Shown: piece by piece, positions 1-64,000 of the stretch
Layout: the number at the start of each line of letters is the position of its first letter
How positions within the stretch are numbered: the stretch's first letter is position 1
Source: Balanoglossus misakiensis
Taxonomy: Eukaryota; Animalia; Hemichordata
Direction of reading: 5' to 3'
Length of the DNA: 64,000 nt
NCBI GenBank assembly: GCA_040954595.2
Contig: CM082580.2
Span: 3,524,783 to 3,588,782, forward strand
Notes under the pieces: generated by a model
The model's database searches: none
Seen by the model: the letters and a program-made list of their open reading frames with translations, nothing else
What the model was told of the DNA's origin: nothing
Program-made: the position numbers and the translations under genes

Positions 1-126
1 GTCAAAAAATGCTGCAATTTAAGTAATGTGGTATAACAGGCAGCACTTGCATCAAAAATTTTTGGGAAAAATTGGATTCAGGTGTGGCTTTCTGTTGATT
101 ACTCAATGATTCATTAGACTAGACAA

Positions 127-302
127 CAGTGAAACCTGTCTATTAAGGACACCTCTGGGACAAAAAATCTGTCCTTTATAGACAAGTGTCCTAAATACAC
201 AGGTAATATTCTATTACAACCATGACTTTTGTCTTGAATAATCTGTCCTTAATAGAGAGGTGTCCTGATTAGAAAGGTTTCAGTGATGACAGGTTTCACT
301 GT
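127..302. mobile_element. MITE, Tc1/mariner-like termini (CAGTGAAACCTGTC...GACAGGTTTCACTG); second copy at ~17766-17940
   Basis: 14-bp terminal inverted repeats and internal repeats of tgtcct..atagac/gagg. It is present in both cassette copies. Confidence 0.75.
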
Positions 303-457
303 AGTTATAAACATTGTAAGACAGGAAAATTATGCATCAGTACATCACTTGTAGCGGGTCTTCTTGCAATCAACTATCAAGCTGATTTCCTGCCATGCAT
401 CGATTCCAGTTATATATTTAAATTACATGAACATCATGCTTGTGTTGAAAGTCTTAC

Positions 458-3400
458 CTGAGCAAAGTTCTGTCAGTAAAGAGATGTCATCCAATGCAAT
501 ATAACCAAGAGTACCTGGCAGACTCGCATGAGCTTCAAATACAAACTGATTGAGAAAATCAATAGTGAATGTAAGATTTCTGGATCTGATTATTGTCTCA
601 CAGTTTAACAACATGTTGATTGTTTGGAGTTCAATCTTTCCGGATGGAAAATAAACAGTTTGTTAGCCGTCCAGAGATAAAACATTCAATCACTACTACA
701 CCTGCAATTTATTGAACTCTCACCAAGATATGAAACACATAGTTCACCAATCTTGACTGTAATCATGAGAGATTGCAATGTGAAAATCCATCCATACGAA
801 ACGTATGAGAGATTGCAATGTGAAAATCCATCCATACAAAATGTATAAGAGATTGCAATGTGAAAATCCATCCATACAAAACGTAATCCCTTTCCCGACC
901 ATTAAAGCGAACGAGGTGAATAGAAACCATACCTGATATTCTACAGAACTCTCAAAATTAAAAGCTCCACGGATCCAATCTGAACCTTTAGAGCCTGACA
1001 CAGTAAACTTTTCCAGTCTTGTCTCTGGATTTTCACTGTCAACCAAGAACACTTTCATGGTGCCAACTTCTGATAAGTAAACAAAAACAAACAAACATGC
1101 AGAACAATTTAGTAAGTGGTTTCCATTGTCTACAATGATACAAGAAGTATATGTAAATTCAAATTCTCCACAATGTCCATTGCAAGCATCACACTTAGTG
1201 TGTGTGGGATTTCAAAGTACAGTTTTTAACAAAGCTAAATATATATATTATATCTATCTAGCTGAACTTGCAGGAACTTCAGCCAGTTTTTACTCGAACT
1301 GTCAATAAATTTTTACATGCACACTATCGTACATCACAAGGGTATTCTAATATAGACCCTATATGAGAAAGCAATTTACTTATCTGGAACATTGAACACA
1401 TCATTTGAACACTGAGCACGAAAACTCATAGATAATAATCTTACCTTTACAGTAAATCCTGAAGTTTTTAAATACACTCACTTACATGTATTAGACTTTT
1501 CAACACATTTACATGTATTTTCATTTAAGACACAATTCAAAAACACATGTCCTATCACGACGTGTTTCAACAATTGTGTATACTGCATCACAACACATAC
1601 CGTTATCATAGCCATACATTTGATAGTAGAATTCCAGACATGATCCCTCTGTCGCCTCGAAATGTTCACTAACAAGGTCACCTCTTGTGCCAAACGGAGC
1701 TGACCGGGCTGAATCTACAAACACATACCAACCTGAAAATGACATGGTCATACGATTAGTGTCATGATTAGAAATTGTATGGGAAAACACTAGCAAATTG
1801 AGGACAAGCTGTCTTTAAATTCAATATAAATGTTCAACAATTGGATTTTTCTGAGAAATGAAGAAAAGTCAATGTATTATGGTACAAATTGGCCATACAT
1901 GTCTAGAACTGCATCCCAAAATTGTCACATATAAGACAGGACAAATCTTCAATACTTATACACATAAATGTTAAATGTAAACATTTGCTGATTGGGAAAT
2001 TATAGACATGGAAGATTTCAAATACTTGTTGATTTGGCTCAATTTGACCAGGCCAGGACTTTTGCAAGGAAACATTGTATCCTCTCACACAAATATTAAA
2101 GTACCCAGGCTGTGGTGAGCAATATCCTTGGCATAGGAAAGTATTAAATTGAAAATGCTGCTGCTAAGTGTCACAGTAAACTTCAGTTTGCATGAGTGTG
2201 CTAGGCCAAGTTTCTTACCATCAGCAGTGCCTGTAGTATGATCTGCAGAGGGTCCAATGTATGCACTTGGCATACTTCCCGTATTCCACATCCAATCAAA
2301 ATCATCCGTAGTATCTGGTACATTCTGCCAACCACACATGTTGGTTTCAAAATCACAATTACCTGAAAAAAACACAATAAAATGGATGACTTGTCTGTTC
2401 ATGAAGCTGGATCTTTTCTATCTGTCACAGATTTGATTCAGTTTGAACACTTTGTGACGATGAAGCTAAATAACAATCAAAATGCAATTTGTGGTACATT
2501 AAACTATGCGGCATTTGAAATTAAAAACCTAGCTCTCTTTTCAAGTTATCTTATCAATTTCACTTATTATGCTTTTATTCAGCAGATTTCTTTTTTGTTT
2601 TAAACCTATCATTTAACTTTTTACTAATTTTTACTTTTAAATTTGATTTTTTATGCCTGTTCATGTTCGTCATAATACCGCTTCTACATAAAAACATTTC
2701 TTAATCTTTTCATAAGTGCTTTGAATATTATAACCAGACAGGATACAGGGCTGGAAACAAGCATTTTTTGAAACATTACCTATTGGAGGACATGCTCCTG
2801 GTATAAGAGTGACATCATCAATTGCTATATCTCCTTTAGAATCTGATCCTATGCTGGCTGCAATGGATATACGATAATCCTCATCATGGTTGACAGTGGC
2901 CTGTCCGTAATGCCATCGATCGCCTCGATCACCTACAAAAATGATTGACAGTAATAAAGGTGAAAACAATAAGTTTATCTGTTTGTTAGGAATGGCCACC
3001 AGACGGGTGCTAAGGTTGTTTGTTAAACTCAGACAACACCGAGTTTACTTTTACTTGTGTCACTCATGTTGAGGTATGTAAGACTATGGCTATAGCTCAG
3101 AAATACATGTAGAGGTCCAGTCGTACTGCAAGAAATATGTACACCCATATGTATTGTGGGAATATTTACATTCTCATATGGAATAACATGTACCAGTGGA
3201 CAAGTTCATGTATACCATTAAAAGTAGGAGTGGGGGTAGTTGCTGGCTGTCAAAAATATACAGACTGAATTTCATGCACAACTTACCTGCTTTGCTCCAT
3301 ACATCAGTGAGCTGCCCGGTTGATACTGGCATGACATTGATGCTGAGGGTTCCAATGTCGACACCATACATGTGATACCAGAACTGGAAGCATTCTTCGC

Positions 3401-6400
3401 TCCCTTCTGGCAATATCATACTGTTCAGTCTTGCTGTTTCTCCTTCTGGTCTAGGCAAAGCTTCAGACGCTTCAATGTATGCAAATGTACCTGAAATAAA
3501 AAAGGCGACTCGATTTGAGCATTGGAATATACCTAACAATGAAATCTCTATGTTAAATTGCCACTACCACTAGCAATAAAAAGAGTATCTTATTAAAGGG
3601 CCAGCACCATGCCCATACCCACAACACGTAAAATCACTCTTCAGGTGAAGTCGAGGTTTGTTGCCGTCTAGAATCTCACATCACCCAATATGATAAACTA
3701 GAAAATTTGCAGTCAAATCGAAGGATTAATAAATGACGCAATTTTTAATCGGTAAGCATCTGGATTAGCAAAGCAGTTTGCAAAGTTCCATTACATCACT
3801 TTTTTTTCCAACTATGAAAATTACGAACCTTCAGAAGTGCCTGTTGTGTGATCTACCTCCGGTCCTGTGCCACTAGAGGGCGTACCATCATTTCCACGGA
3901 ACCAATCAAAGTCATCATCGGTTGCCTGCTCCCAGTAGCAGAAGTCAGCTTCAAAGTCACATCCAACTTCACATGCAGTAAAGTAGTAGACATGATATCA
4001 ATATGCAAGGTAATATACTCATTTGACATTTCAAAAATACAACTGTGACCCATTCATGTCAAGTGTACATTCAATATGAAAATGGCACTGCAATATGTCC
4101 ACATATCTAAACAATATTATCCCCAATAAACAACTGTGATGAATTCAGAAGAACCTCACAAAAAGTGTTGAAATTTCACTTTCAATTCCATAAATCTAGG
4201 CTATTTGGCACAGTTGAAAGAAATAGTTTTAACATTGATGTTTTGAATCACAACATCACAAATTTGAATTATTAAACTCTCCTCAGATAAGAAATACTCT
4301 TTAAAATCCATTTGAAGCCCACGTGAAACTTCACCAACACATTTTAAAAGAAAATTGTCTAGTCTTTTCAACACATTTTTTTTCAACACAGGTTTTGCAT
4401 ATAATGTAAAAACATCATACATTTAAGGTTGCCAAACGCCCATCACATTGTGTCATTAAATGATCATCAAGAACGAGCAATGATTGGGTTTCCAATGTGA
4501 GGCTTTTAGAAAATGTAAAGTTGTGTGGGGTTGAGACTTTAAGAAATGTATTTTATGAAAGGGTATTTAGGTGTGCGGTATGTAATCCCTTAAAACACAG
4601 GGAAAGTCAATAACATCAGAATGATGATGATGTCCACCTGGCAAGCTGTGAATATGTTGTCTTAATACCGCAAGATTAATATTATTATAGTAAATGTACT
4701 GACCTGTATTTACAGTACAAGGTCCAGGGTTAACACTAATATCGTCCACTGCTACAGTTCCTCCACTGTTTTCACCCATCACAGCCTCAAAGTGGATCTT
4801 AATAATTCAAGAAACAAATTCCATTATTGTATAATGTCATTCTTCACCTGCAGATGTTGATTTTTGTGGTCTGTTCACCCAAGAAATTTCAGAAATGAAT
4901 TCTGCATTTCATATTGATTTGTTATGGAGATATTTGACTTTCTTGATTGATCCAATAGGAATTATCTAAAAAAAAATTCCTAAAACACAACTCATACCTG
5001 CCACTGGTCTTCAAAAGTGAAGGTGTGGTGTGCTTCAAGCCACATGTTTCTCTGAGTGTAAAATCGAGTCCATTGTATATCCTCTGTGTAGCCATGTTGT
5101 TGTGTGTACATGTTGAGTCTATACAAGTTTGGTCCTAACATGTGATACCAGAATTTAACGCAGTATTCTTGTGTTCCTGTTTCTGTTTGTGGATACGTTG
5201 TGATTCTGGCATTTTGATCTTTGCTTGCTTCAGCTGTGTTGATGAATATGTAGGATCCTGTAACCAAAATACAAGGATAAGTTCATATCAAGTTTATAGT
5301 TATTGAGTCAAGTTTGACTCAGATTCATTGTATTTTTCCAAGTGAAGGTCAAGTATGTTGTTTACCGTCAAAGTTGGTGTGATCATATCCAGGACCGGTT
5401 TCTGGTGATGCACCACTGCTGGAATCACCCAGTCTCCAATCAAAATCATCATGTCCTGCACCTGCCTGCATCCATCCACACCAATCATCTTCAAAATCAC
5501 ATGTCAACTCTGAAAGATAACAAACCAATCGAATAATTTAAGTGTCATTAGGTAGAACCAAATTTTATTGCAGTTAAGTGTTTGAGTCTCATAACAGCCC
5601 GTTTCATTCTAGCAAGGCAACTTAATTATTGTGTGAATTAAATATAGTGTACTGGTATGTGGGATTAGCACATCAAAGTCACTAATTAATTAATAAATTA
5701 ATTGATTGATTGATTGATTGAATAATTAATTAATTAATTAATCAATTAATTAATTAGAGTAAACTAGCATGGTGATATCCAAAAAGCTAGTACACTTAAA
5801 CGTGAGAGCTGATTGTTACATGTTATTCTGAGAATTACCACAGAATTCAAAATAGCTGCAACAAAGTTGAAGATCTTACCATCTGCATTGGGTGGGACAT
5901 CACCAGGATGACAGTTGACAAATACAATTTCATCAACGGCAGCATCATTTGTTCCCCCGGTAACAGTTCCAAGCAGTGGATACACATCAATGATCACCTG
6001 GGGGGAAAAAAATCAAAGTCAAAGACTTATACAATGTAGGTCACTGATAAAACAATTGGCAACCTCTCTATACTGGCCACCTCTACATAGTGGCCACTTT
6101 GTTACAGTCCCTGTGTAATTTACATGATTGACCTGTCTCTAAAGGCCACCTGTCTAAAAAGGCCAATTTAGGAAAGTTCCACTATAGACAGATTTGACTG
6201 TATTGTAAGACACCAATGACTCACCCAGAAGCCAGCCGGCTGTTGCCCAAGCATAACACGAGCCTGTTTCCACTGATTTCCCTGATCTCCAGAATCTGTG
6301 TAAACAAGATACATGTCTGGAGGTGTGGTACCATTTGCCACAAACACAGCAATGGCAGCATTTGCATCCCCATGCAAGTAATACCAGAAGTCCACTTCAC

Positions 6401-9400
6401 ATGCTTGACCCATCTCTCCAAATGGAACCGATAGTAGGACAGCTTCAAAGTAGAACTTCGCATCCTTGCTTTCTACCATCATATAGTGACCTGCGATAAG
6501 CAAGAAATAACACTTTCAGAATCTTCTGCAAAACTTTAGCAAAGTTGACACACATAATTCGAATGTACCGTACAACTGCAGTGCATAAGGATGTTTAAAG
6601 GTATACAGTCACTTCTAATTTACATATGGCTAAAATGAGTGGTCTAAAGAACATGTGGTGGTCCCCTTTTTGTGTGGCCATCATGGTATTGGCTAGATCC
6701 AAACTTGCATGGTAACTGGGGCTAAATTTTAGTACAAGTAAACTATAGGCGACCATTTATAAATTTGCATACAAGTAACATATATTTATAGGTGACCATA
6801 TACATGTACTTTTAAAGTGGTATTTACACTGCATCAAAGCATTTATGACGTGTTGCACTGTGTTCTGTATAAGCAATTTCTGAAGTGAGACTGTTTTTCT
6901 CCCAAGTATACACAGGAATGTGGCTGAGAGTTTATGATAATTACACGTTGGTTTAAGCACCCACCTTCTTCATTTCCTGTGGCATCGGTGACTGGTGCAT
7001 AGACAGACTCTGAACTTTTGGCTTGGAACAGTTCCCAGCTGTAGTGACCACTACTTTGGTCAAACCACCCACACTGACCACTTTCAAAGTCACAGGTACC
7101 TGAAATACCAACCATACCAATTTCATGTTGGGTCTTATGGAAGGTAGAATCAATATCACTTGAAGTTCCTGAGTGGGGTGGATCAGGTAGTATTTGGCAA
7201 AATGTGCAACTTCGAAACTAAAATCAGTCTTATTTTTGTGATATTACATGAAATTACACTTTGCAGCTTAAATACAGGGTTAAGCTTTCCTAAATCATAT
7301 GCATTATATACTGTAAAACACTTTATTTTCGTGAGTTGAAAATTTCGCGATATCGAGAGAGGCCACTGTTTCGTGAGTATTAATTTTCGCGTTCTCTTAT
7401 TTCATTCACTGCATCGTTATCTTCAAAAAAATTTACGCGACTTTTTATTTTCACGCTTTTTTGGCTCTCGCATATTTCGCGTAAATTTATTGCTTGCGAA
7501 AATAACATGTTTTACAGTACATCTACAAGTGACAAGTTTACTCACCACAGACCATTTCATCTGAGTTATCACCGCAGTCATCTTGGAAATCACAAACCAA
7601 CGATTGTTCAATGCACTGTAAATTATCACAAGTGAAGAGTTCTCCACAAGGATTGGGTGTTGGAGGCGGTGGTGTAGCCACAGGCAGAGCAGTCGATGTC
7701 ACTTCACAATCGGGAGTGAATGTGATGTCATCTATAGCGATGTAGCCATCCACACCAGAACCGACGACAGCTTCAAATAATATCTGTGGAGAAGTGTCGT
7801 ATTAAGGGAATTTGTAGAAAATAATCTAAACATACATCTATGATCTCAACAAAACTAGAAGTGTGGTGTACGTACTGGTAAATTTGACTAGTTTCCAAAT
7901 CATTGGAGTGGGGATTCTCTTGGGTTAGTGTCAATGCAGTCATTTCAGGGAATTAGTTATGTACTGTTAATGAAAGTTCCAAAATCATTAACCTGTGTTG
8001 GGGCCATACTATCAATGAAACAGGTTCTCTGCCTTGTGAATATAATTAGCATGAGAATCCAGTTTGCAATCTTTGGAAAGAGCTGCAGGTCACAATCAGA
8101 AACTCTTCCCAGTTGCATACAATTATGACCCAACAATGATTATAAGAGGAGCAATTCAGACAAGCTTTACCTGCCAGTTGTCTGCACTGTTCAGCTGTAA
8201 TTCTGCTCTGTGCCAATAATCTCCCCTTCCACTACTCACACTAAAGACAATATCATCAGGGTTGATATAACCTTCATATGGACGCAGATAAATATTCAAT
8301 GTACCAACACCGTAACCCAGCATGTGGTAGTAGAACCTCAACTGTCAATTATGAAATAAAACAAAATTATTAACATTTATTAGTTGTGAAATTTGGACAT
8401 TTGATCTCAAAAGCCCACTGATACTTCAATATTCAAAATTTCAACATTTTATTAAAGCCCCTATAGCTGCCAAATTTCACATATTTTTTTCACAGTAAAA
8501 TACTTCAAATGTCTTCCCTATCTAAAATCCTCACTATTAAAGTGGAACGTTGTGATCCGTTTTTGAGCCAATTCTGCGAAATGCGATTAAAAAGTACTAT
8601 GAAAAACGTTGGTTTCATTCACTTTCACTTACGCATAACAGAGCTACAGCCAGCCAAAAACTGCGCGAACCCGGAAGTGAGTGACGTCAGCAACTCGTTG
8701 GAGCGAGCTTATGCTTATACACGCCTGCACTCACGCGACCGACGACGTTAGCATGGCAACATATTCTCGGGTAGTAGGCTACAATTTTGAACCAGAGATT
8801 CCCTTCTACGACCAAGCGACTGAATTTTACAGAGGACAAAAGTTCATGCAGTTCTGATCTCCGATGTGTCCCGTTTGTCAAGGCTTACACTTGGTGTGGT
8901 TTCAGTGAAACCATAGACCCTAGAGTCTATGGTGAAATAGACAATGCTGCAATTAAAATATACCCTCCCTCGTTGTCTCTCCCTCGTTGTCACCTTTTCG
9001 AACCACTTTTCTTACAAAAATACTTAGTCACCTTTTATGGAGTTGAAAAGAATGCAGGTGCATCGTCCTGCTCTCCAGGTGTAGTACGTCCGTAGTATAA
9101 TGGAAGCCAATACTATAGTTATTGTATGCATGTTTCGTCTCTTGAAATGTATTAAAACTGCCCTTTTTAGTTGCTTTCATTTGATAACTATGCGATCGTC
9201 AATAAATGGAAATTAAACCCAAATACGTGTACCAAAAAACGTGCAGGAAGGATTTAAAACGGTACGTTTATTATTATCAGCGGCAGTTAGAACAACTTTG
9301 TATAGGCCTTACGGTTTGTTCATAAACGTCGACATGCATGGCATCATGGACATTGCAGGGTCTATGTCTGCACGCATCGACAAATACAATACACGAAGAG

Positions 9401-11379
9401 CATTGCCTTTGAAAGAAACTTATCCCCGTCGATTTTCCGAATATGTTTTTAAAATCATGAACTTGACATTTCGCCATGTCAGATCCGCGCAAAATGTGTC
9501 TGTTTATTGGAAATGACACGTCGAACGTGTAAGTTGCTGACGTCACTGTAGTATTTTCAACGCGCGTCTTCTGCTTGCGCAGGAAGTGAAAGTGAATTAA
9601 CCCATCGGAACGTTGCCGTTTTTGACACCCGGTTTGTACTTTGAAGCCCAAAATTGAGGGTGTCGTTCCACTTTAAGCCATATTACTTGCATCAGTTTGT
9701 CATTGTATGGAGGCTGATTAAATCGGTGCAGCACCGTTTTAATATACATAGCATGTTCAAATTGCAACATGCAGTCACAATCGGGCATCGATAAGAAGGT
9801 GTTCATGTTTACGTATCAGTTAGCTTATTTAGATGCACCAATCTAAGTTGGAAAATAAAATCATGAAAATAATACACAAAGTGGTAGCTCTAGAGGCTTC
9901 AAGAACAAAATTATTACATGTATCACTTTATATCCACTGTATCAGACAGTTTGCACAGAAATATCTGTCTTCTGACACACAGATATAAGATTCAAATAAA
10001 TTCCATAATGAAAAATAACTTACATAACAATTGTCATTGTGTGTTGGCAGATAATTTTCACTCCTGAACAAGGCTGTATCACCCCCTCTACGTGGAAGAC
10101 GTGAATCTACATAGACATAATGACCGGCTGCTGTACTGGTGGTGTGATCGCGTCCAGGTCCAGTATGAGATCCCACCATGCCTTGCTGTCCACTCTCATG
10201 CCACCAATCAATTGTGGCATACTGCGAATCGGGTTGTCCTCCGTTGTAATAAATTCGTTTCAGATCGCACCAATATTCATTGTAATTAGCATCCTCAAAA
10301 TTACAACCAGTATAGTCATCTGAGGTGAAAGGAAAAAAAGTAGAACACTATGTCATATTGCATAGCAATTGACTATAAATTTCTTACATTAAAATCATAC
10401 AAGAAAGTATCAAGTTGCTGGAGGCTGAAACAATACGTCTTGAAATTATTGTTCTGGCTGTTTCCACCATTTCATGATTTTCACTTTATAGTTCATAATT
10501 GTGTGTGGGATTGTTTGATTGTAGAATGAAAGTACCTACCACAGTCACTTTCATCGGATCTGTCTCCGCAGTCATCTGTCTCGTCACACAATCGATTCTG
10601 ATCCACACAACTTCCTCTCACACAGTGGTACTGCTCAGGTAAACATTCTTCCTGGATTTCTAGAAAATGAACAGAAAAAAAAAACGAACAATAATTAGAA
10701 TTACACCACATTTTCCAATTTCATTACTTTCCAGCAGTGTATAAACCCTGAAGAAAAACCATAGAGTTTTTCATATCTTCTGCTTCTTCATGATACTCTA
10801 AGACTTATGGATTTTGGCAAACTCTGGAGAGAGGTACACCCAACAGAAGAACATGTAAAATGTATGACAACACATTTCATTTATAAAGCATGTCAATCAC
10901 AAACCTACAAATTCACCTACCTGGCATTTCACAATACATCATTTCCAAATCATCAATTGCTATATCACCATACACGCCAAAACTTCTGGCAGCAGAGAAC
11001 ATTATCTGTCAACAACAAATTTAAATGTACTTTACATATTATATAGTTCTATTAACTTTGATATTGAACAATGTCAATAGACATTATCAACAAAAATTGG
11101 AATTACATATCTTTTAGTAAATGAATATGTCCTTTATGAATGTGTTTCTTACCATGAATGGTGAGTTGATTCTACCAAGAAATACAAGACCCTGTCTCCA
11201 TTCATCACCTTGGTTACCAGTCAGATGCCAGAAACGACTTTCAAGATTTACTCTAAGAACAAATACATCCAGGAATCCAATGTCTAATTCAAAGACAAGA
11301 AAAGCTCTGTGTGATTATACTATGTGGGAAAAACTATGTACAAATAACACATATATCAAGCTAATTTTAGACAATTAGA

Positions 11380-11426
<47 letters not shown>

Positions 11427-14400
11427 CATGCTTACCTTCTCCATACATGTGATACCAAAACAGCATTTGACAATGAGGACCAGTCTCGTGTAGCACTCTA
11501 CTTCTCAGTAAGGCTGTGCTCAGTGTATTGCCTTCTTGGGCTTCAACAGCCATGTACCAACCTGTTGGCAGTTGATACAAGGTATGGTGGTGAAAGGGTT
11601 AAAGACATCAACTTATAAAGGACACACTTCTGTTCCAAGCGTGTCAATTGTTTTGATAATTGGCTTTTACGATGTCATGAATGACTTAATAAAATGTGCG
11701 ACTTGGCAGATTAATGAAAAATACTCTATTCCAATATGTGATTTCTTTTTTCATTGTCTAAAAAGTTATAAATTGTACTTTTCCATTCAAGTTAATTGGG
11801 TGGTTGAAATCTACACGAGAGAGCAATATCATTTAATCCTATTGAAATATTTTTATAAATGCATCAACCGATATGTCATCAAAAAATGGTCCTTGGATAG
11901 CTATATTCGCTACATGTATGTCTCAGATTTTTAAACAGTTGTGTTTCAAATCACTCACCATACTCGTTGCCCAGAGTGTGGTCATACTGTGGTCCCGTCT
12001 GTGATGTGTCTGTACCATTTCTGTCTCTCACCCACATATATGCACTGTCACGACTTTCGTCTACGTAACCACACTGATCCTGTTCAAAGTCACACTCACC
12101 TGAACATAGAAAATAGCAAGATTTAAGCCCTCTTTTTTATACACAAGAAATCTGCATTCAGCTAATTAACACATTAGGTCTACTCTAGAATAAAATACTG
12201 CTGCAGTGTTCCCACTATGAAATTTCATAAACAAAGCATAATCTCCTCTGACAGAACTCATGGAAGAAAATGTACTCTGCTGAGATAATACATTTTCCCT
12301 TTTCATGGCAATATTGCACTTTTTTAAAAATGTGGGAATTTTCGACTGCACTTATATTTCTTTAATTTTTCTGCCATTTTGTCATATATAAGTGTTATCT
12401 TGATATACAATATCATTTTATAGGCAGAAATAAAAGCATATCTGATATTATTTACAGCTTACAGGACTTTTTTTCTAGTTGCAGCTCATTGGGGTTTTAA
12501 CATCAAAATTCAAAAGTACACAAAAATGACACTTACCACAACCAATTTCATCAGAGCCATCTGGACAGTCTTCCACCCAATTACAGACAAACTCAAAGTC
12601 TACCTCAGTGCCATCACCACATACGTGCGGCGGAGGTGTTGTGGGAGTTGGACACACACCAGATGCAGAAAAGGTATCGTCCAGTGCAATGTCAGCTTGA
12701 CCTAGAACTCCTGAACCAACAGTTCCTTTCATTATGATCTGATCAAGAAAACACATTCAAGAGATCAGGTGTGTGTACAGCACATGTAAATCAAAATATA
12801 AGGTTTTGAACAAGAAAAGATGAGCCTGATACTTTGTCTTGCGGTGGTGTAGAAATGTCCCAAGACCTTATACAAGTACATTGTCAGCCATGAACTTCTT
12901 CATAATTTGTGAAATGATTATGAAAAGTGCAATTCTTGATTAATTATACTGGAAACAAACATGAACTTACAATAAAATATGTTTCAGAGGTGATGACTAC
13001 TGATTGATGTCTCCACACGTCACCTTGGTTACCACTCATCTGCCATATTACATACTCAGGATTCTTCCCAGATTCTCCTGTTCTTTCTTCACGTATAATC
13101 ACCTTTAAAACAAATATCAAACAGACATGTAATTCACAATAATTAGTTTATATGAACACAAACAAGGCCTTTATAAAATGCAAACTGTCAACCAATATCA
13201 TTTGGTTCCATTACCAACAGAAAAAAAAGTTTTAATCATGATGACAGACTTGTCAAAGCCTCTATACTGTAGCTGCCAATTTTTTTACGAAATTTCATCC
13301 CAGAATTTCTGATGACAAGTTCATTAAGTATGCAAATAATCAGACAATTGACATGCCACGCATGGTACAATCATAATCTGTCTGTAGAAGGATAGGGTTG
13401 AATCAAATTTGGCAAAAGTAATAATGTGTCTATGTCAAAACTTTCACTGTGGTCTCTAAAGACAAATATTACCAGAAAAATAAGTGATCCTAAGGAACTT
13501 ATTATCATTTAGCTGAGACATCAAGACATAAGGACTAACCTCCAAGATTCCAGTGTTGGTTCCATACATGTGATACCAGAAACTAAAGCAACGTGTACCA
13601 GGTTCATTGGACTCAGAATACAACATGGCAGTGTGGCCTTGGAAATCACCCAAGGATGTATCCAATAACATGTAGTAACCTGTTTTAACAGACAGGCAAG
13701 TCATGTAACTTGGGTCAATTGAATATCTCAATTAATAAGTCTACTGAGTTTGTCAGCTTAAATAAAACCAGTACAGAGCTCTCTTCAATCACATAGCATT
13801 ATTTGTGAGTCAAAGATTATAATCCAATTCAAAGAACTGAAAACAGTGATTTGGGGGCCACCAAGGGTTGGAATAATAAATGAAATGACCAAAGTGGTGA
13901 AATTCTGAGGACATGGACAAATTCGAAATCTTTACTTCGTGAATGTTTTTTCTGATTATAGTGTCACTTACCATCTTCTGTCCCCAGCGTATGATCTTTA
14001 GAAGGTCCACTCAGATCAAGTGTACCTGAAATGCCTCTGTATCGTATCCAATCCATGTTGTCTTCATAGGGTGAATTGGACCAGGTACACTTACCATACT
14101 CAAAGTTACACATTCCTAACAGATTCAAAGTAAAAACATGTTGACGTGTGTCACAAATCTTTACCAGAGGAAACTGCAACGACCTTGATCTTGTTTGGCA
14201 CTTGCAATACTTATCATGGGATTGATTGCATGATATACCGTACGAGGATGATTCAAAGATTTATGCCATCTGCAATAGTCCCAATGTTAGCCATATCAAA
14301 CTCAAAGATTTTCATTTCTTTTTTTCTCTTGAGAAGATTTTACTTGCAACGGACACAACTCACCATCCCCAAGGCAGGGTCCATCAATAAGATTCACATC

Positions 14401-17400
14401 ATCAATGGCAATGTCCGCTGTGCCGTCGGCCATGACAGCTTCAAAGACAACTTGATATTCAGACTCAGTGTTGAAGTCCAATGTCGCTGAATGCCAGAAC
14501 TCCCCGGAGTGGCCACTGTCCGTCCATGCAGAATAATCATGTACATCTTTTTCCTTGATAATAGCAGTGAGTGTGCCAACACTTGTACCTGATGGTCAAA
14601 GCAATGGTATATGTAGAACCTTCAGTACATCTTGGGGAAAGGGTTAAACTGCTTTGGTAAGACAGCAGGCACTGACAGGAAAAGAGTTTAAAAAAATATC
14701 AAACAAATGTTGGCTGTGACGCAGGATAAATGCAACTTGTATTCAAGTATCAAACAAGGTGGGGTGAACAACAATGTACCCACACAACAACCCTAACATT
14801 AGCACTTTGACTACTTACCATTCATATGATACCAGAAATGCAGACACTGGGACACTGTTCGTGGATAAAAAGGACTCAACAATCTTGTGACATCTCCAGC
14901 AGTACGACCAGCTCCACTGGCGTACATATAGTGACCTACATGTATATTGGAAACAAAGATACTGTGTGTCAAGGAAGGCTCAACAGAATGATTTACAAAC
15001 TCCACAAAATATGGACGACATTCAATATTAACAACCTGCAAGTTAGGTCACTTTATCTGCAGACTACAAACACTTTTCATTGAGCTATACTTCAGTTGTA
15101 ATATTTCATGAAATGGGTGAGCAAATACAGTATTCTCCCATCAGTCTTTCAAATAAGAAAATTATAAGACTAAGAATTCTTTCAAATTGCTGCAAGATAC
15201 AAATTATGTTACACAAAAACACACCATCCTACGCATTCAAAGAAATGCCAACAAACTATTAGTTTACCATAGGCAGTGCCATAGGTTTTGTCATATTCCG
15301 GACCAGTTCCTGATACATGCTGGGAAGACTCTCCACTTCCACGTATCCAGTCAAAATCCTGGGTGTCTTCAGAATCCTGGTAGTAGCCACATATGTCAGT
15401 ATGTTCAAAATCACAGTAGTCTGCCACAACAAAGAAAATAAGTGTAAATTATTAATTCAAGGGTTTCATTGGAAAATTCACAATGAGTTCAGAATCCACT
15501 GCTAATAATCTGAAAGTTAAGATACTTTGAGTAACACTGAAGTACAGAAAATAAAAAAATCACAAACTTAAGATTATATAAGAACGCATACAGAACTCAA
15601 AGGCACAACGGTCTATATCTGCATCTGATCGATTCACCATCTAAGGGAAAATGCAGCCAAAGACCAGACAAAGGTATTTTGCTTTTTGAAAGAAAAAAAT
15701 ATTTTAATAGTCACATTGCAACAGGTAAATGCTGAAGTGTCAAATTTTATTGGCCACTTGTTAATCCAAATAGCCCCCAGGCATCATTTATGGTCATAGG
15801 TGTACATCTGAACAATTTGATCAGCATAATAGTGAGTTCTCCCTTTAGGCTTTATCAAAATCAACTGCACAGAAAAGATGATGGCGACATTATCACAGCA
15901 GTGGCTTAATTCAGATGCATTAATGCACAGAGGATCAACCCACAATCATTACACAAACCTACAGATCAGCACAGTCTCTGAATTATACATTTAACCAGGT
16001 ATGACTTAGACTAAGTTACAATATAAAAAATTACAACTTCATATTATCATCAATTTCACTTACCAAGAGGTGGACATTCTCCGTCTAACACTCTGATGTC
16101 ATCAATAGCCACATCACCCTGGAACTGCTCACCAGAAATGGCTTGGAACACCAGATTGATATCATCATTCTCATCGATATGAACTTGACCATAAAGCCAT
16201 TCATCGCCTTGTGTTCCTTCCTTTATCCACACGGGATCACCTGCATGAGATAATGTTCAAGATATACAATGGTGTCATTTCTATCAAAACAGTAATATTG
16301 ATTACAGATCATTGTTGGTAATTCTTCAAGATTGAAATAGCACGCCTATCTAATGCAAGATGTGAGGCAGAGTAGTATTCATTTACGTAAAGTGTATTGA
16401 TCACCATTGTTTCATTATTAAAATTTGCTTTATGACTAATTATAAATCAAACTGTAGAATGTTAATTTGCATTGCCACCTAACAACTACGGACAATTTTA
16501 TGCAGTTGACACAAGATTTAATTGGGTGAATATAGTTGTCATCAGACCCAAAATGTTGCAACATGAATCACAGTGGGCTGCAAACATGAAAGTTATAAAT
16601 GGCGAAGTTCTGATCCGCATTTTCCCCAATAAACAGTACTTGCTGAACAGTCTCTGTGCTTGTTATTTTTCTGTGTTACCCCCACCTATCTTATCAGTTG
16701 CTAATCCAGAATACAAGCTATCGCATTTCCCATTAAGCACCTGCTAATGACTTTATCTGTGTGCCCCATCCACGGATTAAGCGGATAAAGTAAACATTGG
16801 TCAGCCAGTACCATAACAAGTGACAACTGACCGATGTTTACTTTATCCACTTAATCTGTGGATGGGGCACACAGATTAAGTCGTTAGCAGGTGATTAATG
16901 GGAAATGGATAGCTTTTATTCTGGATTAGCAAATGATAAGACAGGTTGGGAAAACACAGAACGGAACGTACTTCGCCATTTATAACTTTCATGTTTGCAG
17001 CCCCCCCTGTGCATGAATTGACTATAAGTCACTTACTGAGTGAATTTAGTACACCACTTCTGAAGCGAACGGATAGTGTGTGAACATGCTGACCAAACAT
17101 GTGATACCAGAATGTGATGCATCGTCCACCGGTTAGAGAAGGTACAGTTGAACTTTGAAGATTTGATGTCAAGTTGTTGCGCACAGCCAGCGAATCTACA
17201 TAGGCGTACCAACCTGTCATTGAAAAATAAGAAACACTTGAAAGTATGTATTTTATCCATTATGTGCATGTTCCAATCAAGGGGCGTATACATGTAAACT
17301 ATGTACCAGTATTCTCAAAACATCCTAAGGCAATAAATCTATTTTCATTAAAGATAAAATACTCCCCCCCCCCCTCCAAATTATGAATAACTGACATTCT

Positions 17401-17628
17401 TACCATCTTTAGTTCCAATGGTATGATCCGCTGGTGGTCCAGTGTTGGAACGACCTTGATTGCCCTGTTGTCTGCTCCAATCCAGATCATCCCCTCCAAG
17501 CAGACCATTTTCTTCATTGATCCATGAACACCAGTCATTCTCAAAGTCACAGTCCCACTCACTGGGTGGCTGCGTGGGTTGCGTGATGATAGTTTGTGCG
17601 GTTGTTACTGGTTGTACTGTGGGCACAT
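458..17628 (-). CDS. Gene A cassette copy 2 (31 exons; 9 MAM + 3 LDLa; 5,013 nt)
   Basis: Exons 17404-17628, 17037-17213, 16064-16240, 15268-15420, 14819-14935, 14364-14588, 13972-14115, 13540-13679, 12971-13102, 12537-12738, 11959-12099, 11436-11561, 11153-11283, 10921-11005, 10540-10659, 10024-10319, 8171-8341, 7546-7783, 6965-7099, 6225-6490, 5880-5997, 5366-5509, 4998-5257, 4704-4797, 3829-3966, 3287-3490, 2780-2932, 2219-2362, 1601-1732, 933-1069, 458-545. Each exon has the same length as in copy 1, except the first (+30 nt). Confidence 0.92.
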
Positions 17629-20600
17629 CTGTTTAAAATTGTCGAAAAAAATGCAATTTAAGTAATGTAGTATAACAAGCAGCACTTGCATCAAAAATTG
17701 TTGGGAAAAACTGGATTCAGGTGTTGCTTTCTGTCCATTACTCCCTGATTAATTAGACTAGACTACAGGGAAACCTGTCTATTAAGGACACCTCTGGGAC
17801 AAGAAATCTGTCCTTAATACAGAGGTGTCCTTAATAGACAGGTAATATTCTATTCAATTTGTAACTTTTGTCTTGAAAGACCTGTCCTTAATAGAGAGGT
17901 GTCCTGATTAGAGAGGTGTCAGTAATGACAGGTTTCACTGTTAGTTATAAACATTTGTAAGACAAGAAAATTATGCATCAGTACATCACTTGTAGCGGGT
18001 CTTCTTGCAATCAACAATCAAGCCAATTTCCTGCCATGCATCGATTCCAGTTATAGCTTTAAATTACTTGTACATGTATTTGATCATGCTTGTGTTGAAA
18101 GTCTTACCTGAGCAAAGTTCTGTCAGTAAAGAGATGTCATCCAATGCAATATAACCAAGACTACCTGGCAGACTCGCATGAGCTTCAAATACAAACTGAT
18201 TGAGAAAATAAACAGTAAAAGTAAGATTTCTGGATCTGATTATTGTCTCACAGTTTAACAACATGTTGATTGTTTGGTGTTCAATCTTTCCGGATGGAAA
18301 ATAAACAGTTTGTTAGCCGTCCAGAGATAAAACATTCAATCACTACTACACCTGAAATTTATTGAACTCTTACCAAGAAATGCAACACATAGTTCACCAA
18401 TCTTGACTGTAATCATAACAGATTGTTATGTGAAAATCTACACATACAAGAAAGTAATCCCTTTCCCATTCAGCAAGGTGGACAATAGCTGAATAGATAC
18501 CATACCTGATATTCTACAGAACTCTCAAAATTAAACGCTCCTCGGATCCAATCTGAACCTAGAGAGCCTGACACAGTAAACTTTTCCAGTCTTGTCTCTG
18601 GATTTTCACTGTCAACCAAGAACACTTTCATGGAGCCAACTTCTGATAAGTAAACAAAAACAAACAAACATGCAGAATAATTTAGTGAGTGATTTTCCAT
18701 TGTCTGCAATGATACAAGAAGTATCCACAATGTCACGCATCACACTTAGCGTGTGTGGGATTTCAAAGTACAGTTTTACCAAAGTTAAATATATATATAT
18801 ATCTATCTAGCTGAACTGGCAGGAACTTCAGCCAGTTTTTACTCGAACTGTCAATACATTTTTACATGCACACTACCGTACATCACAAGCGTATTCTAAC
18901 AGAGATCTAATATGAGTGAACAATTTACTTATCTGGAACATTGAACACATCATTTGAGCACTGAGCATGAAAGCGCATAGATAATAGTCTTACCTTTAAA
19001 GGTATACGGTCACCTCCAATTTAGATATGCCCACATTTGGCTGAAGTGGCGTACATGTATTCTAAAGAACATACTTATGGTGGCGCTCTTTTTTTTCGTG
19101 TGTGGGCATCCACTGAAAATTTGTGATTGGCTAGATTTCAATTCGCCATGGTAACTATAGCTAATTTTCCATAGGTGACCGTATACCTTTAAAGTAAATC
19201 CTGAAGTTTTTAAAAACACACACTTAGATGTATTAAATTTTTCGACACATTTATTATCATTTGAGACACAATTCAAAAACACATGTCCTTTCACGTGTTT
19301 CAACAATTGTGTGTATACTGCATCACAACACATACCGTTATCATAGCCATACATTTGATAGTAGAATTCCAGACATGATCCCTGTGTTGCCTCGAAATGT
19401 TCACTAACAAGGTCACCTCTTGTGCCAAACGGAGCTGACCGGGCTGAATCTACAAACACATACCAACCTGAAAATGACATGGTCATTCGATTAGTCTCAT
19501 TATTAGGAATGGTTTAGGAGACACTTGCAAGTTGAGGACAAGCTGTCTTTAAATTCATTATTAAAGTTTAACAATTGGATATTTCTGAGAAATGAAGAAA
19601 AGTATTATGGTACAAATTGGCCATACATGTCTGGAACTGCATCCCAGAATTGTCATATATAAGACAGGACACATCTTCAATACAACACATAAATGTTAAA
19701 TGTAAACATTTGATGATTGGGAAATTATAGACATGGAAGATTTCATATACTTGTTGATTTGACTCAATTTGACCAGGGACACTTAAGGAAACATTGTATC
19801 CTCTCATACAAATATTAAAGTGTCACTGTATACTTCAGTTTGCATGAGTGCACAAGGCCAAGTTTCTTACCATCAGCTGTGCCTGTAGTATGATCTGCAG
19901 AGGGTCCAATGTATGCACTTGGCATACTTCCTGTATTCCACATCCAATCAAAATCATCCGTAGTATCTGGTACATTCTGCCAACCACACATGTTGGTTTC
20001 AAAATCACAATTACCTGAAAAAACACAATAAAATGGATGACTTGTCTGTTCATGAAGCTGGGTCTTTCCTATCTGTCACAGATTTGATTCAGTTTGAGCA
20101 CTTTGTGACAATGAAGCTAAATAACAATCAACATGCGATATGTGGTACAAAACTATGTGGCATTTGAAATTAAAAATCTAGCTCTCTTTTCAAATTATCT
20201 TATCAATTACACTTATTATGCTTTTGTTTCAAACCTATCATTTCACTTTTTACTAATTTTGACTTAAAAGTTTGTAATTTGATTTTTTCTGCCTGTTCAT
20301 GTTCTGTATAGTACCGCTTGTACGTAAAAAAATATTTCTTAATCTCTTCATAAGTGCTTTGAATATTATAACCAGAGATACAGGGCTGGAAACAAGCATT
20401 TTTTGAAACACTACCTATTGGAGGACATGCTCCTGGTATAAGAGTGACATCATCAATTGCTATATCTCCTTTAGAATCTGATCCTATGCTGGCTGCAATG
20501 GATATACGATAATCCTCATCATGGTTGACAGTGGCCTGTCCGTAATGCCATCGATCGCCTCGATCACCTACAAAAATGATTGACAGTAATAAAGGTGAAA

Positions 20601-23600
20601 ACAATAAGTTTATCTGTTTGTTAGGAATGGCCACCAGACGGGTGCTAAGATTGCTTGCCACACTCAGACAACACTGTTACTTTACATGCGTCACTCACAT
20701 TGAGGTATGTAAGACTATTGCTATAGCTCAGAAGTACATGTAGAGGTCTAGTCGTTCTGCAAGATATATGTACGCCCATATGTATTGTGGGAATATTTAC
20801 ATTCTCCTATGGAATAACATGTACCAGTGGACAATCTCATTCTTCAAGTTCATGTATACTATTAAAAGTAGGAGTGGGGGTAGTTGCTGGCTGTCAAAAA
20901 TATACAGACTGAATTTCATGCACAACTTACCTTCTTTGCTCCATACATCAGTGAGCTGCCCGGTTGAGACTGGCATGACATTGATGCTGAGGGTGCCAAT
21001 GTCAACACCGTACATGTGATACCAGAACTGGAAGCATTCTTCGCTCCCTTCTGGTAATATCATACTGTTCAGTCTTGCTGTTTCTCCTTCTGGTCTAGGC
21101 AAAGCTTCAGACGCTTCAATGTATGCAAATGTACCTAAAATAAAAAAAGGCGACTCGATTTCAGCATTGGAATATACCTAACAATGAAATCTCTATGTTA
21201 AATTGCCACTACCACAAGCAATAACAAGAGTATCTTAAAGGGCCAGCGCCATGCCCATACCCACAACACGTAAAATCACTCTTCAGGTGGTGAAGTCCAG
21301 GTTTGTTGCCGTCTAGAATCTCACATCACCCAATATGATAAACTAGAAAATTTGCAGTCGAATCGAAGGATTAATAAATGATGCAATTTTTAATCGGTAA
21401 GCATCTGGATTAGCAAAGCAGCTAGTTTGCAAAGTTTCGTTAAATCCCGTTTTTTCAACCATGAAAATTGTCATTATACAAACCTTCAGAAGTGCCTGTT
21501 GTATGATCTACCTCTGGTCCTGTGCCACTAGAGGGCGTACCATCATTTCCACGGAACCAATCAAAGTCATCATCTGTTGCCTGCTCCCAGTAGCAGAAGT
21601 CAGCTTCAAAGTCACACCCAACTTCACATGCAGTAAAGTAGTAGACATGATATCAATATGCAAGGTAATAGCTCATTTGACATTTGAAAAATAAAATTGT
21701 GACCATTCATGTCAAGTATACACTCAATATGAAAATGGCACTGCAGTATGTCCACATATCTAAACAATATTATCCCCAATTAATAAACAACTGTGATGAA
21801 TTTAGAAGAACCTCATGCCAAAAATCATTGTAACAAAAAAGTGTTGAAATTTCCCTTTCAATTCCATAAATCTAGGCTATTTGGCACAGTTGAAAGACAT
21901 AGTTTAAACACTGATATTTTGAATTATAACATCACAAACTCTCCTCAGATAAGACAGTGTTTTTGCAAAGGTTGGGGAACATTGGTAATGGATTTGGGAA
22001 ACATTCCTATAACCCTTTACACGTAACATAACTACATTGATACACTCAGGGAAACCACGGTAAAATGACTGGGGAACTCCGGTAGAATTTACCTAGGTAC
22101 CGCCCTTAACAAAAACACTGTAAGAAATACTCTTTAAAATTTATTTGAAGCCCACATGAAACATCACCAACACATTTTAAAGAAGAATATTGTCTAGTCT
22201 TATCAACACAATTTTCAATACAGTTTTTGCACATAATGTAAAAACATCATTCATAATAGATGATGCCAAACGCCCATCCCATTAAAAGATGATCAAGAAC
22301 AAGCAATGATTGGGTTTCCAATGCGAGGCTTTTAGAAAATGTAAAGTTGTGTGGGGTTGAGACTTTAAGAAATGTATTTTATGAAAGGGTATTTAGGTGT
22401 GCGGTATGTAATCCCTTGAAAAAAACACAGAAGAAGTCAATAACATCAGAATGATGATGATGTCCACCTGGCAAGCTGTGAATATGTTGTCTTAATACCA
22501 CAAGATTAATATTATTAAATGTACTGACCTGTATTTACAGTACAAGGTCCAGGGTTAACACTGATATCGTCCACTGCTACAGTTCCTCCACTGTTTTCAC
22601 CCATCACAGCCTCAAAGTGGATCTTAATATTCAAGAAACAAATTCCATTATTCTATAATGTCATTTTTCGCATGTGAATGTTGATTTTTGTGATCTGGTC
22701 ACCCAAGAAATTTGAGAAATAAATTCTGCATTTCATATTGATTTGTTATGGAGATATTTGACTTTCTTGATTGATCCAATAGGAATTATCTAAAAAAAAA
22801 TCCTAAAACACAACTCATACCTGCCACTGGTCTTCAAAAGTAAAAGTGTGGTGTGCTTCAAGCCACATGTTTCTCTGAGTGTAAAAGCGAGTCCATTGTA
22901 TATCCTCTGTGTAGCCATGTTGTTGTGTGTACATGTTGAGTCTATACAAGTTTGGTCCTAACATGTGATACCAGAATGTAACACAATATTCTTGTGTTCC
23001 TGTTTCTGTTTGTGGATAAGTTGTGATTCTGGCATTTTGATCTTTGCTTGCTTCAGCTGTGTTGATGAATATGTATGATCCTGTAACCAAAATACAAGGA
23101 TAAGTTCATATCATGTTTATAGTTATTGAGCCAAGTTTGACTCAGATTCATTGTATTTTTCCAAGGGAAGGTCAAGTATGTTGTTTACCGTCAATGTTGG
23201 TGTGATCGTATCCAGGACCGGTTTCTGGTGATGCACCACTGCTGGAATCACCCAGTCTCCAATCAAAATCATCATGTCCTGCACCTGCCTGCATCCATCC
23301 ACACCAATCATCTTCAAAATCACATGTCAACTCTGAAACAAACCATTCGAATAATTTAAACCATGCAATTATCACACTCCATTAACATACTAGTGTTATT
23401 TTTGAGGATGATTGTAGTTGAAGATCTTACCATCTGCATTGGATGGGACATCACCTGGATGACAGTTGACAAATACAATTTCATCAACGGCAGCATCATT
23501 TGTTCCCCCGGTAACCGTTCCAAGCAGTGGATACACGTCAATGATCACCTGGGGGAAAAAAATCAAAGTATTTACATGATTGTGTATTAATTGACCTGTC

Positions 23601-26600
23601 TATAAAGACCCCCTACCTAAAAAGGCCAATTTAGGAAAGTCCCTTGACTGGCCACTATAGACAGATTTGACTGTATAAATTGTAAGACAACAATCACTCA
23701 CCCAGAAGCCTGCCGGTTGTTGCCCAAGCATAACACGAGCCTGTTTCCACTGATTTCCCTGATCTCCAGTGACTAAGTAAACAAGATACATGTCTGGAGG
23801 TGTGGTACCATTGGCCACAAATACAGCAATGGAAGCATCTGCATCCCCATGCAAGTAATACCAGAAGTCTATTTCACATGCTTGACCCATCTCTCCAAAT
23901 GGAACCGATAGCAGGACAGCTTCAACGTAGAACTTAGCATCCTTGCTTTCTGCCATCATATAGTGACCTGTGATAAAGCAAGAAATAACACTTTCAGAAA
24001 CTTCTGCAAAACTTTAGCAAAGTTGACACAGATAATGCAAATGTACCATACAACTGCAGTGCATACGGTGTTTAAAGGTATACAGTCACTTGTAATTTAC
24101 ATATGGCTAAAATGGCAGGTATATAAGAGTGATCTGCAGAACATGTGGTGGTCCCCTTTTTGTGTGGCCATCACGAGAAAATCTGGCATTGGCTGGATCC
24201 AACCTTGCTACGGTAACTGATGCTAAATTTGCATACAAGTAAAATATAGACGACCATATACATGTATACATGTACTTTTGAAGTGGCATTTACACTGCAT
24301 CAAAGCATTTATGATGTGTGTTGCACTGTGTTCTGTTCAGTGAGGCTGTGAATGTGGCTGAGAGTTTATTTAAATGACACAACTTGGTTAGCACCCACCT
24401 TCTTCATTTCCTGTGGCGTCAGTGACTGGTGCATAGACAGACTCTGAACTGTTGGCTTGGAACAGTTCCCAGCTGTACGCACCACTACTTTGGTCAAACC
24501 ACCCACACTGACCACTCTCAAAGTCACAGGTACCTTAAATGCAAAAAAAAAAAGAGAAAAAATTATTAGGGCGACATCAAAAGATCAATGTAGAGCCTTG
24601 TAGTAACTTCAGTTTATAATATGCATGGTCTGGATCCAGGTCTCTGATTGGCTGAAGCTGGAAGACTTGGACCCTCAATAGTGGATACTGTTAAATGGCA
24701 TAGTTTTGCGAGCAATAAATTTGTGCAAAACAGGCAAGCCAAAAAAATTTGTGAAAATAAAAAGTCGCACAAAATTTTCCCAGAGATAACAATGTAGTTA
24801 GTGAACGCGAAAATTTATCTTGAATCTTTTGATATCATGAAATATTTACTGTCACGAAAATAACCCGTTTTACAGTGACTAAAAAAATGAAATAGAACAT
24901 ATAGAAGAGAAAGCATCTAAATAGAATACATTTTATAAATTTTACAGGCTGGGGCATCAATTCCTACCACTGTAGAAATTCTAGCATGAGAGCTACTGGC
25001 TTGTTCAGATAGACAAACATTAAACACTCATGGACATATACGTCAAGTGTATGTCCACTACATGTATTCCTTGGTAGCATTGGCGGCTCTTGTACAAAGA
25101 AAATAATAGTACAATCACAAAACAACTCACCACAGACCATTTCATCTGAGTTATCACCGCAGTCATCTTGGAAATCACAAACCAATGATTGTTCAATGCA
25201 CTGCAAATTATCACAAGTGAAGAGTTCTCCACAAGGATTGGGTGTTGGAGGCGGTGGTGTAGCCACAGGCAGAGCAGTCGATGTCACTTCACAATCGGGA
25301 GTGAATGTGATGTCATCTATAGCGATGTAGCCATCCACACCAGAACCAATGACAGCTTCAAATAATATCTGTTGAGAAGTGTCATGGTGAGGCAATTTGT
25401 AGAAAATAATCTAAACATATGATCTCAACAAAACTAGAAGTGTGGTGTATGTATTGGTAAATTTGACTAGTTTCCAAACCATTGGACTTGGGATTCTCTT
25501 GGGGTCGGGTCAATGCAGTTACAACATAATCAGGGAACAGTTGTGTACTGTAAATGGAAGTTCCCAAACCATTTAACTGTCTGTTCCCCAACCATAATTA
25601 TATTATATCATGCTACCATCCGCAATTCTGATTGGACGAGAGCTGAATCCAGCGATGGTAAAATACTGTTTTACCACTGCTGGCAGTGGTAAAACGGGCC
25701 CCTGAACTAGCATGCAGCAGGGAAAATGTGCGGTTATACCACAGTCGCGCGGGATTAAACCAAATGAATAACATAAAAACACTTGAATTTACGGATGTTT
25801 TATTTTGGAACTGCTCTGCTCTGAATATTTTGCACTTTTGTCACTTTTTGGCGTCTGCTTTATCACAGTTTAATGCTCGATCCCGGACCGCACGTGTTTA
25901 CATTCACCGTCGCCATGTTGGTTCACGATCGTAATTTCTATTTCTGACGCCGTTTCGGTAAGAAAATGACACTGATTTGCCACAAAAACAACTGTTGATA
26001 TAATATAATAGCAATAACCCCCACCTCAGTCGGGTATACACTCGATTTGGGTACAATTGGCTCCATATAGCACTCGCCTAACGGCTCGTGCTATATGTCT
26101 CGAATTGTACCAAAATCTCGTGTATACCCGCCTGCGGCGGGGGTTATTGCTTAAGCAAACACACTGAATTTTGAACATATGGTACTGGGGCCATACCATT
26201 AATGAAAATAGGTTCTCTGCCTTGTGAATCTACAATACACCCGTTTCATAATTCGAGCGCCCCTGTGCAGTTATCATGAATTTGAACTCAAAGCGAGGCC
26301 AATGAGGAAAATCCCTTGGTCAAATTTCCCTATGAGCCTCGCTCTGAGTTAAAAATTCATGATGGTTATGTGAGGGCGCTCGACTTATGAAAAGGGCGTA
26401 TACTTTGCATTGGAATTCAGTTTGCAATCCTTGAAAAGAGGTCACAATCAGAAACTCTTCCAACTGCATCCAATTACATGTATGACCCAATAATGATTAT
26501 AAGAGGAGCATTTCAGACAAACTTACCTGCCAGTTGTCTGCACTGTTAAGCTGTAATTCAGCTCTGTGCCAATAATCTCCCCTTCCACTACTCACACTGA

Positions 26601-28495
26601 AGACAATATCATCAGGATTGATATAACCTTCATATGGACGCTGATATAAATTCAATGTACCAACACCGTAACCCAGCATGTGGTAGTAGAATCTCAACTG
26701 TCAATTATGAAATAAAAAAATATTAACATTTATCAGCCGTGAAATTTGGATATTTGATCTTAAAAGCCATCTGATACTTCATTATGCAAAAGCTTCAACA
26801 TTTTAAGAACAAATTATTACAAAAATCTTATCCAATGGCGCCATGTGTAATACATTGACAGAAACTAAAACGTGCCAGACTACAATCCCATGTCCTTGGG
26901 GTGTAAGATTCTGTTATAAATCACTAACTTCCGGTATTGTACAGAGAAATCTTAATAACATGGTCATTTTGTTTTGGTAACCACCAGCAAATGACTAGAT
27001 ATGCAACACACAGATATAAGACTCAAATAAATTCCATAATAAATAAATAACTTACATAACAATTGTCATTCTGTGTTGGCAGATAATTTTCACTCCTGAA
27101 CAAGGCTGTATCACCCCCTCTGCGTGGAGGACGTGAATCTACATAAACGTAATGGCCAGCTGCTGTACTGGTGGTGTGATCGCGTCCAGGTCCAGTATGA
27201 GATCCCACCATGCCTTGCTGTCCACTCTCATGCCACCAATCAATTGTGGCATACTGCGAATCTGGTTGTCCTCCGTTGTAATAAATTCGTTTCAGATCGC
27301 ACCAATATTCATTGTAATTACCATCTTCAAAATTACAACCAGTATAGTCATCTGAGGTGAAAGGGATAAAAGTAGAACAATATGTCATATTGCAAAGCAA
27401 TTGATATAAGATTTTACATTTCTTACATTAAAATCATACATTGTACAAGAAAGTATGAAGTTGCTGGAGGCTGAGATAATACGTCTTGAAATAATTGTTC
27501 TGGCTCTTACTAAATTTTGAAGTGGTGGTTTTTTTGTAGAGGTCATGTTTCTGCCATTTTCACGTTATGGTACAAAATTGATCATTCTCAAGAGTTGACA
27601 CTGTAGGTGTCCTTGGGGTTGTTTGATTGTAGAATGAAAGTACCTACCACAGTCACTTTCATCGGATCTGTCTCCGCAGTCATCTGTCTCATCACACAAT
27701 CGATTCTGATCCACACAACTTCCTCTCACACAGTGGTACTGGTCAGGTAGACATTCTTCCTGGATTTCTAGAAAATAAACAGTGAAAAACCGAACAATTA
27801 TTAGAATTACACCACATTTTCCAATTTCATTACTTTCCAGCAGTGTATAAACCCTGAAGATAAACCATCGTCCCTGATTTGGAGTTTTTCATATCTTCTG
27901 CTTATTCATGATGCTCTGAGACTTATGGATTTTGGCAAACTCTGGAGAGAGGTACACCCAACAGAAGAACATGTAAAATGTATGACAACACATTTCATTT
28001 ATAAAGCATGTCAATCACAAACCTACAAATTCACCTACCCGGCATTTCACAATACATCATTTCCAAATCATCAATTGCTATATCGCCATACACGCCAAAA
28101 CTTCTGGCAGCAGAGAACATTATCTGTCAACAACAAATTTAAATGTACTTTACATATTATATAGCTCTATTAACTGTGATATTGAACAATGCCAATATAC
28201 ATGATCAACAAAAATTGGAATTACATATCTTTTAGTAAATGAATATGTCCTTTATGAATGTGTTTCTTACCATGAATGGTGAGTTGATTCTACCAAGAAA
28301 TACAAGACCCTGTCTCCATTCATCACCTTGGTTACCAGTCAGATGCCAGAAACGACTTTCAAGATTTACTCTGACAACTAAAACATCCAGGAATCCAATG
28401 TCTAATTCAAAAACAAGAAAAGCTCTGTGTGATTATACTTTGTGGGAAAAACTATGTACAAATAACACATATCAATCTAATTTTAGACAATTAGA

Positions 28496-28541
<46 letters not shown>

Positions 28542-31500
28542 TCATGCAAATCCATGCTTACCTTCTCCATACATGTGATACCAAAACAGCATTTGACAAT
28601 GAGGACCAGTCTCGTGTAGCACTCTACCTCTCAGTAAAGCTGTACTTAGTGTATTGCCTTCTTGGGCTTCCACAGCCATGTACCAACCTGTTGACAAATA
28701 TTAATTATTTTAGTATTTTTGCTGTAATGGCCAATGTGTTTTAATCCTTTTTTTAATTTCTATTTGCTACATGCTACATCTTGGAGTTCATACACCTTAC
28801 ATGTACCTCTTCAGATTGCTAGTTAATCAAACTTACTACAATATTATCACAGGGAAATCTGAAATCCAATTTAAATTGGGAATCAATGACAGATACAGTG
28901 ATTTCTAATTGTCTGACATGCTGTTTGGAACAAGATGAACAATGACCAAAATTACAAAAAATTCTTAAAATTACAAAATCACATATTTTTACAATTTAAA
29001 ATCATTACTTTATTCATGGAAACAGGCTGACAGAAAAATATCAAAGCTTAACCCTACCACACCATTTTGGGGAAAACAAGGAGTTTTGACAAAAAAAAAC
29101 TCCCTCAATGTAGAATATAATGTGACAAAGCAATCTGACTATTTTTTTTTTATTTTCTCAGCCATTTCCATATTTTCACTTAAATCAGCATGTGTACCAA
29201 TTCCGACACACAACTCACCATACTCAGTACCAAGAGTGTGGTCATACTGTGGTCCCGTCTGTGATGTGTCTGTACCATTTCTGTCTCTCACCCACATATA
29301 TGCACTGTCACGACTTTCGTCTACGTAACCACACTGACCATCTTCAAAGTCACACTCACCTAACATATACATGTAACAACATTATGACAGTATAGTCTCG
29401 TACCACAGATAATAACATGCGTGAACAATCTGCTAGCAAAAATTAACACCTGACTTTGATACATCAATTAAAATACACACATGAATAATTCTTGTTTAGG
29501 TTAAATCGCTGCCTGCATATCACTATATACTGATAGTTAATTGATGTCAATTTAAGTTTATCAGATTTGTCTGATCAGTAGAACATCACAAATTATACAC
29601 GCTATTATAATACATGTAAATTGAAAAGCAGTGAAAAATTAGAACATTGCGTTATTAGCAAATGCACAGATGGATACAAAGAATTCATTTAGAAAATGAA
29701 TATGGCAAATATTCCTTGGACGCCTACTTCGTTTATCACTGCAATGCACTGCACAGACTTACCACAGTTGAATTCATCCGAGCCATCTGGACAGTCTTCT
29801 ACCCAATTACAGACAAGCTTATAGTCTACCTGGGTCCCATCCCCACAGGCATAGGGCGGAGGTGTTGTGGGAGTTGGACACACACCAGGTACAGTAAAGG
29901 TATCATCCAGGGCAATGTCAGCTTGACCTAAAACTCCTGAACCAACAGTTCCTTTCATGATGATCTGATCGAGGAAACACATTCAAAGGATCAGATGTGT
30001 GTACAGCATTTCATCTTCTTAACAATGATTAATAGATGTAACTATGTGCCAGAAATGTTATGAGTGATTAACACTGGAGAAAGTTTGGCCTGGGCACAAA
30101 TTCAGCCAGTCTTGTCTTTATATGGCGAAAGGATAGGACTACAAAATTTCAGTAAATTTCAAATTAACTCCAGTAAAGACAAAAGGCTAACTTCAGTTTT
30201 GGATCAATATTTTTCTCTTAACATTTTGGTGTTTAATCATGTTGGAATCAATAGCAATTGTCTTCTAACCTTTGTATTTGCCTGCTGGATGATTCCAGTT
30301 CATGACAAGTTTACAATCTTACAATTCATTCCACAATTTGCATTATTTCATTTGCAATATTTTTTTTCCTTTTAAAGGTTATTTGTGAATGACAGAAAAG
30401 TTGCATCACATAAACTGATAAACCTTTGAACTTACAATAAAATATGCATCAGAGGTGATGACTTCTGAATGATATCTCCACACATCACCTTGGTTACCAC
30501 TGATCTGCCATATCACATACTCTGGATTCTCACCAGATTCTCCTGTTCTTTCTTCACGAACAACCACCTTTAAAAACAAAATTAAAACATCTTTACAAGG
30601 CCAGGAAGGGAAAAAAGTTTTTCTTCTTCTCAGAATTGCAGTTAGTTATTTTATTTTTGATGTGAAATCACAAATGGAAGAACGTCAATATATTTTGACT
30701 AATACAATGAAACTGGCCAAAACTAACGTTCAAAATCTGTAAATTTGTTTATACTGAATAGCTATGTTGCTTTTCATCAAAGGACACCATGTTATCTGTA
30801 AAATAAACTCTTCTGCAAAGTGAACAACTGTCTCAGCCATTTTTGTATTGCATTACTGAATAATTGAAATTGATCTATTCAAGTATGTCTGAGAAACAAT
30901 GAAACAAAAACCTTACCATCCTACTTTCACACACATAAAAAAAATTCACATTTACAAATAGTCCAGATGTTCCATGAATTTAAACACTTCCATTATTAAA
31001 CCTGTACTTCCTGGCTGTAAAATGATCACACACCATCAGTATGGATTTACCTCCAAGGTTCCAGTGTTGGTTCCATACATGTGATACCAGAAACCAAAGC
31101 AACGAGTACCAGGTTCAAAGGACTCAGAATACAACATGGCAGTGTGGCCTTGGAAATCACCCAAGGATGTGTCCAATAACATGTAGTAACCTGTTTGAAC
31201 AGACAGGCAAGTCATGTAACTTGGGTTAATATCTCAATTAAAATGTCTACTGAGTTTGTCAGCTTAAATAAAACCAGTACACATCTCTCTTTAATCACAT
31301 AGTATTTTTTGTGAGTCAAAGATTATAATCCAATTCAAAGAACTGAAAACAGTGATTTTGGGACCACCAAGGGTTGGAATAATAAATGAAATGACCACAG
31401 TGATGAAATTCTGAGGACATGGACACATTCGTGAATGTTTTTTCTGATTATAGTGTCACTTACCATCTTCTGTCCCCAGCGTATGATCTTTAGAAGGTCC

Positions 31501-34500
31501 ACTCAGATCCAGTGTACCTGAACTGCCTCTGTATCGTATCCAATCCATGTTGTCTTCACGCGGTGAGTTGGACCAGCCACATTTACCATACTCAAAGTTA
31601 CAAACTCCTAAAAGATTCAAAGTACAGTAATATAATTATAAACTTAAGGCAATGGCAACAACAAGTTTAACAAATCAATGAAAAAAGTCCTATCTGGATC
31701 AAAAGAAGAAAAAAAATATTTACAGGTATAGTATACATATGTATAAGACTGTCATTGTGCCAAGTTAGAATGGATGATCAGTTCAGACAGGTATGTAATA
31801 GTCTAGTCTCCACAGCAGAAAACAAAGTGATGCCCATAGTAACACTATAATACCGTCTCCTACCAATTAAGGATGTACGTTCAGTAAAATTCAAAGTATT
31901 GTATTTTTTTTTAATTGTGGATTTTTGGATTCTCCTTTGTATGTATAATGAAAATCTGTAATAAAATATAGGGGTCACCGCGCTTGTTTTTGAAATACAG
32001 AGCTATGAATTTGGTACGTCGATAATAGAAGAAATCTGCTGACTCAGCATTTTTTCACCAATGGTTTGTCTATGGGCAAAATTTTTAACGCAATTTATCT
32101 CAAAATAGAGCGCGGTGACCACTATATTTTATTTTACCAATGAATTTATATTTGCTGGACTTAGCTATGTGTAAAATTTCGTGAAAATGACAATATTAGA
32201 AGTTTGTTTTCTGGCGATTATCAATCCAATCCTATGGGAAAAAGACGGGGCGCGCAGTGTTTCCGGTTTATGTTCTGCGCGTACATCCTTAAGAACAAAG
32301 AACAAACTTGGCCCAGTGGATGAACGTTTGAGTTATGGTGGATGCACACACAGATGGACTCATGGAGTTTAATCTAGAAGTTCCTCGGTCTAAGTTCATG
32401 GGGACCAAAAACACTGTTTCACAATTTGCATATTTTGACTCTAGAAAATGAAAAAAAAAATGATAGACAAAAATCAATATCAATTGACTAACCATCTACA
32501 AAGCACGGCCCATCAATAAGATTCACATCATCAATGGCAATGTCCGCTGTGCCGTCGGCCATGACAGCTTCAAAGACAACTTGATATTCGGACATAGTGT
32601 TGAAGTCCAATGTCGCTGAATGCCAGAACTCTCCAGCATGGCCGGAATCATACCAAACGGCACTCCCAAGATCTCCATATTCCATTATGTACACATTCAG
32701 TGTGCCGACATCAGTTCCTGAAAGTGAAAACATTACAATGATGCCATTAGTACATGAAATGTGAATAGACAAATACCATAAACATGTGAAATAGTCTAAT
32801 AATACATGTTTCTTTCACAAGCAGACAGCCAATATGTGGGATGACTGTAACAACTTGAAAAAGGAAACATAATTACATGTACCTGTACGAGGACTTCAAA
32901 CTGAAAGATTTACAGTTTATAATAAGTGTACATGTTCCAGGTATTTGCACTTCGGAAATTGTACATGAGTTCACGTAGAGAACAGTTTGACATCAAATAG
33001 ACTCTTTGGAAAAGATTTCTGGTGTAAAATAACGGTAGGTGTAAGAGATTTGAGAAGAATGAATGACTTGGTAAAACACCCAGTAATGTGTTCATTATGA
33101 ACAACATCACAAAGTAAATGTGTTACTGTTATGCATAATCATCTTGATTATTTTAAAGGTAAATATGAACTGTAAGTAAAGGTACTTTCACCCAATTTCC
33201 CTATAATATTGCCACGGAAAAATATAGATTTCGACAAAACCATGGTGGTGAACATGCAAGTGTATATAAGCTTTGTGACCTATCGCACACCATGACAACT
33301 TACCATTCATGTGATACCAGAAATGTAGACACTGAGAGAATGTTTGTGGATAGACAGGGCTCAACAATCTCGTTGTATCTCCAGCAGTACGACCAGTTCC
33401 ACTAGCATACATGTAGTGACCTTCATCAAAATGAAAAAAAAATGTTTGAAATGCCACCAGATACATGAGGTAGATTTTTAAAAAATCATGGAGAGTCTAC
33501 AATACTAAAGCCTCACTGAATATTTGACAGGGGAAATATTTACAATGTACAATGTACCTCTTGACCAGAGCCTATACGAATATTAGATTACAAAAACTCA
33601 TCTCAGTATAAAACCTCAGTGATACAGAAAAAGTATTTGTTGAAAAATACTGTATTGTTGGTTTACCATAGGCAGTGCCGTAGGTTTTGTCATATTCCGG
33701 ACCAGTTCCGGATCCATGCTGGGAAGACTCTCCACTTCCACGTATCCAGTCAAAATCCTGGGTGTCTTCAAAATCCTGGTAGTAGCCACATATGTCAGTA
33801 TTTTCAAAGTCACAGTAATCTGTACAGACACAAGATTTGCATTCAATTTTCAAGTTGAAAATTAAGCCCCAAAAAGTCACTTTTCTGGGCATCTTTCAAC
33901 CAACTCCATATAGATTAGCTGTACAACAACCTTTAACTTCTGACTGTCTTATGCATCGCCAGAAACATAATCATGGTAAGTTCATTTGACAGTTTACTAG
34001 CTGGTTTTGTGAGTCTAGTATGCGGAGAGCTCATCACTATACAGCAGAAATTACAAGACACAGAGCACTGAGTGGCTGTGGCAGTCTGGTAACACTGTGA
34101 TAAATGATAGTAACAGGGATGATATCATGGTTGTACTTACCATGTTACCATGCCTGTTATGGTTGTACTTACCAAGAGGTGGACATTCTCCGTCTAACAC
34201 TCTGATGTCATCAATAGCCACATCACCCTGGAACTGCTCTCCAGAAATGGCTTGGAATACCAGATTGATATCATCATTCTCATCGATATGAACTTGACCA
34301 TAAAGCCATTCATCGCCTTGTGTTCCTTCCTTTATCCAGACGGGATCACCTGCATGAGATAATGTACAGATGTACAATGGTGTCATTTCTATCAAAACAG
34401 TGTTGGGTTTTTCTTTAGTAATATCAATGATTAACATAAGAACTTTTTTATTTAGATAATTAAGTTGGTAATTCTTCAAAATGGAAATATCATGCCTATC

Positions 34501-37500
34501 GAATGCAAGATGTGAGGCAGAGTAGTATGCATGTATTGATCAGCATTGCTTCATTATTGAAATTTGATTATAATATGATTGGTCTGAATCCAGCTTGCTG
34601 ATTGGCTGGAGCCAGGGTTTATATCCTCATTAAGAAAACCTGGACCCTAGGGTGAATATAGTGATTATCAGACCCATATTTTTTCAACTTGAAATGACTC
34701 TAAGTCACTTACTAAGTGAATTTAGTAATATTGATGATAGATCATTTAGTTGGTAATTCTTCAAGATTGAAATAGCATGCCTATCTAATGCAAGATGTGA
34801 GGCAGAATTAGTATTCATTTATGTAAAGTGTATTGATCACCATTGTTTCATTAGTAAAATTTGATCATGACTAATTATAAAACAAACTGTAGAATTTTAA
34901 TTTCCATGGCCACCTAACAACTACTTACAATTTTATGCAGTTGACACAAGATTTAATTGGGTGAATACAGTGATCATCGACCCAAAATGTTGCAACTTGA
35001 ATTGACTAGTACAAGTCACTTACTGAGAGAATTTAGTACACCACTTCTGAAGCGAACGGATAGTGTGTGAACATGCTGACCAAACATGTGATACCAGAAT
35101 GTGATGCATCGTCCACCAGTTAGAGAAGGTACGGTTGAACTTTGAAGATTTGATGTCAAGTTGTTGCGCACAGCCAGAGAATCTACATAGGCGTACCAAC
35201 CTGTATTTGAAAAATGACAAAAGAAATGAAGGAATTATTTTCAACATAAGCATATCATACACGACACACTAGCGCTATACAAAGTGTGCTCTCCAAGACA
35301 GTCTACAACATGCCACAGATGCGGAAAAAAATCCCCATGATGCAAAGAAAGAATTCCCAACTTCCTTAAATGCACAATTGTTTCCATCAAATTGAGAAAC
35401 TCAACTGAATTGTCATGCGCAAAATTCTAGAGAAAGCACAAGTCACCAAATAATTGTTCGTCAAACAAAAACTTTCACAAGATTTAGAATCTGATCATAT
35501 GTTCAGTCACACTATTTCAATGACCATCATACATTTATCAGTATTATTTCATTCACAGGCGGCAGAATACCACTGACTGAAGAAATTTCTTCTATATGTT
35601 ATATATCAGGCTACGGTCAGTGGTATTCCACCGCCTGTGGTTTCATTGCTATCAGCACAATTATCAAAGTTTGACTGAAAAAAAAAAAGAATCACTGGGT
35701 AGTACCAGGCTACTCTATAGCCATCTTACCATCTTTAGTTCCAATGGTATGATCCGCTGGTGGTCCAGTGTTGGAACGACCTTGATTGCCCTGTTGTCTG
35801 CTCCAATCCAGATCATCCCCTCCAAGCAGACCATTTTCTTCATTGATCCATGAACACCAGTCAATCTCAAAGTCACAGTCCCACTCACTGGGTGGCTGCG
35901 TGGGTTGCGTGATGATAGTTTGTGCTGTTGTTGTGGAAAATTAACCGTTGTATTGTTAGACGGCGCCCTCTAACGACATGAGCTTTAAGATATTTGAAGA
36001 TAGGATATTTTGCATTCTCTCTCGAAATTGTCGAGTTACACATGCTGGTACACACGTTAATTACATTACATTATTTAAGAAATATCTCGAGTTTGCCATT
36101 ATATCCGTGACGGAATGGCAACATCCTTGTCGGCATAACCGGATAACCACATTTTTTTGTGTGTGATCTATATCTCTGTCTGTTCTTTTTGATAATTAAA
36201 TACATGTAATAACACATGATAGCGTGGGCAACATCACGATTTGAAGCCTGCACGAGGGATGGTGATCATCTCTGACCATAATATTGATGATGCCCTCGCC
36301 GCACCGAGCCGCAGGCGAGGGTATCATCAATATTACGCCGAAAATTTGAACGTACATACACTGCAGCAGAGATAGAAGAACGTAGGGTTGCGTCCATGTC
36401 GTACGTTGCTGATTGCTGCTGAGAAATGTCTCGATCTCCCAAGAATTATACTACTCCGAACTCAGTTAATTTTGAGGGTACTGCAATGTTGGTTGCGATT
36501 TGTGTGTATTTACTGTTCGTTTGCAGTAAAATATCGTCCAGTTGAACAGGTGTGTAGCCTGTGTATAGCTTTGAAGCCAAAAAGATGTGCGATGAACGAC
36601 AGTTTGTTACGCGCAGAAGTCGTGCGCAGAACACCAAAACAACCACTTTTTTCTCACGTGAGCGCGTCTCAGCCAATCACGAATACGACATAATACGTGA
36701 GGTGAAATAAAGTCCTAAATCCGACACATTTCATTTTGTACAACTGTGTTTGCATAAACTGGTTAATGATTCGAAGAAAAAAACAGATGCTTTCAGCGGA
36801 AAAACTACAATGTAAAGTGCATGCGGTGGTTAAATCTTTCAGAAATATCGTTATTGATTCAATCGACTTACATTCACAAATAATATGTAACTTATACACA
36901 GCCAGTGATAATATTGAACACCTATTGCCTGGCCATGAGGGCCATAGCGGCCGTTTATTACACCCGAGGGGCTGTGAGTTACCAGAATCATATGCTATTT
37001 CCCGAGGCCGTAGGCCGAGGGAAATAGCATATGATTCTGGTAACTCACAGTCACGAGGGGGTAAAAACGGCTGATATGGCCCGAATATAGGCCAGGCTAT
37101 AGGTGTTTTATAATAAACCTCATGCTAACAGCTGGGAAAATCTTGCAATTTTCTCTTGAGGTTGGCAGACGACATCTTCCGCGGTGGCCATTGTGTCAGA
37201 CGACGCGACGCTGATTGACGTGACCGAGTCTGCGCACTCACGCTGGTCACGTGACCGGTTTATATTTTTTCTGCTATTTCCCTAGCGGTTCATAGTCGAT
37301 TCTATTTTCCTATCACGTGACGGATTCTGGCGAATCACGGCATAGTATTAGCATGAGGTATATTATAATAGTATCTATTGTTACCCCGCCAGATGACACT
37401 CTAACAAAACAGAAAAAAAACTTTGCCATGACTTAATATTTTACAAAAGTCCCGTGTTTCCGAAACAGGATATTCCGGCAATGCAAGAGATAGCTTAAAC

Positions 37501-40500
37501 CATAGACAGTACTGTCTATGGTTTGTGCAGGCCTAGTTTGGCATGTTCACGTGTTTGTTTGTTTATCACGTGTTCGTATATCAGCCAGGGAAATAAATGT
37601 CATGGTTGTTAAACGAAAGTGCTTTTCTTTCAAATTAGCATCGGAGCAAAACGTTCGGGAATTTGTCAGATTATGGACAATGACGAAGGGATGGCGTTCT
37701 CGGTCGTTTTCAAAGACGCAAGGGGGCCATTTCACCAAGTCATCCCATGCGTTAAAAAATTACACATTTCTGATAGAACATGGACAATGAGCTCGCGATG
37801 CATGCGTGACATACACGATATCATCCTAGTAATGGCGGACCTGCGTGTCGTGACACGACGTGTCCGGCCAGCAAGGGCGGATCCGTTGTCACGAACCCAC
37901 TACTCATCCTGACAATGCTTTGTGCTTACAGATATAAACTGATAATTGCTGGGGGGACAAAGTCCATGACAACAGGCCGATGAACTTAATAGACAAGGTT
38001 TGAAACAATGATATTTAACATACTAAAACCCACAGAGACTTGAAACAAAAAAGAAACCCTTTCAAATAAAATTAAGTGACGAAAGCATCCTTTTCGCGTA
38101 CACCGCGTACCGACAGTGCAATTCGACTGTGATTTATGGCGATTTTGAATATATTTACCCATCATTCCAGGCTGTCTGAGTTGTTTGTGAATATAGTGGA
38201 ACATAGTTTATAATGTAGCTTGACATATTGAGTATCGTAGCTGTCTTTACCTGTTGTAGGTAAGGCTTCACCATAAGGTACGCATCCAGGTGTAAAGGTG
38301 ATGTCATCCACCCCTAAAGAAGGACCAGCAGAATCGCCCTCGATTCCTTCGATTATGACCTGCAAAATTTAATACCACGATGTGAGCGTTTATGCGATTT
38401 CTTTATGAGATCACACAATATGCCTTCCAAGTTCATCACATCTCGCCACATAGCATATACCGCACCGCACCACACCGCACCGCGCCAGACCCCACCCCAC
38501 CCCACCACACCACATCACATTACATCACGCCACATCACATCAAATCACCTCACATCACATATACATCTTGACAATGTCATTCGTCCCGAATTTTACACAA
38601 CGATTTATAGTGAACACAATTTCATCTTATCGCAAAGACAATCTTAATGTGGTCTCATTGGGGTGTTCATTAAAAGCAAACCGCTTCCGCTCTTCATATA
38701 TAGCTGAAACATTGAACGGGAGGGGTACACAGACGTTAAATACTTGTATTTGTCAATTGCCGTTGTGTGATACCTGGAAAGGGCGGCCAACTTGTAGACT
38801 GACTTCATCGGCTACCCACAGATCACCCGCAGCTTTGGTGATACTTCTCTTGAGGGTCATTTCACCGTAACTTTCGGTCCAGTAATAGATGTGTAACTCC
38901 CCGATGTCGTCCTCCGAAAAGTGGTAGTAGTACCTCATCTGCGGAATGATTTTCGCGGAAATATAACGTGCGAGCCGTTACAGTAAGAATGGTCTGGACA
39001 AAGTTCTTTGTTGGCCGGGGGTCTTGTAACAAGCAGAAGTTTGCATTTATCGTACTGAACTTTATTAATGATTTTTTACCTCTACGCTAAATATTCCTTG
39101 TACATTTTAAACTATCAACCGTAGCGGTAAAAACTGTTGTTGTTTCAATGTTAAACTATTTTTAAAATGAAAAACATGCTACGTTAATTTTAAAACAATG
39201 GAACGGTGCATACACTGTAGTTGGACTGATCTTGTTTTATCAAACAAACTCAACCGTTCTACCTTAAACATGGTTCAGTATTCCAATTATTCTATAGACA
39301 GAGGGAAAAGACCAAAATGTGGACAAATTTCGTTTGTGGCATAGTTTATCTTTTTCCAACAGAAGTAAATGGTTAGATGACATTCAAACAAATACACGAC
39401 ATAGCTTACCGTGCAATCTCCCAGCCCAGGATCCGCCGTGTCGTCAATCGTATGACTAATGAGTCTACCCACATCGCCACTTGGGAATAAGCCAGTCGAA
39501 TCCATGAAGATATAATGACCTAAATACCAAGATATTTACCTTTAGTTTAATACAAATGCAGTTCACTCCTAGTTTGGTGGATTTGGATCAAACCACGATG
39601 ATGAGAGGGTTAAGAATACACGAAGTTCGGCCAGCATCGCTATTTGTAGCCTGGCTTCTCCCTGGCCATTATATTGGTGGTACCTTCAGCGTTGATACGT
39701 ACACCATCGATTTTATGATCTGAGAGAATCACCCAGATTCGTAGCAATGGCCAGAACATTTCATCACACTACATTAAACCATACACTACATTGCAGGATT
39801 AACTTCATCTTTACACGTGGTAAAATGGTAGACTATAACCAATGGCTGTTCACACACTTACCATCTTGAGTCATAGTTGTGTGATCAAATGAAGGTACAG
39901 TCTGTAAACCGGATCCGTCGCGTATACCCCAATCAAAATCATTGTCGGTGGCGTGTTGCCAGGTGCAGAAATCGACTTCAAAGTCGCACATCGAGTACAA
40001 AGCTGACAGTTGCAAGAAAAACAATGAACAAATTACAAATTTACTTCTCAATCCAGAGTGAGATTAAATGGAGATTGCATTTGACTGAGATTTGATTTTT
40101 GAAAAAAAGTGTATTCTAAACATTTGTGGAAAAAAAAGTTGTATTGGATACATATTCTTTTGCAGCCTATGGTTTAGAAGTTTTTTATTGCAAGCCCCCC
40201 CCCCCCACGTTAAAATGGTTGTGAGCTGCTCGCTTGTCGTCTTCAAATGTTCACACGAGATGCAAACATAGCATTCTATATAGCTAATGTTCTGCAAGGC
40301 TGGACAACTCTGAAACTATATTGACAGGTGCGACGGTTATCTTCATTTAGGGATGACACTCACCACATGTGGTAGCATCCTCGTCCGTGTCATCAAGGCA
40401 ACAGTCAAGTTCATAATTGCAGGCTTGTGAATTGCTGTAGCAATGTCCACTGTTGCATGCATTCTCTGGACATTCACCGCTGGGCAAGGCGTCGTAAGCA

Positions 40501-41407
40501 CAGTTGACAAACATAATGTCGTCGACCGCTATGTGTCCGTCGTAATTACCAATTAAAACCGAGTTCATTTCAGCCTCTAATGTTATCTGCAATTCAATCA
40601 TAATGTTTTAGTTTAAATAGATCAGAAAGATTACATGACCTTATATTAGTTATTATCATAATTTATGTCGCTTTTGCTCAAGTATGTAGGGAGATGGATG
40701 TATTGTGGAACAATAAATCCTACAAGGCACTGAATTCGAAACTATGTTTAAATAACTACAGTGCTATAATTTCGTACATGTCGAAAGGAAATGAAGAAAT
40801 GAATGAATGAAAGAAGAAATGAAACTTTTTGACCGAATCCCCCGCCTCCTGGTAATTTACGTCCAGTCCCTGAGTACAGGGTATAACATCATGCTGTTTG
40901 AAGTGGGACAATAAATAGTATTTGATACGCTGAACAAAAACAATGAAAAAGCCAAAAGCTACAGCTAATGCCCCTTTAACATCTACCACTGTCATCACGT
41001 GGCACCCTTATACAAAATCGCTCATATTGATGAGATTTGTTCATAAATGCAAGGTAGGCTAACACTTTTGTCCAAAATATTTACCTGGACGTTTTGAGCA
41101 CACCGGGGAATATCTATGGTTTGTCGAACCCATTCTTCGTCGTCATCACTGACGGAGAGCGACCACACAGTGTCTGAGTTTCCGTCCGCCAGTAGAATGA
41201 CGTTCAAAGTACCAATATTGAAGGTTTCGTAATGGAAGTGAAATTCCAATTGACAGTCGGTTCCTGTAACGCTGTACATCGGACTGATGTACCGAGCTTT
41301 TCGCTGTGTACCGTCACTGATTACATAGAGATATTTTCCTGAAGAGAAGGAGGGAGGACGGGAGTGAGTAAATTGCTTTAGAAAGTTATTTAGTAAGTTC
41401 CTTATGT

Positions 41408-41490
<83 letters not shown>

Positions 41491-44400
41491 CGCTCGTTCG
41501 TTCATTCATTCATTCATTCATTCATCCATCCATCCATCCATCCATCCATCCATTCCTTCCTTCCTTCCTTCATTCATTCATTCATTCATTCATTCATTCA
41601 TTCATTCATCCATCCATCCATCCATCCATCCATCCATCCCTCCCTCCCTCCCTCCCTCCCTCCATCCATCCATCCATCCATCCATCCATCCATCCATTCA
41701 TTCATTCATTCATTCATTCATTCATTCATTCATCCATCCATCCATCCATCCATCCATCCATCCATCCATCCATCCATCCATCCATCCATCCCTCCCTCCC
41801 TCCCTCCCTTCCTTCCTTCATTCATTCATTCATTCATTCATTCATTCATTCATTCATTCATTCATTCATTCATTCATTCATTCATCCATCCATCCATCCA
41901 TCCATCCATCCATCCATCCATCCATCCATCCATCCATCCATCCATCCATCCATTCATTCATTCATTCATTCATTCATTCATTCATTCATTCATTCATTCA
42001 TTCATTCATTCCAACTCAAGCCATATCAATATTCTTAACTCTATACCTGCAGATGTTCCTAGAGTGGCGTCATAATCCGGCATGGTTTCTTCTGGCGGTG
42101 GCGAACCCTCCTTCAAAAGCCACCGGAAATCCGCACCACCATCATCAAACCACGAGCACGAATCTTCAAACGTGCAAGAAGCCCCTGCAAGACAGAACAG
42201 TCAGGGGTGGAAAACCAAGATGTTGTACACGTTAGCTTATGAGAATGTCAGCGTTACTGCTTCAATTGAATACTAATTCAGGAGGAAAATTAAAAGGAAA
42301 ACTATAATGCTCACCGCACAGTCTTTCATCAGTCCTATCAGGACAGTCTTCTCTGAAGTCACAATACTGCCACGATTTGATACATGTACCGTCCGCACAA
42401 GCCCATTCGTCAGCATCACAAGTTGAGGCCTCAACTGTGTTTGTAAACAAACAAACAAACAAACAAACAAACAAACAAACAAACAAACAAACAAACAAAC
42501 AAACAAACAAACAAACAAACAAACAAACAATTTATACTAGAAATGCATCAGCCTTGTGAGCGTACTCCATCGACAGAGGCCCGGTTCATCATAAGGCAAA
42601 TTTGGTTTCTGTTTTCAAAGAATACATTGCTTCACAGACTACCTTGGAATGTTATACGAATAGATGCTTACTTGAACATGACTAACCGACGACGTAACAT
42701 ATACTGTATATCTCTCTGCCACAAAATTGCCCGCGTGTAAACTATAGTTGAAGTTTAAAATTGTTCAGTGCGCTTTAGGTATTGCTACTCAGCAAAATGA
42801 TAGGAATTAAAGTTGTATTACACAAAATTATCGTGTCAGGCGTGTCAATAAACAATTATGTGTTAACTCGATATCCTTATCACATGTAACACAAGAAGGA
42901 AGAAAACAGATTATTATCGATAAAATATCTACTATTTCTGAATGTTGAAGTCAAGAATGCTTTAGTCAGGCGTTGTATTAAGGTATGCCCATGCAGCTGA
43001 TGTAATTTGTCATTCTGATCTGTTTATGCTATGTTGAGCTTTGTCCGACAGAAAACTGTCCGTCTTAACTTCGACCCTTATTGTGTAAACGCACCTTAAC
43101 AATAACAAATTATTGGAAAACTTTGAATGAAAAATTACAGTACAACATTTTGACAAATTCCCCACCCGCTTCCTTAGAATCTTTCACCTCATATCATTTG
43201 TAATATTCCAGGCATTTGTAAAATAGGAAGTGTAATGTTTTGTACGTACCACATCCAAGTTCGTCCCTTCCATTGGAACATTGCTTATTTGAATCGCAAA
43301 CCTGACTCCATGAGATGCATTTACCATCTCCACAGGCGAACAAACCAGTACAATTTGGCGTAGACGCTGGATCTCCCACAGTAAAATATACAGCCAACAG
43401 AATACCTATCATGATAAAACAATAGTAAAATCAAAATTAATTTTTTGTTCAGCTCAGTCAGAAAATTAATGAAACTATAATTCTCGGTAATAAGCTCATC
43501 ATTTTTCCCTATTATTTGTTGAATTCACCTCTAAATGATGCGTCTTTAAGTATGTCAACAAACAATTACAGTGTTGATATTGTGACATTTCTCTTTGGAC
43601 TTTGATTTTCGCCGCCATTTGCCCAGTCGACAAAGTTCGAGGTTCCCACTGATAACACGGTCATGCGCAATGTGCTTTGTCCGCAAATACAGCTGTAGTG
43701 GCTGAAGGACATTTGAGGTGTACTTTTAAAGCTGTTGTTTTTAAGAGGGTACTTGAAAATATATCTGCTACTGAAATTACATGAGTTCGTGGAACGAACT
43801 GAGAAATGAATGCACGCTAAAATTCTCAGTTTTATATAAAATTAAAAAAATGTTTCAGTATTATTGATGTGAATCTTCCACAAGCCAAATGGCCGTGAAG
43901 TTGTTAATATCAATATCAGTTTCCCTTCTCTAAATATGTGCTTAAGTATAACTCCAACTTTCCTTGAATGGCAACTTAACGTCATTTGAAATCAGTTTGA
44001 CGAGCCAATACCGAAGTTAAAGGGACGTGTGATACAACATGCATGTAATGACACTAATAAATCCCTCCCTTTGATTGTACTTTTATTTGTTTGGTCCTTT
44101 CACGGTTATTTTCGATATTTAGAAACTTTCAGTCGTTTTGACGAATGCTACTTTAATGACTCTATTTTGATATGTTGTGTTGTACATGCCAGGGGCGATA
44201 TTTGCTTTCTTTTTCTTTTTTTTCAATGTGAGTGGCGTCATTTACCCCCGGCCACGAATTCTGCAATTTTTCTACGTTTTTTATCCGTTTCAGCAATCAA
44301 AAATCTTGTTAATTTATTAATCAAAACGGGCCCTGTAAAGTTGACGGTTATCATGGCAGACCGTGCTTCGTTGTAAACATCGCGTTTTATCGGTGTCACG

Positions 44401-44742
44401 GGGGAGGGCGCTTCTAATATTAATGATATTAATGAGATACTGTAAATGCTGATGTCTCACGTTTTTAACGCACTATGTAAATGAACCGTCTCGCTTATTT
44501 GTAGTCTGGATTTGGGAGAAACAAATTAAAAACACAATCTAATTATGCATATTTTGTCAAATTCTATGAAATAACCAATGCAGGTGTCCGTTTGTCCACG
44601 CCGAATATTCTGAAATATTCTGAAATAGCCGTCAAACCAGTTCAAGACCCGTGACTTGTTCTATCAATGCTTAATCTGACCGATAACACTCACCTGATAA
44701 AAATATGACGAACTTAGCAAAGGATGCAATGCCTCCCCCCAT
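458..44742 (-). CDS. Gene A: giant MAM and LDL-receptor class A domain-containing protein (MALRD1-like family), 3' end outside window; 72 exons, ~3,820 aa, 20 MAM + 9 LDLa seen
   Basis: Exons carry MAM motifs ([31 protein letters not shown]) and LDLa motifs (CD...DC.D.SDE..C). All are bounded by AG/GT with compatible phases. Summed exon length is 11,461 nt (3,820 codons + 1). Confidence 0.93.
767..880. repeat. ~40-bp minisatellite, 3 copies (gagattgcaatgtgaaaatccatccatac)
   Basis: Copies at ~768, ~808 and ~848. The equivalent intron in copy 1 (~18420-18455) has one diverged unit. Confidence 0.9.
7311..7517. mobile_element. MITE, TA-flanked (ta|CTGTAAAACA...TGTTTTACAG|ta); related copy in opposite orientation at ~24686-24876
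   Basis: Terminal inverted repeats, TA flanks and internal tttcgcg repeats. Confidence 0.8.
8456..9898. mobile_element. 1.44-kb non-autonomous DNA transposon at a TTAA site (Kolobok-like termini)
   Basis: TTAA|AGCCCCTATAGCTGCCA ... TGGTAGCTCTAGAGGCT|TCAA (imperfect TIRs). The empty site cattttaagaacaaattattac is at ~26800 in copy 1. No transposase ORF is recognisable. Confidence 0.8.
11381..11422. repeat. (CAT)n microsatellite; paralogous copy at 28497-28538
   Basis: Directly visible in the same intron of both cassette copies. Confidence 0.97.
16569..17011. mobile_element. 443-bp foldback element with 7-bp TSD (CATGAAT) and CACAG...CTGTG termini (P-element-like, tentative)
   Basis: Almost entirely palindromic, with ~200-bp arms centred near 16815. 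catgaat is duplicated at 16562-16568 and 17012-17018. The empty site gcaacttgaattgact is at ~34992. Confidence 0.85.
18108..35924 (-). CDS. Gene A cassette copy 1 (31 exons; 9 MAM + 3 LDLa; 4,983 nt)
   Basis: Exons 35730-35924, 35024-35200, 34173-34349, 33667-33819, 33304-33420, 32493-32717, 31464-31607, 31051-31190, 30436-30567, 29763-29964, 29219-29359, 28562-28687, 28271-28401, 28039-28123, 27648-27767, 27056-27351, 26527-26697, 25131-25368, 24399-24533, 23702-23967, 23431-23548, 23189-23332, 22821-23080, 22529-22622, 21484-21621, 20931-21134, 20415-20567, 19871-20014, 19336-19467, 18506-18642, 18108-18195. All are GT-AG and phase-compatible. Confidence 0.92.
19000..19188. mobile_element. 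189-bp MITE with TTAA TSD (Kolobok-like); older relatives at ~6595-6815 and ~24072-24280
   Basis: TTAA|AGGTATACGGTCACCT ... AGGTGACCGTATACCT|TTAA, a perfect 16-bp TIR. It is absent at the equivalent copy-2 site (~1445). Confidence 0.9.
21955..22120. mobile_element. 166-bp MITE with 5-bp TSD (TAAGA) and CAGTGTTTTTG...CAAAAACACTG termini
   Basis: TSD at 21950-21954 and 22121-22125. The empty site cagataagaaatac is at ~4285. Confidence 0.88.
25597..26153. mobile_element. Interspersed repeat ending in a ~140-bp imperfect hairpin (26010-26151); near-identical fragment at 60812-60893
   Basis: Absent from the equivalent copy-2 intron (~7995). The 3' arm sequence recurs in a gene B intron. Confidence 0.75.
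26236..26400. mobile_element. MITE (tacacccgtttcataattcgagcgccc ... gggcgctcgacttatgaaaagggcgta)
   Basis: Imperfect 27-bp TIRs. It is absent from the equivalent copy-2 intron (~8040). Confidence 0.75.
31871..32288. mobile_element. 418-bp non-autonomous element with TTAA TSD (Kolobok-like GG...CC termini)
   Basis: TTAA|GGATGTACG ... CGTACATCC|TTAA. Confidence 0.8.
36917..37107. repeat. ~190-bp imperfect hairpin within a repeat-dense intron (35925-38250)
   Basis: Arms ctgtgagttaccagaatcatatgctatttccc / gggaaatagcatatgattctggtaactcacag around the apex GAggccgtaggccGA. Confidence 0.9.
38251..44742 (-). CDS. Gene A N-terminal block, exons 1-10: signal peptide, LDLa, LDLa, MAM, LDLa, MAM
   Basis: Exons 44694-44742, 43250-43405, 42315-42434, 42047-42184, 41085-41338, 40364-40586, 39862-40002, 39410-39519, 38774-38938, 38251-38359. 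The start context is GCCAACATGG. Exons 1 and 2 splice to [46 protein letters not shown] (hydrophobic leader, then LDLa). Confidence 0.88.
38435..38560. repeat. Degenerate pentanucleotide repeat (CACAT/CACCG/CACCC)n
   Basis: Directly visible. Confidence 0.8.
41408..42010. repeat. Compound tetranucleotide microsatellite: (TTAG)n, then alternating (TTCA)n/(TCCA)n/(TCCC)n/(TTCC)n
   Basis: Directly visible. It fills most of gene A intron 4. Confidence 0.98.
42445..42529. repeat. (AAAC)n microsatellite
   Basis: Directly visible, adjacent to the exon 3 acceptor of gene A. Confidence 0.98.
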
Positions 44743-47700
44743 GTTGGCGGAGGAGGGTAGGTAGCCGAGAGGGGCTAACCACGATCAGATATGACTATGA
44801 TGGTGAAGCGCTACTATTACAAGATGCGTCGCAGTCTAGTCTCCCCTTTCAAAGTCACGTGACTCTCCCTGTCGTTGTCTTCACCGCGTTACACTTTGTT
44901 GCCAGCGGGCATCTTCACAGTGGGTGGTGGGGATGGGTGTGTAATGTTAAGCATCCACGTCCCGTACCTCGTCCTGTGTGGCGCGGGTCAACCGGTGCTA
45001 CTGGTCAAAACAGCAGCTCTTGTAAATGCCATCCTCGCCCTAGCAACTCGGTAATTTGCAACCCGTTGATGAGCAAAGTGCTGGCTCCAAAGTGTGACAT
45101 GACTCGGACGACACTGGCGCTGCAGGACAGACTTGTTCAAAGTGCAACAAATGGTGATGACATGATAAGCTATATATGAGAAAGAGAATGAAGCGAAAAC
45201 GACGCCTGATTTGTATTTCCCTCGACGATCCAAAACACAATTCCAACATTAATTGATGATGAGCGTGTTTGTTTAAGAAAGCCTACTAATTCTGAGTACT
45301 TTTAATAAGCTCTAAAATGGCAGAGCACGTATATGTACGTAGATTCAGAAGCATATTAATAATTAGACACAAACGCTTTTAATGGTAATCTAATGTGTCG
45401 AAAGACTAAACAACTCGGGCATTTGTAAAATTACCTAATATTATTAAAATAACGGCAAGAATTACAGAAATATGATAACTTGTAATAATTTCCTTTCTAA
45501 CTCGACGCAGTGTCGGTTTTTTTTTCAGGCGTACACTTTGTAAGCAAAAGCCTCTGGATTAAACACACAAGTATTGACCCAAATTATGCCGGTCGCTTAT
45601 AGGTCAGGTTTGCCCTGAGCAGACAGTTGTTCGAATTAAACGTTTCTCATAATTTTGGTTGAGGGCGTTGCGTGCAAGTTGTCTTATCGGCCCCAAAGCT
45701 GAAGAGCGAATGTACAACTGTTTACAAAGATTTATAACGCGGAGTCACTAAAAATAATAAAGACAACAGTTAAACCCAGGGCCACATTGATGTACCATTA
45801 GAGCATAAGAGGGATGGTCAAAATGGGGAAAATTGTGAAGTGAAAATTACTATAAAAACAATATATGCAGATATAGATGCATTAGAAAAATGAAAAATAT
45901 GCAAACCCCATTTACGCAAAATAACTCAACAACACGTTATTTTTAAAACTTCAATTGTTATCAAATTATGTTATTTTTGAACAATTACCCTTTTAACATA
46001 TATGAGCAGCATTATTGACGTTTTCTCAGACAACTAGCACTAAAACTGTACTGAAGTACCGTCTTTAAGATGATAATTATTTTACATTTTGTCCTCTCGT
46101 AGGACATACATACTATGCTTATTATTCAACAATGGCTAGTTGATACATATATTGGCATACGGACAATATAAATAATCAGAAACAACAGAAGTAGGACGTG
46201 TCTGGTGATGTATTTGCACTAATCAATAAACTCCGTTGGTGCGAAGCTAAAAATAAACAACAATAGTGGAGTTCCATTATTACGTGGGGTTAATTCTTAA
46301 CAGAACATGAATTAATGGCATTGGTCTTCGTAAAAAACAACAGTTACAATGCTGTGATTTATTTTGATGTCTAATTTTTTTACCATGCATTGTGAATACT
46401 AATGCATTGTGTTTAATTATGTCTTCCTCTCGGTAGAGAAGCGCACAATTTCGCGCAGATCGCCAGATCACACAGCGAAGTCAACATATATTCTTTGCCG
46501 CATGTGCGCATGAGCATAAATGCCGGTGAGTTTGTGCGCGCATATAGCATGCTTGCGTCATGAATTAGCGACAATTACCGGTATTTCGTTTAATGATTAA
46601 TTGTAAGCTAGGCATATTCTTTAGATGACAATGTGTGACTGCTTCGACACCGTATACGTTTGGGTATACATTATGACATTAAAATATATTAGACATTACT
46701 CACACATTACATGTACATGTTAAAGTGTGTGCGTGTGGAGATAATGATTAGTTTTTCTGCGAACAACACAATAAAAACAATAACTTCACTTGTATCATGA
46801 AATGTAAAAATTGTAAAAAAAAATATGTAATGAACAGATCGGGACCTTGTCCCTTCATATTGCATTAATTCTGCATAGGCTAATGTGTTTCTTGTTTGGC
46901 CGTTGTGAGTTTTACATAAATTCAAGTGCTGCAATAGATACAAATTAACAGCTCAGTAACGTCTCTTGAAGGCACCAGCAAATAGATGGGCGTTATTACT
47001 GTACAAAAGTCAATGACAAAGGTTTTCGTCGGGTGGAGTGGTTCGTCCATATTGTATAGACGTCTGCGCAAGCCCAAGTCTGTATTGTCGTCTAAATGAG
47101 TAGACTGGCCACGGTTCAATAAACTATAATCACAAACACAGTCCATTTAACGATCGAAGTTCAACGACTGCCACCATATTTGTAAATCGCTGATTCGAAC
47201 TCGCGTGGTGAAAATCGTCCTTGTTAAATACAGTAACTCCATGGCCTTTATTCGAAATAATTAATTTAATAACGCACTAAGCTCAGTCGCGTTTAACATG
47301 ACTCACACCACACCACATGTATATGGGATCAACAGATAGCAATCTGCACAGCATATCGAAACAGGGTGCATATAATATATAACATTTTACTTTTAAGTCG
47401 TGTGAGATGAAGAAATCATAATTTGTGAAATCCGGACCGCTGTCTAGTCATATCTCGGAGGCTGGGTTTCTTATACCTACACGCGTAATTTCATATAAAA
47501 TATGAATGTCAAAGTTCATTTAACTATGATCAAGCGCAAACAATGAATCAATACTTGGTAATACACCACAGTCCCCCAAGTTACACTGTCATCCTTCGTC
47601 TGCATGCTAAAGACATACTTCAGAATTGCTGAAAGCTTCGTCTGACTGCACCACGCGCAATTTTGAAATTCACCCATGCCATGGTAACGCTACTATCCAT

Positions 47701-49064
47701 TCTCGTCCAAGGGCCTGTGTTCACAACCTTTAAACTTGACCATTATTAAAATTTAAGGTCAACGTACTCCGTGTTATGATTAGCCGAAAATAATAAAAAT
47801 GTTCACAGTTTTTGTAACTATAATGACCATTTTGCGATTGAAATTTCTACTCACAAGGACGACATGAATTTCCATGGTGGTGAAATGAGCTGGCGCCAAA
47901 GTGGCAGTGCGTTGTTGGAGAATGCTGGCACGCGCTTCAGTGGCACATTACACAGTGTCTATCAACATTGTGCGAATTTCGAAAGAAACGATAAAAGATA
48001 TCGCGACGTTGTCTAAACAAGAAACATCATAGAAACCAATTTATTAGTCGATGTATTTTCAGGCAGTGGACAACTTCATCGCATGTAATACGAACATATA
48101 GCGCCAGACTTCACACTGTCGTTAATACATGTCTCGACAGTTCATCCTATTCATAAATTGGAAATTTCTCATGTGGATTGATTGTTGTATTGACAACGAT
48201 ATTAAGAATGTGCCTCATTACAGCACTGGTACGCTTTCATCGTGATGAAGATACTGTTTACACAGGGATGGTTCATGTGAAAATTGTCACAGGTAAAATA
48301 CCAGCAGAATTGTCTGATTGTGAATTACGCTGGTTATCCGAGACATTTATCAAGCTTACGTGTTTACACCGATATATACACTGAATAACACTTGCCAGTT
48401 GTCATATTTTACCTGTAGAGGTAACATGTATCAGACTAGCACTTTTGGTGAGTAATGTGATAAGACATCTAGCTTCTGTGCATCCAAAATGGAGGTCTGA
48501 TTATTTAGTGGAGTACGCCACGTCTCTCTGTAGCTGCATAACAGAGGAATTTCTGACGAGTACAGAGTAGCGCCCTATCTTATCACTGGACATCAGTTAT
48601 CCGTGTCATCTTTGATGCCACATCCAATCAAAGTCAACGCAAAATAAGAGATTCATCTAAACGTGGTGTCATTCCTGTATTGTTCGATTCGTAATTTTGC
48701 AAATTTGAACATGATAAATATGGCACACGATACTATTTGTTAGCGAACACAGGTGATCTTGTACTGTGTAACGATTCATTCGCCGTCTGCCATCATCAAT
48801 TAACGGCGTATTCGTTCAGTTTGCATGAACTTTGATTCCCCTCTGTATTTATTTTTTTCACATTATCTCGTCCCTGTCCGCCATATTCACCGTTGCCATG
48901 ACAGTCTGCCCATCCGATCCCGTCCCGTCTACCAGTTCGGCTTAAACTTTTAGTAGGCGGTGTCAGTAGGTACCAGCGAACCACTTTAGGGACGGATTTT
49001 CTGACTTTCCAGAGATTTACCCCTTTTTCTGCGAGGATATAGTGGGCAGCCACTTTGCCTCGAA
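44743..49064. promoter_or_regulatory. Divergent (head-to-head) intergenic/5' UTR region between genes A and B
   Basis: The two inferred start codons point away from each other, 4.3 kb apart. Transcription starts were not identified. Confidence 0.55.
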
Positions 49065-52000
49065 ATGACTATCAGATTGCACCTGGTAATATTGTTGCTT
49101 TTCTCTGCAGGTAAGAATTTTGATTTTACTTCGAACATTCCAATGTTTTCAACCCCACAACTCATCATCCTGGATGTTATACATGCATTCGATAACTGTC
49201 GAGGACCTGAGCTGACAAAGTCCCATCGTAATGGCGACCGACAATCCGACTGGCCTCAAATCCTGACATGGTCATAAAGATGTAGTTATCGTCATGTTGT
49301 TTTACAATATCTGCCTTCTGCAAGTGTGGAAATGCAAGCTTGTGGTTTCTTTATTTAATTTAAGTGCCAATACCCTCAATTAGACAAATGTACGCTCACC
49401 ATTTTTTTTATTTCATAAAATCTACAATAATACCAAACTTTTGCGATACTCGCGATCGACGATTGCTATCTTAGCGCACTGAGAAATAACATTGACTTCA
49501 AAATTAGGCTATGTTGACATAATAGGGCGACCTTCACGTTGGAGCGTAAAACCCATAAATTATGAAAACTGGGAAATGATGGCGATGATGCAATAAAGCT
49601 GTATCACGAAAAAAAGGTGGAAGATTGCCACTATTTCACTTTTGTGAACAGCTGTCGACGAGAGCTGAGGCGGTATATCTGCGTTGAGTTTCGTGTCGCG
49701 ATATTTCAGTGGGCGTCTCATCCAAACTCATCGTGTGTCTCAGCCCATTGAGCGTTAAGACAAACTGTCCTTGTCACAGAGCGTTAAATGGGACATTGTT
49801 CTACTACCATGCACGAGTAAAATATTGGAGTTCAGATTAGATTACGCAGACGCGGCCAACAGTGTTCGGGAGCTCAAGTCCTATGCAAGTCGAGAGGCGT
49901 GACTGGCAGATGAAGTACAATGTAGATCATATCTCGAAACAAGTAAAATTATGCAAAGTCTTTTTAGACAACTTACTATTGAAAGCTGAAAACTTCACTC
50001 ACGCATAATATCACGTCTCATAATGGAATGTTTGGATTGAGGTTTGTGGTACTTGCATTTAATAATTCACCTCGTCCAAAGTTCAAGACTGCAGTTCTGT
50101 ACATGTATGTTGATAAGTGCGCGGTTTTGAATAAACACATTGCCGCGTTCATTCCAGGGCGTATTAGAAGATGGACTAAAGTCAAGGCCACAGAAAAAAA
50201 ATGTCGGTTTGCAGTCGTTGTGACAAGTACCATTCAAATAAGACTTAAATTTAACAAGCAGCACTGTCTGAGCTTGGATGGCATGTAAAAAGATAAAATT
50301 GCCATTAAAAAAACGCCTCTATCGCGCTACGTAACCTCACCTGACCAACAGCAAAATTTAATCTCTCTGATAATTTATTCCGTGTGCATGGTGTGACACC
50401 GTGTCCAACTAGTGTACTGACCCTCTTTGTTGAATATGCGATGATGCCAATATTTTTAACAGCAGAAGCACACATACGCATTCAATGGGATATTGGTATT
50501 TGCATTCTTTTGAATCCAATCGAAAGTCAATATCAATTATTGCACAAAACGGGTAGTCACGTTCGACAATCCGGAACTGGATTGTCTGTGGGAGGATGAT
50601 TAGGTGATTTTGCTGAAATGTCAGTATTTGTTAATTTAGTGACTACACGTTATTAAACTGATACGTTTTATGTGTAAAATCTTTATAAGAAAAGCAAATT
50701 CTTTCTATTTAATCTGGTTATGCTGACGGCAGGATTCATTCATCGCGGTTTGGGTATAAAGAACTGCAATCGGGGGGACGTTGTGGTATTTTGAAGGTTA
50801 AAACTAACACCTGTACACACGAATGCTTTTATCTAAAAATAAGTCATCCAATAACCATCGGTGATCTTATAAAATACGTAAAGGTGAAATATTTGTATCA
50901 CCCGGAAAGCTAGGTTGGGGTTATATCCAAAATGGGAGTAGTGTCCTCGATGTTACTATTCACTAGATGCACATCATGTGCGATTATCAGCAAATCCGCC
51001 ATTTTGTTTATTATGGACTCTATTTGGGATTCACTTTTGACCTTTAACTTTTCGACTCTACTGGCCTTGCTGAGGTCTTTATCTACTCTGCGGTTCAACA
51101 AACTTATTTAACAACATGACCAGCAATGTCAATATTATAGACAATTCGTTGCAGACACGGACGGGTCTTCAATTGATTTTAAGTCGGAGACTATGTAGAC
51201 GTACATACACACAGTATGAAGTGCGTGATTATCATAGTGCTATGTGGCATATGCAAAATTTCTTTAAAACGCTGTTGTATTATGTCATTTTGTTCATTTA
51301 TTTACAAAATGTAGCGAAAAGATTATTTTATCCAATGATATAGAGAAAACATGTGTCACCATGCTTGTTTTGATTGAGCCGTTCAGATCTCAGACCACCA
51401 TAGAAAAGCCATTGCATGGAAAGCTCATGATAAATGCTGTCGCGTAATTTTAACCCCATACATTTATTGTAGACCCTCTAAGTTAAACGTAGGATGGGAA
51501 CATTTTGGTTTCTATCAGATAGTGTTGTTCTTTTTAAAATTCATCGATGTATAACATCAGTGAAAACCTGGAAAATGACAATGATAGTTATATCAACCAC
51601 TAGGATGGTTACACTAGCATTTGTTTGATTGCGTTGTAGACACAATGAACACAGTGTTTGGCATAAAGGTCACTATAAGGGAGGTTTCTGTAATTACAGG
51701 GGTGGGCCGAGGGAATGATGGGGGCGGTTACTTTTCTTTTAGAAAACTGTCTCGAGGGCTACTTTTTACAAACTCATTATAGTGATGGGCTGTCGAATTG
51801 GGGAACCTCACTTTTATCAGGTTGTCCATGTGATTTTTCTGAAGAGGAAAATACAAAGAGATTTATTACAAAATATTAACAATGTCAAGATTTAGAATGT
51901 TTGACAGGGGAGAGCACATTTTAGACAATAGTTTAGGGGCAGGTTCACGTGATAAAGTTATATCTATTCCCTGAATTCCCCCGGCCCACCCCTGCAATTA

Positions 52001-54908
52001 TCCGTTTTTAGAGAAAAAAGGAAACGTATTTCATACGTATTAACGTGTCAGTATTCGTTCTCAAAAAAGCAAAGTGTTTTCGCATGTGAAGCCGCCACTT
52101 TGTGCTTTACGACGTGTAATACGACCAGAGGCTATTACATAAAAAATTATCAATATTGCTCAACGCAACTTTTATCAGAGCAGTACATTAGACATTCAAA
52201 AGGTCTAAACTCTAAATATACATCTTCTGGTACAGTTACTGTAGATCCAATGCTGCTATTAATCTGGGTAGAGAAAGAATTTCATTGATGGTGTTAACGT
52301 TGTGTGGCTTGATGGCTATTGGCTACAGGTTCTGCAAAGATGTCAGCGTTATACATTTTTAGAACACGTATAGACAATTGTGATGATATACGTTTAAAAG
52401 TGTACAGACGCTTTAAAAATCGGACCCTGGTACGAGTCAAAGTTGGCAGCAGGCACGTAGTTGTAGAGACAGATGCCGCCCTGTAGCATACCTCAGAGCC
52501 CTTACAATATATCTAAACGACATTCCATAAAGTGTCCAATAAGCAGGGTGCACTGATAAAAACTGGACCTGTTACAATCCCTGTTATATTTTGAATTCCT
52601 TTTTCGTGGTGGAAGTCACACTGTGTCAACCCTTTTTAGGCTAAAGCAGGGTGCGAATCCTTCTAAAAGTCAATTGGTTAAAGAAATACCTTTACCCATA
52701 TCCTGAAAAGTGTTCTCAAGTTGAATTGCACTTAATGTGTAGTATAATGTTTATCATGTCATCATCGTAATTTGAATGTCCGCCATGTTGAATTATTCCA
52801 CCCCTCGAAGGGTACATGTATGTACTACTAGTAAATACAACTAGAGTCATGAAGAAGATTACATAAATCGTGACACTGTTCTCCTTTTGCTTCCACGACA
52901 GCATGGCGGGAAAGTTCAGCTCACGAGTGTGATTGTGACTTCGAAAATAGCATGTGTTGTTGGCAGAATCTTGTGGACAATGACAGAGATTGGGCGCGTG
53001 AACAAGGGGCGACAGGTGTAGTTTCGCACACTGGTCCACCGGCCGATCACACAACAGGAACGCAAGAAGGTAATGAGACATCGTTCAATCTAATGTCATG
53101 ACATCAATCTGACGTTGGAAATGGGCTGTGAGTACGCCGAAAATTGAATTTCTGGCGTGTCCACAGTCCCTATCCAACGTTAGATTGATGTCACTACTAG
53201 TCTAGAATCTATCCGTTCGTAGTCGCATGGTAGTAGGGTGAATGCGACTACGAACGGATAGATTCTAGACTCTGTCACTACAGGTACAACCATTTACATT
53301 TAAGGGGCGCGAAACGTTTGACCAGCGAATTGTTCTGACTAACTGTTTATTACGTATAATAATTCTCCGCCACAAAATAATCAAAGTCATCGAAGTATAA
53401 AAAGCTGTGGTCGACTAGTTGGGATTATATATAATCCCATGATACCTTTCTTTGTTGTGACGTCATTGCATATACAAGTGGTTTTCGCGGATACGGGGCC
53501 GTGCAACTTCGAGCCGGATATGAGCCAGTTCATAAGAGAAGTATTATAGCGACCTCACGATAAACCAAGAAATTTGATGCAGGGTAACCAAAATATAAGT
53601 GTATACATGAAACTGCTTACATTTTGTTGATGAATGTGAATCAAGAGAAAGAATCGACCCCCACGCATAGCTTTTAATTATATATAATTCACTGCAGAGT
53701 TAATTAACATTATATGCGGATGAGATTTAAAGATATACATGTGTTGAGAATGAATAAGCCGTCTTGGCTGTTTGTCTGTAACCCTCACAACGTACGAATC
53801 ACATGTTGTTTGTGGCAGGTTGGTATGTCTACGTGGCTCAACTAACACAGTTATTACCGGACGCTACGGCTTCGCTGACCAGCACTGAACTAGATGGGCA
53901 CAAATGCATCAGCTTTTGGTATCACATGTACGGCAGCATCCTTGGAACTCTGGAGATCTACATTGAAGCAGGATCCAGTGAGTTTCCATATAATTATGTA
54001 GAAATACTTATATACTAGCATAGCAATATTTTACGAACTATGTGCAAGTTTGTTTTGCATTGCTGTACTGCGCTTTGCAGGTGTAGACCGTTTCTTTTAG
54101 AGCGCGGGAAAAAATCTGGGACTTCAATCATTTCCAATTCAGCTGTCACATACGTGTATGTGTCCAACGAATTCACACATGACAAATTTCGACTACAAGA
54201 TGTGACACCGTGGCATTCTTAAATGACACAATGAATAGACTTCATTTATTGCAAATGCAGTCTCAAAGAGAAAGGTACGGAAAATTTATTTGATCTGCTG
54301 CATCTTCAACCCACTCAGTATAAAGCCGGGCTGAGGTCACTATAAGCAATATTATTTTACACTCTGCAGCCTCGAAACTAGTGTGGCAAAGAGAAGGGGG
54401 CCAGTCTTCTGAATGGTTATACGCACAGTTATTATCAGAAGAAGATATCAAGTACAAAATCATCTTTGTGGTAACCGGCGGTCTGACAAATGTCGGTGCA
54501 ATTGCATTGGATGACATCATTCTTTACGATGGCGAGTGTCCACCTCTTGGTGAGTAAAACACACCAAACTTGTACACGTCATTGTCAATCTCTGATCGCC
54601 ATTTTTCAAACAAGAGTTATCGATTTTAAGACTGACAATTCTGAATAATTGTTGATCTCAACTAAATTAATCGCGAGCGTGAGAGAGAGAGAGACTAAAT
54701 TTATTGATACTGAATAAAATAATCATGGTTTACATTTTAAAGAGCAATGCGGCTTTGAGACGTCCGACATATGCGGTTATTACAACGACCCACTAGCAGA
54801 TTTTGAATGGCAGCGTACGAGAGCATCGGAACATAATCTAGGGCCTGGTTATGACGTCACTCTAGGAACAAGCAATGGTATGTCTGTCTGTCTGTCTGTC
54901 TATCTGTA

Positions 54909-54943
<35 letters not shown>

Positions 54944-54986
54944 ATGTATGTATGTATGTATGTATGTATGTATGTATGTATGTATG

Positions 54987-55038
<52 letters not shown>

Positions 55039-58000
55039 AACGGCAATACATATATGGGCCTATATGTAACCAAAGATCTAGTTCATAGAGTGAAGTACCA
55101 TAAACAGTTGTTGATTGTTGACATCTTCGTGAACATTATAGATTATTTATGTTTCTTCTCTAAGGTCACTATATGTTCGTGGATGGATATGCACGCCTAG
55201 AGGGGGAGGTGGCCAAACTTATGACGCCAGTTTACAGCGGGGCGGATGGAGAAACACGTTGTGTGAAATTCTGGTACCATATTTCAGGTAAATGAGTAAT
55301 AGGCCTATCTTTATAAGATAGTATTTACGGTCACATGGAAACCTTGACTTTTTTTTGAGATTTTTTAACGGTTGAATCCATCGGGGAACTCTTCCAAATA
55401 TTCCACTCATGCGTCATGTATACACTTGACTGAATGAATGGATTACAGATCCAGTTATTGTCACGTTATTGATTAGTTTTACTTGTGTATCTCTCATTTC
55501 AAACCATCCGTTAAGTTAAAGAGATTCACTCTCTCACTCTGTGTAGTAACTTAACCTTTTTCTCCTTCGCCTACGACCGTTGAAACGACCAACTGTCAGT
55601 TTTCTTGTCGACGCAGCCTGTAAATGTGTCATGTATATTGTTGATATTAAAAACCCCATCAGGGCGTGGGAAGTAATTTCCCTGGGGGGGGGGGGGGTAA
55701 ATATGACCTATTTTCTTGTCGCATTCGATTTATAATAAGAAATACTTAACTTAAGCAAATAAACATGAATACATTTCAATATTTAAACATGGGAGAAATA
55801 GATCAAAAGTGAAAACATGTTTTTGTTAAGGCTCCACTACCTCTAACAATTATCAATTTCTTGTACTAATTATCCGCGAGGCATTTACAGTCGTAGATAT
55901 GTGAAAAGGTGCTCTTCTCTTTGTTTGAAATTCCACAGGTGACAATGGCGGTCTTTTAAAAATGGGCATACAGGAAGAAGCCTCCGGCACCTTCCATGAA
56001 TTGTGGGAAACAGGTTACGACCAGGGTACATTTTGGCACGTGAGCGCTTATGATTACACGGCCACCGTTGATCATTTTGTTGTGTTCGAAGCTGTGATTG
56101 GCAGTGAGGGCAGCTACGATATCGCAATAGACGATGTTCTGATTTCAAAGGGAAAGTGTAGCGGTTATGCAGGTGAGTCAAGGCATTATACGGCAAAACA
56201 TGAAGCATGAGGGAAAATTGGGCTTGGTGCATTATCATGTCACGTTTCACATTGTTCTATTTATCGAAACGAGCTAAACGTCGATAGATTTCCGATTTTT
56301 TCCCCATGATTCAAATTACAGTAAACGTCATATTGGAAATTCTGCCAACTTTCCTTCGATTTTGTTTTTGCTAGTGTAGACCACGGTGAGTGATAAGAAT
56401 TTAAGACGGTGATTTCAATCAATGTTTAACATATAAAAGTTCATAACTTTGATCTTGGGTCATTCTTACAGAAATTAATCTCTTTAAACACTTACTGCAG
56501 TGAGTGTCGACTTTTGTTACCCACAGTGCAACTGCGATGATGATGATATGATTGGCCCCTAACACGAATTACATGAATTAAGACTTTTCAAAGTGGCGCG
56601 TATCCGTTTGCTTCAAATAGATCTTCTTATTTCTAAACACTTCACATTTCAGCACATTGTACCTTTGACATTGACCAGTGCACCTGGCTGAACGTTCTGG
56701 AAGGGGATGATTTTGATTGGTTGCGGTATACTGGTGAAGCAAGTGCATTGGCTGAGCTGAATGGGCCTCAGAAGGACCACACCACTAATTCTAAACACGG
56801 TAAACAGTAACGCCGACGTTGTTGTCAGTCTTGGTAGTTAAGACTTGAACCGGATGATTTTGGCATATTCCAAAAGCACTGCTTCAGTAATCTGATATAA
56901 TTTGTATAAAGTGCAAGCAATGCTGAAAAGCCCCAAATAACAGTAAACGAACAAGTTTAGTTAGGAATACGTTTAGGTCTATAACGCTTAAACTTTCCGG
57001 CAATATTCTATGAAGGAAAATGAACCGTCACACGGGAATGAGAAGACATGTTGGCTGTTGAGGGGGTTCCTGTTGTGGGCACAATAAACATCCCTAGTTT
57101 TGTACGATTGTTATCAACAATCATAAAAAGTCCACTCTAAGGTAGAAAGTTGAAACATTACAAAACAAACCTGATACGCCCCTACTGTAATATATGCCAT
57201 TTTCTTAATAGGTTGGTACATGTTTGTAGAGAGTGCGCCCCCGGGTAGCGCAGGCGACAGAACACGAATTGTCTCCGACGTCTTCATGTCATCACCCAAT
57301 GGACGCTGCTTTCAGATGTGGTATCACATGTTTGGGCCATTCGATGCACCTGGCACAATTAGGGTAAGGGCGTTCCTCGAAAATTGGAAACTCTCCCATT
57401 TTATCTGAAATATATTGGAAAGCTGACTGAAGACTAAGAGTTGAACGTTTCACCCCCTTGTCCCATGCCTTGGTAATTGCTGAAAGTTACATTCTCACAC
57501 TCCTGGCACGCTGGGAGTGTGAGAACACTGAACACTGAATCAAAAGCTGTATATGATGCGAGCGCTGATTGGTTGACAAAGCGTTCTTTTGCTACGCGCG
57601 CTAAATGTTATCCAATGGCGTGATGTGTATTACAGGGACAGACGACAGTTCGAGAGTCATTTATTCAATGTTTTTAACGAATTTGGCTTATTTGTGAACC
57701 TGCGGCTCGTGTGGGACAGAAACTCCCCAACTCGAGTGAGAAATATGATCCCAGGTCCTTGGGAGAGTGAGATTCTATTATTCCTGGTGTTACTTAGAAT
57801 ATAACCCGACAATTATCACGGCGTTTTAAACAAAATACCATTTTATTCGACAGGTTCTCGTCGAATACATCGATGGTGGGGAAGAAGAACTATGGAGCAT
57901 GACCGGTGACCAAGGCGACCAGTGGTTGGAAGCATTGATTGATATGCCGACTAACAGAGGATTTCGGGTAAGCAAGTTCACATCTTGGCCTGCAACATAT

Positions 58001-61000
58001 CCTTGTTTCCGGTGAAATGACATGTTCCACAGTTGCGTAGCGCTTAGCCACAACGACAACTACCATCGCAATTGCTTCTGGTTCAAATGTGCAAGGGTCG
58101 AGAAAACTTTTATTCATTTCACATAACATACTACTACAATGTTATATTTGTCCGCCTTGATTGCGACTCTAAATCTATGTAGTTTTACATCTACCTTATC
58201 ATGGTAACATCCAAATTCCATTCTCTTAATCAAAACAAACGTAATTTCTTGATTTTTACATTGTGTGTACCATGAAGAATAGAAATGGTAAATTGATACC
58301 AGACATTTTCCAATCACAAAGAGTCGGCCGGGTATGGTACAATGTACATAATCAATATTCACTATGCGCCATTGATATTGATATTTAAGCTGACCGAGGC
58401 ACAAGAATAGTGGGGGGGGGGGGGGGGGTCCTTGTGACCAGTCATACGGTGACCAGGATACCGTGTAAAATAAATTTGATCCGAATGCATCTCATTAAAA
58501 CAATCACACTGGATATCCATGACGTCATCAGTGCCAAGCATAACAGGTTTACTATACAAGTACATGTGTACTCCACTCCAGACCAAAGTCAAAATTCACT
58601 TGTACTATTGTCATTTTACACTGCATAGGTCGCAGTTGAAGGCGAGCTGACTGCCATTATCGCTGGAGACTTGGCTATAGACGATACTCACATGTACGAA
58701 GGTGCTTGTTCCGAGAGGCCACCGAGGTCAGATTTTGTTTGTACGGATGGATCTGGCAACGTTACAGACGATAAAAGATGCAACTGGGAGATGGATTGTG
58801 CCGATCAATCAGACGAAAAAGACTGCGGTTGGTAGCTCTACATGTTGCATTTTCTGTTGGATAACAAATGGAAGCTTAGAAGACACTTTGTGTTACGCTC
58901 ATTGCTATTGGCTATTAAACTACTAGCATTACCAATCCCCGGAAAAGCCTAGTGTCTTTTTGACAAATTTAACGTGTGATTTAAATTCGGCTTCAGGGGA
59001 ATGCAGTTTTGAAGACGGCGAATGTCGGTACATGGACACAAGTCGTGGTGATTATATGTGGATACGACACCAGGGAGCTACAACTACTCCGGGAACTGGA
59101 CCAAGCGAAGATCACACCACGCGTTCACCCCAAGGTACAGTCGAACCTGTCTATAGTGGCCAGTCAAGGGACTTTCCTAAACTAGCCTTTATAGACAGGT
59201 GGCCTTTATATAGAGATTAATTAATGTACATGTGAATTGCACAGGGACTGTAACAAAGTGGCCACTATATAGGGGTGGCCACCAACAGGAGTTTGACTGT
59301 ATAACCAAAACAAAAATGGCGACTGCAGAATACAGCAACAATCATTTGGGTCTCTATTCAGCTACATTTCAATGCCGACATCGCGCGGACCATTCGGCAA
59401 AAATAAATGGAAGGAAGATACGAAGAAAAAAATCCATTTTGTTATCAAGCTGAATTCTGTACAAATACATGTAAACACATACTGCGAGGCAATTTTACCA
59501 AGCCAGATTACCTTATAACGGTACTTTGTATAAGATGCGCATAAGGACGTTAATATGCGAAAAGGAATTTAAAACGCCATGTTTAATTTCATCAAATTTG
59601 AATATTTTCTCTCCAGGTTACTATGTACTTGTAGAGGCACATACTGGTAACCTCCTTACTGGCGCCACTTATACTGGGCCAATTGTGAAAGAGGCCTACA
59701 CCAGCTGCCAACTGGCATTTGCATATCACATGTACGGTAGTGGTAAGTATAGAGCCCGCTAATGGCACTCGGTGAAAATTGATGTGTCTGCGAAATACTT
59801 TCCAACAATTATTTGGCCAACAAGTTTTTTTTTATAGAAAAATGCGAAACTAATTATACATGTTTTATCAAGCAACGATTTAGAGGTTATTAACGGCTAG
59901 CGAGGGTATTTGGCTACGGATATAAGACATCTCAGGTGAAAATTAGCGTATTTGGCGGGAAATAATCACCGATTTTTCCAGTGATCACGATTGAGTAAAT
60001 CCACAAGTATGTTTTTCAAGAGAAATCACAATTGAACAATAGGTACAGGCAACAAAAATGGCATACTTTTGGTACATAAAGCATTGACTTTCATGACAAT
60101 TATGATTACATGAATCATTTCAGTCCTAGCGCATTTTGGTTCATAATGTTAAGCTTTATCCAACTTTTAAAGCGAGCGGGAAACTTGACGTCTTCTTCGA
60201 CCAGAATAACGAACTGACGAGGGTGTTTGTGGCGCGGGGTGACATGGGGGATAGGTGGAATGAGGCAACAGTTCCAATAGGTCGCGTCAGGACAGAATGG
60301 AAGGTAAGAAATAGAATTATAAAATCATTAACAACTCTTATACCTTTGTCTGTTTATCCAAAAATGGCAAATTTCATAAGTTGGTAGACAACTAGCCATG
60401 AAATTGTATAGCACTAAAACGATAGAGGGGTTTGACTGGCCATTTACTTTGTCACCAGTTACGTTTCCATGCTACGCCATTAGTGAACGAAGAAGGTGAC
60501 ATCGCAATTGACTCTGTTGCTCTTACTGACTGCACCTTTCCATGTAAGTAAATCAGTTAATACTTGTTTGCTATATTACGCCGAATTTATCAACTCAAAC
60601 ATTAACCTTACTAGTAACAGTGTATATTTTGAATGACTAATGATTTGCAATGTTTTAGATTGCGTAAAAAGCGTGCTTTAAAATGATCAGTGACTTGCGT
60701 GTAATTAATTTGATTTCTCTTGGTGTGGATGGAGACGCAAGAGCAGAAATTTAATTTAGGAATATAAATTTTTTGGTCTACTCAATGTTGGTACAATTCA
60801 CTCCATACAACACTCACCTAACGGCTCGTGCTATATGTCTCGAATTGTACCAAAATCTCGTGTATACCCGCCTGCGGCGGGGGTTATTGCTTAATTATAG
60901 TTCGAACTTTATGATAGATTTTGACAGATAAAAACTGAATAATATTTTCTTTCAAAGTTATGCAAATGATGTGGCATCTACCCAATTACAGAAACATGGC

Positions 61001-63631
61001 AATTGTTAATTACATCATGTACCCTGGCGCACACGTGACACGAACGCGTACACACATGAACCTACGTACTGAGACTCTCCGTAGTGTAAAAGACGGGAAA
61101 TTACACATGTATGTGCGAAAGAATAAGGAAAAGTAAACATATACAATGCGTTCCATTTGCAGCCCCATCTGCCAGTTGTTTTACTTTCCACTGTGACAAC
61201 CAGGTGTGCGTTGATGACGATCTGACGTGCGACTTCAATGATGATTGTGGTGATGAGTCCGACGAAAGCAACGCCGTCTGCGGTAAGAAGTTAACTCTAT
61301 ATCACAATCTGATCAAAATCAGATGTAGGGAACGGCGACGTGTTTTTTTACGCTGTCGCCTCACACATAGAAAAACCACGTCGCCGTTCCCTACATCTGA
61401 TTTTAATCAGATTGTATAATTCAGACACTCTTGTGCTGATTGCAAACTCACCACTGTTCCAATGAAAAAGAAACTTTGGCAACGTTATATTGTAAATTAA
61501 TCATTATTGTGCTGACCACCGTTTGGCGTGTTGCGTCCTTAAAAGTGGTATATGTTTCATAATGGCAGAAAATAGCAAAATATATAATAATTATTGAATA
61601 CACAAGTCCCAAGACCATAATGTTTCTATTATATACATTATAAAGCAACAGACTGATTATTAATTTCACACCGATCCTGAAAAAGAATGGCAACCACTGA
61701 CGTCATTGCCTTGGTTTGTGTTTGTCTTCTTTTTTAGCCGACTACCACATGTGTAACTTCGAACATACCGACGCCTGTGGATACAAGAACGATGACTATC
61801 ACGATATCGACTGGTGGATACACCAAGGCTTGGCATCTGAACTCATGGGAGAGACGGGACCATCCAGGGATCACACCTTAAATTCAGCTTTGGGCTGGTA
61901 CATGTACGTCGATACGCGTTTTCCCAGAAGGCAAGGCGACATCGCCAGGTATCTGACGACGAACTTTCAACCAGGGACCTGTGAGGTAAACTCATTTGCA
62001 TATATTAAGCTATCTGACAAAAGCATGTAGCTAGAACATGAGTATATAGGGCCAAGCGATTAGTTTAAATAGTAATTTGCAGTTATGGTCATCAGACTGC
62101 CCCAGTCATCAATTGGCCATAAATCAACGGTCACTATCATCAACTCAGTTCTGATCACAGTGAGCACTTCGCCTTCTATTTTCACAGCTTCGATTTTATT
62201 ACCATATTTGGGGTGAACACGTGGGAAGCTTTGAAGTCTACACAAGAACTGCCATTAACGGTCCAACGAAACAATTATTCTTCCGTGACACATCAGCTGG
62301 TGATTGGTGGCTAAGGCAGACAGCCGTCATTACAGAGACGGAGAACTTCCAGGTAAAGAGCAGAATCTCCCCCAACCTTCAACTTGTAAACAACAAGAAT
62401 CAATTGGGCAATTTAAACATTCTGATATTCTGTATAAAATATACTCAATAGCACTACTGAATGTACACGCGTCTATGTTATATTGATAAGGATTGGAAAT
62501 AGACACAGCAGCTGAAAGACAGACCAAAAATACTGAATGAAAACAGCGAGAGGTCACAGCTAATGGAGCTTTTATGAGGATTTCAGCCAAATTTCAACCA
62601 AATCCACGTACGTTACACACTTCCAATTTCGTTACAGGTTGTCTTTGAAGTTATCGTCGGAGAAGGTTTGTTCGGAGACGTTGCCATTGACGACATAGTA
62701 GTAACTCCAGAATGTCGTCCGTACAGCGGAGAGTTGCCCACCGTGGAGCCTTCTCCCACGCCACCTCCACGTTGTCCCAATGGTCAGTTTGACTGCAACA
62801 ATGGAGTGACCTGCATCCCTGACAGCCAAAGATGTGATTTCAAAGAAGACTGTCCCAATGGATACGACGAAGCTATCTGTGGTGAGTGCACTTAGCAGCA
62901 GTCGGGCAGCAATGTTCCATTCGGTCGCCATAACGAAAGAGCTCATCTAATTGACGTTTTACATTTCACGCTGTTCTACGGATAGGAACTATTATATCGC
63001 CTGTATTTGTTAGAGTGGAATCAATATCAGCATGCATCGGCATGTTATCCTCAGGATTTGCCCTAAGCAGCTTGAAATTAAAACTGAACATCTTTGAAGG
63101 AAGTCGTTTTAATTCTGAGATTCTCAATCTCCGAAGTTCGTATGAAGTTTGGTTTAATTAACTTTTCATTTCTTTGTGATCATTATCTGTGATTGGCTAA
63201 TTCTCAACATCCCATGGTAACGTAGGCTAAATTTTCATTGTCGACAGTTTATCTTTTAGCAAACCTGTGATAATTTTTGAACCAATAGGCCCCTATATAT
63301 ATTCTGTTTGCAGCTGACATCGTAGTATATGGCCACACTGTTATGTGGGATACGTTTACAATCAATATGACACGGGCAAACAAACAAACAAACAAACAAA
63401 CGCACACACACACATGCACACGCACACGCACACACACACACACACACACTGATAAATATAACATTAATATTATTCTTTATTTTTTACATTTTATAGCTAC
63501 ATGTGATTATGAAGACGGTCCGTGTGGCTGGAAAGACGCTAGTTCCGGTTCCTATTATTGGGAAAGATTCCACGTGACTAAAAATCCGGCTTCACATGCT
63601 CCTGACACCGATGGCGCTGGCAACGCTGACG
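49065..63631 (+). CDS. Gene B: second MAM and LDL-receptor class A domain-containing protein (MALRD1-like paralog), 3' end outside window; 20 exons, ~1,016 aa
   Basis: Exons 49065-49110, 52902-53069, 53819-53977, 54370-54549, 54743-54877, 55165-55287, 55939-56172, 56653-56799, 57212-57363, 57854-57967, 58629-58827, 58997-59134, 59617-59742, 60173-60303, 60459-60543, 61163-61282, 61738-61985, 62188-62352, 62638-62881, 63497-63631. The spliced N-terminus is MTIRLHLVILLLFSAAWRESSA-HECDCDFENSMCCWQ (signal peptide, then MAM). It contains 5 complete MAM, the start of a 6th, and 3 LDLa. Exon 1 is the least certain. Confidence 0.9.
51691..52000. mobile_element. MITE-like element (taattacaggggtgggccg ... 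cggcccacccctgcaatta)
   Basis: ~19-bp inverted repeats. Exact ends and TSD were not resolved. Confidence 0.6.
53198..53272. mobile_element. 75-bp hairpin element with perfect 30-bp IR and 9-bp TSD (tgtcactac), Mutator-like by TSD length
   Basis: agtctagaatctatccgttcgtagtcgcat / atgcgactacgaacggatagattctagact. TSD at 53189-53197 and 53273-53281. Confidence 0.85.
54880..55035. repeat. Compound microsatellite (TCTG)n(TATG)n(TG)n
   Basis: Directly visible. It starts at the exon 5 donor of gene B. Confidence 0.98.
59138..59299. mobile_element. TA-flanked MITE (CAGTCGAAC...GTTTGACTG); relatives at ~6055-6200 and ~23595-23672
   Basis: TIRs and TA flanks. The sequence ctatagtggccagtcaagggactttcctaaa is shared with the reverse complement of 23630-23660. 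Confidence 0.8.
61304..61415. repeat. Hairpin/MITE with ~45-bp inverted arms
   Basis: acaatctgatcaaaatcagatgtagggaacggcgacgtg / cacgtcgccgttccctacatctgattttaatcagattgt. Confidence 0.85.
63378..63449. repeat. (AAAC)n + (CA)n microsatellite
   Basis: Directly visible. Confidence 0.9.
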
Positions 63632-64000
63632 GTAAGTTCGAAATCTGCTCCATTGGCGCAGACTGTGAAGGAACTGTGTTACGTATGACGTCATTGCTCA
63701 TGTTATACTTCAGCTCTGTTGGGTGAAAATGTACAAGACCAAATAATCTTAGGGATAATGCTAAATGTAGGAAACATATCAAGTTTTAGATGCGTCCATA
63801 ACACACATTAGTGGTTTTGATGCGGTTGTAAATTTACGTAATGGGAGGGTGGGATTTTTCTGTGATTCGGTCTTGCCTACAAACCACGAGAAATACGTGT
63901 ATTGTATAGCTAGCTATATAGCTAGTGAATAAATGACTGACTGGATGAGTAAATTGATGGATGGATGGATGGATGGACAGACGGGAGGACGGACGGGTGG

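What the first reader, a model, noticed from the sequence alone, without database searches (positions are those of the whole stretch)
7100..35924. Patchwork concerted evolution: near-identical exons flanked by unalignable introns
Seen: most introns in 1-7099 and 7784-11435 align closely to copy 1, as do 13680-13971 and 16241-17036. Introns 7100-7545, 11562-11958, 12100-12536, 13103-13539, 14116-14363, 14589-14818, 14936-15267, 15421-16063 and 17214-17403 show little or no similarity to their counterparts beyond the splice flanks. Yet exons 17404-17600, 17037-17213 and 16064-16240 are almost base-identical to copy 1, including synonymous sites, while exon 14819-14935 has many substitutions. A single duplication event cannot give this pattern. 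Inference: an old duplication or larger array is being repeatedly homogenised by conversion tracts, some ending at exon borders. This could be exon-seeded DNA conversion or cDNA-templated conversion. Known parallel: concerted evolution of repeats in the gamete-recognition receptors VERL and EBR1.
Basis: partly seen in the sequence, partly recalled or inferred. Interest (0 to 1): 0.8.

Follow-up and report, generated by a model that had tools for sequence, protein, structure and literature searches.

The report
Ancient repeats overwrite each other's exons
A giant predicted cell-surface receptor gene, likely from an acorn worm, carries a 31-exon block in tandem copies whose exons are nearly identical while a third of their introns no longer align, a patchwork likely kept up by the copies overwriting each other's DNA, probably for hundreds of millions of years because an acorn worm of another family has the same repeated block.

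Summary
Observation confirmed. The minus strand holds one open reading frame (3,820 codons in view) for a MAM/LDL-receptor-A protein. It contains two tandem 18-kb, 31-exon units; contigs of the same organism point to a third beyond position 1. One exon switches from 40 differences in 90 bases to 3 in 114. The ortholog in Glandiceps talaboti repeats the same unit with the same borders. Its copies are 91-99% alike, against 61-65% to ours, and they group by species. The unconverted end of its last unit is as divergent as different families. Best reading: an old intragenic array homogenised by DNA-level gene conversion and unequal crossover, from which introns and one half-exon of the edge unit escaped. 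cDNA-templated conversion is not supported, and nothing links the gene to gamete recognition. The mechanism is known (HMA4, mammalian gene pairs, VERL, CR1). New here are the extreme end state, the unit size and the likely age.

The parts
38251..44742 (-). Unique N-terminal part: 10 exons from the ATG at 44742 (hydrophobic leader, LDL-A, LDL-A, MAM, LDL-A, MAM), spliced in frame to unit A
   Evidence: 1 of 4 acceptor combinations tried gives an open frame. The last 83 residues match the start of Glandiceps XP_077978868.1 at 58%.
17629..35924 (-). Unit A (first, 5'-edge unit): 31 exons, about 1,660 residues, 9 MAM + 3 LDL-A
1..17628 (-). Unit B (second unit): 31 exons, 1,670 residues; the window ends inside the intron that follows it
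17404..17628 (-). First exon of unit B and A/B junction: 30 bases longer than its partner 35730-35924; 1 difference in the shared 195 bases
11562..17403 (-). Old block in unit B: introns 11562-11958, 12100-12536, most of 12739-12970, 13103-13539, 14116-14363, 14589-14818, 14936-15267, 15421-16063 and 17214-17403 do not align to unit A
28688..35729 (-). Partner old block in unit A (introns 28688-29218, 29360-29762, 29965-30435, 30568-31050, 31608-32492, 32718-33303, 33421-33666, 33820-34172, 35201-35729)
13540..14068 (-). Inferred conversion tract inside the old block: 3' part of exon 13972-14115, whole intron 13680-13971 (14 mismatches in 273 aligned bases), exon 13540-13679; the limits are approximate
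16064..17213 (-). Inferred conversion tract inside the old block: two exons (3 and 4 differences in 177) with the alignable intron between them
14499..14588 (-). Unconverted relic: first 90 coding bases of exon 14364-14588, 40 differences, 15 of 30 residues differ, as much as between acorn-worm families
14385..14498 (-). Converted part of the same exon: 3 differences in 114 bases, 1 of 38 residues
7100..7545 (-). Isolated unalignable intron inside the young block (partner 24534-25130); both hold a related repeat element in opposite orientation
1..11561 (-). Young block of unit B: introns mostly align to 17629-28687 with 2-11% mismatch; exons between two aligned introns have uniform pS 0.093

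Best explanation
The window holds a giant MAM/LDL-A gene, predicted to encode a membrane receptor, with a tandem 18-kb, 31-exon unit in two copies in view and likely a third, and the copies were likely duplicated long ago and have since been overwriting each other by DNA-level gene conversion and unequal crossover. Shown: the exon-intron layout, the open frame, the patchwork of identity, the same repeated unit in Glandiceps and the grouping of copies by species. Inferred: purifying selection keeps exons similar enough to pair, so short tracts keep resetting them, synonymous sites included. Longer tracts and crossovers also carry introns along. An intron or part-exon that drifts too far stops pairing and then diverges without limit, so introns fall into two states, about 94% alike or unalignable. 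Escape is concentrated at the outer edge of the array, which a single unequal crossover is least likely to replace: the 5' third of the first unit here, the 3' third of the last unit in Glandiceps.
For: (1) Exons beside unalignable introns have third-position mismatches of 0 of 59, 4 of 47 and 2 of 42, against 0.55 expected at saturation; codon bias is weak (ENC 50). The same exons differ from Glandiceps at 16 of 64, 15 of 49 and 9 of 47 residues, so selection alone does not freeze them. (2) A sharp border lies inside one exon: 40 differences in 90 bases, then 3 in 114. (3) Glandiceps XP_077978871.1 repeats the same unit with the same borders, and its neighbour XP_077978870.1 is a further copy. 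Identity is 95% between our units, 91-99% among Glandiceps units and 61-65% across species. Trees group copies by species (100/100), and position-wise pairings are rejected (p-AU 6e-6 and 3e-59). (4) Age: over exons 1-5 and 8-10, the last two Glandiceps units sit on branches of 0.22 and 0.26 in an unresolved star with Saccoglossus (0.27) and our pair (0.38). (5) Unalignable introns cluster at the 5' end of the unit (runs p 0.005; rank test p 0.0004), and aligned introns vary in age (2-11% mismatch, p 0.004). (6) Synonymous differences are enriched at exon edges beside unalignable introns: 20 of 129 against 19 of 306, p 0.003; within-exon permutation p 0.027. (7) Contigs of the organism show three variants of the intron-to-first-exon junction and three of the B-type intron 17214-17403. 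(8) A published model gives this ordering of divergence when conversion falls with divergence (bioRxiv 10.1101/2025.10.29.685298, passages).
Against: The edge enrichment disappears when exons 14364-14588 and 14819-14935 are dropped (9 of 104 against 19 of 306, p 0.38), and edge versus interior is not significant at 3 of 4 window widths. There is no GC elevation: GC3 is 37%, against 49% in 19 matched exon stretches of the neighbouring single-unit gene. Intron length does not predict escape (p 0.76), unlike in the HMA4 model. The age tree is unresolved: Glandiceps internal plus last unit is neither supported (25/3) nor rejected, so an ancestral array is likely but not shown. Position orthology is imperfect: Glandiceps has a 41%-identical unit between the N-terminal part and the homogenised units, and our gene lacks it. 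Per-exon divergence profiles of the two species do not correlate (rho 0.01, 20 exons). No Glandiceps DNA, no population sample and no RNA were available. Runs X1 and X2 are one sample, may be the source of the window, and could hold more than one individual.
Confidence: 0.8

Rival explanations
1. Unequal crossover alone: unit B is a single chimera (3' part from A, 5' part from an old unit), and the exons of the old block stay alike through purifying selection, with no short conversion tracts.
For: The 17 exons between two aligned introns have uniform pS 0.093 (p 0.48). Unalignable introns are clustered on one side of exon 11436-11561. A third unit sharing the B-type intron is indicated. This probably explains the broad polarity and is part of the best reading.
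Against: It cannot give aligned introns 13680-13971 and 16241-17036 inside the old block, the unalignable intron 7100-7545 inside the young block, synonymous identity of isolated exons far below saturation, or the border inside one exon.
Confidence: 0.07
2. One young duplication, with the unalignable introns replaced afterwards by transposon insertions and deletions; Glandiceps duplicated the same block independently.
For: Introns here do take large insertions (about 1.5 kb in 8342-10023, 457 bases in 16568-17026), and repeat-level depth covers parts of 7100-7545 and 12100-12536. Internal repeats of 60% identity or more occur in 21 of 224 long related proteins, so independent duplications happen in this family.
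Against: Insertions elsewhere leave aligned flanks; these nine introns keep little beyond the splice ends. Bins over 11562-11958, 13103-13539, 14116-16063 and 17214-17403 show depths of about 84-600, against 2,500-83,000 over most repeats (X1). dS is not uniform, one half-exon is as divergent as between families, and both species share the unit borders.
Confidence: 0.05
3. Exons are converted from a reverse-transcribed mRNA (cDNA), which would leave introns untouched.
For: Several exons are homogenised with unalignable introns on both sides. For those exons alone the template cannot be read from sequence.
Against: 0 of 30 internal intron positions differ between the units. Twenty whole introns and 44 bases of another are homogenised. 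Exon edges beside aligned introns are as well converted as interiors (19 of 306 against 35 of 570). By the Glandiceps layout these exons would lie more than 10 kb from the 3' end of the message (inference).
Confidence: 0.04
4. Assembly artefact: two divergent haplotypes or paralogous loci joined in tandem.
For: Hemichordate genomes can be highly heterozygous (PMC11175523, passage). No single contig spans the region.
Against: The frame stays open through 72 exons and the junction. Contigs join the intron to the long first exon in three variants. B-type contigs differ from the window at only 3-5 bases in 455-881, far below the 6.5% between units. An independent assembly of another family shows the same tandem unit.
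Confidence: 0.04

Closest known systems
MAM and LDL-receptor class A domain-containing proteins (MALRD1/MLRP-like); ortholog models Glandiceps talaboti XP_077978868.1, XP_077978870.1, XP_077978871.1 and Saccoglossus kowalevskii XP_077864144.1
   Same: Alternating MAM and LDL-A domains. Colinear unit at 61-65% identity. The Glandiceps protein ends in a hydrophobic segment at residue 5509 and an NPxY motif at 5587.
   Different: The starfish relatives (XP_022097778.1, XP_033638977.1) match the unit once at about 38% and show no internal repeat of 60% or more. Our gene lacks the 41%-identical first unit that Glandiceps has.
Arabidopsis halleri HMA4 tandem paralogues (bioRxiv 10.1101/2025.10.29.685298; passages read)
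   Same: Interlocus conversion keeps exons and synonymous sites alike while some introns escape; the model makes conversion fall with divergence.
   Different: HMA4 copies are separate genes, dated there at 7.6 and 0.3 million years, with escaped introns only 5-6% apart and escape tied to intron length. Here the units lie inside one reading frame, escaped introns are unalignable, and escape follows position, not length.
Mammalian gene pairs BMP8A/B, DDX19A/B, TUBG1/2 (PMC2720389; passages read)
   Same: Mosaic evolution with concerted and divergent segments, lasting over 100 million years; paralogues group by species.
   Different: Those are gene pairs with raised GC in converted parts. Here there is an intragenic array, no GC rise, and a likely greater age.
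Abalone VERL repeat array (PMC2704960; passages read)
   Same: Internal repeats are homogenised by conversion or unequal crossover, edge repeats diverge, and array length varies.
   Different: VERL repeats are about 153 residues and repeats 1-2 adjoin the rest without introns. Here each unit is about 1,660 residues in 31 exons, with other domains and no evidence of an egg role. EBR1 is recalled only; I did not read about it.
Human complement receptor CR1 long homologous repeats (PMC2188588; abstract seen)
   Same: Multi-domain tandem repeats inside one receptor, 70-99% alike in patches.
   Different: 450-residue repeats of short consensus repeats. I did not see intron data for CR1.

Membership tests
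MAM/LDL-A (MALRD1/MLRP-like) proteins | Alternating MAM and LDL-receptor class A domains | tested here: met
   11 of 12 exon translations hit PF00629 or PF00057; 9 MAM starts and 3 LDL-A motifs per unit
MAM/LDL-A (MALRD1/MLRP-like) proteins | Signal peptide and C-terminal membrane anchor | tested here: inconclusive
   Hydrophobic leader seen by eye after the ATG at 44742 (no predictor run). The anchor lies outside the window and is seen only in the Glandiceps ortholog.
MAM/LDL-A (MALRD1/MLRP-like) proteins | One-to-one orthology with vertebrate MALRD1 or MAMDC4 | not tested
   No tree with vertebrate proteins was built
Concerted evolution by interlocus gene conversion | Copies group by species, not by position | tested here: met
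   (protein level, two species with several copies)
Concerted evolution by interlocus gene conversion | Copies are older than their overall similarity implies | tested here: met
   Unalignable introns, relic half-exon, deep split of the Glandiceps last unit
Concerted evolution by interlocus gene conversion | Mosaic tracts of identity, synonymous sites included | tested here: met
   GENECONV itself was not run
Concerted evolution by interlocus gene conversion | Polymorphisms shared between copies in a population | not testable with these tools
   Only contigs of one sample
Concerted evolution by interlocus gene conversion | Raised GC in converted regions (seen in mammals) | tested here: not met
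   GC3 37% against 49% in the neighbouring gene; aligned introns 35% against 33%
cDNA-templated conversion | Precise intron loss | tested here: not met
   0 of 30 internal intron positions differ
cDNA-templated conversion | Homogenisation confined to exons | tested here: not met
   20 of 31 introns and a 44-base intron flank are homogenised
VERL/EBR1-type gamete receptors | Their domain types (ZP-type for VERL; CUB and thrombospondin for EBR1, recalled) | tested here: not met
   Only MAM and LDL-A found in the 12 exons scanned
VERL/EBR1-type gamete receptors | Egg-surface expression and sperm binding | not testable with these tools
   No RNA holder listed

The most novel reading that the evidence does not exclude
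A 1,660-residue, 31-exon receptor module has been held in tandem and rewritten exon by exon inside one acorn-worm gene since before the families split (more than 370 million years for Ptychoderidae and Spengelidae, PMC11175523). Exons of only 140-195 bases still seed conversion between otherwise unalignable introns, so this would be one of the longest-running and most finely bounded cases of concerted evolution, with escaped introns and half-exons recording the true age.
Probability: 0.55. Interest if true: 0.7.

Novelty: new variant of a known kind. Interest (0 to 1): 0.55.

Why it matters
Theory predicts that conversion between duplicates ends once they diverge, and that selection on exons can keep it going while introns escape. 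This locus shows that end state base by base in one gene: introns that are either about 94% alike or unalignable, and a tract border inside an exon. It offers a direct way to measure the shortest homology that still converts, and how long concerted evolution can last. It also warns that dating such repeats from exon similarity (pS about 0.1) would be wrong by a wide margin, and that these giant genes get split into several models (four to five in Glandiceps). The gene's function stays unproven; by layout it is likely an endocytic or adhesion receptor.

Tried and rejected
No whole genome is held, so I could not read the third unit or build a repeat library. A homolog search with one 86-residue exon found nothing; the profile library search did. 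No RNA holder was listed; this is no evidence on expression. Runs X3 and X4 (another organism) covered essentially repeat elements only. Contig depth was too noisy to fix copy number: the first exon shows depth 147 against 23-43 for single variants, which fits about five copies per diploid, but contigs drop variants. The position-1-like contigs share the window's position 1-83 differences but fewer of those further on, so they are a related variant, not proof of the window's own third unit. Idea that unit A is the 41%-identical ancient first unit being overwritten: rejected, since its relic segment resembles the homogenised type. Idea that the same exons resist conversion in both species: no correlation. 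Polarising the Glandiceps internal versus last unit with our sequence was even (17 against 18 matches). GC-biased conversion and intron length gave no signal. Literature: ten searches. None of the listed papers concerns this gene or repeat; 'MAM + LDL-receptor class A + concerted evolution' gave 0 papers, and 'MAM and LDL + hemichordate' gave 2 unrelated ones. The library lacks most subscription papers, including genome papers and their supplements. Earlier scan findings: none near this place or with these words; eight shown from the genome were on other subjects.
Full report
The gene. Self-comparison shows that window 1-17.6 kb is repeated at 17.6-35.9 kb. I annotated exons on the minus strand by splice dinucleotides and frame. 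Each unit has 31 exons; 30 have the same length in both, and the first exon is 225 bases in unit B (17404-17628) and 195 in unit A (35730-35924). Ten further exons upstream start at an ATG at 44742, and all 72 exons splice into 3,820 codons without a stop (1 of 4 acceptor combinations tried was open). Eleven of 12 exon translations scanned hit MAM or LDL-receptor class A in Pfam, and each unit has 9 MAM starts and 3 LDL-A motifs. A second, single-unit gene of the family runs on the plus strand from about 52.9 kb. It is 72% identical to a Ptychodera flava protein, 62% to Glandiceps and 54-56% to Saccoglossus, so the organism is likely an acorn worm near Ptychoderidae (inference).

The observation. 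Of 31 intron pairs, 20 align far above shuffled controls. Aligned introns differ at 6.5% of sites on average, from 2.1 to 10.8%, more spread than chance (p 0.004). Exons differ at 132.75 of 1,049 synonymous and 106.25 of 3,931 nonsynonymous sites, and the synonymous rate is far from uniform (p 7e-9). The 17 exons between two aligned introns are uniform (pS 0.093, p 0.48), while the six counted as having no aligned flank average 0.216. The unalignable introns cluster in the 5' third of the unit.

Why one duplication does not do. With this gene's codon usage, saturated third positions would differ at 0.55. Exons 17404-17598, 15268-15420 and 11959-12099, each beside unalignable introns, differ at 0 of 59, 4 of 47 and 2 of 42. 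These exons are not frozen by selection, since they differ from Glandiceps at 16 of 64, 15 of 49 and 9 of 47 residues. Exon 14364-14588 has 40 differences in its first 90 coding bases and 3 in the next 114. In the first part the two units differ at 15 of 30 residues, against 14-21 of 30 between families; in the second part at 1 of 38, against 15-18 of 37-38. That is a tract border inside an exon. Transposons do not explain the unalignable introns: in run X1, bins over seven of them show depths of about 84-600, against thousands to tens of thousands over most repeats, and real insertions elsewhere leave aligned flanks. Synonymous differences are enriched at exon edges beside unalignable introns (20 of 129 against 19 of 306, p 0.003), but this rests on two exons and vanishes without them (p 0.38).

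The same array in another family. A profile search with one exon led to Glandiceps talaboti (Spengelidae) XP_077978870.1 and XP_077978871.1. The latter holds the tail of one unit, two whole units with the same borders as ours, and then a unique part with a hydrophobic segment and an NPxY motif. Glandiceps units are 91-99% alike where homogenised, ours 95%, and across species 61-65%. A 15-row tree groups copies by species with full support and rejects both position-wise pairings tested (the short tail unit was left out). The last Glandiceps unit shows the mirror patchwork at protein level: almost identical over exons 31-11, 13-28% different over exons 10-8, identical over exon 7, and 25-50% different over exons 5-1. 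On those divergent columns the two Glandiceps units, Saccoglossus and our pair form an unresolved star (12 rows, four partial rows left out). So the duplication is about as old as the family splits; Ptychodera and the spengelid Schizocardium last shared an ancestor more than 370 million years ago (PMC11175523, passage). An ancestral array is therefore likely but not proven, and the layouts differ: Glandiceps keeps a 41%-identical first unit that our gene lacks. Internal repeats are not rare in the family (21 of 224 long proteins), but only the Glandiceps ortholog has this long, near-identical period.

More than two units. Contigs of one sample of the organism (X1, X2; possibly the window's source, so not independent) show three variants of the junction between the last intron and the long first exon. 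One resembles window positions 1-83. They also show three variants of the B-type intron 17214-17403. In one diploid animal that needs a third unit on at least one chromosome. Other B-type contigs differ from the window at 3-5 bases in 455-881, so most homogenising events between A and B are older than typical allelic differences.

Mechanism. The best reading is divergence-dependent, DNA-templated conversion plus unequal crossover. Exons stay pairable under purifying selection and are reset in short tracts. Long tracts and crossovers carry introns along. Segments that drift too far escape for good, mostly at the array's outer edges. The order of divergence matches a published model for HMA4, mosaic evolution in mammalian gene pairs and divergent edge repeats in VERL. 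cDNA templating is unlikely: no intron is lost, and introns are converted too. Against my reading: no GC rise, no effect of intron length, a fragile edge statistic, an unresolved age tree, and no population, RNA or Glandiceps DNA data.

Verdict. The process is known; this case is an extreme and apparently undescribed variant (ten searches, none of the listed papers on this gene; subscription papers and genome-paper supplements not seen). Papers: passages read for PMC2720389, PMC2704960, PMC11175523 and bioRxiv 10.1101/2025.10.29.685298; abstract only for PMC2188588; the rest as search listings. The labels MALRD1, MAMDC4, EBR1 domains and NPxY as an endocytosis signal are recalled.

Noticed in passing
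window 52900-64000, + strand: A head-to-head neighbouring gene made of a single unit of the same family (about 40% to the repeat unit; 72% to Ptychodera flava XP_070565434.1, 62% to Glandiceps XP_077978867.1). The order matches neighbouring accession numbers in Glandiceps, so this is a conserved cluster.
   Followed up: partly
window 38251-42434, - strand: The N-terminal part is 42% identical over 432 residues to the module that follows the last repeat in Glandiceps XP_077978871.1 (3704-4133), so the array is bracketed by two copies of an older module.
   Followed up: partly
window 35730-35924: Unit A starts with a linker exon 30 bases shorter than in unit B and joins the N-terminal part directly. 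The 41%-identical first unit seen in Glandiceps is missing, likely deleted at this linker.
   Followed up: partly
window 16568-17026: A 457-base element with inverted ends inside an intron of unit B is skipped by contigs of X1 and X2, so it is likely a recent insertion private to this copy.
   Followed up: partly
window 8452-9974, 25600-26400, 31800-32300, 5540-5860: Large insertions in one unit only.
   Followed up: no
window 17402 (X1 record 4): One variant of the B-type intron runs on with 19 other letters at the donor end that by eye resemble the donor end of the A-type intron; possibly a relic of the shared ancestor.
   Followed up: no
window 14499-14588: In the relic half-exon, unit B is the more derived copy (21 of 30 residues differ from Saccoglossus, against 14 for unit A). 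It could be a diversified surface that resists conversion.
   Followed up: partly
P0151 (Glandiceps XP_077978871.1), about residues 880-920 and 2600-2640: Both whole units carry a short duplicated exon-sized stretch that the upstream unit XP_077978870.1 and our units lack, so an exon duplication spread with the unit (seen).
   Followed up: no
P0007, P0056, P0104, P0159, P0239, P0250: Other invertebrate MAM proteins hold near-identical internal repeats of shorter period (about 170-500 residues), so concerted or recent expansion may be common in this family.
   Followed up: no
window 41410-42010: A 600-base compound microsatellite of changing four-base units inside an intron of the N-terminal part.
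   Followed up: no
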